58,881 bases of DNA from a virus (IMGVR_UViG_3300036767_001238:1-58881); one strand, 5' to 3'; positions 1 to 58,881 are shown, counted from the first letter of the stretch. Numbers and translations are program-made. The notes: generated from the letters alone by a model not told the origin.

Positions 1-26
1 GATGGTTTTTTCAGGTTTGCGCTAAA

Positions 27-41
27 GAACATTTCGTGAAC
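27..41. promoter_or_regulatory. Alphaproteobacterial LexA (SOS) box GAAC-N7-GAAC
   Basis: gaac atttcgt gaac, intergenic; the regulated gene probably lies outside the window. Confidence 0.6.
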
Positions 42-58
42 TTCACCACGCGGAGCGC

Positions 59-613
59 TCATTGTGGAAGTATGCGCAAGTAGCACTGATCCTTCGCTTC
101 TTTCGCGAGGTAAATGACCTGAAACCCTGCCTGCTTTGCCTTCTCCGGCAGATCTTGCGGCCCGTTCCATAGATCTGGACCACCAGCGCGTTCCACCTCT
201 CCGCTCGATTTTGCTTCGTCAGCGGCATCGAACCGATCGATTAGAAGGCGCTGTTTGCAATCGACGTCTTGCCGATATCGTTTCCATTCTTCCAGCTCCC
301 CGACGGCGGAATAGGTGAAGCCAAGTAGCACAGTTTCCGGTTCGTCGCCATCGACGTAGAACCGGGCGCGTTGTCCGCACGACAGGCTTTCAAGGTCGAC
401 GCCGTATCGCCGGGTGACGGCTCTCTCAATCTCAGCTGGGACCTGACCGGCAACATCGCGCAGAGCTTCAATGTCTCCGAACACGGCCGTGACCGATAAG
501 AACCCGAGCCTGTAACAAAACACGATTTCCTCGAGCGCCGCGCGCTGGTGCGCACTCAGGGTATCCAGTGCAGCCGAATATCCTGTCAAAGCGTTTATGT
601 TTCGAAACTGCAT
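59..613 (-). CDS. Hypothetical protein, last visible gene of the receptor-binding operon
   Basis: ATG at 613 with AGGAGG RBS just after the stop of the upstream gene; no recognisable motif. Confidence 0.7.
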   Translation of the reverse strand: MQFRNINALTGYSAALDTLSAHQRAALEEIVFCYRLGFLSVTAVFGDIEALRDVAGQVPAEIERAVTRRYGVDLESLSCGQRARFYVDGDEPETVLLGFTYSAVGELEEWKRYRQDVDCKQRLLIDRFDAADEAKSSGEVERAGGPDLWNGPQDLPEKAKQAGFQVIYLAKEAKDQCYLRILPQ

Positions 614-624
614 TTTCTCGCCTC

Positions 625-1347
625 CTAGTCGACGACCACCGAGCCGCTCGCTGTGAAGCTGGCGGCTTTTTCGTCCCAAGTGAGGTGTGCAGATCCCGCA
701 GCCCCGTCGCCTCCGCGATATCCGGCAATAGAGCCAAGGCCGCCTGCACCAATGCTGACGGTCAACACATCACCGTAGACCACCTCGAGTGAGCCGATGC
801 GCCGTGTCCCAGCCGAGCCGCCAAACCCGCCGGCGCCCGAGGAATCGTAAGTTGACGGATTGTCACCACCCCCTCCACCGCCACCTGCGCCGTAGGATGA
901 ACTGGGCGCGGCACCGCCAGCAGAATTGACGTTTCCTCCAGCACCACCAGGCCCGTACACCGACCATTCGCCGTCATTTCCGGAACGTGGCGCCTGACCG
1001 TTCAAGCCCCCCAAACCACCGGCCGCTGAAACCAACTGTTTACCTGCTGATGTGATCTTTGTGGCACCACCAGAATCCGCTCTTCCCGAGGCAGTGCCAT
1101 CCCCCACACCATGTCCGCCGCCCCCGCCACCACCGATGATTTCATAATCGACGACTACCGTCAGAGCGCCGCCACGGAATTCAGAAAACGATATTGTACC
1201 GTTCGCGGGAATCCGCAGGTTGGGCGCACCCGCAGCAGGGACGCGACCGGCTCCGCGATAGAAGGCGCTCAAGGGCAACTCAGCATCGCCACCAAATTCG
1301 GCAGCGATGCTCGAGAGAGACAAAGCCCCAGATACCACAACTGCCAT
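625..1347 (-). CDS. Glycine-rich tail-tip adhesin (gp38-like architecture)
   Basis: N-terminal SGALSLSSIAAEFGG...FYRG...IP.NGTISFSEFRG followed by repeated polyglycine motifs. Confidence 0.7.
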   Translation of the reverse strand: MAVVVSGALSLSSIAAEFGGDAELPLSAFYRGAGRVPAAGAPNLRIPANGTISFSEFRGGALTVVVDYEIIGGGGGGGHGVGDGTASGRADSGGATKITSAGKQLVSAAGGLGGLNGQAPRSGNDGEWSVYGPGGAGGNVNSAGGAAPSSSYGAGGGGGGGDNPSTYDSSGAGGFGGSAGTRRIGSLEVVYGDVLTVSIGAGGLGSIAGYRGGDGAAGSAHLTWDEKAASFTASGSVVVD

Positions 1348-1349
1348 GA

Positions 1350-1697
1350 TCAAGGTGCTCCAAATGCGGTGACATCGCCGGACACGATCAGATTTCCGTC
1401 TGGATCAAGACGCATCCGTGCTGCGCCATCGTGATAGAACCGCAGATTGCCGCTTGCATCAGCCGTGATGGTCCAGTCGCCAACTTGCCCATATGCAAGG
1501 GCACCAAGCCCCAGACTTGATGCGACCGCCTGCGGCGACCCGATCTCGACAATCGTAAATGTGCCATTTCCGTTATCGCGTTTAAGGAAGAGCTTGCCGT
1601 CTCGGGTGTTGATTGCAAGTTCGCCAAGGTCGATTTGGGCCGTTGTGGGCACCTTGCCGGGGACGGCCGACCTTTTGTTCAAGACCCTGGACGTCAT
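1350..1697 (-). CDS. Very short tail-fibre protein with T4 gp37-like N-terminal anchor motif
   Basis: KRSAVPGKVPTTAQIDLGELAINTRDGKLF at N-terminus; ends GNLIVSGDVTAF, a typical fibre-tip motif. Confidence 0.7.
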   Translation of the reverse strand: MTSRVLNKRSAVPGKVPTTAQIDLGELAINTRDGKLFLKRDNGNGTFTIVEIGSPQAVASSLGLGALAYGQVGDWTITADASGNLRFYHDGAARMRLDPDGNLIVSGDVTAFGAP

Positions 1698-2320
1698 GAC
1701 GAAAAGCCTGCTTCTGCGCTCGCAAATTCAATGACTTCGGCGGGCGCTTCATCGACAACCGCTCTTGCGTCCGCCCGCTCGGCTTCGTCCCAGACGATCT
1801 TCGGGTTCGGCACCATCTCGGTCCCGGTCTGCTCGCCGGTCACCTCATCGTAGATGGGCCGCGCGACCTCCGCCGGGAGCGGGCCGATCGCCGCCTGCAC
1901 CACGACGGTCTCCATCACCGGCTCCCCGTTTGTCTCGTCGAACACGGGCTGGCCAAGGTCGTCAATCGCCTGCAGTTCCTCGGTGATCTCGGGGCGACCG
2001 TCCGCCAGCCGATACCGCGCCAGACGGGACTGCGCCTCCCGGTAGGCCGCCAGCTGGTGGTTAAACAGGTTGTGTTCTCCATTCACGAGGTTGTCGGCCT
2101 CCCAGCCCAACGCATAGGCTTGGTAGGAAACGTGCCCCAACGCCTGCACAACGGCCGCGAGCCTCGGAGTGAGGTCAGCGTGCGGGATCACCCGCAGCAG
2201 CTCTTCATCGCCCGTCCGTGCGCCCGCCTGCGCCAGTTCAGCCGCAACATGGGCCATGCCCCGCTTGGTCGCCTGACGCACATCCAGCGGCGCGTCGCCC
2301 TTCTTGATGAAAATCGTCAT
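1694..2320 (-). CDS. Hypothetical tail-fibre-associated protein
   Basis: 208 aa acidic ORF, ATGA-coupled to the downstream gene within the fibre operon. Confidence 0.7.
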   Translation of the reverse strand: MTIFIKKGDAPLDVRQATKRGMAHVAAELAQAGARTGDEELLRVIPHADLTPRLAAVVQALGHVSYQAYALGWEADNLVNGEHNLFNHQLAAYREAQSRLARYRLADGRPEITEELQAIDDLGQPVFDETNGEPVMETVVVQAAIGPLPAEVARPIYDEVTGEQTGTEMVPNPKIVWDEAERADARAVVDEAPAEVIEFASAEAGFSS

Positions 2321-2323
2321 GGA

Positions 2324-2623
2324 TCAGACCTCGCGCACGCAGATCACGCCAACGTCCACCGTGGCCGGGGCCACCGCGAACACCAGCGAGTAGATGAACC
2401 CGTCGTATGAGATGGTGTAATCCTCGCCCGTGCCGGGACGCTTCAGCGCGCCGCCGACATAGGCGAACTTCGGTTTCCACCCGCGCGGTAGCGCAAATGT
2501 GGTGGTCGCGCCGTCGCCAGAGAACCAGAAGGCCTCCTGCGTGACGCCCGCAGCGACCTTGGCGCGCAGAGCCGCAAGCTCCTCGCGCAGGTTCAGCTCC
2601 GGCTTGGAAATGCTAACTGCCAT
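2324..2623 (-). CDS. Hypothetical tail-fibre-associated protein
   Basis: FSGDGATTTFALP...DYT motif resembles fibre attachment beta-sandwich domains; operon position. Confidence 0.7.
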   Translation of the reverse strand: MAVSISKPELNLREELAALRAKVAAGVTQEAFWFSGDGATTTFALPRGWKPKFAYVGGALKRPGTGEDYTISYDGFIYSLVFAVAPATVDVGVICVREV

Positions 2624-2627
2624 GTCG

Positions 2628-5096
2628 TCATTGCTCCGCGATCAGGCCGTTGACCGCCGAAATGGCGGTCGTGACCGGTGTTTCGGTGTTGGCCACCCGT
2701 TGGAGGCCGTCGAAGGTGGAGCGGCCCGCCGAAGTCCCGACGTGCAGCAGATTGGTCTTGGGGTCGTGCGCCAGCGCCGTGACCGCATCCGAGGTGCCGA
2801 ACAGCGTGCATTTTGCGCCCGGCTGGAACAGCTTGCGCTCGTCCTCGTAGATTTTGGCGATTTGATCCGGGGCCGGGATCGTTTCTGTAATACGGAATAG
2901 AGAAAGCGACGCTGTCCCAACGGGATGGATGCGAAGCTCATGCAGATCCGACACGATCCCGTGATTCAGATACTGTGACATGAATTTGCCGTCTTGATAG
3001 TGGCGGAAATCACCACCCTCGAAGATCGCCACGTGCAGCGCCCACTGGCCGTTGTGCGGGGGACAATCCCCGCCAGCGTTTAGGCTGCGGCGTCCTTGCC
3101 AGATAAACCGTGGCTGTCCGGTTGTGCCGTCGAAGTAGAGGTTAAAGAATTGCGCGCTGGTGCCGCTACCTAAGGCCTCATGCCAACCGAAAACTTGTGA
3201 GGACGGGTTGCCTTTTGCCCAAAACACCATTGCGAAGGTCGATGCGCCAGAAAGAGAACCTTTGAAGTCTTTTCCCAAGAAATCGACATTGGTTACCATG
3301 TTGCCGTATGAGGCTAGCTCGGCTCCATCCGCTACAGCCTCGCGACGAACGGTTCCGTGCACAGTGAAGCCGCTATTGTTCACCGAGCGATCCGGGACCC
3401 CCGGCCGCACGGAAATATTGTCAAAATCCATGAAGTCCGACAGCGCGCCGGGTTGGAAATGGGTCTTAAGCGTGATGTAGGTCGTAGGACCAGTAGCCGT
3501 GAAGTAGGTTTCGTAAACGCCCACACCCACATTGGCGGGGTGATCGTATAGCTGCGTTCCGTTGGGTCCATAGCCGATCCGGAAGTCTGCCACCCCTCCA
3601 GTGCCACCGATGATTTCGAACTGAGCGCGGTATGTTTGGCCCATGACTGTGGGGACAGCTTGATAGATGTATGCGTTTCCGTAAACGCGAAGCGCACCAT
3701 CAATGACCTCCGCGTAGTCCGCATCACCACTGCCAGAAACCCAGCCGGTCATGTCTGTGTCAAACGTGCCGTTCGTGATCTGCTCCGACGAGACGAGAAC
3801 GGTTTGATCTATGCCGGCAAGCGCAGCCAACTTGATCTTTCCGGGCATCCAGCCTGTATTGTGTTGCGTCGAAATAAACGCAGCCATGCCATTTTCAGGA
3901 CTGTCAGGTTTCCTGCTGACAAGTCCGAGACCCAAGGCGCGAGCGGCTAGCATGTCGCCATAAGGAATTGCACCTTTGCCAATGTTGCCAAAAGCAGTCT
4001 TTGGGAATGCTAAATCACCAGACCAGGCACCGCCGGGATACCAGATATATCGCTCATCAGCCGCCTGGGAATTATAGTCAGCGCCAGCCCAGACCTCATC
4101 ACCGTATGGGATTTTGTGCACATTAACGACGCGGCTTGCAGCGGTGGAACTGTCCTGACCAATCAAAAGTCTGTCGCCAAAAAATGCAATCGAACCAGCG
4201 TTCATCGTGTAGACAGACGCAGTGATGTCCACGACCGTACCGCTGTCCTTGATCACAGAAACTCCGCCAGCGGTAGCTACTGCAATCGTTGGTATGGGAA
4301 GGCTTGTGGCCGGATCAACCGGGGCGTTGGGGAGGACAGTTATAGCGACGTCGTTTGCCGAAGGGTGAGCCAGGACAAACATTGATGGCGGACCAGAATA
4401 CGCGGGGAAAGCAACCGCATTTCTGAACTTCGCAATCAGCACGCTCAGTTTGTATGAACCTCCGCCGACCCCAATATAGGCTTCCTCACTGATGAAGTTT
4501 GCACGGCTAATGCTTCGAGATGAAGACGAGCCGACAAGCCAGCCATTTTGCATTGTTGCAGCAGTTATTGCCCCGCCGCCCGCGGTATTGAAAAACTTGT
4601 CACTACCGACGTCAAAAACCATCCACATAGGCAGCGCAGGATCATCTCCATCATAGATCGTGACCTTCGCAGCCTCAGCCACAATCACTGCAACGGCCGG
4701 GAACTCCCGGCGCGACCCACGAGTAGCAGTATTCAGGTTCTCGTTATACCAGCTCGTGTGCTGGCACCGCCTGCGCCATGCCCCGCCGTCGCTGTCGAGA
4801 CTCGTGTCGTAGACGAACACGTCCACGGCGGTTGCGGCTTTCTCGGCTAGGATCGCGCTTATGCCCTGATAGGTCACGTCGGCTTTCACGGTCGCAAGAT
4901 GGGTGGCGGCGTCAGTCGCGTTTGCGGCTGCTTCGCCCAGGTAGCCTTCGGTCGCCGCCAGCTCGGCCTGTGTGGAAATTATTTCAGCGTCTGCTTGGGA
5001 GACCTTCGCGTCCAGCTGCGACTTGGTGACGTTCGTCTCGCCGGTCAGCTGGTCTACCGAAATCGTCAGCTTCGAGATCGAGCTCATCAGTGTCAT
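2628..5096 (-). CDS. Receptor-binding/tail spike protein, paralog 2 (coiled-coil stalk, beta-rich body, CBM-like and LamG-like regions)
   Basis: 822 aa; ITNGTFDTDMTGW carbohydrate-binding-like motif; conserved blocks shared with 5164-7605. Confidence 0.75.
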   Translation of the reverse strand: MTLMSSISKLTISVDQLTGETNVTKSQLDAKVSQADAEIISTQAELAATEGYLGEAAANATDAATHLATVKADVTYQGISAILAEKAATAVDVFVYDTSLDSDGGAWRRRCQHTSWYNENLNTATRGSRREFPAVAVIVAEAAKVTIYDGDDPALPMWMVFDVGSDKFFNTAGGGAITAATMQNGWLVGSSSSRSISRANFISEEAYIGVGGGSYKLSVLIAKFRNAVAFPAYSGPPSMFVLAHPSANDVAITVLPNAPVDPATSLPIPTIAVATAGGVSVIKDSGTVVDITASVYTMNAGSIAFFGDRLLIGQDSSTAASRVVNVHKIPYGDEVWAGADYNSQAADERYIWYPGGAWSGDLAFPKTAFGNIGKGAIPYGDMLAARALGLGLVSRKPDSPENGMAAFISTQHNTGWMPGKIKLAALAGIDQTVLVSSEQITNGTFDTDMTGWVSGSGDADYAEVIDGALRVYGNAYIYQAVPTVMGQTYRAQFEIIGGTGGVADFRIGYGPNGTQLYDHPANVGVGVYETYFTATGPTTYITLKTHFQPGALSDFMDFDNISVRPGVPDRSVNNSGFTVHGTVRREAVADGAELASYGNMVTNVDFLGKDFKGSLSGASTFAMVFWAKGNPSSQVFGWHEALGSGTSAQFFNLYFDGTTGQPRFIWQGRRSLNAGGDCPPHNGQWALHVAIFEGGDFRHYQDGKFMSQYLNHGIVSDLHELRIHPVGTASLSLFRITETIPAPDQIAKIYEDERKLFQPGAKCTLFGTSDAVTALAHDPKTNLLHVGTSAGRSTFDGLQRVANTETPVTTAISAVNGLIAEQ

Positions 5097-5120
5097 GTCT
5101 TTGTCCTTAGCGGGGGCGTG

Positions 5121-5157
5121 AGAAAAAGGGGCGCAATCACGCAGTCAGCGCCGCCCC
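5121..5157 (-). terminator. Probable intrinsic terminator/attenuator between the two RBP paralogs
   Basis: Minus strand ggggcg...cgcccc stem followed by tttttct. Confidence 0.5.
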
Positions 5158-5163
5158 AATCGC

Positions 5164-7605
5164 TTATTGCTCGACGACCAGATCGCCGGCCGCCGCAATG
5201 GCCGTTGCCACCGGTGCCGTCGTATTCGCCACCCGGCGCAGGCCTTTGAAAACCGACCGGCCAGCACTGGTCCCAACGTGAAGTAGACCGGTGTCAGGAT
5301 CGTGAGCTAGCGCTGCCACCGCGTCAGACACGCCATAAAGCGTGCATGCGGCGTTCTCTTGGAACAGCACCTTTTCGTCTTCGTAGATACGTCGGATTTG
5401 GTCTGCTGTCGGGGCGGTGCCTCCAACACGCCAGAGTGCCATGCCAAGAACGACGGTGATCGTCGGGGCAATGGGATTGTAGCCGATGAATGCCGTCGGG
5501 CGGAGGTCGGAAATATCACCAGCCATGGGGCCTATGAAACCGAGAACCGCGTCCTGATAAATCTCCAGCACACCATTTCGACGAAGCGCGACTACGTGGA
5601 GCCATTTCGAGATTTCGCCTTTGATCGAGCTATAATAGGTGGCCCCATTTGCTCTGAACGCCAGCCGCTCATCAGATGGGTCGGTCGCAGTGTCTTTGAA
5701 GAAATGGAAACCGGTATGCGGAGCGCTTTGACGGGAAAAAAATGTTCCGGTGCTGTTGAGAGCACCACCCCGATACCACCCCATCATGCAGAAATCGCCA
5801 GTACCGAAATCCAAGGCGCTATTGTAAGGCTGCTCAAGATAGTTTGTGGACGAAAACCCGGAATATCCAACCAACTCCGCACCGACGGCAACAGGAGCTC
5901 TGCCAATTGTGCCCTTGACAATAAAACCAGACGCCTTCTTTCCATCAGCAGCGACAGAGCGGTCAGGAATCGATCTAAAGATTTTGAAGTTGTCGATCCA
6001 GCGATCGTTTGACGATGAGTAGAAGAATGGGTACTGCCCCCCAGTGTAGGTGAAAGTGATGTGATTTACGCCAGTGGCAAGGGCTCCATTGGTTGCGCTT
6101 GCGGTATAGTAACCGACAGTTCCGGCTCCTGATCCGCACTCGACTTCGATCGTGTAGGTCTCACCTGTGATCAGGTTTGCGATTGTCGCAGCCGGGATCA
6201 GATTGTGATACGTCGACCCCACGCGAGCAACGCGTCGATTTGCAGCGTCGTATTGCCAGTCAGTTCCAAGGAACCAGCCTGAGGCGTCAGCATCAAACGA
6301 TCCATTGATAGCCAAGTCCTCGCCGACGAGGACAGAATCATCTGTGTCGGCCAACCACGCCCCTTTAATAGCTCCCGGCATCCACCCTGTCGTGTAGGAC
6401 GCCGAAATTGCTGCTGCGCAAAGGCTGCCAATGGATGCGCTGTTCAGCATCAGCTTGGTGAGGCCACCACGTATCCCTGCGCCCCCAAATGCGCGCCCGT
6501 CAGTAAAGCTGCTCATGTAGAATGGAACGTTGATTGTCCCGCCCGCCACGCCAGCGACAATCCCTTTCTGGGTGAAAGTCGGCGATGAAAGCTGATTAAC
6601 TGGCCCGTAGATGCGAAGGTGCGCCGCGTAATAGCCCGAGATCAACTCGTTCTCTGGGTTGAACACAACATCTCCGGCCTCGAGCGTCTCTGCACTAGAA
6701 GTAACAGAACCATCTTGGCGCAAGAGTGCAACCCCGCCCTTGGTTGCAAAAGCCAGTGTCAATTCAGGAAGGCCGGTTGATGGATTTTCCTGAGCATCAG
6801 GGAGGACGGTCATCGCAACATCGTTGATCCACCCATTAGGTAGGCGGACAACAGGGGACCGCTGGAAGGTTCCCAATGGTCCAAAATTGACAACGCGCAC
6901 GCCGTTCTTGCTCCCATAATTTGAATTGTATCCATAGGTCCCGATCTTCTGCGTTGTGTCTGATACAAAGTTGAAAATCAGAGCACCGCCAAAATTATTG
7001 CCCTCAGACGGGTCTCCGATCGGCTTTCCCGTGGCCACAAGTGCGCCATTCCTAGCTGCGATCGACGTCGCCTCGCACCCATAGCCGTCAACGAACAAAT
7101 ACGCGCCGATAGAGTAGCCGTTGATAACCATCCACATCGGCAGATCAGGATCGTCGCCGTCGTAGATCGTCAGCTTTCCCTTTTCCAAGACCAGCGCCAC
7201 CACCGCCGGAAACTCCCGCCGCGCGCCCCGCGTCGCGGTATTAAGGGGCTCCCGATACCAGCTTGTCCCGGCGCAACGATGCCGCCAGGCTCCACCATCG
7301 CTGTCTTTCGAGGTGTCATAAATGAACACATCGACGGCCTTGACAGCCTTGGTGAGCGCAACCGCAGAAAGATCCTGATAGGCCACAGCCGAGGCGGCCG
7401 ACTGCGCCGCGCTATACGCCGTATCCTTGAAAGCCCCAGCCTGATCGCGGGCCGAAAGCGCATTTGCCTTGGCGGCCTGCGCCTGCGCGGTCGCTGACTG
7501 CGCGTCGGCAACCGAGGCATCAAGGGTGGCTTTCTTGGACACCACAGCCCCCTTCAGTTTGTCGACCGAGGCCGTCAGGGCATCCACTTGCTGTTCAACT
7601 GTCAC
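5164..7605 (-). CDS. Receptor-binding/tail spike protein, paralog 1 with LamG/concanavalin-like domain
   Basis: 813 aa; LDFGTGDFCMMGW...WLHVVALRRNGVLEIYQD LamG-like motif; INGSFDADASGW CBM-like motif. Confidence 0.75.
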   Translation of the reverse strand: MTVEQQVDALTASVDKLKGAVVSKKATLDASVADAQSATAQAQAAKANALSARDQAGAFKDTAYSAAQSAASAVAYQDLSAVALTKAVKAVDVFIYDTSKDSDGGAWRHRCAGTSWYREPLNTATRGARREFPAVVALVLEKGKLTIYDGDDPDLPMWMVINGYSIGAYLFVDGYGCEATSIAARNGALVATGKPIGDPSEGNNFGGALIFNFVSDTTQKIGTYGYNSNYGSKNGVRVVNFGPLGTFQRSPVVRLPNGWINDVAMTVLPDAQENPSTGLPELTLAFATKGGVALLRQDGSVTSSAETLEAGDVVFNPENELISGYYAAHLRIYGPVNQLSSPTFTQKGIVAGVAGGTINVPFYMSSFTDGRAFGGAGIRGGLTKLMLNSASIGSLCAAAISASYTTGWMPGAIKGAWLADTDDSVLVGEDLAINGSFDADASGWFLGTDWQYDAANRRVARVGSTYHNLIPAATIANLITGETYTIEVECGSGAGTVGYYTASATNGALATGVNHITFTYTGGQYPFFYSSSNDRWIDNFKIFRSIPDRSVAADGKKASGFIVKGTIGRAPVAVGAELVGYSGFSSTNYLEQPYNSALDFGTGDFCMMGWYRGGALNSTGTFFSRQSAPHTGFHFFKDTATDPSDERLAFRANGATYYSSIKGEISKWLHVVALRRNGVLEIYQDAVLGFIGPMAGDISDLRPTAFIGYNPIAPTITVVLGMALWRVGGTAPTADQIRRIYEDEKVLFQENAACTLYGVSDAVAALAHDPDTGLLHVGTSAGRSVFKGLRRVANTTAPVATAIAAAGDLVVEQ

Positions 7606-7617
7606 GGGCGGGGCTCC

Positions 7618-8325
7618 TTACGAAAAGGCGACGGCGGAGACATACCGCGTCTGCGAATTGACAAAGGCGGTCGCCATTTCCAACATGGCGGTCTGGATGT
7701 CGGTCAGTGGTCCAGCCGCGTCCTGCACGGTACCGATGTTGGTCGCGATCACCTCGATGTCCTCGGCAAGCGGCTGAACAATGGCGGCAGCGGCCGAGGC
7801 GATGGTCTCGCTTTGAGCGGCGTTGGCTTCGCTTTGGGCAGCGGCTTGTTCACTCGACAAAGCCGCCGCTTGGGAAACAGCAGCAGCCTGTTCATAGCCT
7901 GCAGCATTGGTCTCGGATCCGGCCGCCTGCACTGCAGACGCCGCGGCATCAATTGCGCTCTGCGCCGCCTGCGATGCACTCACCTCGGACGCATCTTCAG
8001 ACACCTTGGCATTCCCGGCAGAAACAAAGGCCTCGGATGCTTTGGCCACCGAGGTGGTCGCGGCATTCTGTGCTGCCGTCAGTTGGCTGTTGAAGGTGGC
8101 AAGCTGTGCCTGACCAGCCTCAATGGCTTCTTGCGCCGTCAGCATCTGACTGTAGGTCGCATAGGCTGGCAGGGTTGCATAGTCAGAGGCGCCATCACCG
8201 ACCTTGGTGATGCCCGTATCGATCTCGAAGGCAAATTCGCCCTCGGCCAGGATCGGATTGGCGGCGGTCCATTCGGCTGCGGTGCCGCGGCGCATCTGGA
8301 TTTTGGCAAAGACAGTTGAAGTCAT
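7618..8325 (-). CDS. Tail-fibre adaptor with Mtd_N/hyaluronidase-N-like domain and Ala-rich coiled coil
   Basis: IQMRRGTAAEWTAANPILAEGEFAFEIDTGITKVGDG...LP.Y; ATG at 8325 overlaps the upstream stop. Confidence 0.8.
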   Translation of the reverse strand: MTSTVFAKIQMRRGTAAEWTAANPILAEGEFAFEIDTGITKVGDGASDYATLPAYATYSQMLTAQEAIEAGQAQLATFNSQLTAAQNAATTSVAKASEAFVSAGNAKVSEDASEVSASQAAQSAIDAAASAVQAAGSETNAAGYEQAAAVSQAAALSSEQAAAQSEANAAQSETIASAAAAIVQPLAEDIEVIATNIGTVQDAAGPLTDIQTAMLEMATAFVNSQTRYVSAVAFS

Positions 8326-8783
8326 GGGGTTTCTCCCTGGACGCGGCCATCGATTGTACGGAGACTTGGATCGGCGGCAGCGCCACCGCAGTCGATGACG
8401 GCAAGGCCGGCGTAATCGGTATCGGGTGCCCCACCATCGAGGATCTGCGGGACGTAAGGCACATCGATCTCGACGGGGCCTGCGGCGCGCAATCGAAACG
8501 GCGATTTCCCGAAATAGACGACACCGGACATGCTGTTTCCTTGGTAAACAGTGACTGCTGCCGGCGCGGTGTCCGCGCACAGCCAAAGCGCCTCAAAGGG
8601 TGCGATGCCCCGGATGAGGCGCATCCTCCGGATCGCAAATCCGCCCTCGTCGGGCGGTTCATCTTCCGGTGCCACCTGGCCCCAAATCCGGGTGCCGACT
8701 TGCGGCACCACCAGTGCGCTGGAGGCGTTGAAAGCTACCATGGTCCAGACATCCGGGCTCAGGTCATGCTTGGTCCCGTCCAC
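8322..8783 (-). CDS. Hypothetical virion protein with DGG-type motifs in its C-terminal half
   Basis: ILDGGAP, IDCGGA, TIDGR; possible internal start at 8531 (AAGGA-N6-ATG). Confidence 0.6.
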   Translation of the reverse strand: MDGTKHDLSPDVWTMVAFNASSALVVPQVGTRIWGQVAPEDEPPDEGGFAIRRMRLIRGIAPFEALWLCADTAPAAVTVYQGNSMSGVVYFGKSPFRLRAAGPVEIDVPYVPQILDGGAPDTDYAGLAVIDCGGAAADPSLRTIDGRVQGETP

Positions 8784-8808
8784 AGATCACCTCAGCGGCT
8801 TCGAAACT

Positions 8809-9012
8809 TCAGGGCCGCCAGCCGCAGAGGCGCGCACCGATTTCATTATGGGTGACGATTTGGGCCAACGTGCCGTCGGTCAGTACATCGGCACGAGATG
8901 GTCTGATGGGGGCCGCCCAATCGCAGGCATCGCGATCGCGCCTCGGATCAATCGCGCATCCAGCGGTCAAGACGGCGCTCAAGATCAGCGCGATCAGCGG
9001 TTTGCACCTCAT
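8809..9012 (-). CDS. Outer-membrane lipoprotein o-spanin (Rz1-like)
   Basis: Signal peptide with lipobox LTAG-C; further Cys residues; overlaps the 3' end of the i-spanin gene in another frame. Confidence 0.8.
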   Translation of the reverse strand: MRCKPLIALILSAVLTAGCAIDPRRDRDACDWAAPIRPSRADVLTDGTLAQIVTHNEIGARLCGWRP

Positions 9013-9205
9013 GGGACACCTCCTTCGCTGTTTGCAAGGATCGGATCCGGGCATCAGCACGCCGGACCAGGAATTCGGCCTCAGCCTCCAGACGCCCACG
9101 CCGAAACGCGATCCAGATCGCGGCACCAATCGCAATAACGATCGCCCCCAGCAGAGTGGCCTTCCGGCCGATCCCGGAAAAGATGGCGGTCAGGATCGAG
9201 ATCAC
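8948..9205 (-). CDS. i-spanin (Rz-like)
   Basis: N-terminal transmembrane helix then charged helical region; downstream of the endolysin. Confidence 0.75.
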   Translation of the reverse strand: MISILTAIFSGIGRKATLLGAIVIAIGAAIWIAFRRGRLEAEAEFLVRRADARIRSLQTAKEVSHEVQTADRADLERRLDRWMRD

Positions 9206-9435
9206 TTTTCGCCCTCCCCTGAGATGGGCTGGCCCGACGTTCTGAAGCAGTGGGTGTCGAGCAACAGCACGGTGACACCGTCAGCCTCGGCGGCGGCACG
9301 AATTCGGTCATGACTAATGACAGCCGCGTCCTCGCATGCGGCAAAGGTGCGCATCACCCCCGGATAGAGATCAGACCCGCAGGCCAGAGCCTCGCCAATC
9401 GATATGCACGCGGAAACGATCAAGACCCACATCAC
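9202..9435 (-). CDS. Small Cys-rich, probably exported protein in the lysis cassette
   Basis: Hydrophobic N-terminus, 4 Cys, overlaps both neighbours by 4 nt. Confidence 0.6.
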   Translation of the reverse strand: MMWVLIVSACISIGEALACGSDLYPGVMRTFAACEDAAVISHDRIRAAAEADGVTVLLLDTHCFRTSGQPISGEGEK

Positions 9436-10364
9436 GGGGTCTTCCCGCTGCGATGATCTTCAATCCGGGCATTGCGGGCTTTCAGGGCGTAGAAGATAAC
9501 GCCAATGAACACAGCCACCCCGACCCAGGGCAATGCCGCTTGTACGGCGTCCGTCAGCCCAACCAGATCCAGCACCCGCTCCGCGGTATCACGCGCTTCT
9601 TCTGCCTGAGTCAGCACCGGTGCAATCTGCGCGGCCACAGAACCTGCAGCACCCAGGACGCCAAGCCCCACCTGGGCATTCGCCGCCGTGACAATGCGAC
9701 TGCCTTCTGGCACGCCCGCGGCCCGTTCCGGCGCGACCGGCCGCGGCCCCGCCGTCGTCAGTGCCTTCGTCAGTGCCACATCGATGATCGGCACAAGTGG
9801 CATCCCATGGTCATCGCGAAACGCCAGGATCGCCGCGCGGGTGCGAGGCCCGACCTGACCATCAACCTGGCCCACCTCGTGATAGCCAAGCGCTTTGAGG
9901 CGTGCCTGTACTTCACGCACCGAGAGCGTCACGGCTGGCGCCACATTGCCCGCGCGCCGCACCCCGAGCAGCCGCGATTTCGCATAGCGCTGGATATTGA
10001 CGGCATCGGACTGGTTGCCGCCCAGAACCTCAATCATGGAGCCTGCCGCCTTCACGAAGAATCCGACATGGCCCTGCCAGGCTTTCGAGCTCCGCGAAAA
10101 GACGACGATGTCGCCTGTCTGCGCATCCGCCAGATCAACGGGAATGCCCCACTGGAGATAGGACCGCGCGTTAAGGCGTCGAGTGGAGCTCAACCCAGCC
10201 TTTTCCAAGCAGTGGCCCACGAAAGCCGCACACCAGGCGACAGAGTCATGTTCCACCCAGTCATGTCCAACCGAGGCATACATATCCATAATGGCGGGAT
10301 TGTCTTCAGGCCCCAGGCCCTCGGTGGTGCCGATGTAGGATTGGGCGATTTCAAAAGGGGTCAT
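9432..10364 (-). CDS. Endolysin: TIGR02594 (NlpC/CHAP-like) domain, PG-binding domain and C-terminal hydrophobic helices
   Basis: WCAAFV, GHVGF, GGNQSD; VQARLKALGY...VDGQVGPRTRAAI peptidoglycan-binding motif. Confidence 0.88.
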   Translation of the reverse strand: MTPFEIAQSYIGTTEGLGPEDNPAIMDMYASVGHDWVEHDSVAWCAAFVGHCLEKAGLSSTRRLNARSYLQWGIPVDLADAQTGDIVVFSRSSKAWQGHVGFFVKAAGSMIEVLGGNQSDAVNIQRYAKSRLLGVRRAGNVAPAVTLSVREVQARLKALGYHEVGQVDGQVGPRTRAAILAFRDDHGMPLVPIIDVALTKALTTAGPRPVAPERAAGVPEGSRIVTAANAQVGLGVLGAAGSVAAQIAPVLTQAEEARDTAERVLDLVGLTDAVQAALPWVGVAVFIGVIFYALKARNARIEDHRSGKTP

Positions 10365-10378
10365 GCGAGCCTCCTTGC

Positions 10379-10409
10379 AAAAGAAAACGCCGCCCCCGAG
10401 GACGGCGTG
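10379..10409 (-). terminator. Intrinsic terminator-like hairpin between holin and endolysin
   Basis: Minus strand acgccgtcc tcgg gggcggcgt then tttctttt. Confidence 0.5.
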
Positions 10410-10437
10410 TGATCAGGCGATCGATGTTGGGCGGGTG

Positions 10438-10749
10438 CTATTTCTTGCAACCGATCCAGGCGCAGAGCAGGCTTTCGGCGCCACGGGGCCCGAGATAGGC
10501 GAGCGTGGCGACAAACCCGGTTGAGACCGGCTGGGTCAGACCGATGTAATTTGCCGCGGCATCACCGATCAGCGCCATGCCCACGGCGACAGGAATTTCC
10601 CACAGGAGTTCCTTGCCGAAGAAGCGGCGGTTGCCGAGTTTCACCTCGCCGGAATGCCACATGAGCCGGCCGGTGAAGGCACCGATCAGGGTGGTGATGG
10701 CCCCGCCAAAGAGGTGGTTGATGGTTTCGATAAAACTGTTGTCCGGCAT
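10438..10749 (-). CDS. Phage holin (LydA-like family)
   Basis: 103 aa with 2-3 TM segments, AYLGPRG motif, upstream of the endolysin. Confidence 0.8.
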   Translation of the reverse strand: MPDNSFIETINHLFGGAITTLIGAFTGRLMWHSGEVKLGNRRFFGKELLWEIPVAVGMALIGDAAANYIGLTQPVSTGFVATLAYLGPRGAESLLCAWIGCKK

Positions 10750-10767
10750 CTCCCTGCCTCCTTGGTC

Positions 10768-11853
10768 TCAGAACGGCCCGGTTGCATCCGGATCGATGAT
10801 GGGCGGCACATTCGAGCTTGGCGCCGCCGGTGCGGTGGTCTCCGCCCGCACATCTGTGCCTGCGCCTTGGCTTGGCTGTTTCAGCTCCAAGGTGGTGACA
10901 AAGCCGCCCGCGCGCGTCAGCGTGTGGGTCACCGCTTCAATGCGATAGGACCCATCGACACCGGGCCGTGTGCCAGACACAAGGCACAGCCCATCGGGCA
11001 TCGCCGCCGTATTGCCCTCGATGACCACTGTGCCTTCACCTGCATCTCGAGCCGTCGTGGCGGCATCGCTCTCACCCTGCTGGGTGGTTTCCAACTCGCC
11101 CGCCCGGGCGAAGCGATCTGCGTAGATGCATAGAACATCGACGCCTGTTTCGCGCTCGACAACCTGCCAAGCCCCGGCCGCCACATCATACCAGCGCCCA
11201 CGGACCGCCCCGAACTGTGGGCGACCGAGGCTAGGGGCAATGTCCCAGCTTTGCAGATTCTGACCCCAAGTGGCGGCAATGGCCGTCGCGTAATCGGCGT
11301 TACGTTTTGAGAGCACAATCCGCCCGCCGGTGACGCGGAAATTGCCACCGATTTCACGAGCGAGCCGCTCGCCCATGGCGATCAGGCTTTCGTCGCGCAT
11401 CTCGAAATAGCCGCGGGTGAGATTACGCAGCGCCGGATCGATCTCGATCTGCGTGATGCCCGCATGCACCGCCGCCTCGCGCAGGATCGTTTCCACCGTC
11501 GCCCCATCCCAATGGCGCTGCTGGCCTTCTTTGGCCCGGCCTGTCGTATCCATGCCTTTTGCCGTGATGCGGAGACGTCGGCCAGAACTGCGGGTGCCGG
11601 AGGATTTCACCTCATCGACCGTGCCCTCGAAAACGACACGCAGCCCCTCGCTCTCCCAGCCAAGCGCAATCGACACGAGCGCGCCGATCTGGGGCAGAAC
11701 TATGCGCCCATCGGTATCATCAATCTCCAAATCCGCGCTGTCAGTATGGGTGCCCACCTTGTCCGAGACCTGCAAACCCAAAAGGACCGGCATTAGCGTC
11801 GTGGTGATATTCGAGCCCGCAACGGTCACGTTGAATAGCGCATGCTTTGACAT
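10768..11853 (-). CDS. Phage late control D / baseplate hub (P2 gpD-like)
   Basis: VSDKVGTHTDSADLEIDD...LGW...GTVDEV; follows gpX and gpU. Confidence 0.9.
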   Translation of the reverse strand: MSKHALFNVTVAGSNITTTLMPVLLGLQVSDKVGTHTDSADLEIDDTDGRIVLPQIGALVSIALGWESEGLRVVFEGTVDEVKSSGTRSSGRRLRITAKGMDTTGRAKEGQQRHWDGATVETILREAAVHAGITQIEIDPALRNLTRGYFEMRDESLIAMGERLAREIGGNFRVTGGRIVLSKRNADYATAIAATWGQNLQSWDIAPSLGRPQFGAVRGRWYDVAAGAWQVVERETGVDVLCIYADRFARAGELETTQQGESDAATTARDAGEGTVVIEGNTAAMPDGLCLVSGTRPGVDGSYRIEAVTHTLTRAGGFVTTLELKQPSQGAGTDVRAETTAPAAPSSNVPPIIDPDATGPF

Positions 11854-11865
11854 GATCCACCTGCC

Positions 11866-12093
11866 TCACCAAAGCCGGATCGGATCCAGAACCTGCTGCT
11901 CCCGCGGGATCGGTATCGGCATCTCGAAGCTTGTGCCCACCGGCAGGGTCTGGCCCAGATCGGCAAGCCCCGGGTTCAGATCGTAGATCGCCTCCACGAG
12001 CCCCAGCATTGGCCGTTTGAACCTGCGCCAAACGAGGGTCGCAACAGTTAGCCCTTCGCCTTCCACGGTCACGGTTTCGATCACCTGGTCCAT
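11866..12093 (-). CDS. Tail protein X (P2 gpX-like)
   Basis: VEAIYDLNPGLADLGQTLPVGT...IRLW. Confidence 0.9.
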   Translation of the reverse strand: MDQVIETVTVEGEGLTVATLVWRRFKRPMLGLVEAIYDLNPGLADLGQTLPVGTSFEMPIPIPREQQVLDPIRLW

Positions 12094-12512
12094 AGGAGCA
12101 CATCTGCCAGAAGAGAGAAGAAGGACCCCGCGCTTGGCGCACTGGCCCGTTTCACCGTGATGTCGACATCGATCACTTTGCCGACGCCATTGCGGCCCAG
12201 ATAGGAGGCGCGCTCGGTCACCGAGAGGATATTGACCCAGCCCATCAAGGCCCCATCGCCCCGCATCATATATTGCGGCCGTCCCGAGGCGCGGGCTTGC
12301 GACAAAAGCGTCAGCTGACCCATGCCACCAAACTTTTCTGGATAGAGCCGCGCCTTGATCGTCCAGCTTTCCGGGCCTTCGCCGACATATTCAAGGATGG
12401 GTCGCGCGCCGAGCACGGGCTTTTCGGCAAAGCTGGCCTCCGTGCCGTGGCTATAGCCATCGGTGTTGAAGGGCAGGATTTCGAACTGGACCGGACCAAG
12501 CATCATCAGCAT
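12081..12512 (-). CDS. Tail protein (P2 gpU-like)
   Basis: MMLGPVQF...LEYVGEG; lies between tape measure and gpX. Confidence 0.88.
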   Translation of the reverse strand: MLMMLGPVQFEILPFNTDGYSHGTEASFAEKPVLGARPILEYVGEGPESWTIKARLYPEKFGGMGQLTLLSQARASGRPQYMMRGDGALMGWVNILSVTERASYLGRNGVGKVIDVDITVKRASAPSAGSFFSLLADVLLWTR

Positions 12513-14950
12513 CAGGCAAACCTCAGCCCGGTATCGGCATAGACCCCACGAAACGCTTCGCGGATCTGGTCCCGTAGTTGGCGGGTGATTTCCGCGGCAA
12601 GCTGCTGCGGGTCCGCCGTCGCGCCCGTGATGGTGATCGGCGCATTGACCGAGACCTCCACCGGCCCCGTACCGCCCATACTGCCTGTCGGGTTCACATA
12701 GCCATTGCGATTGGCCGTAATGAGCTCCGGCCCACGCTCGCCCACCAGATAAGTGCCACCGCGCGAGATGGGCCCACCGGCGGCCCGGGTGCCATCAATA
12801 CCGGAGAATTCATCGACAGCCACGGCTGGGGATTCATCCCCACCGCCAAGCCAGGCCGGCATCGACGGCCAGCGGATTATGTTCGAAAGGTCAATATTGC
12901 CGATCGCATCGACAATGCGGCTTGGGATGCCCCGGATCCAGGCGATCAGCTCTTCGAACTTGGCGACCATGCCATCCCAAAGCGCCTGGATTGCCTCAAG
13001 CCCCTTGTCGTAGAGCCCGGTAACCAGCCCCGCAAAACCGTCAATGATCCGGCCGGTCAGATTGGACGCGTTTTGCGCAATGCGGGCCTGCTCTTCTTCT
13101 GAGAGTACCTCTTGCTCAAAAAGCCCGGAGCTGAAGAACCCGGTGATTGCGTCGACCGCCGCCCCGAGGGCTGATCCCAACCCCGAGAAAGCGCCCGAGA
13201 TGGCATCAGTGATCGGCGTCAGAAAGCTGAGCTTTTCGCCGAGCCAGTCGAGCGGGCCCTGCAAGCGCTCAGAGATCGCTTGGCCGACGCCAGAAAGCGT
13301 GGCCGTGATCCGGTCCCAATAGCGGTAAATCGTGAAGCCTGCCGCAGCAACGGCTGCCGCCACCGCTGCAAAAGTCGCCCAAACCGGCGCCGAAATCGTC
13401 GCCACCGCCGTCCCGATCGCGGCAATGCCAGAGGACAGCGCCCCAACACCCGGGACCGCCAGCGCAATGCCGGTCAGGCCCGCACGAAGCCGCCCCAGCG
13501 TCCCGAGGGGCTGTCCACCCATCGCCGCCAAGGCCGACTGCAGCCCGATCATTTCCGTGGCAGCGGTTCGCGCGCCAATGGCTGCGCGTCCGATGGTGTT
13601 GTAACCCGCCGCAATCATCGACAGCAGACCGCCGCGGCCAAAGAGCCCTGCGAATTGCAGCGCCGACATCGCGCCTTTGAAGGCGATGACCGCCGCAGTG
13701 GCGCCCACCACCGCGAGTGTCACCTCCGGATAGGCGGCCGCCAATTCCGAGATCCGCAGGATCAGCGGGGTGATCGCCTCTGCCAGCGAGGTGATCGCCG
13801 GCATCAGCGCATTGCCAATCGTGACCTGCAGTTCGGTCAGCACGTTATGGAACCGCTGCATATTGGCCTGGAAGGTGTTGTTGCGCGCCTCGAACTCGGC
13901 AAAGGCGGAGCCCGCGTAATTGGCGCGATCGCCCACCATCCCAAGCGTGTCTTCGACAAGGCCGAGGTTGGTTAGGAGCGGCCCCAGGGCCCTGGCTTCA
14001 TTGCCAAAGAGCTGGCTCGAAATTGCGGCCTGTTGTTCACGCGGGATCTGGCTGATGCGGCGCAGCACATCAAGCGTCGTGCCCACCGCGTCTTCCTGCA
14101 TGCGCCGTGCGACAGCTTCTGCATCAAGCCCAAGCTCTTGAAACGCCTCCCGTTGTGCGCGCGTCGCCGCCGAGCCGCGGGTCAAGGCCGCCCCCATGTT
14201 CCGGAAACTCGTCGCCGCCACCTCACTTTGTGCGCCTGCGGCGAGCATTGCGGAGGCAAAGGCCGAGGTCTCTTCGGCAGAAAACCCGAAGAGCGTCGCC
14301 TGCGCCCCAACGCGGCGGACCACATCAAGAATATCAGCCGCACTCGAGGCCTGACTGTTGGAAAGATGGTTCATGGCATCCGCCAGAGAAACCGTCTCAT
14401 CGATCGTGAGCCCCAGGGCCGTCATCAGGTTCGCCATAGAGGCGCCGGCCTGATCAGCGCTGATGTCGAACGCCACCCCGATCCGCGCGGCAGCATCGGT
14501 GAAGCGAACTAGGTCTTGCCCCGCAATGCCTGCCTGTCCGGCCGCGGCGGCAATTTCAGCCAGGCCCGTCACCGCAATAGGAATGTCGCGCGACAGAGCA
14601 AAGAGATCCTGCTGGAACTGACTGAAGCCCTCGGGTGTCGGAAAATCCACCACCTTGCGCACATCCGCCATGGCGCTTTCAAATTCTGACGCCGCGGCAA
14701 TCGGACCACCGATGGCTTCGCGCAGCGCATAGAAGCTGGCGGCCGCATCGACCAGCCCACCCCGTGCAGTGGCCAGCGCGCGATTGTTGCGCGTGATCGC
14801 AGCGTTCAACCGGTCGCCGAAGGTCATCGGCAGACCGTTGTTTTCTCGGATGCGGGTGGAAATGCCGGCGAGCGCACTGGCCGCTTGGCGCGCAGGGCTC
14901 GTCACGCGATCGAGCAGCTCGATCACCAGCTGGGAGGTCAGCGTTGCCAA
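12512..14950 (-). CDS. Tail tape measure protein (TP901-family core)
   Basis: FESAMADVRKVVDF, EVAATSFRNM, LFGNEA, YLVGERGPE; TTG start. Confidence 0.95.
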   Translation of the reverse strand: MATLTSQLVIELLDRVTSPARQAASALAGISTRIRENNGLPMTFGDRLNAAITRNNRALATARGGLVDAAASFYALREAIGGPIAAASEFESAMADVRKVVDFPTPEGFSQFQQDLFALSRDIPIAVTGLAEIAAAAGQAGIAGQDLVRFTDAAARIGVAFDISADQAGASMANLMTALGLTIDETVSLADAMNHLSNSQASSAADILDVVRRVGAQATLFGFSAEETSAFASAMLAAGAQSEVAATSFRNMGAALTRGSAATRAQREAFQELGLDAEAVARRMQEDAVGTTLDVLRRISQIPREQQAAISSQLFGNEARALGPLLTNLGLVEDTLGMVGDRANYAGSAFAEFEARNNTFQANMQRFHNVLTELQVTIGNALMPAITSLAEAITPLILRISELAAAYPEVTLAVVGATAAVIAFKGAMSALQFAGLFGRGGLLSMIAAGYNTIGRAAIGARTAATEMIGLQSALAAMGGQPLGTLGRLRAGLTGIALAVPGVGALSSGIAAIGTAVATISAPVWATFAAVAAAVAAAGFTIYRYWDRITATLSGVGQAISERLQGPLDWLGEKLSFLTPITDAISGAFSGLGSALGAAVDAITGFFSSGLFEQEVLSEEEQARIAQNASNLTGRIIDGFAGLVTGLYDKGLEAIQALWDGMVAKFEELIAWIRGIPSRIVDAIGNIDLSNIIRWPSMPAWLGGGDESPAVAVDEFSGIDGTRAAGGPISRGGTYLVGERGPELITANRNGYVNPTGSMGGTGPVEVSVNAPITITGATADPQQLAAEITRQLRDQIREAFRGVYADTGLRFA

Positions 14951-14960
14951 GGGGTCAGGC

Positions 14961-15119
14961 TCACTTCAGTATTGCGGCGCGCGCCAGGCGACGGGCCTCG
15001 GCATGCCAAAGCACCAGCTCCGGCCAGTCCATGTCCATCAGATCCGTGATCGGCGTGTTCAACCAGTGGGCGGTTTCGGCTGTGACAGCGCGCCAGTCGC
15101 AGATGCCGTGCCCTTTGGG
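14961..15119 (-). CDS. gpE'-like C-terminal extension of the tail assembly chaperone, read in the -1 frame
   Basis: -1 frame reads ...DWRAVTAETAHWLNTPITDLMDMDWPELVLWHAEARRLARAAILK*; slippery heptamers at 15113-15125. Confidence 0.75.
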   Translation of the reverse strand, partial: PKGHGICDWRAVTAETAHWLNTPITDLMDMDWPELVLWHAEARRLARAAILK

Positions 15120-15376
15120 AAAAAACCGGCGATCACCTCGGAGATCGCGGTAAAATCATCTGTGTCCATCTCCTCGATCGCTTCTCGCGGCAGATCGGTC
15201 AGAACAGCAGCCATGATGATGCCCTGTTCCAACTGATCCTCGATCCCGGCCAAGGCATCCTGCAGGGTCTTGAGATCCTTCACTTTCGGCTTCTTGACGC
15301 TGACCTCGGTGAGGGTCTGATCGCCCAAGGCGATCGGCACCGAAAGCGGCAGTCGTTTATTGTGATGCTGTGCCAT
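15059..15376 (-). CDS. Tail assembly chaperone (P2 gpE / Mu gp41-like)
   Basis: KPKVKDL...IEEMDTDDF; between tube and tape measure genes. Confidence 0.88.
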   Translation of the reverse strand: MAQHHNKRLPLSVPIALGDQTLTEVSVKKPKVKDLKTLQDALAGIEDQLEQGIIMAAVLTDLPREAIEEMDTDDFTAISEVIAGFFPKGTASATGALSQPKPPTG

Positions 15377-15384
15377 GGGCCCTC

Positions 15385-15921
15385 TCAAAATCCGTTGGGA
15401 ATGCGCAGGATGTTGCGTTCATCGGCATTCTGGGAGGTGCCATCCACGCGCCAATCGGCGGTGAAAAAGTCCCAGTAGAGTTTCTCGACCCCGCCAAAAT
15501 GCAGCTCGTAATGCAGGATTTCCGAGATCGAATAGTCAAAGCCCTGCATTTCACCGCGTTGGAAGGCCTCGGGGTTTGCCGCCCCAAGCCGGCCTTCGAG
15601 CACGGCTTTCGCCTCGATAGCCTCGCCCGTGCGTTTTGAGCGGATCGAGCCATAGGCTGTGAATTTCTTGCGCGAGGCAGCCCCCAGCCCGAACTGGGTC
15701 AAGAGGTCCGGGTCCCAGCCCGCCAGCTTGAAGCTGGCCTCCAGTTTCTGGATACCGACGGCCACTTCGATCTGCACGCGTGACCCGCCGGGGTGATAAT
15801 CCTGAAAGCTTTCCTGCAGATTGGGCAGCTGCAACTCGGTCAGCGTCAGGTGTTTCGAGGCCGTCGGGTCCTCATCGCCGCAAAAAAGGTTTGCGGCTTC
15901 CATGATGTAGATGTTGCTCAT
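15385..15921 (-). CDS. Major tail tube protein (P2 FII-like)
   Basis: 178 aa directly after the sheath gene; LTELQLP...KLEASFKL. Confidence 0.9.
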   Translation of the reverse strand: MSNIYIMEAANLFCGDEDPTASKHLTLTELQLPNLQESFQDYHPGGSRVQIEVAVGIQKLEASFKLAGWDPDLLTQFGLGAASRKKFTAYGSIRSKRTGEAIEAKAVLEGRLGAANPEAFQRGEMQGFDYSISEILHYELHFGGVEKLYWDFFTADWRVDGTSQNADERNILRIPNGF

Positions 15922-15932
15922 GCTGTGTTCCC

Positions 15933-17180
15933 TCAGCCGGTGATGGTGCCGACCTGCGCAAGCAGATCATCGAGCAGCGCGTCCAGCGCAGGGCGATAGC
16001 GGGCAGATTGAATGCCAAGATACCGCAGCACCGGCGCCTCCTCGGCCGCAAAGCTCACGGTGAACCGGCCTTGGCGCAGTTCCTCGGGCGTGTTCTGATC
16101 GCGGGTGAACTTCAACTCGAAGCCGAGGATGTCGCCATCGGCCTTGAGGTTCCGCAGCCCCGTTTCCATGGTGTTCAGGATCGCCTGAATGGTTTGGCCG
16201 GTGACGTTGAAGCGGCCAAGATAGAACCGCAGGGTCCGGAGCAGCATCAGATGAATGAAGTCCCTCCCGCGGGTGACGTTGTAAAACCGCCAGAGATCAT
16301 CTTCTCCGGCATTGTCGGTGCCAACAAAGATGAACCCACCCTGACCGATGGCGCTTTCGACGCCCATTTCACCGCGCAGGATCACGCCGATATTGGCCGA
16401 CAAGAGCCGCTGGCCCTCGGTCGCGCCGTCCGTCAGCGAGAAGTTAATCGGGCGCGATGGTCCCACAATCCCCTGCACGGGCTGGTTGGCCCAGGAGTGG
16501 AAAGGTCGGCCCTGCTTTTCGTGATCACGACGCACGCCAATGCCGATGATGGCGGGCGATGCGGGTTGAACCACACTCACGCCCTCGGCGTAGACCTTCA
16601 CTGCCGGATCGACCGGAATGAGGCGAGACGAGGAAATGGTCTCGCGCCAGTCGATGGCGTCTTGCTCTGTCGTGGCCGGGCCGTCGACCACCGCATGGGC
16701 CAAGAGCTTCTCGCAGATGGGCGGCAGCGCGGCGCAAACCGGGTTCGCCTCAGCCCCGGTGCGCTGGCTGGTGAATCCCGGCGCGCAAAGGAGCCGCGGG
16801 ATCATGCCAATCTCGGGGCCGGAGCGTAGAAAAGCCGAAAGCCCCGTCAGCGCGCCGTCGCCCACGACATTGGCAATCGTCGCCGCGGGATCGGCGCCCT
16901 CTTCGACGCGAACCAGGACCACTTTGGCCGCGACCTGGAATTCGCCAAGCTGCGCGTTGAGCAGAACCAGCGCGTCTTTCAGCGTACCTGCGTCCCCGAG
17001 CGCGGTCAGCTTGGCCGCATCGTCGGAATAGAGAAACACCGGTGTATCGGCGGGAAAGACCGATGCATCCGCATCCGGTGCGGTGCCGATAACGCCGACC
17101 ACCGACATATCGCTCCAGACCGGTGGGCGAGGCTCATTGTCGATCCGTGTGATCGAAATCCCGAAAGTCGGGTCGGACAT
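15933..17180 (-). CDS. Contractile tail sheath protein (P2 FI-like)
   Basis: VIGTAPDAD...FP.DTPV, PRLLCAPGF, NTPEELRQG. Confidence 0.95.
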   Translation of the reverse strand: MSDPTFGISITRIDNEPRPPVWSDMSVVGVIGTAPDADASVFPADTPVFLYSDDAAKLTALGDAGTLKDALVLLNAQLGEFQVAAKVVLVRVEEGADPAATIANVVGDGALTGLSAFLRSGPEIGMIPRLLCAPGFTSQRTGAEANPVCAALPPICEKLLAHAVVDGPATTEQDAIDWRETISSSRLIPVDPAVKVYAEGVSVVQPASPAIIGIGVRRDHEKQGRPFHSWANQPVQGIVGPSRPINFSLTDGATEGQRLLSANIGVILRGEMGVESAIGQGGFIFVGTDNAGEDDLWRFYNVTRGRDFIHLMLLRTLRFYLGRFNVTGQTIQAILNTMETGLRNLKADGDILGFELKFTRDQNTPEELRQGRFTVSFAAEEAPVLRYLGIQSARYRPALDALLDDLLAQVGTITG

Positions 17181-17220
17181 GGCTGTCCCTCCTTGAATTT
17201 ATCAGGGCAAAAGGTGCCGG

Positions 17221-18027
17221 TCAGTAAGACCCGCCATCCACCGTGGCGATTTGGGCCTGCAACCCATCGAGCGTGCTTTGCAGATTTGAAACCTGGGCAA
17301 TCGTGTGCCCGTGGCTGCTGGCCGCCTTACTCGCGAGCTGAGCCGTGAGCGTCGGGATATCGCCGATCCCAAGCGCCACTGAGCCGGTTTGCCCATTCAC
17401 CGATGACACTGGTCCGTTTGCCAGAACGCTTTCAGCGACGGCCGCTGCATCGGCGGCATCTTGCGCCGCCTGTTGGGCCAGGAGCAACGTGTTGGCCACA
17501 TTGGCGGCCGCCTCAATCAGCGATGAGGCAAGGCCAGCGCTCGCGGAAATCACCCAGTCTTCATGCTGGGCTGCGCCGATGTTGCCATGAATGGCGACAA
17601 CCTCCCCTGCGAGCCCGCCGTTTTCGCGGGCATAAGCGGCCACCCGAAACACTGCCCAGTCGTTCAAGCTGTCCGTGCCGCCGCGGGAGATCACCACATA
17701 GGGCGTAGGCGCAAAAAGCGCGCGCGCCGGCGTGTCATTGATCTCAAAGGTGGTCTCGAGCCCGAGTGTAAGAGTCAGCGGCGTCGCTGAGGTAGCCACC
17801 AGAAACCCATTTTCTGCCGCGGCCGATGCTGTGGCCAGTGCGGGCCCGAGGACCTCATTCACCCGGGTCAGACCAAGCGTGACCAGATTGTCGGTCGCCG
17901 TGCCGATCTGGGCAAGCTGCGTATTCAGTTCCGCGAGGCTTTCCGCGATTAGTCGATAGCGGCGGTTGAAGAAATCTCGGTCGAGATCCTGATTGTCGCG
18001 CACGCGCAGATCTTCAAACCTCAGCAT
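17221..18027 (-). CDS. Tail/baseplate fibre-attachment protein
   Basis: VSSVNGQTGSV and HGHTIAQVSNLQ fibre motifs; ends VDGGSY. Confidence 0.7.
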   Translation of the reverse strand: MLRFEDLRVRDNQDLDRDFFNRRYRLIAESLAELNTQLAQIGTATDNLVTLGLTRVNEVLGPALATASAAAENGFLVATSATPLTLTLGLETTFEINDTPARALFAPTPYVVISRGGTDSLNDWAVFRVAAYARENGGLAGEVVAIHGNIGAAQHEDWVISASAGLASSLIEAAANVANTLLLAQQAAQDAADAAAVAESVLANGPVSSVNGQTGSVALGIGDIPTLTAQLASKAASSHGHTIAQVSNLQSTLDGLQAQIATVDGGSY

Positions 18028-18031
18028 GGCG

Positions 18032-18202
18032 TCAGCCTTTCTTCAGTAGTTCGGATGTCGCGATGGCCTCGGGATGATCTGCCGATAAACTGTCGAAGAT
18101 TGCCGCCGTGACGGTATAGCGCGCGCCCGGCCGAAACCGGGCGCCGGCAAATTCAAGGGGACGGTTCACCGTCACCCGGTAATGGGTCGGTTTGGAGGCC
18201 AT
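18032..18202 (-). CDS. Small hypothetical protein (56 aa)
   Basis: MASKPTHYRVTVNRPLEFAGARFRPGARYTV...; AAGGA RBS; fills the operon gap; below the ORF-track cutoff. Confidence 0.6.
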   Translation of the reverse strand: MASKPTHYRVTVNRPLEFAGARFRPGARYTVTAAIFDSLSADHPEAIATSELLKKG

Positions 18203-18239
18203 GGGTTGATTTTCCTTGTGTGGATTTGGGCGAACCAGA

Positions 18240-20546
18240 TCAGCTTTGCGCGTATTCGATCAGCTCACTGACCAGAAACGGCAGTGCCGCACTGACGGTC
18301 GAGCCCACGATCTTGACCGCGTAAGTGCTGACCGAGGTCACATTGAAGATCGACGTCCGCCGCACCGTACCATCGGCCAGCACAACGTCCTCGACCACAT
18401 CAGCCGCCTCGGAGCCGGTCAAACCCGCCCCGGTTAGCAAGGTGATGGTGCAATCGTGGTTTGCCTCTTCAAAATGCTGCAGATCGGTCACCACCTTGAC
18501 GCTGGTTGTGGGCGAGCCGAGCGTGCGGGCGTCTGACACCCAGGTGAAGGCCGTTTTCGGGCGCGTCGCCACAGCCTGCGATCCTGTTAAGCCAAAGCCC
18601 GGCATCAGGTCCGTGGTGCCGGTGAGGGTCACGCGCAGCGGCAGAAGTGCGGGCAGGCCCGAAAGGTCGGGCCCATTCGCCTCACCATCCAGCGCCACCC
18701 AGGCCCCATTCACCTGCACCTCGATATCGGTGCGACAGGCCGGCGGCGTCACGCCGGGATGCAGCACGTCGAGATCGAGGATGCCGCCCGCAAGTTGCAG
18801 TGCCGTCAGTTCTACCGAGAGCCGCGTGCGCTCAAACCGCGCGAAGTAAAGCCGCATCTTCATGTCATCAACGAGATTGCCCGCAAAAAAGGCGCCGTCG
18901 GTCGAGACAAAGAAGGTGCCCTGGACCACCCCGTTGTCGGTATTGGTCATGGCGACATAGTGATCACCGGTGGTGACCAGCACGATCGCATAGCGCCGTC
19001 CCGCCGTCAGGAAGGTCGGCGTGATGGGCAGCTTGGTTTCCACCAGCGACGGCAGCCCCACTTCCGTGGAAATCGCCCCCACTTGGATATCCAGAACCGG
19101 CAGCGTGGTGCGCGAGATGACCCGGGACAGGTCTGGCATGCCAAAGGCGGTCTCGGTCACAAGAACTGTCACATCACCTGCCGCGGCCTTGCGTGAGAAG
19201 TAGAGCCCCACTTGGCTCAGCCAGCCGTCTTGGGAGTTCAGGAAGGTCTGCGCCACCTGCTGGCCATTGATCGTGGCCGTGGTGGTCACCCGGTCCCAGT
19301 ATTGCTCCTCATAGGTGTCGATCCAGAAGCGGCGCACCCGGATCCAGTGCACATTGCCATTGGGCACCCGCGCACCATTCGGCATGCGGTCCGGCAGGCC
19401 GTTGGTCACTTCCCAAGTCTCGCCCGCCCGGCGGAAAATATTGTCTGCCAGATCATAGGTGCCCTGACGCCACCAGCGGCTGTTGGTGCAGACCACCATG
19501 GAATTGCCATAGCGCCGCCGCGTGCGGGCGCGCGTGAGCTGGCGGATGTCTGTGGTCTCGAAGGTGTATTGCGCAAGCCGGGTTTCAGAGGCGTAGCCCG
19601 TCAGATCAAGCCGGACGCCATGGGCATATTTGGGCAGCACAAAGCCGCTGGCATTGGCAATATAGACGTTGTTCGGGTTCAGAAGCGCGAGTTCCGAGGT
19701 TTCCGCCCCGGCCCGCGGAAAGCGTATGCCTTCCTCAACCACCGCATCGAAACTGGGGTGGTCAACGTTCGAGCCCTCCGCCGTCAGGAAGTGGTTCGTG
19801 CCATAGTAAATATAGGCGCCCGGCGCATAGACTTCGGTACGCAACTCATCGAGTTGTTCGGTGAGCTCGACAATCTCGGCCTTGGTGGCATAACCCGCCA
19901 GACGATCCGCCAGCGCAGACAGGTCCGTGCGCAGCGTATCCACCTGACCGCTGATCTGCCCGCGCCAGTTTTCCAGGGCAATCGTGCGGTTTGCAACATT
20001 GCGCAGGTTCGGCAGTTGCGTCGCCTGCCACTGCTCAATGGCCACCACACCGGAGGTGTCGAGGAGTACATAGGCGATGACTGTCACATTGGCATCTGTC
20101 GCCGGATAGCTCGGGTCTGGCCCCTCGGTGCCAGCCACGGTGGAAATCTCCGCGCGGCGAAGGCTTTCCATCGCCACGGACTGCGGCTCGGTGGTGCCCG
20201 TTTGTGCGTCGATCAGGAAATCCCGCGGCTGGACGTCCGTCTCGACCTCTTGGCCGAAGCTGACGATGGCCACGCGTTTACGGGTCACCAGTGGTAGTAC
20301 GTTGAAGAGATCAACAATGATGTCCTCGCCGCGCGCATAGACCGCCCCGCCGGCGTACAGCCTGCCTGCCGACAGCGTGAGTTCTGTGGCCGCTGTTTTC
20401 GTGGCGGAAAACCCCGAATAGGCTTTGCCGGCCTCAAGCGCATCGCGAACGATATGGTCCATCGAAGCGCGGCCAAAATCCTGCATGTTGTTGAGATCGG
20501 CGGATTGCAGCTCCTGCCGATCGCGGTAGATGACGTTGCGTTCCAT
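18240..20546 (-). CDS. Large baseplate/tail structural protein
   Basis: 768 aa following gpI in the tail operon; VAQTF motif typical of baseplate carbohydrate-binding-like folds. Confidence 0.75.
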   Translation of the reverse strand: MERNVIYRDRQELQSADLNNMQDFGRASMDHIVRDALEAGKAYSGFSATKTAATELTLSAGRLYAGGAVYARGEDIIVDLFNVLPLVTRKRVAIVSFGQEVETDVQPRDFLIDAQTGTTEPQSVAMESLRRAEISTVAGTEGPDPSYPATDANVTVIAYVLLDTSGVVAIEQWQATQLPNLRNVANRTIALENWRGQISGQVDTLRTDLSALADRLAGYATKAEIVELTEQLDELRTEVYAPGAYIYYGTNHFLTAEGSNVDHPSFDAVVEEGIRFPRAGAETSELALLNPNNVYIANASGFVLPKYAHGVRLDLTGYASETRLAQYTFETTDIRQLTRARTRRRYGNSMVVCTNSRWWRQGTYDLADNIFRRAGETWEVTNGLPDRMPNGARVPNGNVHWIRVRRFWIDTYEEQYWDRVTTTATINGQQVAQTFLNSQDGWLSQVGLYFSRKAAAGDVTVLVTETAFGMPDLSRVISRTTLPVLDIQVGAISTEVGLPSLVETKLPITPTFLTAGRRYAIVLVTTGDHYVAMTNTDNGVVQGTFFVSTDGAFFAGNLVDDMKMRLYFARFERTRLSVELTALQLAGGILDLDVLHPGVTPPACRTDIEVQVNGAWVALDGEANGPDLSGLPALLPLRVTLTGTTDLMPGFGLTGSQAVATRPKTAFTWVSDARTLGSPTTSVKVVTDLQHFEEANHDCTITLLTGAGLTGSEAADVVEDVVLADGTVRRTSIFNVTSVSTYAVKIVGSTVSAALPFLVSELIEYAQS

Positions 20547-20549
20547 GCC

Positions 20550-21809
20550 TCAAACCTCAGTTAATGCGCCAAGCGTGAGATCCCCCACAGCGCGGCGGTC
20601 GCCCGGTCGCGGCACGCGCCAGGTCTTTGTGTTGATCAGGACCTTGTCCCGGAGTGATTTGGCGACCATCACCGCCGCACGCGTATCGTCGACCGGCTTG
20701 GTGCTGGCGGCCACGACATAGCCATTGACGAACCGGCCCGCGGTCCGCGGATGTCGCTTCCCCTTGATGCGGGTCAGCACTTCGGCCGTATAGGGCGGCA
20801 TCCCAAGGCGGGTGTAGCCCAGATGGGTGGACCGCTTGCGCTCATCGAGCACGCGGCCCGGATCATGGATGTGCCAGCGATCGTAGAGGTGCCGCCAGGC
20901 GATTGTTGCCGGCAGGCAGGCGCCAGAGACGCGCTGCCACGCAGCACCCGGAAACAGGGACATCGCTTGTGCCGCATGGGTCTCGGCGACCTGCTGCGGG
21001 CGAACATCGATGAGATCGCCCTTGGGCAGGACGGTTGTGTATTGCTCCCGGCCCAGCCGATAGCTGTAGGTCTCGTCGCGCGGGATGCGAACGATCCGCT
21101 GACGCACGCCAATGTCGTCGATCAGGAAAGGCTGCGCTTTCGGCCTATCGCCAAGATGAATGGCCGCCGTGGGCTTGGGTGCCAGCACCACCTCGTCATA
21201 CTCAATCGCGTTGAAGTCCCCAACGCTTTCTGGGGTCACCGTGCGAAGCATCAGATTGGTCTCCTCGCCACGGTCAAAGAGTTTTGCCGTTCGGATGTAT
21301 TTGGTCTCAGCAATCGAGACAGGGTTGTTTGGCCCCGCGAAAGCCGTGCCCGGGCCGTCCGGCGCCGACAAAAACCGGGTGTTCCGGCCGGAAACACCCC
21401 GCGCGATAAAGGGATAGACCCTCAGTTGCGAGAAGCGGTCGAGATAGGCGCCACGTTCCGTCTCCGTGAGCGCCTTTGACAAATAGGTCTTGGCCGGCGG
21501 CACGATGAAGCGCCGCGCTTCCGCCCCCATGACGGCAAGGGCTTCAGCGATCGCCGTCTGTGTGCCCTTGATCGCATGAAACGGCAGCGATCGGGCCGTC
21601 CGGGCGCGTTTTTTCTCCTCCGGCCAATCTTTGTCCCAGAGATCAACTGATAAGCCCCAGGCGAGCCAAGGCAAATGGGGTGCTGGCACCAACGCGGGCT
21701 GGACGAGTTGGCGCAGGGCGATGGGCAGGTCAGCGATGCGCGCCCCGGTGAGATCGACGGCCTCCTCGAAGGAAGTTCGGTTGTCGGGCAGCAGGGTTTC
21801 TTGAGCCAT
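20550..21809 (-). CDS. Phage tail protein I (P2 gpI-like), C-terminally extended
   Basis: LLPDNRT...LPWLAWGLSVDLWD..W.E.KKR...H.IKGT. Confidence 0.9.
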   Translation of the reverse strand: MAQETLLPDNRTSFEEAVDLTGARIADLPIALRQLVQPALVPAPHLPWLAWGLSVDLWDKDWPEEKKRARTARSLPFHAIKGTQTAIAEALAVMGAEARRFIVPPAKTYLSKALTETERGAYLDRFSQLRVYPFIARGVSGRNTRFLSAPDGPGTAFAGPNNPVSIAETKYIRTAKLFDRGEETNLMLRTVTPESVGDFNAIEYDEVVLAPKPTAAIHLGDRPKAQPFLIDDIGVRQRIVRIPRDETYSYRLGREQYTTVLPKGDLIDVRPQQVAETHAAQAMSLFPGAAWQRVSGACLPATIAWRHLYDRWHIHDPGRVLDERKRSTHLGYTRLGMPPYTAEVLTRIKGKRHPRTAGRFVNGYVVAASTKPVDDTRAAVMVAKSLRDKVLINTKTWRVPRPGDRRAVGDLTLGALTEV

Positions 21810-21927
21810 CGTGCCGCCTTCCCGTTACATAAGGGGGATGTGCTTGAGGACGTCCGGTCCCCTGGTCAGAAAATTCTTCCTTGTGGAATATTTATCCACT
21901 ATGATTCCATCAGGAAGGATTCTGCCC

Positions 21928-22308
21928 ATGTTGAACGGACTCTCTCAAGCACACGCGACAGGGCGTGGTGCGGTTCTAACCAAAGCTGCTGTGCGCGCCG
22001 CCGAGCGTCTTGAATTGCCTGGCAGCAAGTTGGCCGAGATGCTTGGCGTATCTGAGGCGCAAGTGTCACGCTTCAAGAAAGGCGAGGCGATTATCAACGA
22101 TCGGTCGAAGGCATTTGAATTGGCTGCCCTCTTTGTGCGCGCCTTCCGATCTCTGGATGCGATTACTGGTGGCAATGAAGCCGTAGCACGCGCTTGGTTG
22201 GTAGCACCCAATACCGCTTTAGGGGCCCGCCCTGCTGACCGAATTACCACAGCCCAAGGACTCGTTGATGTCGTCGCCTATCTGGACACCCGCCGCGCTC
22301 CGCTCTGA
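21928..22308 (+). CDS. Xre/MbcA/ParS-family antitoxin
   Basis: HTH (LAEMLGVSEAQVSR) and ARAWL..PN.AL...P...I....GL.DV..YLD; RBS before ATG 21928. Confidence 0.9.
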   Translation: MLNGLSQAHATGRGAVLTKAAVRAAERLELPGSKLAEMLGVSEAQVSRFKKGEAIINDRSKAFELAALFVRAFRSLDAITGGNEAVARAWLVAPNTALGARPADRITTAQGLVDVVAYLDTRRAPL

Positions 22309-23041
22309 ACTCGAAGCACTCGAAACTCGGGCGTGGCGGTTGGTGGAAGCGCAGCACCGTGTTTCAACACTCAAGCTGACCGACAACCTTGACGACCAAG
22401 CCGCTCTTGAAGCCATTCTTGATGAAACCAAGCCAGCGCTTCCAAGCAACTGCGCGCACCTCGATTATCTCTTGGCAACTCCGTTTCGTTACCGGCCGTA
22501 TCCTGCAGGGTCTAGGTTTCGCAGAGCCGGCTTTACACCCGGTGTTTGGTATGGCGCCGAGCAGCCAGAGACTGCGGCGGCAGAGATGGTCTTTTATCGT
22601 TTTCTCTTCTACGCAGAAAGCCCAGATACTCCGTTTCCAGATGATGCTGCAGACTACACCGCCTTTGCTGCTGACATTGCCTCCAATTCCGCGATCGATC
22701 TGACAAAGGGTAAATTATCTGCAGATTCCCCAACCTGGACGCACCTCACAGATTACGAACATTGCCAAAGCTTGGCGGATGCAACCAGGGAGGCTGGAGG
22801 TCAGGTCATCCGGTACATGTCGATCCGTGACCCAAATCAATTGGCTAATCTTGCTGTTTTGGACTGTGCTGCGTTCCGCTCCTCAACTCCGGTTGATCGG
22901 CAGACCTGGCGCATTCGCATTAGCCGAAGCGGCGCGCAGGCTATTCGCGAGTACCCCGCTCTCGGCTTGGAGTTTCCTCCTCACTCTTTTGCCGAGGACC
23001 CGAGGCTCCAAAGCATGAATTGGCATCGGCCCAGCCTGTGA
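22268..23041 (+). CDS. RES-domain toxin (NAD+ phosphorylase family)
   Basis: WRLVEAQH, TPFRY, GSRFR, TAAAE, Y.S.RD motifs; overlaps the antitoxin gene. Confidence 0.92.
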   Translation: MSSPIWTPAALRSELEALETRAWRLVEAQHRVSTLKLTDNLDDQAALEAILDETKPALPSNCAHLDYLLATPFRYRPYPAGSRFRRAGFTPGVWYGAEQPETAAAEMVFYRFLFYAESPDTPFPDDAADYTAFAADIASNSAIDLTKGKLSADSPTWTHLTDYEHCQSLADATREAGGQVIRYMSIRDPNQLANLAVLDCAAFRSSTPVDRQTWRIRISRSGAQAIREYPALGLEFPPHSFAEDPRLQSMNWHRPSL

Positions 23042-23117
23042 CAAACCCACAGACAATTCCTGACGGATCGCAAAAATCAGCCCTGTTTGGATTTTTCAGA
23101 TCCTCGGTGAACTTTCC

Positions 23118-24005
23118 TCAAGCATCGCGCGAATCCGCGACCGTAATGGTAATAGCCTCCACGGCGTAGACCTCGGTCGGCCCCAGAACGATGTCCGCGG
23201 CAGGTGAGGTCAGGTCTACCGAATGCACACCTTCCTGATGCAGTTTCGAGAAGATGGCCGAGCGACGCAGGTTCATGCCCAGCATCCGGTTCGTTTCCAC
23301 CCACGAGGTCAACGCGCTGACCGCGCGATCGCGCACCAGGTTGCCGTCCGGGCCCGGATAGAGCGTCAGAGTCGCGTTGATGGTGACCGGATGTACGGCA
23401 GGTCCCAGCACCTCAACCATGTCCGTGAGCGGCCGGACGTCATTGTCGATGAGCGCCAGCCGGACGGTCTCCCGTTCTTCGAGGCTCGGAATGGGGTCTT
23501 CGCCCGCGCGTAAAATCGTCACGCGCACCCGACCCGGCGTCGTCATGATCGCGGTGGCATCCCGCGCCCATGGGGCGGCACTGAGGGCGTGATAGACATA
23601 GGCCCCCTCTGGCCCCGCGACCGAAAACGCATCAGGCGCGAGTTGCACCCGGCGCCGCAGGCGCGCATCGTCTTCAGCAACCAGCGCACCGGTCTCGTCC
23701 TCGACCTGCATCCGAGCTGTGGCAAAGAGGGCCGCCAGGTGATCGAGGTTGCTGCCGAAGGATGACGCCAGCAGAACCGAGCGGGCGGCATCATTGATCC
23801 GCGCGCGCAGGAGCAGTTCGCGGTAGGCAAAGGCCTCGATCAATTTGCGCGCGGGCTCGCTTTCGAGATCGATGACGCCGGCGATGTCCGGAAAACGCGT
23901 GACGAGATCGTCACGCATGTCTTTGACAATGGTCTCATAGTCCAGCGTCTCGATCACATCAGGCGGCGGAAGACCTGCCAGATTGATCGCAGTAAAGCGG
24001 CTCAT
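23118..24005 (-). CDS. Baseplate J protein
   Basis: LESEP..KL.E..AYRE, SVAGP.GAY, VRPLTD. Confidence 0.95.
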   Translation of the reverse strand: MSRFTAINLAGLPPPDVIETLDYETIVKDMRDDLVTRFPDIAGVIDLESEPARKLIEAFAYRELLLRARINDAARSVLLASSFGSNLDHLAALFATARMQVEDETGALVAEDDARLRRRVQLAPDAFSVAGPEGAYVYHALSAAPWARDATAIMTTPGRVRVTILRAGEDPIPSLEERETVRLALIDNDVRPLTDMVEVLGPAVHPVTINATLTLYPGPDGNLVRDRAVSALTSWVETNRMLGMNLRRSAIFSKLHQEGVHSVDLTSPAADIVLGPTEVYAVEAITITVADSRDA

Positions 24006-24427
24006 ACCAGGGCCTCCCGGGTTTCAATCAGGACGCCATCAAGATTGGCATAGGCATCAATCCGGCGCGCGCCCTCTACGGTATAATCACCGAACATCGC
24101 CCGGGGCCGATATTCGCCCTCGAGGAAGACATGCAAGGCGCCCGCGCGTGTGACCTCAACGACCTGGATGCGCGTCACCCGATAGCGCGGCTCGAATTGC
24201 TCGATGGCCGAGGTCACCGCCGCGAAAAAGGGCGTCACCTCGTTTGGACTGATCGTGCGCCCCATCAGATGCGGCACGAAGGATCCATACCATTCGCGCA
24301 TCACCCGGCTGCCAAACCGTGTGGTGAAGATATCCTGCAGGCTTTGCACCACATGCGGCCAGCCCTCAAGGATGCGGCCCGTCGCGGCATTCAGCCCGAC
24401 TGACGGATTGGGGGAAAGGCTTACCAT
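24002..24427 (-). CDS. Baseplate W / gp25-like protein
   Basis: HVVQSLQDIFTTRFGSRVMREWYGS...EPR. Confidence 0.92.
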   Translation of the reverse strand: MVSLSPNPSVGLNAATGRILEGWPHVVQSLQDIFTTRFGSRVMREWYGSFVPHLMGRTISPNEVTPFFAAVTSAIEQFEPRYRVTRIQVVEVTRAGALHVFLEGEYRPRAMFGDYTVEGARRIDAYANLDGVLIETREALV

Positions 24428-24436
24428 GGTCCAGTG

Positions 24437-24649
24437 TTACATCGTGGCCTCGGGGGTGTCAGATTTCGACACAGGCTTTGCAGGCTTGGTCTGTTTGGCG
24501 GCTGGTTTGACATCCAGCGCCCGCAGCGAGCCGAGGCGAACCTCGTGTTCGGCCTGTTTTTCGGTGAGGGTGAGGATCGTACCGACGCCCGTGTTGGTTT
24601 GGCCCGCGACAAAGCGGCCGGCGGTTTCGGTGATAGCGTAGCGTGGCAT
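24437..24649 (-). CDS. Small hypothetical virion-region protein
   Basis: AAGGA RBS before MPRYAITETAG; between spike and gpW. Confidence 0.65.
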   Translation of the reverse strand: MPRYAITETAGRFVAGQTNTGVGTILTLTEKQAEHEVRLGSLRALDVKPAAKQTKPAKPVSKSDTPEATM

Positions 24650-24662
24650 GGAGTCGTCCTTG

Positions 24663-25202
24663 TCAGTTCGCAGGCGTGCCGGTGACCGACGGCCCGGACA
24701 ACACGCCGCTGTGTATGTGGCTGTCGCCAATGTTTTTGCTGTTGTGACGGACCTCGCCGCCGGTGATTTCAACGTTGGCGCTGTCAACCTTGAAACGCAC
24801 ATCCCCAACGGCAATCTCGAGGCTGTCTTCTGCCAGGGTCACAGTAACGCTACCAAAACGCAGCACATTCTGGTCGGCTGCCGTCGAGGGCGACGGGTTA
24901 CCACTGGAGTGGGTCAGCGGCACGGCGACCGCTTGCTGGAAATCCCCGTTCGGCGACATCGCGGTGAACTGCTGCCCGACCGTGGGCGGTGTGTGGACCC
25001 GCAGGGCGCCAGAGAACTGCGCGTACGGGATCCACGGAGAGAGAAACCGCCCCTCGGTCCCATGCGCAGGCCCAAAGTCTAGCCGGATCCGTTGCGTGTT
25101 TGTATCAACCTCGGCCACAGTGCCGTGCCGCATCATACCCGCGAACCGGCGCTCCAATTCAGCGATACGCGCGGCCAATTCCACCAATTCGCGGATCGCC
25201 AT
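24663..25202 (-). CDS. Baseplate assembly protein V (spike)
   Basis: SPWIP...PPTVGQQ...SP.GD and C-terminal H-x-H (HIHSGV) metal-binding tip. Confidence 0.93.
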   Translation of the reverse strand: MAIRELVELAARIAELERRFAGMMRHGTVAEVDTNTQRIRLDFGPAHGTEGRFLSPWIPYAQFSGALRVHTPPTVGQQFTAMSPNGDFQQAVAVPLTHSSGNPSPSTAADQNVLRFGSVTVTLAEDSLEIAVGDVRFKVDSANVEITGGEVRHNSKNIGDSHIHSGVLSGPSVTGTPAN

Positions 25203-25203
25203 G

Positions 25204-26016
25204 TCATGATGCCTCTGCCGCGGTCATTGTTGCATCGATCACCGTGACGCGCTCGCCTTCCTCGTCGAAGATGACCGCATCCATGGTCACGGGATCACCT
25301 TGGGCATCGAGCTTGGGCAAAACACCCAGTTGATCCATGACCTCTAGCGGCACACCCAGCATCTGCGCAGTGCGCGCCCAATCGCGGACATCATTACCCT
25401 CGATCTGCTCGCGCAGCATGGCCGCAATTGGCGCCAGGGTCTGATCCGCGTCCATCAGCGCAAAGACCTCGCCCCAAGCGGTGCCGGACGGGATGTCCGC
25501 CCCTATCGCTGGCGTGTCGACCAGATCGCAGGTCAAAACCAGCTGTCGGGCGGCGAAGCGCACGCCGTTTTCCGTGGAGGCCCCGCGACGTGAGAGCCGC
25601 CGGGTCACACGGGGCACCAGTTTCATCCAGGCGCGCGCCCAGGCACTGTCATCGCGGGTGAGCGCGGTGACAACCTGGTGCTCCATCATGTCGAGCGTCA
25701 GTTCCATCCCCTCATCCGTATGCGGAATGGCAATGGTGATCTGCCCGCCCTGACCGTCGCGTGCTGGAACCTCGACCCGCGCGGCGATGGCGAGCTCGAT
25801 GACCAGATCGCAGCGCTGATTATCGCCTGCAAGGTCACGACCGATGATGTCGGCCTCATGTTCATCCGTCGTCAGCACCAGAAGCGGCTGACGGTTTTCT
25901 GCGATGGTCTGATCGATCGGATCGACCGCGCTGTCGAACACACGTACTCCAGCAAGGGTGCGGTCCCGGAGCGCGCGAGCCGCGGTCAATCGCATGACAA
26001 GTCGCGTCAGGCTCAT
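25204..26016 (-). CDS. Hypothetical neck/tail completion protein
   Basis: 270 aa, translationally coupled, between head-tail joining gene and spike. Confidence 0.7.
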   Translation of the reverse strand: MSLTRLVMRLTAARALRDRTLAGVRVFDSAVDPIDQTIAENRQPLLVLTTDEHEADIIGRDLAGDNQRCDLVIELAIAARVEVPARDGQGGQITIAIPHTDEGMELTLDMMEHQVVTALTRDDSAWARAWMKLVPRVTRRLSRRGASTENGVRFAARQLVLTCDLVDTPAIGADIPSGTAWGEVFALMDADQTLAPIAAMLREQIEGNDVRDWARTAQMLGVPLEVMDQLGVLPKLDAQGDPVTMDAVIFDEEGERVTVIDATMTAAEAS

Positions 26017-26426
26017 GGAGTTTCATCCTCTCGAACAAGCATCAGGTTCAAATCGCCCAGATCCGAGGTTGCAACCCTCGAGATTGCATAGATCGGCTGG
26101 CCACTGCGGGCCGTCAGGATGACGGCGTCGCCGGTGATCGGCAGCCATGGCAGCTGATCGATCTGCGGTTTGGCGATCCAGAACTCGGCAGCAGCGGTCG
26201 ACAGCTTGGTCGTGCCCGACATTTGCCCACCACGCGCTTGGCCGCGCAGATCTTCTTGCGCGGGACCAGCCGAAAAGATGCCGTAGGCCATTGCCTCGGG
26301 GCGGTCCGGGTCGGCACTACGTTCCGCATATTGGGTGGACATGCGAGGGCGCAGAAGGGCCGGCTCGGCAAAGACCGCCTTGACTGCTGCGCTGGTGTGG
26401 GCATCCAAGTCATTGAAAAGAGACAT
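26013..26426 (-). CDS. Head-tail joining/closure protein (lambda FII-like)
   Basis: Position after the capsid gene; beta-rich C-terminus GD.V.L....Y.I. Confidence 0.7.
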   Translation of the reverse strand: MSLFNDLDAHTSAAVKAVFAEPALLRPRMSTQYAERSADPDRPEAMAYGIFSAGPAQEDLRGQARGGQMSGTTKLSTAAAEFWIAKPQIDQLPWLPITGDAVILTARSGQPIYAISRVATSDLGDLNLMLVREDETP

Positions 26427-26455
26427 GAGAATATCACCGCCACGAGGAAATGCAG

Positions 26456-26638
26456 ATGGAAGACACGCCCATCAGAACCACCGAGGAGCATCGACAGGCC
26501 CTTCAGCAGATCGAACGACTATGGCACGCCGCCCCCGGTTCACCCGACGAAGTCAGACTGGAAAAATTGGTGACCGCAGTGGAGGCTTATGAAGCGCAGA
26601 AGTTCAGCGGGTGGGACGAGGAGCAGACCCAAGGCTGA
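26456..26638 (+). CDS. Orphan HigA-like antitoxin, N-terminal domain only (no HTH)
   Basis: PIRTTEEHRQALQQIERLWHAAPGSPDEVRLEKLVTAVEAYE matches the HigA N-terminal consensus; stops before the HTH; GAGG RBS. Confidence 0.75.
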   Translation: MEDTPIRTTEEHRQALQQIERLWHAAPGSPDEVRLEKLVTAVEAYEAQKFSGWDEEQTQG

Positions 26639-26647
26639 CAGCCGCTG

Positions 26648-26941
26648 TCAGAACTTACTGGTTCGGCAGACCCCGAGTTTAAAGCCAAGGGCTCTGACTG
26701 CCGCCAATACCAGTGAAAATGGCGGGTCATTCCCATCACGAAATGCCTCAAGCAATGCAGTATGCTCTATGCCAACTTGCGCGGCTATGCCTTCGGGGCC
26801 GCGTGCTCGGATTACGTCACCGATGGCGCCAATGATCACCAGAGCGTCACCATCATCGAAAGCAGCTTCCAAATACGCGTCCTGCTCGACACGCGTCTGA
26901 AGATGTTCCTGAATATCCCATTGGGAGATTTCGTGAGGCAT
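26648..26941 (-). CDS. Orphan addiction-module antidote (HI1420/TIGR02684-like) with degenerate HTH
   Basis: WD..EHL.T....AYLEAA...GD...I..A.GD..RARG; no toxin gene adjacent. Confidence 0.8.
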   Translation of the reverse strand: MPHEISQWDIQEHLQTRVEQDAYLEAAFDDGDALVIIGAIGDVIRARGPEGIAAQVGIEHTALLEAFRDGNDPPFSLVLAAVRALGFKLGVCRTSKF

Positions 26942-27022
26942 ATAGCTGCTTTCTTTGATGCGGCCAGCATAACGTTGCTCTGGATGTCATTCCAACGCAA
27001 CGCCTCTTCCGGCCCTGCTCGA

Positions 27023-28054
27023 TTACGTCCGCTTGCCCGGGATCAGGACCCGCGGCCGTGTGCAGTAATGCAGCGCGTTCATCTGGAACTCGAGGTTCAC
27101 ACCCTTGCCGTTCTGCATCTCCCACTGCTTGCCGTAGAGGCGCTGGCCCGGCGTGTTCACGGTCTCGATGTAATCGGCCGGTGCATAGACCGTGCGGAAG
27201 AGACCAGGCACGCCCGAAGGCACGAGGTGGCACTTGTCAGTGTCGATGCCGACGTTCTGGCCGCCGCGGTAGTTCATCCAGGTGATGCCGCCAAACTCGA
27301 AGGCGCCGTAAATGCCGGAATTGCCCGAGTTGATATAGGCGTTCCGGAGCGATGCCGCGTCTGCATAGCCCTTGTAAGTTTCGCGGACCTCTTGGTGGGC
27401 GATGAGATCATCGAAGAACGCGTCGCCGCAAAGCGCCATGATGCCTGTATAGGGCAGCCCGTCGAGAATGCCTGCCATCTGACGGATGACACCCGCGCAT
27501 TTCTTGCGGAGTGCGCCATCGGCGGCGCTCGCATTGTCGAGGTCGAAGTCCACCACTGCCTGCTGGTTTTCGCCAAACTCGGTGAAGTAATCGAACAGAA
27601 CCGAGCCATCAGCATCGAGTAGCTGGCCGGTCTTGAGAATGTTCAGCCGGTGGTATTCCTCGGTCAGTGCAAAGAACTGGCTCGCCTCGGCCGCGCGGTC
27701 TGCGATCTTCTGCTGCAGGCGCTCGACGGCAACCTCTTGGCCGAAAGCGCGGACCTGCTGCACCTCGTCGGCATAGATCGCATCATCGACCTGGAAGTGC
27801 GGCACCTTCAGCATGCGTACGGCGCGTTTCGATTTATCGAAGGTCTGGCCTGGACCACCGCGCGGGCTCGCGGAGACCAGCATGCGGTTTTGCTCTTTGT
27901 CCTTCTCGATTGCGATGTCGAGCGTATCGATGCTGGTGGTCTGGAACAGCCCCATTTGCCCGATGCGGGACGGGGTGTATTTGATCTCACGAAGCGCGTC
28001 CGTGAGGCGCATGACGCTGAAGGCGTCCTGACTGAAGATGTTGAGGATCGACAT
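27023..28054 (-). CDS. Major capsid protein (lambda gpE family)
   Basis: 343 aa after the decoration protein; FAPAD-like YAPADYIETVNTPG, C.RP.VL. Confidence 0.93.
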   Translation of the reverse strand: MSILNIFSQDAFSVMRLTDALREIKYTPSRIGQMGLFQTTSIDTLDIAIEKDKEQNRMLVSASPRGGPGQTFDKSKRAVRMLKVPHFQVDDAIYADEVQQVRAFGQEVAVERLQQKIADRAAEASQFFALTEEYHRLNILKTGQLLDADGSVLFDYFTEFGENQQAVVDFDLDNASAADGALRKKCAGVIRQMAGILDGLPYTGIMALCGDAFFDDLIAHQEVRETYKGYADAASLRNAYINSGNSGIYGAFEFGGITWMNYRGGQNVGIDTDKCHLVPSGVPGLFRTVYAPADYIETVNTPGQRLYGKQWEMQNGKGVNLEFQMNALHYCTRPRVLIPGKRT

Positions 28055-28196
28055 GGGAGGTCCTTTTATTGCGTCGGCGCGCCAGCAACTGGTCGCGCAA
28101 GATCACCCTGCGGCCCGAGGCTGCAGGAGATCGCTTTGGTTGAGTGGACGGCGTTTTCGCCTTGCCTTGCAGGCCTCGGCGCGCCACCGTTGCCAC

Positions 28197-28406
28197 ATGC
28201 AAAAAACGATGGAATATCGCGGGTATCAGGCCGAAGTTTCCGAAGAGGGAGAGCTATTGGTCGGGCACATCTCCGTCATTCGAGACCGGGTTGGTTTCCA
28301 CGCGGAAAGCTTTGAGGCGTTGCGCGAAGCCTTCAGGGAAGCCGTGGACGATTATCTTGACGTCTGCCAGATTGTCGGTAAGTCACCAGCCAAGCCTGAC
28401 ACATAA
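28197..28406 (+). CDS. hicB: Orphan HicB-like antitoxin, N-terminal domain only (no RHH)
   Basis: MEYRGY.A.V......LVG.I..IRD.VGFHAES..ALREAF.EAVDDYL..C...GK.P.KP then stop. Confidence 0.78.
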   Translation: MQKTMEYRGYQAEVSEEGELLVGHISVIRDRVGFHAESFEALREAFREAVDDYLDVCQIVGKSPAKPDT

Positions 28407-28424
28407 TCGCAAGACGGGATCAAA

Positions 28425-28796
28425 TTACCGCACGATGATCCCGGCCGTCGCGAGATCAGCTTGGGCAGCTGCCTTTTCCGCCGCCTCATCGCGGTCGGGA
28501 TGGTAGATCAGGATCTTGCCGTTGACCTCTGCATCCCGCGTGATGGCGGCCACCGCAACATCACTGCCCGTGGCATCGCAGCCGTAGAGCGCGATCGCCA
28601 CGGCCGTCTGGCTGCCATCGGTCGCGCCGACGGCGCTCGCCAGATATTTGCCGCTGGCGGTGATTTTGCCGAGTACCGAGCCCGGAGCGATGATACCCGC
28701 GCCGCTGGCGATGGTGATGTTTTCTCGGGACCGCTGGCCGTTGGCCTCGGTCATCAGGAATTCGCCGGGATGCCGGCCTTCGATGAGAACGGTCAT
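28425..28796 (-). CDS. Head decoration protein (lambda gpD family)
   Basis: GEFLMTEANG.RSRE.ITI..G...PG.VLGKIT. Confidence 0.9.
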   Translation of the reverse strand: MTVLIEGRHPGEFLMTEANGQRSRENITIASGAGIIAPGSVLGKITASGKYLASAVGATDGSQTAVAIALYGCDATGSDVAVAAITRDAEVNGKILIYHPDRDEAAEKAAAQADLATAGIIVR

Positions 28797-28812
28797 GGAC
28801 GGTCTCTCCTAT

Positions 28813-29223
28813 TTAGCTGAAGCGCGCATTGGCCTGGGTGATAGCTTTCGCCCACCCGGCCGCATTTCGTTCAGACCGGTTGCGGTGATCGGCCGGGGTT
28901 TCGGCCCCGAGTTCAGCCTCTTGCGCAGCTCGGTCAGCGATGGACGTTGCTGCACTGGCCTTCGGCGAAGCGGCCAGAACCTTGGCCGCGTCGGCCGCCG
29001 TCATTTCAGTTTCAAGCGCCAACACCAAGGCTTGCGCTTCCCGACCTTCCGTTTCCGGAGCGGTCAGGATGACTTTGATCCGCGCTGTGGCCTCCGCCTT
29101 ACCGGCAGTAACGCCAGCCACATGGGCCTCCGTCCGCGCGGCTTCGACAGCCGCCTGTAAATCTGCGGGGCTGATGGCAGCGACGTCACTCGCGGGCGCC
29201 TCGCTTTGGGGTGTTTTGGTCAT
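28813..29223 (-). CDS. Nested in-frame scaffolding protein (lambda Nu3-like)
   Basis: Strong internal RBS AAAGGGAGGA before ATG (MTKTPQ...); Ala/Glu-rich helical tail. Confidence 0.65.
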   Translation of the reverse strand: MTKTPQSEAPASDVAAISPADLQAAVEAARTEAHVAGVTAGKAEATARIKVILTAPETEGREAQALVLALETEMTAADAAKVLAASPKASAATSIADRAAQEAELGAETPADHRNRSERNAAGWAKAITQANARFS

Positions 29224-30150
29224 AGGTCCTCCCTTTCTCTGGGGGCTTGCCCCGGAGGGCGGTTGCGAGAGCGCGGCGATCACCTCCTCAAGGCTCGCCA
29301 TGCGATCAGCGAGGCCCTGGGCGATGGCATCGGCGCCAAGATAGGTGCGAGCTTCTGTCGCCCGGATAGCCTCAGAACTGATCCGACCGGCGCGCCCTTC
29401 GGCCACGAGACCGACGAACTGGTCGTAGATTTTCAGGACCTCGGCCTGCAGGTCTGCGCGTACGGCGTCTGACAGCGGCCCAAACGGGTGGCCGTCGACC
29501 TTGTGGGCACCAGCATGGATCAGCGTTGGCTTCACGCCGCGATCCTCAAGCTCGCCTGAGCGATCGAGATGGGTCAGCACCACACCGATCGAGCCGACCA
29601 TCGAGGTGGGCGAGACGATGATTTCCGAGGCCGCACTGGCGATGCCATAGGCGGCCGACGCTGCGACATCATTTACAAAGGCCACGACAGGTTTGGTCTT
29701 GTTGACGGCACTGACCAGCTTGGCCGTGGCAAACATGCCCGTGGCCTCGCCGCCAGGGCTGTCGATATCCAAGAGGATTGCCCGCACATCCGGGTCGGCT
29801 TCCGCCTCGCGCAACTGTGCTGCAATCCCCTCATAGGACACGAGGCCCGAACTGGCGCCGATCCAGGCACCACGGTTCACCAAGCTGCCGACGATCGGCA
29901 GGATGGCGACGCCGTTTTCGAGGCGCATCGTGCTGAAGTTGCCATTGTCGCGGCGGTAGCTGCCCACGAAGCGGTTCGCCTGTGGGTCCAGCGCCGACAA
30001 TGGCTCGATCCCGATCCGCCCCTGCAGCACGTGCAGGATCAGATCAGCCTTGTCTGGATGCAGAAGCAGCGGCCGGTTAAGAACGCGTCCTGCGATCTGT
30101 GCGAGAGACGGACCTGCCGCGGCTCGTTTTATATCGGGCGGTTCCGTCAC
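28813..30150 (-). CDS. S49 prohead protease (lambda gpC-like)
   Basis: IDSPGGE, AASAAY, GSIGV, GAHKVDG; GTG start at 30150 coupled to the upstream stop. Confidence 0.93.
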   Translation of the reverse strand: MTEPPDIKRAAAGPSLAQIAGRVLNRPLLLHPDKADLILHVLQGRIGIEPLSALDPQANRFVGSYRRDNGNFSTMRLENGVAILPIVGSLVNRGAWIGASSGLVSYEGIAAQLREAEADPDVRAILLDIDSPGGEATGMFATAKLVSAVNKTKPVVAFVNDVAASAAYGIASAASEIIVSPTSMVGSIGVVLTHLDRSGELEDRGVKPTLIHAGAHKVDGHPFGPLSDAVRADLQAEVLKIYDQFVGLVAEGRAGRISSEAIRATEARTYLGADAIAQGLADRMASLEEVIAALSQPPSGASPQRKGGPMTKTPQSEAPASDVAAISPADLQAAVEAARTEAHVAGVTAGKAEATARIKVILTAPETEGREAQALVLALETEMTAADAAKVLAASPKASAATSIADRAAQEAELGAETPADHRNRSERNAAGWAKAITQANARFS

Positions 30151-30407
30151 CTCACCCCTCCTGTACCAAGTGCAAAGCGCCGCGGACCGCGGCCCTGCAG
30201 CTGGGCGCATTGTTCCTCAAAGCAGCGAATGACCGCCAAAAGCCGGTCGGGATGCGCCCGGTGATAGGTCACCGACCGTTCCACCCCGTTTGATCCCGCC
30301 CGGAACCGCACCTCCATGGCGCCTTCGCCCGCCACCAGACGCACATAGACCTGGCGAAGGCTGGCAGCGGCAGCGCAAGGATCCGCTTCATCGATGCTGA
30401 TCGTCAT
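30147..30407 (-). CDS. Head completion/adaptor (lambda gpW-like)
   Basis: 86 aa; RSVTY...L...I...E motif; adjacent to the portal gene. Confidence 0.7.
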   Translation of the reverse strand: MTISIDEADPCAAAASLRQVYVRLVAGEGAMEVRFRAGSNGVERSVTYHRAHPDRLLAVIRCFEEQCAQLQGRGPRRFALGTGGVR

Positions 30408-32026
30408 GCCTTGGCCTCATCGCCCGTGTTGTCCTGTTCATCTGAGGCCGCCGTCGGGCCACCACCCTGCGCCCCCATCATCTGCGGCTCGGGCAGCCCG
30501 TACTCGGCACGAAGTGCTCGTTCTTGGGCCAGTTGCTGATAGACATCGTCCACATCCGCCCCGAGATCGGTGCAGATCATCGCGTCCGACATCACGCCGA
30601 GCCGCTTCCAGACCTCATGCGCCTTGGCCTTCTTCAGATCATCCGCCTGTGGTCGCGGATCACCGCGCCATTCCGCGCGGCACGCCGCCGTGCGATTGGC
30701 CAAGAACCCGGCAATGCCACCGGGAAACGGCAGGCTTCCCGCCTCGATCTCTTCTTCAAGCCAGGCCTCGTAGATCGGCTGGCAGAACGGCGCCATGATA
30801 TTGCGCCGCCGCGCCTTGGTGATGGCAAAGATCTCCGTCGTTGCCGCTTGCAGCGACGAATAGGTCGCCCCCACATTGTCACCCGTGGCGCTTTCATAGG
30901 TCAGCCCCAGGCACCGCGCGAGTTCACGCAGCAGGTGCATCGAGAAGGCGGCATAGTCCGAAGACGGGTGGTTCGAGGTGTGGAACGTCAGCTCCTGGCC
31001 CGGGAAGAGGTGGGCCAAGCGGCCGTTGATGCCCACATCCAGCGTGCTGCCATCATAATAGCCCGCCACCATTTCGATATAGGCCTCCATCGGCGAGATG
31101 CCCTGGGCCAGCATCTGCGCCTGTTCCTGCGGCGTCAGCAGACCCTGCAGCACCTGTTCCGTCGGCTCATCCGAGGTGATGGTCACCGCAAACAGCGTCT
31201 GCACGATCGCCGCCATCAGCGTGGCATCCGCCAGCTGATCGAATTGCCGCGCGACCTGCAGCGCCGGTACCAGAGGCGAGATGCCCCGATGCGTGCCTGG
31301 CGCCCCTTCGAAGATGTGGATCACGCGAGGCCGGCCCGCAGCATCGCGGGCGCGGACGTCATATTCGACGTCGTGTTGGAACAGGTCCTTGCGGATCGCG
31401 CGGTAGCCCACGGGCATGCCATCGGCATCCGTATAGATCCCGTTGATCAGCCGCCGCATGCTTTCGGTCTTGCGCGACAGGCGTTGCGGCGGAAGCAGAC
31501 GCACCTTGGTGCCGTAGCGGTTCCACGGCCGCTTGCGCCAAGGCAGTTCGGCAAGGATTTCGCCGGTGACCAGCCAGGAACGGAAGGCGGCTGCCTGCAT
31601 CTGCCCAAAGGTCCGCAAACCCTGAATATCGCATTCCTGGGCGTTGCGCGCCCAAAGCTCGAAGCGCCGCTCCACCGTCTTGGCCCAGTCTGACGCCTCT
31701 ACAGGCGTCATGCCGAAGGTCTCGTTCTCTGGCAGCGCCTTCAGCTGCAGGCCTGTGCCCACCGTATTGGCGACACATTGCTCCAGCGCACCGGCCAGCC
31801 AGCCGCTGTTGTGCAGAAGGTCATTGACCCTTGCCGCCGCGTCATCCCAGGCCTCACCGATATCATCCTGCGCCTCGCGCAGCGCCGGTTTCCAACCGGC
31901 GAAGGTCACGCCCCGCCCGCCGCGCATGTATTTGCCGGAGGGTCTGGGGAGGCTCATCCCCTCCGGCCCAGCCGCCGGAGGCAGCGCCTCAGCCAGCAGG
32001 TCTTTCAACTTTGCGATCACGGACAT
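30404..32026 (-). CDS. Portal protein, lambda family
   Basis: N.VGTGL, RGISPL.P, GL.YE..TGD...A.YSS. Confidence 0.95.
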   Translation of the reverse strand: MSVIAKLKDLLAEALPPAAGPEGMSLPRPSGKYMRGGRGVTFAGWKPALREAQDDIGEAWDDAAARVNDLLHNSGWLAGALEQCVANTVGTGLQLKALPENETFGMTPVEASDWAKTVERRFELWARNAQECDIQGLRTFGQMQAAAFRSWLVTGEILAELPWRKRPWNRYGTKVRLLPPQRLSRKTESMRRLINGIYTDADGMPVGYRAIRKDLFQHDVEYDVRARDAAGRPRVIHIFEGAPGTHRGISPLVPALQVARQFDQLADATLMAAIVQTLFAVTITSDEPTEQVLQGLLTPQEQAQMLAQGISPMEAYIEMVAGYYDGSTLDVGINGRLAHLFPGQELTFHTSNHPSSDYAAFSMHLLRELARCLGLTYESATGDNVGATYSSLQAATTEIFAITKARRRNIMAPFCQPIYEAWLEEEIEAGSLPFPGGIAGFLANRTAACRAEWRGDPRPQADDLKKAKAHEVWKRLGVMSDAMICTDLGADVDDVYQQLAQERALRAEYGLPEPQMMGAQGGGPTAASDEQDNTGDEAKA

Positions 32027-32031
32027 GTGCG

Positions 32032-34095
32032 TTATCCATTCAGCCTGCTGCCATGGCGGGCAAACCGCCCGCGCAGAGCGCCGCTGCGACTGCTGCCTGG
32101 GAAGGAGCGCGATGCCGGCGGCGGCGCCTTTGATGTCTCAGGCTCAGGTGCTGTCACCCAGGTTGGGTCATGCCCGTCGGGCACTGCGGCCTCCAGAGTG
32201 GTCTGTCGTTCGATCCCCTCCGGGATGCGCTGGACGTTCAGCGTGTATCCGATGGCCGCACAGAGCGCCTCGCAGTCCAGAAAGTGGTTGTTGCGCGACC
32301 GTTTCACCCAGATGGGCTTGCCCTCGACCACGACCCGCACCTCCGAGGTCAGCTGCTTGCAGTAATCCTCCGAGACCGCTTCATGGACATGAAACGCCCC
32401 CGGCTGATCGGCCGGCGTGCGGATGCGCGACATCACCAGCGATTTAAAGAAGTCGGTCGAGAGCGTCACGAGGTCGATCGAATAGAGCGCCTTCTTGCCA
32501 TCGGGCTTCACCTCGATCTTAGACACCCGATAGGGCGGGCTCTGGACGTCCTTGCCCTTCGTCGGGGCGCAGAGCCAGCTGTAGCGCCGGCAGAACTCGT
32601 AGACCTTGTGCTCGTTGCCAAGCTCCGGCTTGTCCGGCCGGAAGCCGGAGTCCACGAACACCTTCTCGATCTGCATGCCGCCCACCGGCGTCAGCATCAG
32701 GTCCGCAAGAGCCGACCAGACGTCGTCATCCTCCGTTGGGCCGTAAAGCTGGCCGTTGTCGATGAGCCAGGACGTGCCCCGCGCCCCAAAAGCCCGGATC
32801 ACATAGACCAGGCTGAACTTCTGGACGTCGACGCCCATGACCAGCCGCAATCCGCCCGCGGGCACATCGCCCGGCCGGTAGGGCTGGCGGCGTTCCATGA
32901 TTTCCTGCCAGTCGGGCACATCGCCCGAGGCGGTCATGGCGTAGCATTCGCCAAAGCCCGCATTCATCGCCGTCTGGATCCGGTCGTGATCGCCCGATCC
33001 AAGTGCGGTGAGGTAAGTCTCCGCCCGCTGACCCCAGCTCACGAAGGGCGAGCAGAGCCCCGAGGTCCACATCGACAGCGTGGCGCTCTCCGCCGGTGCG
33101 CCGGTGACATGCGGGCCATCGTCTTTCAGTTCAACCTGCTGTCCCGGCGCGACCATCGCGCCGTGCGCATTCATCCAACCCTTATCGGCCTCGCTATGCT
33201 GGCCGCCGCAGCGTGGACATTCCAGTGTCGCGGCCTGCTTGGCCTGCGCCGGCGTCGCGCGCTCGGGCCAGCGCAGCTGCTTGAAGCGCGGGATGAAGTA
33301 TTCGTAGCAGTGTCGGCAGGGCCAGACCCAGTGATGCCGCGTACCTTCCTGCCAGAGCTTCCAGATTGGGCTTTCGAGATCCTCCGGCGCCGAGCGCGCC
33401 CAGAACTCGAGGCCACTCGATACGTCCGGTTCGATTTCCACGAGGCCCCGCGCCGGTGTGCTGGTGATTGCCGTCACAAAATCGGCATAGGTTTCGCCCC
33501 GCGCCTCGACGAGGCCCAGAACATCCCCTTGGCCTTTCACATTGGCCATCATCTCATCGTATTCGTCGATCAGCGCCAAGGCGGCGGGGTCGGATTTCAG
33601 GGCTGTGGAGGAGCCCGCATGCGCGAGGCGCAACCGAACGCCGGCCACATGTTTCAGCGTTTTCTTCATCCGGCGGCCGCGCACAACCTTGTTTGCCAGC
33701 GTGTCGGCCTCATCAAGAAGTGCCATCAGCCGCGGTTCGAACTGGTCGGTCAGAAACTCCTTCGTCGGTCCCACATAGAGGATTGGTGCCGGGCGCTGAT
33801 CGAGCCTTGCGCCGATAATGTCCAGCATGCTGTCGGTCTTGCCCGACTGCGCCGAAGTCACCGCCACCACCCGGCGATAGCCGCCGCGATGCACAGCGGC
33901 CGACCATGGGATCATGTAAGGCGTGAGCCCCGGATCACGGGGGCCGGGAATGCCGGCAGTTTCTGGATAAATCCGGTGTGCGGCCGCCCAAGGGGCCGGG
34001 TCACGTTTCTCGCTCGGCCTCCAGATCGCCGCTGCCAGCGACCAGAGCTGCGCCTGCTTTGTCGGCCGCCCCTGCAATACGTTCAAGCGCGCCAT
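32032..34095 (-). CDS. Terminase large subunit (lambda gpA family); start approximate
   Basis: TPYM, SAQSGKT Walker A, IDEYD, STP, CxxC pairs, GVDVQ, VDSG, RNNHFLDC. Confidence 0.95.
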   Translation of the reverse strand: MARLNVLQGRPTKQAQLWSLAAAIWRPSEKRDPAPWAAAHRIYPETAGIPGPRDPGLTPYMIPWSAAVHRGGYRRVVAVTSAQSGKTDSMLDIIGARLDQRPAPILYVGPTKEFLTDQFEPRLMALLDEADTLANKVVRGRRMKKTLKHVAGVRLRLAHAGSSTALKSDPAALALIDEYDEMMANVKGQGDVLGLVEARGETYADFVTAITSTPARGLVEIEPDVSSGLEFWARSAPEDLESPIWKLWQEGTRHHWVWPCRHCYEYFIPRFKQLRWPERATPAQAKQAATLECPRCGGQHSEADKGWMNAHGAMVAPGQQVELKDDGPHVTGAPAESATLSMWTSGLCSPFVSWGQRAETYLTALGSGDHDRIQTAMNAGFGECYAMTASGDVPDWQEIMERRQPYRPGDVPAGGLRLVMGVDVQKFSLVYVIRAFGARGTSWLIDNGQLYGPTEDDDVWSALADLMLTPVGGMQIEKVFVDSGFRPDKPELGNEHKVYEFCRRYSWLCAPTKGKDVQSPPYRVSKIEVKPDGKKALYSIDLVTLSTDFFKSLVMSRIRTPADQPGAFHVHEAVSEDYCKQLTSEVRVVVEGKPIWVKRSRNNHFLDCEALCAAIGYTLNVQRIPEGIERQTTLEAAVPDGHDPTWVTAPEPETSKAPPPASRSFPGSSRSGALRGRFARHGSRLNG

Positions 34096-34498
34096 CGATC
34101 ACCTCTTCGAGCGCGCGCCGCGCCTCCATATCGCGCGTGTAGCGCGCCGCGAGACCGACAAGCTCTGCCCGCACCAGCGCCGCCATCTCGCCCACCACGG
34201 CCTTTGCATCCTCCATCGGGATCAACTCCCGGCTGCGTTCCTGGATTCTGAGTTCAATTTCACGCGTGCGCGCTTCCGTGGCCCGGCTGGCCACCGCGGC
34301 CTTATTGTTCTTTGAAAGCTGGTCTTCGTAATAGGCGAGTGCCCCGCGAATGACGCCGACCAGCGTGTATTCCCCGCGCTGTGCCCGATCCATGTAGCCC
34401 GATTTGACCAGCCCCTGGACCCAGCGGTCCGAGCGACCCAGCAGGGCCGCGGCTTGAGAGACCGTAATGGTTTGGCCGCGCGTACGAGGTTCAGACAT
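34001..34498 (-). CDS. Terminase small subunit (Nu1-like)
   Basis: N-terminal wHTH (VSQAAALLGRSDRWVQGL) and coiled coil; directly upstream of TerL. Confidence 0.85.
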   Translation of the reverse strand: MSEPRTRGQTITVSQAAALLGRSDRWVQGLVKSGYMDRAQRGEYTLVGVIRGALAYYEDQLSKNNKAAVASRATEARTREIELRIQERSRELIPMEDAKAVVGEMAALVRAELVGLAARYTRDMEARRALEEVIDGALERIAGAADKAGAALVAGSGDLEAERET

Positions 34499-34545
34499 CA
34501 AGCTGCCTCCTGTTCAATACGGGAGGACAGTTGCTCTTCCCGTTA

Positions 34546-35646
34546 TTATCGGCGGAACCGGCGGATCAGACCGGGCGCTGCCGCATAACTCGCAAAGAAC
34601 AGCACCCCGAAGATCACAACGGCCAGAAACGCATTCTGATTTTGGTTCCACAGCAGCACACCCGCGATTGGCGGTGCGATGACGAAGGGCAACAAGACCA
34701 GTGTCGTGAGCGGGTTTGCAATTTGACGCCGGTTTCGGCCGAGGATGCATATTTCCAGTGCGCGCATCACCATTTGATGCACATGCAACCGATCCGGGGC
34801 CGAAACGTCCTTGTTTCTGCGAGACCTCCGATAGATCGCCAGCAGCGTATCAGCCACAGGCCAATACATCGTGAGCAAAATGGCCCAGGGCGAGACATCA
34901 GGCGCATTGAGCAGAACCGCTATTCCGAACCAACTCAGCACAAATCCGATGGTGTATGCCCCAGCATCGCCGAGGAAGATCAGACCAAAGGGATAGTTCA
35001 CGAGGAAGAACCCGAATATCCCTGCGGCAACCATCATCGCGAGGTGGACCATCGTGGCGTAGCCTGCCAGCTCCGCGATTTGGCTCAGGGCCATGGCTGC
35101 TGCGATAGCCGTCATAGACGCGAGGCCGTTCACCCCATCAATTAGGTTGAAGCCGTTTGCGATACCTGCCGTCACCAGAAGGGTAAGCGGAACGCCGACC
35201 GCCCAGTGCGCTACCAGCAGGTCTAGCCCAGGGATTCCGGCACGTGGCAGCCAAACGCCCAAGAGCCAGATCGCCAGCAAACTCGCGCCCATGGCAGACA
35301 ACATCCGCCGTCGAGGCGACATGTGGAACCCAAGGTCCTCTGCCAGCCCCACAACAAAGAGGAGCGAGGTCGCAAGAACGAAATTGGCATACGGCCCAGA
35401 AATTGAAACGGGAGCAAAGATCACGCTCAGACCCAGTGCACCAAAGATCGCCACGCCCCCAACACGTGGGGTGAGCCGCGTGTGCATGGACTGAACCGCC
35501 CGCAAGTCATCCGTACGCCCGCTCAGGCGCGGAAACCGAGAGCGCAGCAAAACAACCACAGCACAAATCACAAACGCAAGCGCGGCCAAAACAAACTCGT
35601 GCCATTCGAAATGCAACATGGCGTTGTGAACCAAGGGCGGCCCCAA
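34546..35646 (-). CDS. WecA/WbpL/MraY-family (GT4) undecaprenyl-phosphate sugar-1-phosphate transferase (alternative start 35619)
   Basis: PRVGG, NGFNLIDGVNGL, FLGDAG, DTL..I.RR, PDRLHVH; multiple TM helices. Confidence 0.92.
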   Translation of the reverse strand: MGPPLVHNAMLHFEWHEFVLAALAFVICAVVVLLRSRFPRLSGRTDDLRAVQSMHTRLTPRVGGVAIFGALGLSVIFAPVSISGPYANFVLATSLLFVVGLAEDLGFHMSPRRRMLSAMGASLLAIWLLGVWLPRAGIPGLDLLVAHWAVGVPLTLLVTAGIANGFNLIDGVNGLASMTAIAAAMALSQIAELAGYATMVHLAMMVAAGIFGFFLVNYPFGLIFLGDAGAYTIGFVLSWFGIAVLLNAPDVSPWAILLTMYWPVADTLLAIYRRSRRNKDVSAPDRLHVHQMVMRALEICILGRNRRQIANPLTTLVLLPFVIAPPIAGVLLWNQNQNAFLAVVIFGVLFFASYAAAPGLIRRFRR

Positions 35647-35739
35647 TCAAAGATTTGAGATAAGTCTCAGGATGATATGGAGCCTAATAGGCCAATCGGC
35701 CCAATATCGCCAACACCGTAAAGCAACGAGGTGCTTCTA

Positions 35740-35750
35740 CCCCCCCCCCC
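35740..35750. repeat. C11/G11 homopolymer upstream of the GT4 gene
   Basis: Run of 11 C in intergenic DNA. Confidence 0.85.
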
Positions 35751-35798
35751 GTTACATTTTTGCAACACGGCAAGGCGCGATCTGCCGTTGGCGCCTTG

Positions 35799-36011
35799 TC
35801 ATAGCCTACAGCGGTTGAACAGCCGACGCAGAGCATAACCACGGATCAATGATACGGCTGTAAAGATCAGCCCAAGACCGAGGTTCTCGACCACGCCGAC
35901 GCGCAGGCCAAAGGTCGGAAACACAGCGAACTGCGTGGCAACCGCCAACGCGTAGCCCACCACCGTGTTGGTCGCGGCCTCAATCAGCGACCCGCGTCTT
36001 GATTGCGCCAT
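35799..36011 (-). CDS. Small two-TM phage membrane protein
   Basis: QSRRGSLIEA.TN..VGY...FT..SL.RGY.LRRLF, a motif common near phage methylase genes. Confidence 0.8.
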   Translation of the reverse strand: MAQSRRGSLIEAATNTVVGYALAVATQFAVFPTFGLRVGVVENLGLGLIFTAVSLIRGYALRRLFNRCRL

Positions 36012-36114
36012 GATCCCCTCTAAGGCAATGTAATTGCTACGATTATAGTGGATATACTGGATCTTCAGAGCGAAGATTCCTTGACGCAAACGACGCACTC
36101 CAAGGACCTCGCCC

Positions 36115-36297
36115 ATGACCATCGCCGAACGCTACAACGCCGCCGCCGCAAAACTTTTGCCGCATATGGCTGCCGACCTGGAGGTCGACCCTGCCATCAC
36201 CGACGCCAACCACATCGACGAGATTGTCTTTCGCCGCAGCGAATTCCTCGGCGGCATGGCCATCGCGATCCTCGCCATGATCGACCAGCAGAACTGA
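36115..36297 (+). CDS. Small hypothetical protein
   Basis: AAGGA RBS; first gene of the plus-strand cluster. Confidence 0.7.
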   Translation: MTIAERYNAAAAKLLPHMAADLEVDPAITDANHIDEIVFRRSEFLGGMAIAILAMIDQQN

Positions 36298-36308
36298 GGG
36301 ACCCAAAC

Positions 36309-36527
36309 ATGAGTGCCATTACCACCATCCGCATTTACCACGACACGCTGCCCGCGCATTTCGATCGTTCACGGCCGGATGCTGTTGCGGAGGCCATCCA
36401 GACAGCACTGCGCGAAGATGGGGTCGCCGCTCAAGCCTCCGACGTTTTCTCGCATCTGAAGATTGAACTGCCCACAAACCAGTTGGTCGAGGCAAGCCGC
36501 GTTTTAGCCGAACTTCATCTCATTTGA
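36309..36527 (+). CDS. Small hypothetical protein
   Basis: GAGGGA RBS, ATG 36309. Confidence 0.7.
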   Translation: MSAITTIRIYHDTLPAHFDRSRPDAVAEAIQTALREDGVAAQASDVFSHLKIELPTNQLVEASRVLAELHLI

Positions 36528-36539
36528 CGGAAAACACTG

Positions 36540-36824
36540 ATGAGCACCCGCGCACAGATCGCGATCGAGACTGGGCCCGATGAATGGGCCCATGTTTACT
36601 GCCATTACGACGGCTACCCAGAGCACATGTTGCCCGCGCTGGCGCCTTGGACGCCCGAGGACATCCTCGCCGCTCGCGAAATCCGACAGGTTCGTGCCGA
36701 CGCGCTGGACTGTTTCGATCCGCCGCGCGCGCCCCGCATCCTGCCGCGCCCGACATGCGAGCTCTCGCATCTCTACATCTGGCAAGACAGCGGCTGGGTC
36801 GATTTTACGGACCGCGCCGAATGA
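36540..36824 (+). CDS. Conserved phage hypothetical protein (MSTR...Y.H.DGYP motif)
   Basis: MSTRAQIAI...VYCHYDGYP. Confidence 0.75.
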   Translation: MSTRAQIAIETGPDEWAHVYCHYDGYPEHMLPALAPWTPEDILAAREIRQVRADALDCFDPPRAPRILPRPTCELSHLYIWQDSGWVDFTDRAE

Positions 36825-36926
36825 TCCAATAGCAATAATAGAACACTGATTTTGCTACACTTTCCGACGCGATCGAGCGACTCTGACCTCACAGAACGAG
36901 ACGCAACTCAGCCCACGGAGAACAAA

Positions 36927-37274
36927 ATGACCAACCCCGCCGCCCCCCTGATCGCCGACTTTCGCACCCGCGCAGATGAGATTGACCGCCTGCTGGCCCC
37001 AACTGGCTGCGCCACGATCGCCTCGCACAACTGGATCGTCATCGACGATTTCGGGCCGCTGACCTTCACCTTGACGCCCGAGGGCAAGAAGCACCGCGCG
37101 ATCTGCACCGGGCATGGCAGCGCACACAAGGTCAATCGCTTCACCCGCGAGGACGCTGAGCGCCTTGCCATAGCCTGCAATGCCCGCGCGGTTTTCTGGG
37201 CCGATGCTGCGCGCGAAGAGGCCACAACACTGCGGCAGCACATCGCCACGCTGGAAGCGGCAACAGCGGCCTGA
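36927..37274 (+). CDS. Hypothetical protein
   Basis: GGAG RBS before ATG 36927. Confidence 0.7.
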   Translation: MTNPAAPLIADFRTRADEIDRLLAPTGCATIASHNWIVIDDFGPLTFTLTPEGKKHRAICTGHGSAHKVNRFTREDAERLAIACNARAVFWADAAREEATTLRQHIATLEAATAA

Positions 37275-37289
37275 GCTAAGGAAAAACCA

Positions 37290-37691
37290 ATGATCAATGC
37301 CGCCACTCTTCCCAGCCGCAACACCGATCACGGGTTCTTCGGAACCCTGACCACCTGCCCGGAGCGCGACAGGCGCACGAGCGAGGTCTGGATCCTCGCC
37401 AGCCGCCTGATCGCCCAAGCCGTCAACGCCACCTCCGAGGAGGAGATGATCGGCATCCGCGACTTCCTTGATAGCCGATCGGGGCGACATTTCGCGGACG
37501 AGGTGGTAGGCGCGCTCCAGTGCGGTGCGCCGGATTGCGAAGCCGCCATCGCCGCCGCTATAGCCAAATGGCAGGACTGGCGCATCACCCGCGCAACAGA
37601 GCGCAGCGACGGAATTCCCGCTGGCCTGCCTTACCTCACGGGCTGGGTTCAGCATTTCGTGGTCACCGCCAGCATGGAAGAGCAGCACTGA
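37290..37691 (+). CDS. Hypothetical protein (N..GFFGT...FLDS..GRHFAD family)
   Basis: AAGGA RBS; 133 aa. Confidence 0.75.
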   Translation: MINAATLPSRNTDHGFFGTLTTCPERDRRTSEVWILASRLIAQAVNATSEEEMIGIRDFLDSRSGRHFADEVVGALQCGAPDCEAAIAAAIAKWQDWRITRATERSDGIPAGLPYLTGWVQHFVVTASMEEQH

Positions 37692-37710
37692 ACCAGCGCC
37701 GAACCGACCC

Positions 37711-37734
37711 AGCCCGCCCGCGTGGCGGGCTTTC
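37711..37734 (+). terminator. Hairpin/terminator after the plus-strand cluster
   Basis: agcccgcc cgcgt ggcgggct ttc. Confidence 0.45.
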
Positions 37735-37783
37735 GGCAGTATAAGGCGTCGCATGCTGCCGCGCCGAACTGCCGGAGAAGACC

Positions 37784-38053
37784 ATGGCCAAGGCCGCAAA
37801 GACCACGAAACCCGAGACGCTTGCAGAGGAAAAAGCCGAGGCCCCCAAGGTCCAGAGGGTCACCAAACAACAGATCATGATCGACATGCTGTCGCGCCCG
37901 GAAGGCGCCACCATCGAAGAGCTAGTCGAGGCGACCGGCTGGCTTTCACATACCTGCAGAGGCGCCATGTCCGGCGCGCTTAAGAAAAAGCTGGGGCTGA
38001 CCATCACCTCCGAAAAAGTGGATCAGCGCGGGCGGGTCTATCGGTTAACGTGA
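37784..38053 (+). CDS. DUF3489-domain winged-helix protein
   Basis: TKQ...I.ML.RPEGATI.E...ATGW..HT.RGA.SG.LKKKLGL...RVYR. Confidence 0.88.
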   Translation: MAKAAKTTKPETLAEEKAEAPKVQRVTKQQIMIDMLSRPEGATIEELVEATGWLSHTCRGAMSGALKKKLGLTITSEKVDQRGRVYRLT

Positions 38054-38086
38054 GCACCAGCCCACTGCCGTTCCGCAATCCACCGC

Positions 38087-38353
38087 TCAATAATGAAAGC
38101 GCAGCTGTGCGATTTCCAAGCTTTGGTGATCGCCCGAGCCACTGACGCGGTAGACCATCCGATCTTGATGCGAAATCCTGCGCGACCACCAACCAGAGAG
38201 GTCACCCCGCAACGGTTCAGGTTTACCGACACCCTTGAACGGTGTGCGTTGGCATTGCTTGATCAGTTCATTGATCCGATCACGAACCTTGGGATTATTG
38301 TCAGCCCAATAAAGATAATCTTCCCAAGCCTCGTCAGAAAAAATCAGTTTCAA
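38087..38353 (-). CDS. yoeB: Txe/YoeB-family toxin
   Basis: AWEDYLYW...GVGKPEPL...LSG.WSRRI...DR.VY...RFHY. Confidence 0.95.
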   Translation of the reverse strand: MKLIFSDEAWEDYLYWADNNPKVRDRINELIKQCQRTPFKGVGKPEPLRGDLSGWWSRRISHQDRMVYRVSGSGDHQSLEIAQLRFHY

Positions 38354-38601
38354 TCCAGCAGCTCGCGCGTTTGCCCACCATCACCATCAAGCTGGGCGAT
38401 AGCCGACCGCAAGCGGGATGCATTGCGCGGGTTTGAAAGCAAATGAAGCGTTTCGTTGATCGCGCTCCAAGCTTCGAGAGACACGACGACGACGGCCTCG
38501 CCCTTCTTGCGTGTGACGATGACTTCTTCTTTGTCGTTGATCGCGCGGTCCATCACAGACTTTAGCTGTGCACGCGCATCCGAATAGGTCATGACGTTCA
38601 T
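38350..38601 (-). CDS. yefM: YefM/Phd antitoxin
   Basis: TYSDARAQLK.VMD...ETLHLLSNPRNA.RL. Confidence 0.95.
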   Translation of the reverse strand: MNVMTYSDARAQLKSVMDRAINDKEEVIVTRKKGEAVVVVSLEAWSAINETLHLLSNPRNASRLRSAIAQLDGDGGQTRELLD

Positions 38602-38629
38602 AGTAGCTCTCCCGAAAACGCTTCATACA

Positions 38630-38648
38630 TGTACGACATATTGTACGA
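38630..38648. promoter_or_regulatory. Probable YefM-YoeB operator (two TGTACG cores)
   Basis: tgtacgacatattgtacga upstream of yefM; resembles the TGTACA cores of the E. coli yefM-yoeB operator. Confidence 0.55.
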
Positions 38649-38797
38649 TTTCAAGTGGCAAGTTTTTCGGCGGGGCACGTGTGAAGATTGTCTTGACCAC
38701 CTCGACATTGACGCACAGGGTATTTTCGATGGCATTGCAACAACTTGGCGTGCGCGACACTGCGATCAGCCACGAACCACCCGTCGGGGAATCGAAA

Positions 38798-38998
38798 ATG
38801 ATCAAACCAAACCAAGATACTCAGCTTGGCCACCAGGCTCAGGCAGAAACAGCATCAGAGACACGGCAATCGACGGACGCCGATGCCGAACACCGAGAGG
38901 CCATTGCCGGCATCACCAAAGGGCTATCGCAAGCCCTGGCGGGACGTGGGGTTGAGGCAAGACGCTTTTTCAAAGAATTGAAGGCGTCTCGAGGGTAG
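38798..38998 (+). CDS. Small protein resembling the C-terminal toxin-binding tail of ParE/RelE-type antitoxins
   Basis: EAIAGITKGLSQALAGRGVEARRFFKELK; GGGGA RBS. Confidence 0.5.
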   Translation: MIKPNQDTQLGHQAQAETASETRQSTDADAEHREAIAGITKGLSQALAGRGVEARRFFKELKASRG

Positions 38999-39037
38999 GA
39001 TATTCACAAGCCGCTGCTTACTCTTCGATGGCCTGCC

Positions 39038-39553
39038 TTATTTTGACCTCGAACGCGGTGACGTATGACCGTCGCCGGTGAGAGCGGCGTCCTCGGCGAG
39101 CCATGCAGCGGTCATTGGGTCATCCTGATCCTTCAACCCACCAGACCTGCGAAACCGAAGCCCAAACTGCCGTGCAACACTCGCACCCAAGATGGCGCCA
39201 ATCCCGTCTGCAACAAGGTCCACCCACTCGGCCTGTCGGCCAAAGAAGGGCTGGATCACCTCAATCGCTCCACCATAGGCAATGACGCTCAGAATAACCC
39301 ACACCGTCCAGCGTGGCCGCACGAGCGGCAGCGGGAACGCGAGACAGGCGAAGGCCAGGATATGGTAGATCTTGTCCGACCCTGCCGGACCACCGGCGGG
39401 CATCGGCGCCAGGGTGAGCACGGCAATGACCACCGCCAGAACGAGTGTCACCGCGCTGCCAATCGCCATCCGTCTCAGTTTCATCTGCCCTTGCGCCACA
39501 CATCGCTCCTCTGGGTGAACGCCCATCAGCGCGGTTTTCCCATGGAGTGTCAA
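39038..39553 (-). CDS. VanZ-family membrane protein (start uncertain)
   Basis: DKIYH..AF, YGGAIEVIQPFFGR.A...D..AD..G. Confidence 0.88.
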   Translation of the reverse strand: MTLHGKTALMGVHPEERCVAQGQMKLRRMAIGSAVTLVLAVVIAVLTLAPMPAGGPAGSDKIYHILAFACLAFPLPLVRPRWTVWVILSVIAYGGAIEVIQPFFGRQAEWVDLVADGIGAILGASVARQFGLRFRRSGGLKDQDDPMTAAWLAEDAALTGDGHTSPRSRSK

Positions 39554-39566
39554 TGGCGTAGCCGCG

Positions 39567-40898
39567 TCAGACCCCAGTTTCGGCGACGACCGGCATGGTC
39601 TCGCCAGAGTTCAGATCATCAAAACTCTGCCGACTGCTTTCCAGCACCGCGGCCTCACCCGTTAACTCCTGCCAGCGGCGCACGATCACATCCACATATT
39701 TCGGGTCGAGTTCGATCAAAGACGCGTGGCGACCGGTCTTTTCAGCGGCGATGAGCGTCGTGCCGCTGCCGCCGAACGGGTCAAACACCAGATCACCCTT
39801 GCGGCTCGAGTTGCGGATTGCCCGTTCGACCAGAGACACCGGCTTCATCGTGGGATGCAGATCATTCTTATGGGGCCGCTCGATGTTCCAAACATCGCCC
39901 TGGTCACGGTCGCCGCACCAGTGGCGCTTCACACCCTCGGGCCAGCCGTAGAGGATTGGCTCATACTGGCGCTGATAGTCCGCGCGACCCAGGGTGAAGC
40001 GGTCCTTCGCCCAAATGATGAAGGTCGACCAATGGCCGCCTGCGGATTTGAATGCGGATTGCAGCGTCTGCAGCTCGCTGGACGACATGCAGATGTAGAC
40101 CGCGCCGTCCGTGTGCGCGTTGATGAGCACGCAGGCGTCGTAGAGGAATTGACCGAAGCCATCGCCCAGGGCGTCGTTCTTGATCCGCCGGCCCTTGCCG
40201 GCCTTTTCGGCGCCGACGCCGCCGGCGTAGTCCACATTGTAGGGTGGATCACAAAAGCAGAGGTCTGCCTTCACATCGCCGAGGACCTTGGCCACATCCG
40301 TCGCCACCGTGCTGTCGCCGCAGAGCAGCCGGTGCTTGCCCATGAGCCAGACATCGCCGGGCCGCGTCACCGGGGCCTCGGGCACTTCCGGCACATCGTC
40401 GGGATCCGTCAGGCCGCCCGTGGTGTCGATCAGCGCGTCCGGCAGGATCTCGGCCAGATCCTCGGCACTGAAGCCGATCAGCGACATGTCCTCGATCCCG
40501 AAATCCTCGCGCAGCTCCACGATCTCGATGCGCAGCATCTCCGGGTCCCACTCGGCAATCTCCGCGAGCCGGTTGTCGGCCAGCGTGTAAAGCCGCCGGT
40601 CCTCTTCGGACCAGCCGCGTGCCACCATCACCGGCACTTCCGCAAGGCCCAACTGGGCGGCGGCCATCAGCCGGCCGTGGCCCGCGATGATCGTTCCGTC
40701 TTCTGCCACCAGCATCGGGATGGTGAAGCCGAACCGCTCCATTGACGCCGCGATCTGGTCGATCTGCTCCGGTGGGTGCTGGCGCGCGTTTTTCGCGTAG
40801 GGGACCAAGTCGGCCACCTGCCACATCTCGACCTGCGCCGCGGGCCAAGCCTGCGGGGTAATTTTAGATTGTGCGGTCATCAGATACCTGTCGGGCAT
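39567..40898 (-). CDS. ParB-N domain fused to an N6-A/N4-C DNA methyltransferase
   Basis: IIAGHGR, ADNRL; DPPYN, HPTMKP, FDPFGGSGTT. Confidence 0.95.
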   Translation of the reverse strand: MPDRYLMTAQSKITPQAWPAAQVEMWQVADLVPYAKNARQHPPEQIDQIAASMERFGFTIPMLVAEDGTIIAGHGRLMAAAQLGLAEVPVMVARGWSEEDRRLYTLADNRLAEIAEWDPEMLRIEIVELREDFGIEDMSLIGFSAEDLAEILPDALIDTTGGLTDPDDVPEVPEAPVTRPGDVWLMGKHRLLCGDSTVATDVAKVLGDVKADLCFCDPPYNVDYAGGVGAEKAGKGRRIKNDALGDGFGQFLYDACVLINAHTDGAVYICMSSSELQTLQSAFKSAGGHWSTFIIWAKDRFTLGRADYQRQYEPILYGWPEGVKRHWCGDRDQGDVWNIERPHKNDLHPTMKPVSLVERAIRNSSRKGDLVFDPFGGSGTTLIAAEKTGRHASLIELDPKYVDVIVRRWQELTGEAAVLESSRQSFDDLNSGETMPVVAETGV

Positions 40899-40914
40899 GG
40901 GTCACCGCCCCGCT

Positions 40915-41186
40915 GAACCGAAACGAGCCGCAGGGGGTCATTTCGTTTTGCGGACAGCGAAACTTCCATGTTTTATTGGGATTCAGCGCGGTTTCAGGGA
41001 TCAAAACCTGCGCGAAACGAAGTGGATTTCAGGGGGGTGCATTTCGCCAATTCTGGACCTAAGGCCCTGATTTCATTGAGGCGGACCCTCTTTGAAACGA
41101 AGCGAAATGGTTTTTTGAAACGAGAAAAAACGCTCAAATATCGCGAGGCGGCGGCCCCGCATCGAACTTTCTCTAGGAAGGGACCC
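40915..41186 (-). other. Lambda-like cos site (cosQ 41180-41186, cohesive-end 12-mer 41146-41157, cosB-like repeats)
   Basis: Minus strand GGGTCCCTTCC-N17-G GGGCCGCCGCCT CGCG versus lambda GGGTCCTTTCC-N18-G GGGCGGCGACCT CGCG; GAAACGA x4. Confidence 0.8.
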
Positions 41187-41349
41187 AAGGGGTCCCCCGT
41201 CTGTCTGTGTCGTAGCCCGTCAGCACGCTGATTTGGCCCATGCAAGTGTTTTATCGCGGCCAAGACTCGCGGTCCAACAAATAAATGTCCCGCTGTTTTC
41301 TTTTCTTGTTGCCATTGGAAAGACTCGACTTTCTTGTCCCGCTCGGCCG

Positions 41350-41883
41350 TCACATGTCCAAAATCTGCTCAATCTGACGCGTGGCCTCGGCCAGCACATC
41401 GGGTTGCGCGGCCTCAAATGCGTCGCGTGTTGCGTCCTGCACCATCTCTTTCGGGATGGCTGGGCCGAACATCTTCCGTATCGGCAGGCGCGCGCTCCCC
41501 TCGCGCACGAAGGCGTTGTTGGCAAGCGAGCCGACAAGGAACGCACTCTCGAACCGCTGCCAGCGCCCCCAGGGCTTGGCGCGCACGCCGTAGGCAAACT
41601 GCCGAGGGCTGAAATGCGACAGGCCCAGATAGTCGCCGCGGGCCTCGATCGTGTAGGTCAGGTTTGAGAACGTCGATCGGATCGAGCGTGTCTCGCGGTT
41701 GATGAGCGCAGCCTTCGCGCCCGTTTGTTGACGAAGGGCACGGCGCACCTGGGTGCGGACCTTGTTGCCCTCGCTGTTCAGCGCACGATTGAAGGCGCGC
41801 GTGGCCGCTTGTTCACCCAGTCGGGCGACAGCGGCTTCGAAGTGAATGCGGGTCTGATCGAGGTCGCGGATGATGACATTCAC
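41350..41883 (-). CDS. Minor tail/neck protein (lambda gpZ-like)
   Basis: RALN....VRT...F..AF...VR.G..RLPI.KMFGP.IP; GGGAGG RBS and GTG start. Confidence 0.75.
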   Translation of the reverse strand: MNVIIRDLDQTRIHFEAAVARLGEQAATRAFNRALNSEGNKVRTQVRRALRQQTGAKAALINRETRSIRSTFSNLTYTIEARGDYLGLSHFSPRQFAYGVRAKPWGRWQRFESAFLVGSLANNAFVREGSARLPIRKMFGPAIPKEMVQDATRDAFEAAQPDVLAEATRQIEQILDM

Positions 41884-41946
41884 AGCCCCTGCCTCCCACG
41901 CACACGACACCGAGTATATCGTTTATATACCCCTGGAAAATTTTTC

Positions 41947-41985
41947 TGTCTCGCCTTCCGATGTCCCGCTGAAAAGTGTCCCGCT
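41947..41985. promoter_or_regulatory. 15-bp-spaced TGTCYCGCY repeats upstream of the late operon
   Basis: Copies at 41947, 41962, 41977; additional TGTCCCGCT at 41286 and 41335. Confidence 0.5.
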
Positions 41986-42038
41986 GAACCGAAAGGGGTT
42001 GACAGGTTTTGCGACAACCCGATTGCGCCAACCAAAAT

Positions 42039-42061
42039 TTTCCGGTAAAGATTTCCGGAAA
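42039..42061. promoter_or_regulatory. Probable VapBC operator (two TTCCGG(T/A)A near-palindromes)
   Basis: tttccggtaaagatttccggaaa immediately before the RBS. Confidence 0.5.
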
Positions 42062-42071
42062 GGAGAACATC

Positions 42072-42353
42072 ATGACCGTAAGTCAGTCCAACACCACTCA
42101 GTGGCGCAAGCGACAGGCGGCACTCGGCTTCGTTCGGGTCGAGGTCCAAGTGCGCAAAGAAGACGCCAGCCTGGTGCGAGAGATTGCCAACGCGCTTGGC
42201 GATCCAGCGCGGCACGATGCAACCCGCGCGATCTTGCGCCAAAAAATCACACGTTCGCCTTCCAAAAGCTTCAAGGCGCTTCTTGCCTCTGCGCCCTTGG
42301 AGGGTATCGAGCTTGATCGTCCAAGCGATTTCGGTCGCGAGATTGATTTGTGA
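42072..42353 (+). CDS. Antitoxin for the downstream VapC
   Basis: Basic RHH-like N-terminus; C-terminal SFKALL..APLEGIEL.R..D.GR.IDL; GTGA overlap with vapC. Confidence 0.75.
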   Translation: MTVSQSNTTQWRKRQAALGFVRVEVQVRKEDASLVREIANALGDPARHDATRAILRQKITRSPSKSFKALLASAPLEGIELDRPSDFGREIDL

Positions 42354-42763
42354 GCTACCTGATCGACACCAACGTCATCTCCGAACTGCGCAAAGGCGAC
42401 CGATGCGACCCGGCAGTAGCCGCGTGGTGGGCAAAGGTGGACGAGGATGAACTCTGGACCAGCGCACTCGTTCTCGGTGAAATTCGTAGGGGCATCGAAC
42501 TTGCAAGGCGTCGCGACCCACAAAAAGCAAAAGCTTTGGAAGCGTGGTTGGAAGAAGTTGTCTCCGGATTTGGCGACCGCGTTCTGCATGTAGACGCGCA
42601 AGTTGCCGATGAATGGGGACGGATGAACGCTATTCGTCCGCTTCCTGTCATCGATGCCCTAATTGCAGCCACCGCAAGAGCCAATGGCCTCATCTTTGTA
42701 ACCCGAAATGGAACGGATGTTCAGGGCGTTGGTGTCGAAATCCTCAATCCTTTCGCAGACTGA
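42350..42763 (+). CDS. vapC: VapC PIN-domain toxin
   Basis: YLIDTNVISE, GEI..GI, DALIAATA, VTRN..D. Confidence 0.95.
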   Translation: MSYLIDTNVISELRKGDRCDPAVAAWWAKVDEDELWTSALVLGEIRRGIELARRRDPQKAKALEAWLEEVVSGFGDRVLHVDAQVADEWGRMNAIRPLPVIDALIAATARANGLIFVTRNGTDVQGVGVEILNPFAD

Positions 42764-42786
42764 GAAAGTGCGACGTCATCACCACG

Positions 42787-43197
42787 CTATGCCGGCGTCT
42801 CGCTGCGGGCCCCAATAGCGAACTTCAGCCCGCCAAGCCAAGTCGCGAAGCTTTCCTCGGAAATCACGCCAGATGCCAAGTCTTCCATCGCCCTGACGCC
42901 GTCGAGCGGATCCGGACGCAAGCCGAAGCCATTCAGGCGCAGAAACGTGGCGGACGTTACAAAGGCTGTCCGCTTGTTGCCATCAACAAAAGCATGCGCC
43001 TTCGCAATCCCAAACGCATAAGCCGCGGCAATTTCATCAAGGCTCGGCTCGCCATAGGCCGCCTTGTTGCGGGGACGCTCCATCGCGGCCTCGAGAAGCT
43101 GGATGTCGCGCATGCCTGACGCACCGCCGTGGCGCGCGATTTGGCGATCATGGATGATAAGAACCGCCTGCAGCGGCACCCATACCGGCTCGCTCAC
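42787..43197 (-). CDS. doc: Death-on-curing (Doc/Fic) toxin
   Basis: HAFVDGNKRTA Fic motif; HGG..G.RD...L. Confidence 0.95.
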   Translation of the reverse strand: MSEPVWVPLQAVLIIHDRQIARHGGASGMRDIQLLEAAMERPRNKAAYGEPSLDEIAAAYAFGIAKAHAFVDGNKRTAFVTSATFLRLNGFGLRPDPLDGVRAMEDLASGVISEESFATWLGGLKFAIGARSETPA

Positions 43198-43418
43198 GCA
43201 AGCGCCTGCAGCATGTCACGGTTTTCGTCCATGACGATTTGCGCTGCAGCGAGAGCTGCGGCCAACTCAGGGTTCTGCAGCGTGATCTTCAGGCTGCCAT
43301 CGTCGCCTCGCACCAGGTAGACCGTATCCCCTTCGCGGGCATCAAGGGCCGCCAGCATTTCCGCCGATAGCGTAACTACAGCCGAGTTGCCGACTTTGCG
43401 GATGCGGGTTTCGAACAT
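43194..43418 (-). CDS. AbrB/MazE-type antitoxin of Doc
   Basis: IRKVGNSAVVTL...EGD; ATGA overlap with doc. Confidence 0.9.
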   Translation of the reverse strand: MFETRIRKVGNSAVVTLSAEMLAALDAREGDTVYLVRGDDGSLKITLQNPELAAALAAAQIVMDENRDMLQALA

Positions 43419-43510
43419 GACAGGCCTCCTCGTGAATACATCGGTATATACGTGTTTTGGGCGATGGATGCAAGGTCAGGCGCCGCGCCAGGCCAGCACA
43501 GCGCCCAGCA

Positions 43511-43936
43511 TCACACCGTCTGCTCAATCACGAACTCCATCGACCGCTTGCGCGGCACGGTCCTGCCGTTGAGTTTCCAGACGATCACAGCCAGCCCGTA
43601 TTCGTGCCGCCGGTTTGCAGCAGAGCGGCTGATGCCCTGATGCCAGCTAATCCGCTTCCATGGCTTGCGATTAGCGCGCGCCCAGAGGATCTGGCCGATG
43701 TCCTTGTCAACCCACCGCAGCCAAAGCATCGCCTCATCGGCCTGCGTGATCATCCGCGGCGATGGCAGCGGCTTTTTCATCCTTGGCTCTTGCTCGACTT
43801 GATCCGCGAAGGTGGAAACGTATTCCGGCCAAGCGCTGACGTAACCCTGTGGGCGGACCGGCGGCATGGAGCGCATGACGTCTGCCGCGAGGTCCAGCCG
43901 GTCGGCTACCATTGCCCGTGTCCAGTTATCGGCCAT
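43511..43936 (-). CDS. DUF6362-like protein, probable late-gene transcription regulator
   Basis: WT...V.DRL..AA...P...P.GY...WP; C-terminal sigma-R4-like HTH; last gene of the early operon. Confidence 0.75.
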   Translation of the reverse strand: MADNWTRAMVADRLDLAADVMRSMPPVRPQGYVSAWPEYVSTFADQVEQEPRMKKPLPSPRMITQADEAMLWLRWVDKDIGQILWARANRKPWKRISWHQGISRSAANRRHEYGLAVIVWKLNGRTVPRKRSMEFVIEQTV

Positions 43937-44135
43937 GACGAACCTCCCTCACGGCTGGCAGCTTGCCGTAAAGCTTCTCGCCCAGCTGGCGAACCAGTTC
44001 ACGTTCCGGCCAGGTGAGCCGATGATCGTCGAGCGAGACTGCCAGCATGTGCTGCTCATGCCAACCATCGCGCTTGACCTGTTCAGGGTCACGGCGATTG
44101 CCGCCGTAACCCTTGGGGGTGAACCGCATGCCCAT
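43926..44135 (-). CDS. Small conserved hypothetical protein
   Basis: PKGYGG.RRDPEQVKRDGW; coupled to both neighbours. Confidence 0.75.
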   Translation of the reverse strand: MGMRFTPKGYGGNRRDPEQVKRDGWHEQHMLAVSLDDHRLTWPERELVRQLGEKLYGKLPAVREVRHGR

Positions 44136-44656
44136 CAGGTCAGCCCTCCCTGCGTCTCAATCGCCCAGAGTAGGATGGCGATGGCATCCGCCTCGTTGTC
44201 ATCCGCTGGGCTGAAACCGTGCTTGCGGGCGGCATCGATCATGGCCTGCTTGTTCGCATTGCCGTGGCCGGTGGCGTGACGCTTGATGGTCCCCACCGGG
44301 ACGCCCTGGTAGGGCACCCCCCGCAGCTCTGCCCAAGCTGTCAGCGTGGCCATCAGACCACCGTAGACGTGGGCTGCGTCAGTGCCTGCGTGCCGACGGA
44401 CCTCTTCGAAGTAGATTGCCTCAATCGGACCGGGCAGGCGATCCATCTCGGACAGCCAGTTCGTGAAGCGCAGGTAGCGCATGCCGCCGCCATCGTAGCG
44501 GCCAGGCTTGAAACTGACGGTGCCGCTAGTGATGAGGCCATCGAAGCCGCGGATCGCCCAGCCGGTTGTCGTGCCGAGATCAAGGGCAAGGATGGTCTTT
44601 GCGCCGCCAAAAGTCTCAGGCAGCGTCGGGGGCGAGATCAGTTCATTTGTGTTCAT
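44135..44656 (-). CDS. RuvC-like Holliday junction resolvase
   Basis: ILALDLGTTTGWA, FEEV, IK..ATG.GNA.K, DNEADA. Confidence 0.9.
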   Translation of the reverse strand: MNTNELISPPTLPETFGGAKTILALDLGTTTGWAIRGFDGLITSGTVSFKPGRYDGGGMRYLRFTNWLSEMDRLPGPIEAIYFEEVRRHAGTDAAHVYGGLMATLTAWAELRGVPYQGVPVGTIKRHATGHGNANKQAMIDAARKHGFSPADDNEADAIAILLWAIETQGGLT

Positions 44657-44764
44657 TGTGAAGGCTCACGTATTCGAGTGTGCCTTCGGCTTTGGTCAGC
44701 GCGAAAATACCCCGCCAGACTCTGGGGAACAAGAAAAATCGCGGTGGTCAGGTCTGCACTGCCT

Positions 44765-45028
44765 GTCACCAACCTGTCACCAACCTCTCAGGGGGTTGGT
44801 GACAGGAATATCTCAACAAAAACAACGCTGTCACCAACGTCACCAACGTCACCAACCAAATACTTTGTATGTATATGAAGATGGGTTCGGGAGGGGAAAA
44901 TACACGCATATATGGATAAGAGTAGAAGATCGCCGTTAGGTTGGTGACGTTGGTGACAGCATTGTTTCTAAACCATTTTTTCCGTCACCATCCTTCGGCG
45001 GGGTTGGTGACATGCGCAGGTTGGTGAC
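44765..45028. repeat. GTCACCAAC iteron array, probable replication origin
   Basis: Forward at 44765, 44776, 44830, 44839, 44848; reverse at 44795, 44940, 44949, 45003, 45020; near-copy at 44984; AT-rich centre. Confidence 0.85.
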
Positions 45029-45066
45029 AAAATAAAGGGGCGCCCGGCCTGGACGCCCCCCCCCCC
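45029..45066 (-). terminator. Intrinsic terminator-like hairpin after the primase-helicase gene
   Basis: Minus strand ggggcgtcc aggcc gggcgcccc tttatttt. Confidence 0.55.
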
Positions 45067-45094
45067 ACAATGGTGGTGTGTTTTGTTGACGGCG

Positions 45095-47659
45095 CTATTC
45101 GTTTGGCCTGCGATATCGCCATTCGCGTTCGCCACCTTCGCGACGCTGATAGCGCTCCCAGCCTTTCTTCTTGAGATACCCAGAGACCCGCATCTGATCC
45201 GTCCGCGACCATCGCGCCGGTTCAGCTCCTATGGCCTCTTCCAATATCTCACCTACGGACACATCTCGCAGCGGCTCGTGGCGCAGAACGCTCTCACGAC
45301 GGGGCGGATCGAAGGATGAATAGCTATCCCCCACAACGCGAAGCTCGTGCGTCAGCCAGTGCTCGATCAGCCCGTCCCACGCGTCGGACTGGTATCGCTT
45401 GTCCTGCTCTTCGCGCGCCGATTTCAGGAGCTCCTTGTCCTCGATCCACCAGATGGCGCCATCCTTGAACCGTGCCACGGCCTCGGCCCAGAGCTGGTCC
45501 CGGTCCCGCGCGAGAGCATCGATGTCGATGTCGCCGCAGCGGATTGGCCAAAAGCGGCGGTTACCGGTTTCATCGCGTAGATAAGTGTCCGGGTTCACCG
45601 TGCCGGCAAAGACGCATTGGCGTTTGATCTCGACCGTGTGGCGACCATAGGGTGGCCGGAACCGGTCCGTGGTGCGGGTCAGGAACGCCTTGATACGCGA
45701 AACCTCGGCGCGGCCGATGGCGTCCAATTCCGCGATTTCGACGATCCAGACACCTTGCATGTGGATGGCTGCATCCTTGGACCCGAGGTCTGGCAACTCG
45801 TCCGTGAACCAGTCCTCGCCTGCCAGTATCTTGAGGGCTGTGGATTTGCGCGCGCCCTGCTCGCCCTCGAGGATTAGCATGTGGTCGGCCTTCACACCCG
45901 GCCGATAGACACGCGCAATGGCAGATATCAGCCACAGGCTTCCCATGGCATGGGTCAATTCCGTGGGCTCAGCGCCCAGGTAGCGGCTGGCCCAGGTCTC
46001 GAGGCGACCTGTGCCGTCCCATTGCAGGTGGTCGAGATAGGCGCGCACCGGGTGAATGCGGTGGTCGCGGGCGACTGCGCCGACCGAGCGGCCAACAACG
46101 AGGGGCGCAACATTCACTTCCCGGTGCTGAAGCCATTCGGCCAGCCGGATGTCGTCGCTGTCCTCCCACGGCCGCGGATAGTCCGTGTTCTGCTCATCCC
46201 AAGGCACTGGCTGCAACACGACCACCTCCTGGCGGAAGTCATCAAAGGCGATAGTGCCTGCAAAGGCCGGATCGGAGCTCAGCGCAATGATGACATTGGC
46301 CTCGTTGCGCTCGGGCGTTCCCGAAAGATCAAGGCGCAGCCGGTTCGCCCAAGCCGGGCGGGCAGCGGGCTTCATAAGGTCGCCGGTGCTGTTCAAACGG
46401 CGGCGCAGAACGCTGAGTTGCTTATCTAGGATCGACATTGCAATCCCGGTGCGCGCCTTGATCAGCGACAGCACATGGCGTTCTTCCATGGGCTCGAGCC
46501 GCGCCTTGACGATGCGCCCCATAAGGGTGCCCAACTCGGCGAGATCGGGCGGATTGGTGAGCCCCTCGGTTGCGGTGGCCAGCGCGTCGGCGGCAGGCTC
46601 CAGATCTGTGGCAGGCTTCGTCACGCCGCTGTCATCGCGCAAGAGCTTGCCCTCGGGGGTCGTTATTTGACTGCCGTAATCCGTCTTAACGGCCCCCCGC
46701 AGAAGATCGTCGTTGAAATCATCGCCATGGAGCGGGGCAATCACCTCGTTTGGGATGTCCGCCATGTTCAACCGGTCTGACAATGTTGCGGCCGCCTGAC
46801 GCCCTACCTCGCCCGCATCGGCAAAGATCGTGACGCGGCGTGTGCACTGAGGCCATTTGAACCTTGCTATGCCATCGGCCGATAAGGCCGCCCACACAGG
46901 TTTTCCAAAGATCGCGGCAGCCGCGAGCGCCGTCTCGATCCCCTCGGCCACACCCAGATGACCATCTTCAGGCAGCGGAAAGAGCCGCACCGCCGCTTCT
47001 GCGATCGTGCCCAACATCTTCTTGCCCGCAGGTGCCTTGCCGCTTCCGTCGTCCATGAGGAAGGTGCGATGGATGCCCCCGACTGGATCACCATTTGCCA
47101 GGCGCGGGATCGCCACCATGCCGGGCCAGCCACGTCGACTGTCGTAATCTGTGAGGTCAGGGTGAAACAGGAGATCCGGCGAGCCCGGATCTCTCAGCCC
47201 CCGCGACTGGAGATACGTTTCGGCAAGGCTTCCGGCCAGAGGCACGCACCCGTCCAGAATGCGGCGAATTTCAAGGCTGTGATCAGGGCGCGCTGGCGAA
47301 GCCGGTCGTGCTGGCAAGTCACGCTCCAGGCGAGCCAGACGGGCCGCCTCATCAAAGAGGCGCCCTTCGCTCATGCCCGTGGCGTGGTAGATCATGTCGA
47401 TTGGCCCCGCACGTTCGCCCGTCGCAAAATCGAAGCCCCAGCCTGCATAGGGCCCATCAAGATGGATGACACACGAGCCCTCACCGCGGGAACGGCGCCC
47501 GGAGAGGTCGGCGCACCGCATCGCGCGTTTATCATGGGTAAGCTTTGCCTCCGGGAAGAGAGGGGGCAGCCAATCGCGGGCCGTGGCCGCGAGCCGCGCC
47601 TTGATAGCGGTCAAGTCATGTCGGGCGGTGGGGATGAAGACATCGTTGAGGTCGATCAC
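45095..47659 (-). CDS. Toprim primase fused to VapE/VirE-family helicase
   Basis: YL.SRG, IHRTFL, EGIETAL, FADAG; GEQGARKST Walker A, EIAELD, LRDETGNRRFWP. Confidence 0.92.
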   Translation of the reverse strand: MIDLNDVFIPTARHDLTAIKARLAATARDWLPPLFPEAKLTHDKRAMRCADLSGRRSRGEGSCVIHLDGPYAGWGFDFATGERAGPIDMIYHATGMSEGRLFDEAARLARLERDLPARPASPARPDHSLEIRRILDGCVPLAGSLAETYLQSRGLRDPGSPDLLFHPDLTDYDSRRGWPGMVAIPRLANGDPVGGIHRTFLMDDGSGKAPAGKKMLGTIAEAAVRLFPLPEDGHLGVAEGIETALAAAAIFGKPVWAALSADGIARFKWPQCTRRVTIFADAGEVGRQAAATLSDRLNMADIPNEVIAPLHGDDFNDDLLRGAVKTDYGSQITTPEGKLLRDDSGVTKPATDLEPAADALATATEGLTNPPDLAELGTLMGRIVKARLEPMEERHVLSLIKARTGIAMSILDKQLSVLRRRLNSTGDLMKPAARPAWANRLRLDLSGTPERNEANVIIALSSDPAFAGTIAFDDFRQEVVVLQPVPWDEQNTDYPRPWEDSDDIRLAEWLQHREVNVAPLVVGRSVGAVARDHRIHPVRAYLDHLQWDGTGRLETWASRYLGAEPTELTHAMGSLWLISAIARVYRPGVKADHMLILEGEQGARKSTALKILAGEDWFTDELPDLGSKDAAIHMQGVWIVEIAELDAIGRAEVSRIKAFLTRTTDRFRPPYGRHTVEIKRQCVFAGTVNPDTYLRDETGNRRFWPIRCGDIDIDALARDRDQLWAEAVARFKDGAIWWIEDKELLKSAREEQDKRYQSDAWDGLIEHWLTHELRVVGDSYSSFDPPRRESVLRHEPLRDVSVGEILEEAIGAEPARWSRTDQMRVSGYLKKKGWERYQRREGGEREWRYRRPNE

Positions 47660-47669
47660 GGGCCATACC

Positions 47670-48989
47670 TCATGCAAGCAGCACAAGGCCGCGCTCCGCG
47701 CGGGTGATCGCGGTGTAGAGCCATCGGCGGCGGTCAAGCTCGCTGCGACCAAGCCCATCATCCCAGACGATCACATTCTCCCACTGCGATCCTTGCGCCT
47801 TGTGCGCGGTGATCGCCCAACCAAACGTCGCCTCGATCAGATGCTTTTTCTCCTTCCAATCCCGATCATGGCGCGTGCGATCAAAATCGATATGGTCCTC
47901 AAAATGTCCCTTGTAGATGCGCAGACGGCCAGGTTTGCCATTGGGGTGAGGCGTTCCCACCTCACGGCCGTCCTCGTCCGTCACCACGGCCGAGAAGTAG
48001 AGGCTGCCCTCGTCCACGATCTCTTCGAGCGTTAGGAACATGCCATTGATCAACCCGAGGTCATTCTGGTTCTTCAGGCAGATGATCTTCTCGGCAGCTC
48101 CTGACGGCAGGACGCCACCGGCCAGACCGGCCGCCTCGCGCATGGCATTGTTCAACTGCAGCCGCGTCGCGTTCATGCCGCAAATCAGCTGCCCGCCGCG
48201 TAGCGCCTGATCGGGTGTGATATCGGCCTTGTGCATCTTGGCGACATGGTCGTCATAGCTGCCGAAGCCAATCGGCTGGCCCTCGCGCGCCATGGTGGCC
48301 AGACGGATGATGGCGCTCTCGGATGCCTGTCGGTGAATTTCGGTCAACATCACATCCGGAGCGACGTTGGTGAACGCCCCGTTTCCCTTGATCGGGGGAA
48401 GCTGACCGGGATCACCCAGCACAAGGATGGGTTTCTTGAAGCTCATCAAATCCCGCGCCATCTCCTCGCCCACCATGGACACCTCATCAAGCACGATCAG
48501 TTTGGCGTCGGCGGCATCGCTTTGTGTGTTCAGCGCAAAGCGGGGCTTTTTCATCGCCGATAGCGCCTGGCGCATTGCCTCAATTCCAGCCTCCGCCGCT
48601 GTCCGATCGAACCCGGACAAAGATCTGACGCTGATTTCTGCCTCGCGCACTTTCTGCGCTACCGCTGCGATTTCCTCTTCTGTGGCCTCCGACACAGAAT
48701 AAATCAGACTGTGAATGGTGCGCGCAGGCGTGCCCTTTCGACTCAAGACCAGCGCGGCCTTGCCTGTGAAGGTAGCGGTGACGACGCCCGGCACGCAGGT
48801 GCCTTCGCGGGCGCTCCGGTGTGGCGAAAGGCCCAGTTCATCAAGTGCAAACTTCAGCACGGTAGATTTTCCGCTTCCCGCGTAGCCAAAAAGCCGGAAA
48901 ACCTGCTGCTCATGGGTTCGGGTTTCAAACCAAGACTTGATCGCGCGGATGGCAGCCGCCTGACTATTGGAGGGCGTGAAACTGGTCAT
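47670..48989 (-). CDS. RecD/Dda-like SF1 helicase
   Basis: GYAGSGKST, DEVSMV, GDPGQLPP, HRQA, TAHKAQGS, YTAITRA. Confidence 0.93.
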   Translation of the reverse strand: MTSFTPSNSQAAAIRAIKSWFETRTHEQQVFRLFGYAGSGKSTVLKFALDELGLSPHRSAREGTCVPGVVTATFTGKAALVLSRKGTPARTIHSLIYSVSEATEEEIAAVAQKVREAEISVRSLSGFDRTAAEAGIEAMRQALSAMKKPRFALNTQSDAADAKLIVLDEVSMVGEEMARDLMSFKKPILVLGDPGQLPPIKGNGAFTNVAPDVMLTEIHRQASESAIIRLATMAREGQPIGFGSYDDHVAKMHKADITPDQALRGGQLICGMNATRLQLNNAMREAAGLAGGVLPSGAAEKIICLKNQNDLGLINGMFLTLEEIVDEGSLYFSAVVTDEDGREVGTPHPNGKPGRLRIYKGHFEDHIDFDRTRHDRDWKEKKHLIEATFGWAITAHKAQGSQWENVIVWDDGLGRSELDRRRWLYTAITRAERGLVLLA

Positions 48990-49732
48990 GCGGCTGTTCC
49001 CTTTACGATGTAATCCTTGACCACGCCTCCCTGTGCGGGGTCGCCGACCTGGCATTGGCGAACAAAGACACGGCGGCCGTCTGCGAGTTGGCGCCAATGG
49101 CCACGGCGGATATGCCATCGCGGGCTGGCATGGGTGCCGCCCTGCGGCGCGCTTTTCGCACGCAGCCGCTCCGGATCGATCGTGATTTGATGCCAGGTCC
49201 AGCCGCGAACGCCTGCCTTCGAATATTTTCGGCGCAAAGCTGGCATGATGGTTCGCGGCTTCACCTCTGCCACCTGAGACAGGATGCTCAGGGCCCGCCA
49301 GACGATGCCAGTCGCAACCTCGCCGTAAATGCTGATCTCATCCTCGCCCAGCTTTGGGTTCGGGTATCCTTCGGCCAACCCGGGTTCGGAGAAGACGGCG
49401 TGGATCAGGCAATCCGTCCATTTTCGCTTGCGCTGGTCCTTGAAGACAAAGGCTGCTTCGACGCGATCGTCAAACTGACGCGCATAGACCAACAGTGAGG
49501 CGCGTTCCGGTGCCCGGTCCTTGACCTCGAAAACGACGCAAGGGTGCGGCAGCCGGAGCGGTCCAGCAATGATTTGCGTGCGCAGTGCACCGACTTCGTC
49601 GCTGTCGAAGCTTTCCTGATCGTCGAAATAATAGACCGGCGCAGTCTCGATGCCTTCAAAGAGAAAGCCGAAGGTCGATATCTGCCGAAACCGGGACGCG
49701 ATGCGCTTGAATTCATATGCCTGAGGGATCAT
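48986..49732 (-). CDS. Conserved phage hypothetical protein (SPR.H.RRGH.R motif)
   Basis: GGTHASPRWHIRRGHWR; ATGA coupling on both sides. Confidence 0.75.
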   Translation of the reverse strand: MIPQAYEFKRIASRFRQISTFGFLFEGIETAPVYYFDDQESFDSDEVGALRTQIIAGPLRLPHPCVVFEVKDRAPERASLLVYARQFDDRVEAAFVFKDQRKRKWTDCLIHAVFSEPGLAEGYPNPKLGEDEISIYGEVATGIVWRALSILSQVAEVKPRTIMPALRRKYSKAGVRGWTWHQITIDPERLRAKSAPQGGTHASPRWHIRRGHWRQLADGRRVFVRQCQVGDPAQGGVVKDYIVKGTAA

Positions 49733-50526
49733 GACTTCGCCCTCCAGCACTGCTGAGCCCAGGCACAGGGTGGATGCCAATGGCCCGCAGCCATGCCACC
49801 CTTGCAGACAACCGAGGTCGGCTCGGCCGCCTCGCGCGGCAGCAAGTCCTGTGCATCCGACGCCCGCACCACGGCGACAGCGCGATCGCTCATCTGCTGG
49901 GCAAGTGCTGCATCGAATGGCACCAGTTCCGCATAGATTTCCATCGTGTCGCGATTGAGCGCGGTGAAGAGCGCCGGGTTCGGCAGCTCCAGATAGGCTT
50001 GGTAGAGCGCGATCTGCGCCGCGTAGACAGGCTTTGAAACGATAACCCCGCGTTTGACCGTGTCCTTCCAACTCGAGGCCCCGAGCGCCTTGGTTTCCCA
50101 AAGTGCGGGATAGGACATCTGGATCGGGCCACTGACGATGCAGCCATCAATATGGCCCTTGAACCGTCCGCCCAGAGCCGTGAAGCCGAACTGCCGACCA
50201 TCGTCGCGCTCGGTGCGCAGATCAAACCCCGCCAGGCGCATCCAGCTGGCGACCATATCCTCGCCGCGATGTCCCGCCTCAAAAATACGGAGGGTTCTGG
50301 GCGTGAAGTCCTGACCTTCGTCTTTTGGCACGGCCAGATAATCATACTGAATCTGCCGCAGGCAGGCGCGGCCAAGACCAGAAGAGCTGACATAGCGACG
50401 CGGACGCTCGCTGCGCTGTCGGGCGCCAAGGCCGATGTCTATCGCATCGCTGAGAGCTGTGGTGATGTCGGGCGTGGGGCGCGCGGTCGCGTATTGCGCG
50501 CCAGACCCATGGTTCAGATCAATCAT
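49729..50526 (-). CDS. Cas4-like PD-(D/E)xK exonuclease
   Basis: S.LG..C.R, GHIDG, E.K, Y..Q..LY, three C-terminal Cys. Confidence 0.85.
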   Translation of the reverse strand: MIDLNHGSGAQYATARPTPDITTALSDAIDIGLGARQRSERPRRYVSSSGLGRACLRQIQYDYLAVPKDEGQDFTPRTLRIFEAGHRGEDMVASWMRLAGFDLRTERDDGRQFGFTALGGRFKGHIDGCIVSGPIQMSYPALWETKALGASSWKDTVKRGVIVSKPVYAAQIALYQAYLELPNPALFTALNRDTMEIYAELVPFDAALAQQMSDRAVAVVRASDAQDLLPREAAEPTSVVCKGGMAAGHWHPPCAWAQQCWRAKS

Positions 50527-50537
50527 GGGGGAACACC

Positions 50538-50966
50538 TCAAAATGGAATAGGGTCTTCAGGCAGGCGGCCATCGCGTTCCGGCTGCGCGCCTTGGGTCTG
50601 CATGCTCTCGATGTAGCCGGTGACCGCTGCTTCAATTAGCTGGTCGATCTCGGCCGCTGTGCGGTCAAAAAACGGGGTCATCAAACCAAGCGCCGTCAAT
50701 GCTTCCGCAAAATCCTTGCGCGCATCGCGGATGGCCTGTGCCTCGCGGGCTGTTTTATCAATCATTCCGTGGCTCCTCTTGGCGAGGTCCGCGCCGATGT
50801 CCTGACACCGGCGCGAACAGAATTTGTGGAACGGGAACTGCGACCACTGGAGGCGTAGGCAGAAGCCGAAGCCCTGGGCTTCTCGCGCGCAAAGCGCGCA
50901 GACACCTGGGCTCCGCTCGTTCGCGGCGGAAACCCTCCCCCGAAGGGTTTCCGAGACGCCGCTCAC
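50538..50966 (-). CDS. DUF6511-like Zn-finger protein
   Basis: CALC...FCSRRCQ, ends D.IPF; GTG start coupled to the upstream stop. Confidence 0.7.
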   Translation of the reverse strand: MSGVSETLRGRVSAANERSPGVCALCAREAQGFGFCLRLQWSQFPFHKFCSRRCQDIGADLAKRSHGMIDKTAREAQAIRDARKDFAEALTALGLMTPFFDRTAAEIDQLIEAAVTGYIESMQTQGAQPERDGRLPEDPIPF

Positions 50967-51190
50967 CCCATCAGCAGGTTTTCGAGCTCCGGATGCGCCG
51001 CCGGTTCCTCCCGTATCTTGACGGAGGCCAGAACGACGAACCGGCTGATGGCCACCGAGGCCATGGCGTCGAGATCCGCGAGCCGCAGGCTTGCGATGGG
51101 ACGATCCAATCTTCCGCGGGCCTCGAGCCATTTGCCGATCTCCTTTGCCGCTTCGCGCGTGACATGCGCCTGCCATTCATCCGGGGTCAT
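50963..51190 (-). CDS. Small hypothetical protein
   Basis: 75 aa in the early operon. Confidence 0.7.
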   Translation of the reverse strand: MTPDEWQAHVTREAAKEIGKWLEARGRLDRPIASLRLADLDAMASVAISRFVVLASVKIREEPAAHPELENLLMG

Positions 51191-51194
51191 GGGC

Positions 51195-51914
51195 TCAGCT
51201 GTTCAACCAGGCCGGAGCACCCCCAGGTGTTGCCGCCGATGTGGACGCGCTAGGCTGTGCTTGCGCGGCTGAGCCCTGCTGCGGCGCGTTGGACCAGCCC
51301 GTCTGGGCAGGGGCTTGTGCGTTCCAGGCTGCCGGCACCGCCGCTGGTGATTTGCGTGGCGGCGCATTGACCGGCTCGGGCGAGACGGTTTCTCCGCGCA
51401 TGATCGCGGCGTAGGTCGGCTCATTGGGCAGCACCACATTCGCGATCTTGTTGCTGTCGCGGTAGTTCGGGTTGTCCGGGGCCTCGACCATGATCCGCGC
51501 GGCAAATGTGATGCCATCAAGCTGCTTGAGCCCAGCGATCACGCGCTTGGAACGGGTCGCCTCGCTCAAATCGTCAGGTTTGAGACCAAGGGCACTGTCG
51601 ATCATCGCCCGGAAGGCGCTTTTCGAGATGTTCCAGCCCTTCGATTGACCTTTTTCGTCGAGCTTGCCGCCCGCAACGGTGAAATTCTGCCAGAACTTGC
51701 GCCGCGCATAGGGTCCCTCGGTCACGGTGAATTCACAGTCGAGCATCTTCGCATCGCTGTGCGGCGAGGCCTTCAAGAGCCCCGCATCCATTTCACTGGC
51801 GCCATTTGCACCACCGGGGCGGAGTTTCATCATCACCTTGGCAAAGGTGCCATCGGGGATCAGCTCGCCCATCGGGGCCATTTGCGGTCCGGCGTCGTTC
51901 AAATCAAAACTCAT
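51195..51914 (-). CDS. Probable ssDNA-binding protein (DUF669-like)
   Basis: LIP.GT, EFTV.EG.YA.RKFW, low-complexity tail ending PAW; next to the Sak4-like ATPase. Confidence 0.7.
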   Translation of the reverse strand: MSFDLNDAGPQMAPMGELIPDGTFAKVMMKLRPGGANGASEMDAGLLKASPHSDAKMLDCEFTVTEGPYARRKFWQNFTVAGGKLDEKGQSKGWNISKSAFRAMIDSALGLKPDDLSEATRSKRVIAGLKQLDGITFAARIMVEAPDNPNYRDSNKIANVVLPNEPTYAAIMRGETVSPEPVNAPPRKSPAAVPAAWNAQAPAQTGWSNAPQQGSAAQAQPSASTSAATPGGAPAWLNS

Positions 51915-51933
51915 GGGAGTTGTCCTTTCCTGT

Positions 51934-52797
51934 TTAGACGGAGGATGCGGTGGGAGGGTTCAGTGCCGCGCGGCCATCAATCTTGGCCAGCAGCGCTGCG
52001 AGGTCCGGCGGCTCAGTCATGTCGAGTCGGCCCGAGCGATCCTTCGCGGGTAAGCCCCAAGGATTGCCGGATTTGCACACGAGGCGGCGGTCGGTGGATG
52101 TCACATCGAGCGTCCAGGCCTCGTCTACATCCTTGCCAAAAAGCTGCATGGAGATGACCTGATCGACGATGCCGGGCAATTCACGGCCCGCTTTGGTGCC
52201 TTCCATTTGCGGCACCCAAGACGACGCCCCGTACTCATCAGTGACTTTTTCCAGCACCCCGACAAAAATGACGGTCTTGCCACGCGCATGCTGCAGGTGC
52301 TTCAGCGCCTGAATCACCTCGCGGCCCAGTAGCCCATAAGCTCCCCGAACATCTGGTTTACCCGTACGGTCTGAAAACGCCTCCGGCTGCTGTTTGGCAT
52401 AGGCCATCGCTTGGCGCGTCAGATCGGTGATGCTGTCGACGAAAATGATCGAGCGGTCTTTCAGAAAGGCTTCCAGCCCGCTTTCGGCATATTTCGTCTG
52501 CACATGGGCGTGGTACTCGGGGCCATAATAGCTGCCTGGGTGCTGCGCTGGATCCGGACCTCCGATCAGGATCACCAGATCCCGGAAATCAGGAAAACTG
52601 CGGATCGGGATGCTGGGCCCGCGCCAGTCCTGCACGGATTTCATGCCAGCCTCGAGGTCGAAACACACTGCCTTGTCTGCGGGCAGCGTCTTGATCAGCG
52701 TGGTTTTGCCCACACCCGGCGGGCCGAATACCGCCAGCGACGTCTTGTTTTCAGATGCCGACAATCGTTCGTCGGCGGTGATGATGCGCAATGCCAT
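51934..52797 (-). CDS. AAA_24 ATPase (Sak4-like recombinase)
   Basis: GPPGVGKT, DLEAG, VDSIT, AKDRSG.L...EPP.L. Confidence 0.88.
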   Translation of the reverse strand: MALRIITADERLSASENKTSLAVFGPPGVGKTTLIKTLPADKAVCFDLEAGMKSVQDWRGPSIPIRSFPDFRDLVILIGGPDPAQHPGSYYGPEYHAHVQTKYAESGLEAFLKDRSIIFVDSITDLTRQAMAYAKQQPEAFSDRTGKPDVRGAYGLLGREVIQALKHLQHARGKTVIFVGVLEKVTDEYGASSWVPQMEGTKAGRELPGIVDQVISMQLFGKDVDEAWTLDVTSTDRRLVCKSGNPWGLPAKDRSGRLDMTEPPDLAALLAKIDGRAALNPPTASSV

Positions 52798-52902
52798 GGC
52801 GCGCTCCTTTGGTTGGGTGAAAAATCAACGGCGGCGGGGGGTGACCGGGCGCCGAAGGGGAGCCTGCCCAGCCTTTCGGTCAGGGCGTCCCCGCCGCCGC
52901 AT

Positions 52903-53388
52903 TCAGGGGGCTTTGGCCGGCTCGAGCTTGAAGCTGGCCTTGCCAGAGCCGACGGTTCGCGCAGGCTCGAAGCCTTTGTGCCATGCTTCAGGCAGCGCCC
53001 CGTACTTGCGCTCCGAGACCGTCAGCTTGGTGTCGATGAACTCGGCCGGGTCCTCGCCGCTGTCGGCAATGTTCCGGGCAATCTGCGCCAACGCCTCCTG
53101 GTCCCAGTCGACGCGCTTCGGCAGATCAGCGATCACGGTGTAATCGCCATCAGCGAGGCGCACCGTGCCGGTGTCCTTGCCGCAGGCGCGCCGCGCTTCG
53201 GCGGCGCGGGTGGCGTAGCGCACCTCCAGAGCGGTGCTGAACCGCGCTGTGGCAGCCTTCAGCTGTTTGGTGGCATGGGCCAGTTCGGCCTGCAGGCTGG
53301 CGAGCAATTCCACCGGCATCTGCGCCAGATCGCCGGTCGGCATGTTGAGCATGTCGTCCACGCTCGGGGTGTTTTCGGGGTAGGTCAT
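52903..53388 (-). CDS. Conserved phage hypothetical protein
   Basis: GKDTGTVR...DLPKRVDWDQ...F..ARTV..GK. Confidence 0.75.
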   Translation of the reverse strand: MTYPENTPSVDDMLNMPTGDLAQMPVELLASLQAELAHATKQLKAATARFSTALEVRYATRAAEARRACGKDTGTVRLADGDYTVIADLPKRVDWDQEALAQIARNIADSGEDPAEFIDTKLTVSERKYGALPEAWHKGFEPARTVGSGKASFKLEPAKAP

Positions 53389-53413
53389 GAGGGGTTCCTT
53401 TTCGGGGGATGGG

Positions 53414-53743
53414 TCAGGCAGCTGCCGCCAGCTGCTTCACTGAAGCGGATGGAACAGCGCCCTTGTGCGGGCGGGCGATGGCGAGATAGGCGAACCGGTC
53501 CGGGCCAAGGCGTTCCTGAACAAGGTGGATGCGACCGAGCTCAGAAAGCCGGTACGCTGCGTTTGCCGTGGCGCGCAAATCCTCAAGCGCGGGTTTGCCA
53601 AGCGTCGAGACATTGGGCGTCGTATCGACCACCAGAAAGCCGCGGTGATAGACGAGGCGCGCGCCAGGCTCGGCGACGTCAACCCACGCCATCAGCGTGA
53701 TTTCCGAAACTACGGGCGCACTGGTTGAGAGATGCGCGATCAT
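53414..53743 (-). CDS. Hypothetical protein (YHRGFL motif)
   Basis: W...A.PG..L.YHRGFL...HLVQ.R; ATGA overlap with the upstream gene. Confidence 0.75.
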   Translation of the reverse strand: MIAHLSTSAPVVSEITLMAWVDVAEPGARLVYHRGFLVVDTTPNVSTLGKPALEDLRATANAAYRLSELGRIHLVQERLGPDRFAYLAIARPHKGAVPSASVKQLAAAA

Positions 53744-53964
53744 GCGGCGCACTCAACAAGGGTCAGAGCCGGCGCTGGTCCGGCAGCCTCGATATGCTTG
53801 GCCTCAAAGGCCTGGATATCAGTCTGGCGATAGCGCACATGCCGGCCAATTCGGACGAATTGCGGCCCACGGCCTTCAGCGCGCCAACGTTCCAGGGTGC
53901 GCGGCGCAATGTTCCAGCGCCGGGACAAGAGCTTCGTGCTCAATAGGGTGTGATCTTGTTCCAT
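53740..53964 (-). CDS. AlpA/excisionase-like HTH protein
   Basis: LSRRWNIAPRTLERWRAEGRGPQFVRIG..VRY...DI..FE. Confidence 0.88.
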   Translation of the reverse strand: MEQDHTLLSTKLLSRRWNIAPRTLERWRAEGRGPQFVRIGRHVRYRQTDIQAFEAKHIEAAGPAPALTLVECAA

Positions 53965-54008
53965 GGCGGTCCTCATCGAGTTGATGAGGGCAACTTGCCA
54001 AACCCTTG

Positions 54009-54143
54009 GGTTGGAGGTCGTGGCATGAATGGTCGGTGATAGAATTTATTTTTTGTTGGAAAATCAATGGTCGGAAAATTTTCGGTTGGAGCTCCAACCC
54101 AACACCAACCATTCACCAACCGAGCTCCGACCGAACACCGACC
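54009..54143. promoter_or_regulatory. Helically phased CCRACC array upstream of the early operon
   Basis: CCRACC at 54094, 54105, 54116, 54127, 54138 (11-bp period); reverse GGTYGG at 54009, 54031, 54069, 54084. Confidence 0.75.
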
Positions 54144-54196
54144 GAAGTGCACTGCTCAGTTCGCGCCAAAATCGAATCACGGTGATCGCCGGACAC

Positions 54197-54220
54197 AAAA
54201 AAGCCCGCGCGAAGCGGGCC
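54197..54220 (-). terminator. Intrinsic terminator after the 54242-54940 gene
   Basis: Minus strand ggcccgc ttcgc gcgggc tttttt. Confidence 0.6.
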
Positions 54221-54241
54221 TGTTCAGCGTGAGGTTCGGTA

Positions 54242-54940
54242 TCAGGGGCCGACACGCATCGTCACCACCAAGGCGGGTTCGAGCATGTAATAGCCTCGGC
54301 GCTTTACGACGGGATGCACGATGTCGCGCCACCCCTTCCGGCTGGAAAACAAATAGCTAAGCTTCAAGGAGGCTGAACCTGCCGCCGCCAAAATCTGAGC
54401 GCCGCGCTGCTCTGGGTCACCCGTGATGGCGCAGATGAACAAATAGTTCAAAGCGCGCGCCTGCATGTCTGTAAAAAGATAGTGCTGTCCATTCAGATCA
54501 AAGGACAAAAACCGATCATAATCATTGGCATGGGGCGCACCCACAGCCATAATCGTCGCCTCAAAATGCTCGCGCTCAGCAGCACGGACAAGCAGCGCGT
54601 CGCGATAGACCACCCAGTCAGTTCCGCCCTCTGACGTTGTCACGAAACCACCGTTTTGAGCAAAGGACGGGACAGAACAGGCCTGCTTGCGCAGCACCCG
54701 CATCGCATCACGCCGTTCCAGATCCACTACCCCCTCGAAGTCAGGGTTGCACCGGCCGGGCCGGTCTTTCCGGTCAGCAACGACGAAAGAGCCATAGACG
54801 CGGACTGACAGGGTCAGTTGGCCCATCTCCACGACGTAGCCCAGCTCCGACTCGGAGATGCCCCAGTCCGCCAGAACCTCCTGTAGGGTGAAATAGTCTC
54901 GTGGAATCAACACTGGCGGCAGCCTCCTTTGTTCACTCAA
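54242..54940 (-). CDS. Hypothetical protein divergent from cI, possibly a regulator (start uncertain)
   Basis: N-terminal YFTL.EV...W and C-terminal wHTH-like LF.....W...V......GYY. Confidence 0.7.
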   Translation of the reverse strand: MSEQRRLPPVLIPRDYFTLQEVLADWGISESELGYVVEMGQLTLSVRVYGSFVVADRKDRPGRCNPDFEGVVDLERRDAMRVLRKQACSVPSFAQNGGFVTTSEGGTDWVVYRDALLVRAAEREHFEATIMAVGAPHANDYDRFLSFDLNGQHYLFTDMQARALNYLFICAITGDPEQRGAQILAAAGSASLKLSYLFSSRKGWRDIVHPVVKRRGYYMLEPALVVTMRVGP

Positions 54941-54945
54941 TGTTC
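54931..54945. promoter_or_regulatory. LexA (SOS) box GTTC-N7-GTTC
   Basis: gttc actcaat gttc at the 5' end of the gene divergent from cI. Confidence 0.7.
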
Positions 54946-55016
54946 TTATCTGTTTGACTGTCCACTTTCAACAGAATAGATATCCAATTTAGTCCACAAC
55001 CCGGCTGGGGATAACC

Positions 55017-55691
55017 ATGATCGTCACCAACATCGCACAGCGCCTGAAGGCCCGCGCGTTCCAGCTCGACATGACGCCCGCGGCTGTGGCCGAGGCTTCA
55101 GGTCTGAACCGTTCCTTCATCTACGACATCATCCGCGGTAAGTCTGTGCGGCCGAGCCGTGCCAAGCTGCAGAAGGTTGCAGACGTCTTGAAGGTCGATG
55201 TTGACTGGCTGATCGACGGTGATGGGACGATAGAGGGCGAAGCCCCTAAGATCTATTCTCCGGACACGACCTTCGTCGGCATTTCCGGCGTCAAGGCAAA
55301 GGCTTCTGGGGGTGGCGGCACAATCGTGCATGCCGAGGACGAGCAAGCCAGCAAGCTCTATCATTTTAGGCTGTCCTGGATTGAAGATGAGTTGGAGGCC
55401 AACCCGAAAAACCTGAGGATCCTGCGCGTCACTGGGGACAGCATGGTGCCCACATTGAATGAGGGCGACACAATCCTGGTCGATATGGGGCGCAAGTCAC
55501 CCTATCCGCCAGGGCTTTTCGTATTGCATGACGGCATGGGGCTGATGGCCAAACGGATCGAGCACATTCCGTCCAGCGACCCACCACGCATTCGCGTCAC
55601 TTCCGACAATCCCAACTACTCGCCCTATGACTGCCTTCTCGATGAGGTCAACATCGTTGGGCGGATTCGCTGGTACGGCCGCCGGGTCTAA
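55017..55691 (+). CDS. CI-like repressor (HTH and S24 peptidase)
   Basis: N-terminal HTH; VTGDSM.PTL..GD, KR, SDNP.Y. Confidence 0.93.
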   Translation: MIVTNIAQRLKARAFQLDMTPAAVAEASGLNRSFIYDIIRGKSVRPSRAKLQKVADVLKVDVDWLIDGDGTIEGEAPKIYSPDTTFVGISGVKAKASGGGGTIVHAEDEQASKLYHFRLSWIEDELEANPKNLRILRVTGDSMVPTLNEGDTILVDMGRKSPYPPGLFVLHDGMGLMAKRIEHIPSSDPPRIRVTSDNPNYSPYDCLLDEVNIVGRIRWYGRRV

Positions 55692-55807
55692 TCCGAGCCG
55701 CCGACATGCGGCGCCACAAACCGACATAAGCCGACAAGCTATTGTTTTTGCTTGAATAAGTGAGAAGAGGACGGTTCTCTCAGCGTACAAATCTAAGAGA
55801 ACCCAAA

Positions 55808-56035
55808 ATGTACGACGATATCTTCGCGCCGCTGACTGCGGCCAATGCTTTGCATCCAACGAAAATGACGCCACGCGAGCGGCGTGCTGAACTGTGCAAA
55901 ATCCTTGCAGTTGGATATTTGCGGATGCGCGCTCGAAAAGTCAGGCAACACACTGAAAATAAGAGAGAAAGTTCACTACACTTTCGCGCAAGACGGAGCG
56001 TTCATGCGGAACCAACTCACAAGGAGGTCCCATGA
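55808..56035 (+). CDS. Small hypothetical protein upstream of DUF2924
   Basis: P.KMT.RER.AEL..ILA.G.LR; ATGA overlap with the next gene. Confidence 0.6.
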   Translation: MYDDIFAPLTAANALHPTKMTPRERRAELCKILAVGYLRMRARKVRQHTENKRESSLHFRARRSVHAEPTHKEVP

Positions 56036-56484
56036 CCAAAGAAGATCCCGTCTACGCCCGCGTCGCAGCTCTCAGAATTAGGACGCCCACCGAATTGCGC
56101 GAAATCTGGCGCGACCTGATGGGGACAGAGCCACCACCCTTCACCCGGCGCTACCTTGAAACCCGTCTGAGCTATCGCATCCAGGAACTCGCCTATGGCG
56201 GCCTAAAACCAGAGACCCGCAAGCGGCTCGAGGAATTGGCCGAGAAATGGGACGGCGACAACTCCGCCAAAAGGCGGATTCGCCATGATCTCAAGCCCAT
56301 CGCAGGCACCCGCCTGATCCGTGAGTGGCAAGGTGAGGAATACGTCGTGACCGTCACCGCCGATGGCTACGAATGGCAAGGCCGCCCGTATCAATCCCTC
56401 TCCGCCATTGCTCGGGCCATCACCGGCACGCGCTGGAATGGCCCGGTGTTTTTCGGCCTCAACAATTACAGGAAGCGCAAATGA
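56032..56484 (+). CDS. DUF2924-domain protein
   Basis: YRIQELAYGGL, GTRLIREWQG, SLSAIARAITGTRWNG..FFGL. Confidence 0.92.
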   Translation: MTKEDPVYARVAALRIRTPTELREIWRDLMGTEPPPFTRRYLETRLSYRIQELAYGGLKPETRKRLEELAEKWDGDNSAKRRIRHDLKPIAGTRLIREWQGEEYVVTVTADGYEWQGRPYQSLSAIARAITGTRWNGPVFFGLNNYRKRK

Positions 56485-57797
56485 CAAAACCAGCACCCAG
56501 AAAGATGCGCTGCGCGGTCTATACGCGCAAATCCAGCGAGGAAGGGCTCGAGCAAGAGTTCAACTCGCTTCACGCCCAACGCGAAGCCTGCGAGGCCTAT
56601 ATCGCCAGTCAGCGTTCAGAGGGCTGGGTCGTCCTTCGTGACCACTACGATGACGGCGGCATCTCCGGCGGCACATTGGAGCGGCCCGGGTTAAAACAGC
56701 TGCTGGCCGATATCGAGGACGGCTTGGTCGATGTGGTCGTGGTCTACAAAATCGACCGCCTATCGCGCTCGCTGATGGACTTTTCCAAACTGGTCGAAGC
56801 CTTCGAGCGAAATAACGTGACCTTCGTCTCCGTGACGCAATCGTTCAACACCACGTCATCGATGGGACGATTGACGCTGAACATCCTGCTGTCCTTTGCC
56901 CAATTCGAGCGCGAGGTGACCGCCGAGCGCATCCGCGACAAGGTCGCGGCTTCGAAGAAGAAAGGCATGTGGATGGGCGGCGTCCCACCGTATGGCTACG
57001 TTTGTATCAACCGCCGGCTTGAGATCAACAACGCCCAAGCTGCAGATGTACGGTGGATCTTTGAGCGGTTCGTTAACTTGGGGTCAGCCTTACTTGTCGC
57101 GAAGGAAGCGGCCAAGCGCGGCCTAACGACCCCCAGGGGCAAGCCCATGGACAACAAATACCTTTATCGTATCCTCCGTAACCCGATCTATATCGGCAAG
57201 ATCGTGCACAAGGACGAGACCTATCCCGGCCTGCACAAACCCATCATCGACATGGAAACCTGGGAAAAGGCCCGCGCGATCAATAGTGAAAACCCGCGCA
57301 TTCGCGCCGCTAGCACCCGCAAACAGACCCCTTCACTGCTGGCGGGCCTCATACGTGGACCTGACGGCGCGATGTTTTCGCCGACCCACACCCGCAAGCG
57401 CAATCGGCTCTATCGGTACTATGTCAGCCAGACCATCTTGAAGCACGGTGCTGGCAGCTGTCCTGTGGGCCGCATCCCCGCCGGTGAAATCGAAGCCAAT
57501 GTAACCGCGCAGCTACGCGCAGTCTTCCGTCAACCTGAAATCGTGGCCGAGTCCTGGCGCAACGCTGCAGACGACAAGCGGGCCTGCAGCGAGCAGGATA
57601 TCCACGCGGCGCTCAAAAGCCTTGACCCGCTGTGGAGCGAACTCTTCCCAGCCGAACAAGCGCGCATTGCCTCGATCCTGATCGATCACATCGACGTCTC
57701 CGAAACAGACATGAAGGTGCACCTGCGTGTCGACGGCCTGTGCCACCTCGCCCAGGACCTGAAATCCAGAACTCTCCCCAGAAAGGACGCAGCATGA
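56481..57797 (+). CDS. Large serine recombinase (integrase)
   Basis: CAVYTRKSS catalytic motif, DRLSRS, FAQFERE, GG.PP.GY, NP.YIG. Confidence 0.95.
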   Translation: MTKPAPRKMRCAVYTRKSSEEGLEQEFNSLHAQREACEAYIASQRSEGWVVLRDHYDDGGISGGTLERPGLKQLLADIEDGLVDVVVVYKIDRLSRSLMDFSKLVEAFERNNVTFVSVTQSFNTTSSMGRLTLNILLSFAQFEREVTAERIRDKVAASKKKGMWMGGVPPYGYVCINRRLEINNAQAADVRWIFERFVNLGSALLVAKEAAKRGLTTPRGKPMDNKYLYRILRNPIYIGKIVHKDETYPGLHKPIIDMETWEKARAINSENPRIRAASTRKQTPSLLAGLIRGPDGAMFSPTHTRKRNRLYRYYVSQTILKHGAGSCPVGRIPAGEIEANVTAQLRAVFRQPEIVAESWRNAADDKRACSEQDIHAALKSLDPLWSELFPAEQARIASILIDHIDVSETDMKVHLRVDGLCHLAQDLKSRTLPRKDAA

Positions 57798-58189
57798 CGG
57801 ACAAAATCACCACAACCGAAACCATCACCCTGACTATTCCCTTCAAGCTTAAAAAGCGTGGAGGTCGCAAAGAGATGGTCCTGCCAGATTTTGCCACACC
57901 ACCTCCGAAACTGGACAACGCGCTGATAAAATCGCTCGCGCGGGCGCATCGCTGGAAACGGCTTGTTGATGAAGGGCATTTTGCGTCGATCAAAGACCTG
58001 GCTGAGCACGAGAAAATTCCAGCCTCCTACATGATCCGCACCATGCGACTAACGACCCTGGCGCCTGACATTGTCGAGGCGATCCTGAAAGGCCGAAACC
58101 CCAACAAAACCCTTCGTGAGTTGCTCGATCCCTTCACACCGATGTGGGCCGAGCAACGCTGGGAGTTCGGCTATCACGACATGCCATGA
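57794..58189 (+). CDS. Recombinase-associated hypothetical protein
   Basis: RGGRKE, LARAHRW, LAPDIVEAIL.G, W.EQ; ATGA overlap with the recombinase. Confidence 0.8.
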   Translation: MTDKITTTETITLTIPFKLKKRGGRKEMVLPDFATPPPKLDNALIKSLARAHRWKRLVDEGHFASIKDLAEHEKIPASYMIRTMRLTTLAPDIVEAILKGRNPNKTLRELLDPFTPMWAEQRWEFGYHDMP

Positions 58190-58325
58190 AACCGGGCGCC
58201 CGCGTGGACGTGCACCGTCAGGCGCCGTTCGTGGCCGGCTATAGGGAAGTTTCAAGCGGGATTGTCCGCGAAATGTGCGGAGATAGCCAAGGATATTCTC
58301 CGCATGCCCATGTGGCCTGTGCCAA

Positions 58326-58703
58326 TCATGGCAACCCATCGGGTCCGTACAGAAAGTCCTGACTGAAAGCAGCTCTGTCGCCAGCCGTGGCCTTTCGAGC
58401 CGCCGCTGCGCGAACTCGACGGATGACTTCGGCCTTGCCACTTACGTCGCCCAGCACAGCCAAGTCCAAAACCTGTACCGAAGCTGATGGGGAGGCGGCC
58501 ATGATCTGCGCCACAGCGGCCGTAAGGACTTGCTCCAAGTTGGGGCCATTGCGTGTGAAACTGAGCGCGATCACATCCGGACGGCCGCTCCCAACAATCG
58601 TGTCATCCAGCCCCGCTTGAAACAACGCGTCCAAGACATCCGCCTCGTCAGGCTCTCCACCCGGAAAACTGATCACAATCTCGAATTCAAACATCGGCTT
58701 CAT
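58326..58703 (-). CDS. Orphan antitoxin-like protein (HicB-like N-terminal domain with VapB-like tail)
   Basis: FEF...L..AG.DD..VG.G....IAL.FTR...A...I; ends DFLYGPDGLP. Confidence 0.55.
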   Translation of the reverse strand: MKPMFEFEIVISFPGGEPDEADVLDALFQAGLDDTIVGSGRPDVIALSFTRNGPNLEQVLTAAVAQIMAASPSASVQVLDLAVLGDVSGKAEVIRRVRAAAARKATAGDRAAFSQDFLYGPDGLP

Positions 58704-58881
58704 CTTTCGGGATGTGCCGCGTTTCCGGAAGGGATGTTGCCAGAGGCAGGTCAAAAGATTACGCAACCTGCTGTCTGGAAATTCGGATTTGGGCTGATCA
58801 GGCATCCTGGCATTCCCATTTGATATAGGCCTTTGTGTCGACGGCCCATTTTTCGTCGATCTCGACCAGCACGGCGCTGAC

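Follow-up and report, generated by a model that had tools for sequence, protein, structure and literature searches.

What do antitoxin-like genes without toxins do in a prophage? The question is raised by five small ORFs in a viral DNA of 58,881 nucleotides (IMGVR_UViG_3300036767_001238; the window, hereafter, means this whole stretch), which an initial annotation had taken for toxin-less antitoxins stripped of DNA-binding function and acting as a candidate dispersed anti-defence system:

26456..26638, plus strand: c1, a stand-alone HigA N-terminal domain of 60 aa (phrog_10398; alignment to full-length HigA)
26648..26941, minus strand: c3, a full-length HI1420-type antitoxin homologue on the late-operon strand (PF21716, TIGR02684)
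28197..28406, plus strand: c2, a stand-alone HicB N-terminal domain of 69 aa (phrog_9151, alignment, AF2/Foldseek)
38798..38998, plus strand: ORF (4), a conserved 66-aa protein of unknown function, known from its relatives and separable from yefM-yoeB
58326..58703, minus strand: ORF (5), a full-length member of a 122-125-aa family (clusters; ferredoxin-like model)

Three of these, c1, c2 and c3, are antitoxin-derived genes without toxins; the five very probably do not form a single system. All three lie inside the structural gene block of the prophage and are also found in IMG/VR contigs. The element that carries them is a temperate myovirus prophage, in which c1 and c2 are small cargo genes ("morons").

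The gene c1 lies on the strand opposite the late operon, its start 29 nt away from that of the divergent head-tail gene, with GAGGA 6 nt ahead of the ATG at 26456; an alternative ATG at 26450 would give a product of 62 aa. It has no match in Pfam or NCBIfam, and is recognized through phrog_10398, a 66-position family of unknown function that matches c1 at E=4e-6 and the N-terminus of a full-length HigA of 123 aa (L032) at E=8e-16. The gene for the latter adjoins a PF09907 HigB gene, and its product aligns over its whole length with the E. coli-type HigA chains 5ifg_B and 5ycl_A (E about 3e-3). Alignment of c1 to residues 1-50 of this HigA, at 45-46% identity, places its stop at the start of the HTH half, as had been proposed; the C-terminal HTH domain is absent, c1 ending at residue 60 with 9 nt between its stop and that of c3. 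The HigAs that align with c1 adjoin PF09907 HigB both in the sister prophages and elsewhere in the host family. No higB lies beside c1, and both a PF09907 search and tblastn of the genome were negative, the PF09907 model being validated by matches in 7 of 150 host-family genomes. Proteins of the c1 type are present in L031, L060, L212-L214 and 12 of 13 clusters; 10 of those 12 are of 60-62 aa, and most end in GW-D/E-x-x-QT-Q/K-G, a conserved C-terminal tail of c1's own that is missing from full-length HigA. Relative to E. coli-type HigBA (PF09907 HigB and two-domain HigA; 5ifg, 5ycl), c1 thus aligns with the N-terminal domain, but lacks the HTH half and higB and has this tail in addition. In E. 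coli HigA it is reportedly the N-domain that binds HigB.

The second truncated gene, c2, is also oriented against the late operon and stops 18 nt from the decoration-gene stop. It matches phrog_9151, annotated as "HicB-like antitoxin", at E=6.5e-21, over profile positions 1-69 of 119 only, and is 42-62% identical to full-length HicBs, ending 1-3 residues ahead of their RHH strand, again as first described. The RHH/HTH (PF05534) region is absent, with only those 18 nt before the neighbouring gene. The Pfam HicB model PF05534 spans just the C-terminal part of the protein (residues 55-105 of the L037 HicB), hence the lack of a Pfam match for c2. An AF2 model of c2 (pLDDT 85.9) resembles HicB structures 6g26, 4p78 and 6g1c, which are among its best Foldseek matches (prob 0.97-1.00, TMq 0.64-0.74, rmsd 1.5-1.8 A, but all at E>0.1); entry 4p78 holds an 86-residue HicB3 chain complexed with HicA3. 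Passages of one study place the toxin-blocking part of HicB in its N-terminal region (PMC6159526). No hicA was detected beside c2 or in the genome with PF07927 (control positive in 7 of 14), nor did tblastn with a sister phage HicA yield anything at E<=0.05.

The third gene, c3, is complete: residues 4-91 cover positions 1-88 of 90 in PF21716 (E=6e-15; 55.3 bits against a cut-off of 27), and the match to TIGR02684 (67.7 bits; cut-off 53.7) likewise exceeds the curated threshold for the HI1419/HI1420 systems (TIGR02683/TIGR02684), in which a Gp49-family toxin accompanies an HTH antitoxin. The altered recognition helix noted earlier is borne out by comparison with the family. It reads E-H-T-A-L-L-E in c3 and [ST]R-E/x-x-L-Y-K/R in 10 of 11 other members, so that [ST]R is replaced by E-H, Y by L and K/R by E. 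A toxin gene accompanies 10 of 12 sampled HI1420-family loci, but no HI1419/Gp49-family toxin lies upstream of c3, where 81 nt separate it from the capsid gene. The sole tblastn match for HI1419 in the genome belongs to an intact HI1419/HI1420 pair elsewhere (C19), whose antitoxin is 40% identical to c3. The proposal that DNA-binding parts were repeatedly lost holds for c1 and c2, which are truncated; c3 is full-length.

Neither of the remaining ORFs proved to be antitoxin-like. ORF (4), read at first as a toxin-binding C-terminal tail, has an 80% identical copy in G303 and only 5 representative relatives (66-117 aa, none with an extra domain), and has no match in Pfam, NCBIfam, PHROG, PDB profiles or the phage collection; the only hint is an Atlas lead to RelB/PaaA2-type antitoxin clusters without DNA-binding domains, whose scores of 0.77-0.86 fall below threshold. 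ORF (5), read as HicB-like, belongs to a family of 51 clusters of uniform length (122-125 aa, 69-91% identical); its model (pLDDT 75) is beta-alpha-beta-alpha-beta plus a helix, and its best Foldseek matches are ferredoxin-like proteins, none at E<=1e-3, with HicB absent among them. The occurrence of three antitoxin-derived orphans within one prophage, together with the Atlas lead for ORF (4), might favour the view that all five ORFs constitute one dispersed decoy-antitoxin system. This is highly improbable, however, since no antitoxin relationship could be detected for ORFs (4) and (5), nothing ties the genes into one system, relatives have one without the others (c1 alone in L060, c2 alone in L065, ORF (4) alone in G303), and no common regulation or repeat joins them. 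For ORF (5), with a different fold and as a full-length family member, it is already largely refuted.

The origin of the three orphans is illuminated by the gaps in which they lie, on either side of the capsid gene:

26013..26426, minus strand: head-tail region gene (phrog_25398, a weak match), flanking hot spot 1
26427..27022, no strand: cargo hot spot 1, the gap between the major capsid gene and the head-tail gene
27023..28054, minus strand: major capsid gene (phrog_29), the anchor for finding syntenic loci
28055..28424, no strand: cargo hot spot 2, the gap between the head decoration gene and the major capsid gene
28425..28796, minus strand: head decoration gene (phrog_49), flanking hot spot 2

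With the capsid protein we collected 50 syntenic loci, of which 34 could be measured at hot spot 1 and 45 at hot spot 2. Among the 34, 17 are empty and 12 hold other inserts; the others comprise two higBA pairs, one HI1419/HI1420 pair, one c3+c1 arrangement and one solitary higA N-domain. Hot spot 2 is empty in 38 of 45, and holds hicAB in four, the hicB N-domain alone in two and another insert in one; genome G299 (L002) has hicAB there too, beyond these four. Sister prophages bearing full hicAB, higBA or HI1419/HI1420 pairs have capsids 94-99.7% identical, and the sites and orientation of their cassettes match those of c2, c1 and c3, respectively; their toxins are assigned by Pfam to PF07927 (43 bits), PF09907 (97 bits) and PF05973 (30 bits). 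Where c2 stands in the head-gene gap, sister phages thus have hicA and a full-length hicB. The presence of complete TA pairs at the same sites argues both that the orphans derive from TA cargo and that potential targets exist in rival phages.

Descent from TA cargo could also mean decay: in a phage lineage whose hot spots acquire and shed TA modules, deletions ridding it of a costly toxin would have left functionless antitoxin pieces that are not yet erased. The emptiness of the hot spots in most relatives (38/45 and 17/34) accords with this, as does the richness of the prophage in TA cargo, since it contains, besides the orphans, four complete pairs that the initial annotation had not mentioned:

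21811..23041, plus strand: Xre-like antitoxin (21811-22308) and RES toxin (22265-23041), antisense among tail genes
38087..38601, minus strand: complete YefM (38350-38601) / YoeB (38087-38353), directly beside ORF (4)
42009..42763, plus strand: 114-aa ORF and PIN-domain toxin (42350-42763), a probable VapBC-type pair
42787..43418, minus strand: MazE/AbrB-type antitoxin (43194-43418) and Fic/Doc toxin (42787-43197)

No out-of-frame remnants of lost domains or toxins were found beside c1-c3, in keeping with the claim that they are toxin-less; their upstream spacers of 29 nt (c1), 142 nt (c2) and 81 nt (c3), and downstream ones of 9 and 18 nt, leave no room for a remnant of HigB, HicA or HI1419. 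The stop and 3' junction of c1 and c2 are kept across lineages, which had been named as a check. Copies of the c2 type occur in L031, L065, viral contigs L132-L135 and clusters P0001-P0003; the 18-nt gap to the decoration-gene stop is common to the window (and L132), L031 and L065, with the L065 stop one codon earlier, and a 2-residue deletion is common to the copies of the window, L031 and L065. By sequence comparison the truncation in c1 and c2 is ancestral and common to lineages; its junction is shared down to 60% protein identity, which implies that the ORF stayed open long after truncation, and the observed length changes are in-frame only. An open frame alone is weak evidence, since under simulated random substitution at the observed divergence the frame stays open in 12% (c2) or 19-20% (c1) of cases, as decay would allow. 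At depth, the anticipated dN/dS below 1 was found for c2 (0.21 with a bootstrap CI of 0.09-0.54, 0.22 and 0.18 in three deep pairs) and for c1 against L060 (0.12 and 0.31, CI <1). The signal is specific to the reading frame: the other frames of c2 contain stops, and of these five, four score 0.9-2.3, the exception (0.23) being the antisense frame whose third positions coincide with those of c2. Low deep ratios combined with a stop and junction common to lineages argue for maintained genes rather than fresh debris.

Some features of close copies, however, count against maintenance. All 6 changes that separate the nearest c2 copies (window, L132-L134) are nonsynonymous, with 0 synonymous ones, and close c1 pairs give omegas of 0.36-0.58 with CIs that include 1, patterns that relaxed or diversifying selection would fit as well; one c1 copy (L215) is frameshifted within a run of C. 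The c2 changes and the frameshift accord with decay. The changes in c3 (4 synonymous, 7 nonsynonymous; omega 0.55, CI 0.14-2.1) are too few to judge selection, leaving it indistinguishable from neutral evolution. On the other hand, between the window and L031 dS is 0.06 for c3 and 0.14 for c1 but 0.62 for the capsid gene that lies between them and c2, a disparity that points to recent cassette exchange. By this measure the c3-c1 cassette is far more recent than the genes around it, as would be expected of spread, not of decay. With the c1 tail also conserved in most of the 12 clusters, we consider decay unlikely.

If the genes are maintained, the toxin they would act upon must be sought elsewhere. 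No HicA or HigB family gene was found in any of the four carrier genomes (G000, G301, G302, G305), a result that itself accords with decay; any target must therefore come from outside, and the suggestion that host or rival toxins are neutralized finds no counterpart in these four present hosts. Potential targets do occur in the wider host family, where HicA is present in 21 and HigB in 7 of 150 sampled genomes, and rival phages have the cassettes. Purifying selection without a resident target is also what would be expected had the domains taken on a different role, for instance as binders of a protein or RNA from phage or host, or as partners of full-length antitoxins of other elements, whose regulation they would disturb by pairing through the N-terminal dimer interface. 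HicB N-domains dimerize, according to passages of PMC6159526; c1 has gained its own tail, and the position of these genes is fixed within the head gene block. No partner or motif suggests such a function, however; what c1 has in common with the N-domains of full-length HigAs are the residues invariant in the family, and the allelic cargo at the same sites consists of TA modules of these very families. Against it stands, too, a complex prediction for c1 with the L032 HigB, which scored 0.51 (best of three controls 0.00) and was graded as weak support, with contact agreement of at least 93% between runs and a partner pLDDT of at least 71. The pass mark is reached by 116 of 157 solved complexes and 2 of 215 mismatches, and at <=0.60 only 18 of the 157, plus both passing mismatches, are found; moreover the pass may reflect likeness only, because a like complex, E. 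coli HigBA, is already solved. Homology and this single prediction weakly suggest that c1 may bind a HigB-family toxin. A different task is, on balance, rather unlikely.

We tentatively favour, as the best reading, neutralization in trans of others' toxins by c1 and c2; expression, toxin binding, neutralization and beneficiary we infer alike. The two would act as free toxin-binding domains, descended from HigA and HicB and without a cognate toxin, that cannot repress their own promoter for want of a DNA-binding half. Such a domain would bind and block an RNase toxin of the HigB (PF09907) or HicA (PF07927) family belonging to another element, either a sister prophage with a complete cassette at the same site or the TA defence of a newly infected host, and the phage or lysogen would be shielded from abortive infection, exclusion or post-segregational killing. 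The HI1419/Gp49 toxins may be neutralized likewise by c3. Scanning for consensus promoters gave none for c1 or c2; RNA-library contigs from two studies cover both, a weak hint of expression because DNA can occur in such libraries. If neutralization in trans is correct, small prophage cargo genes disarm the toxins of other elements.

That phages carry orphan antitoxins is a known idea. In the portions of the literature drawn on here, T4 Dmd (PMC3874152), the DarG-like NADAR protein AdfN (PMC11825919), an antitoxin mimic of ICP1 (PMC11481870) and three orphan antitoxin genes of cyanophage S-CREM1 (PMC9964418) are, like c1-c3, phage-encoded antitoxin homologues without toxins, used or proposed as counter-defence, and all four are read as neutralizers of TA-based defence. 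The proven cases, as those texts present them, either work enzymatically (DarG-like) or bear no sequence relation to the antitoxin of the host (Dmd), and those of S-CREM1 are whole antitoxins and putative neutralizers; c1 and c2 differ in being type II antitoxins reduced to the toxin-binding domain, carried by a temperate phage at sites where its sisters have the complete cassettes. Anti-addiction modules, in which chromosomal antitoxins neutralize the toxins of incoming plasmids (parts of PMC11825919 and PMC3874152), share the action in trans on another replicon's toxin proposed for c1-c3, but as described there are usually complete chromosomal TA systems, not toxin-less fragments on a prophage. 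Counting against trans action, type II antitoxins are described in passages of PMC11825919 as strongly selective for their cognate toxin. The closest known counterparts of c2 are the HicAB type II modules, whose HicB N-terminal fold and sequence it has. They include Gerdes' "class 1", in which HicB lacks a DNA-binding domain but is encoded with HicA, whereas c2 has none beside it or in the genome; sections of bioRxiv 10.1101/2023.12.08.570793 recognize such HicBs of 60-90 aa as an evolving class and note solitary hicB genes in a defence island. In the viral collection, stand-alone HigA N-domains account for 3 intact genes among 27 HigA-like loci, and stand-alone HicB N-domains for 4 of the best 80 HicB-like loci, in both cases in this phage lineage only.

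The window covers 58.9 kb at the start of a 298-kb contig in a genome of 3.19 Mb, and its gene content places a prophage within it. Replication and recombination genes accompany the features listed here, which include the five ORFs (c1, c2, c3, (4) and (5)) read in the initial annotation as orphan antitoxins.

Features of the prophage and the candidate ORFs
structural block, minus strand, tail, baseplate, tape measure, sheath, head-tail, protease/scaffold, portal, large and small terminase genes
26456-26638, plus strand, c1, HigA N-domain
26648-26941, minus strand, c3, HI1420-type protein
27023-28054, minus strand, major capsid gene
28197-28406, plus strand, c2, HicB N-domain
28425-28796, minus strand, decoration gene
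38798-38998, plus strand, ORF (4)
55017-55691, CI-like repressor
56373-57797, serine integrase
58326-58703, minus strand, ORF (5)

GC content is 0.61; at third codon positions it is 0.51-0.68 in the five candidate ORFs against 0.77-0.80 in the structural genes, and low third-position GC is frequent among cargo genes. An Rfam search of the window returned no family. Further cargo-like genes (34546-35646, 39038-39553 and 39567-40898) encode a family-4 glycosyltransferase, which adjoins the small terminase, a VanZ-like membrane protein and a ParB-domain/DNA methyltransferase fusion.

The gaps on either side of the major capsid gene are hot spots for cargo. A family-wide DNA search with this region recovered a single close relative, genome G299, but a scan with the capsid protein, one genome per species, did better, yielding 50 loci from many genera with capsid identity up to 99.7%. 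Among prophage loci L031-L065, again of many genera, the capsid protein is 97-99.7% identical, with synonymous divergence of 0.5-0.7 and omega of 0.002-0.02 in its gene (27023-28054).

Contents of the two gaps beside the major capsid gene
Decoration-capsid gap (n=45): 200 bp or less, 38; hicA with full-length hicB, 4; truncated hicB alone, 2; another gene, 1
Capsid-head-tail gap (n=34): 100 bp or less, 17; higB with higA, 2; HI1419 with HI1420, 1; c3 with c1, 1; c1-type gene alone, 1; other inserts, 12

The truncated hicB genes of the decoration-capsid gap are 85% (L031) and 61% (L065) identical to c2; in the capsid-head-tail gap, c3 with c1 recurs in L031, and the lone c1-type gene (67%) is that of L060. 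G299 also carries hicAB at the decoration-capsid site, and the complete cassettes share the orientation of the orphans. Variants with empty sites exist in nature, as RNA-library contigs that skip the inserts attest. In six loci (L036-L039, L049 and L062) the capsid-head-tail gap holds a conserved insert of about 318-349 bp, 74-97% identical and devoid of a convincing ORF, which could be a non-coding element.

The antitoxin ancestry proposed for all five ORFs held for c1, c2 and c3, but not for ORF (4), which belongs to no detectable family, or for ORF (5), whose model is ferredoxin-like. No match to c1 was found in Pfam or NCBIfam; its match was phrog_10398, a family that spans 66 positions and has no assigned function. 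A sister prophage encodes a 123-aa HigA whose N-terminus matches this family more strongly (E=8e-16) and upstream of which lies a PF09907 HigB (97 bits). This HigA matches the E. coli-type HigA chains 5ifg_B and 5ycl_A over its entire length, and its first 50 residues align with c1 at 45-46% identity, with invariant N-domain positions common to both. A PDB single-sequence search with c1 itself gave rows at chance level only, and the isolated-phage collection one weak match. Four other loci (L112-L114 and L119) encode proteins of 403-412 aa in which a HigA-type N-domain and HTH precede some 280 aa of C-terminal extension; each lies next to a PF09907 HigB gene.

Without a Pfam match, c2 was assigned to phrog_9151, 'HicB-like antitoxin', at positions 1-69 of 119. 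Its identity to full-length HicBs is 42-62%, and it ends just ahead of their RHH strand. Its structural model (pLDDT 85.9) placed solved HicBs among the top Foldseek rows, at E>0.1, a level to be expected of a 69-residue protein; PDB single-sequence searches with c2 and with the HicB of sister prophage L037 alike gave chance-level rows only. A longer ORF (28038-28406) was rejected as the true gene, conservation in relatives starting at the internal ATG. Another lineage of truncated HicBs was found in protein clusters P0005 and P0006.

The third candidate, c3, is a full-length HI1420-type protein that exceeds both curated cut-offs. In the alignment, the helix reading [ST]R..LY[KR] in 10 of the 11 other family members has become EH..LLE in c3. 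An intact HI1419/HI1420 pair, with an antitoxin that shares 40% identity with c3, occurs once on contig C19 of the same genome (C19:25763-26354, L090), in a second phage-like region where the surrounding ORFs look phage-tail-like by eye; its HI1419-like toxin is a possible in-genome target of c3. At another locus (L105:1189-1490) an HI1419-like toxin matches as two adjoining pieces beside an intact antitoxin, which suggests that this toxin may be frameshifted.

Unlike their parent antitoxin families, c1, c2 and c3 have neither an intact DNA-binding part nor a toxin neighbour, and so count as derivatives, not as members of those families in the operational TA sense. None of the three is flanked by a toxin gene or toxin remnant, and the intergenic spaces are too small for one. 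The genome contains no HicA (the control matched in 7 of 14) and no PF09907 HigB, by a model that found HigB in 7 of 150 sampled genomes from the family; HicA occurs in 21 of these 150. Four complete TA pairs, unlisted in the initial annotation, are present in the prophage: Xre/RES, YefM/YoeB, a PIN pair and MazE-like/Doc. The first of these (21811-23041, plus strand), an Xre-like antitoxin (PF20432 and PF09722) with a RES toxin (PF08808), lies antisense between tail and baseplate genes, and this insertion is a third cargo site of the structural block.

For c1 and c2, comparison among related prophages bore out the expectations of a conserved stop position and of dN/dS below 1. The c2 lineages (window/L132-L134, L031/L135 and L065) have a two-residue deletion in common, stops that are equal or one codon off, and an 18-nt spacer to the next gene that is constant in size, its sequence having diverged; because deletion, stop position and spacer size are shared, the truncation must be older than the divergence of these lineages to 60% identity. 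Nei-Gojobori dN/dS for three deep c2 pairs was 0.21 (CI 0.09-0.54), 0.22 and 0.18. All five other frames contain stops; four gave values of about 0.9-2.3, the remaining one being the antisense frame with third positions in common. For c1 against L060 the ratios were 0.12 and 0.31 (CI below 1), and 10 of the 12 c1-type clusters fetched encode 60-62 aa, the C-terminal tail being the same in most.

At shorter distances, close copies of c2 differ by six nonsynonymous and no synonymous changes, and close c1 pairs gave dN/dS of 0.36-0.58 with wide intervals. On the viral contig L215 (864-1100) a c1 copy is frameshifted in a run of C, a change that may represent genuine decay or stem from misassembly. 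In c3 there are 11 changes only, with dN/dS of 0.55 (CI 0.14-2.1). Persistence of an open frame is weak evidence of maintenance, since in 12-20% of simulations the frame stayed open under random change. In the comparison of the window with L031, dS is 0.06 for c3 and 0.14 for c1, far under the 0.62 of the capsid gene, which points to a probable recent exchange of the c3-c1 cassette. Stand-alone forms in IMG/VR were limited to this lineage, amounting to 4 of the best 80 HicB-like loci and, of 27 HigA-like loci, three intact and one broken.

In E. coli-type HigA it is the N-domain that binds the toxin. With c1 and the HigB of a sister phage, complex prediction scored 0.51, against 0.00 for the best of three controls, with contact agreement of at least 93% and partner pLDDT of at least 71. 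This lends weak support: the score passes a mark that 116 of 157 solved complexes clear, as do 2 of 215 mismatches, and passes at 0.60 or less came from just 18 of the 157 together with both of those mismatches; moreover, the score may reflect likeness only, because a like complex is already solved. In HicB, blocking of the HicA active site falls to the N-terminal region and DNA binding to the C-terminal region (PMC6159526), and an 86-residue HicB3 chain has been solved in complex with HicA3 (4p78). HicBs without a DNA-binding domain, encoded together with HicA, make up a recognised class, and hicB has also been observed as a solitary gene (bioRxiv 10.1101/2023.12.08.570793).

Most economically, c1 and c2 would bind toxins of their own families in trans. 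The initial annotation had envisaged neutralisers of host or rival toxins; the present host is an improbable target, with no HicA- or HigB-family toxin in any of four carrier genomes (G000, G301, G302 and G305), so that c1 and c2 would act on incoming or future targets, and rival elements or new hosts are likelier. These could be sister prophages with complete cassettes, or hosts that possess HicA or HigB. Such a toxin-neutralising role is plausible, if unproven, for c1, c2 and perhaps c3. We consider it rather unlikely that the phage lineage has gone further, making constitutive sponges, free of toxin and DNA-binding domain, out of TA cassettes from two or more unrelated families, to take up the HicA and HigB of TA-armed sister prophages and hosts, as a multi-family anti-TA immunity panel of bare type II antitoxin domains in an arms race in which the recent, wholly nonsynonymous changes reflect diversifying selection.

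Like the complete cassettes of sister phages, c1 and c2 run antisense to the late operon, an orientation that suggests transcription from promoters of their own, whether in the lysogen or soon after entry; c3 is sense-oriented inside that operon. A consensus scan of 25900-28900 gave no promoter for c1 or c2 and, for promoters and terminators together, no more than did shuffled sequences. RNA-library contigs cover c1 and c2, revealing neither strand nor level and leaving transcription unproven, and RNA runs covered small shares of the stretch (0.05-0.10). Two aquatic RNA libraries (X1 and X2) contain capsid and decoration contigs of very great depth.

TA modules are now regarded as common anti-phage defences, and no simpler answer to them can be imagined than a phage-borne orphan antitoxin. 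Counter-defence by such antitoxins is established for Dmd and for DarG-like enzymes, and a cyanophage with whole type II antitoxins has prompted the same proposal. Proven cases are few, and in the literature consulted none of them is a bare type II toxin-binding domain; nor did a literature search of limited coverage find phage-borne toxin-binding domains of HicB or HigA, in bare form, described as neutralisers. Phages with near-identical capsids here offer a natural allelic series (empty site, complete cassette, antitoxin domain alone), which renders the neutraliser idea directly testable, the toxin partners being defined by the sister phages. Gene finders and Pfam miss such genes and, since c1 and c2 have no Pfam match, orphan antitoxin domains may be under-counted.

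ORF (4) is a conserved 66-aa ORF with five representative relatives only. Searches of Pfam, NCBIfam, PHROGs and PDB profiles, and of Pfam with all six family members, were negative, as was that of the isolated-phage collection; the Atlas returned RelB/PaaA2-type clusters lacking a DNA-binding domain at 0.77-0.86, under the 0.9 mark. A longer ORF (38591-38998) was rejected as the true gene, relatives being conserved only from the internal ATG. The yefM-yoeB-(4) block (window 38054-39037; L081-L088) is an insertion polymorphism: 23-73 bp stand in its place in genomes G301, G302 and G304, and G303 has ORF (4) without yefM-yoeB.

ORF (5) is a member of a uniform family of 122-125 aa. Foldseek retrieved no HicB with its model, the Atlas gave no usable match, and the roughly 190 nt upstream, to the contig end, hold no HicA-like remnant. 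A 164-aa paralogue on the same contig (G000 C9:78611-79358; L089:1112-1859) has a probable HTH in place of the long helix of ORF (5), and is preceded by an overlapping 88-aa ORF (phrog_5923, no Pfam match), with which it may form an unclassified two-gene module.
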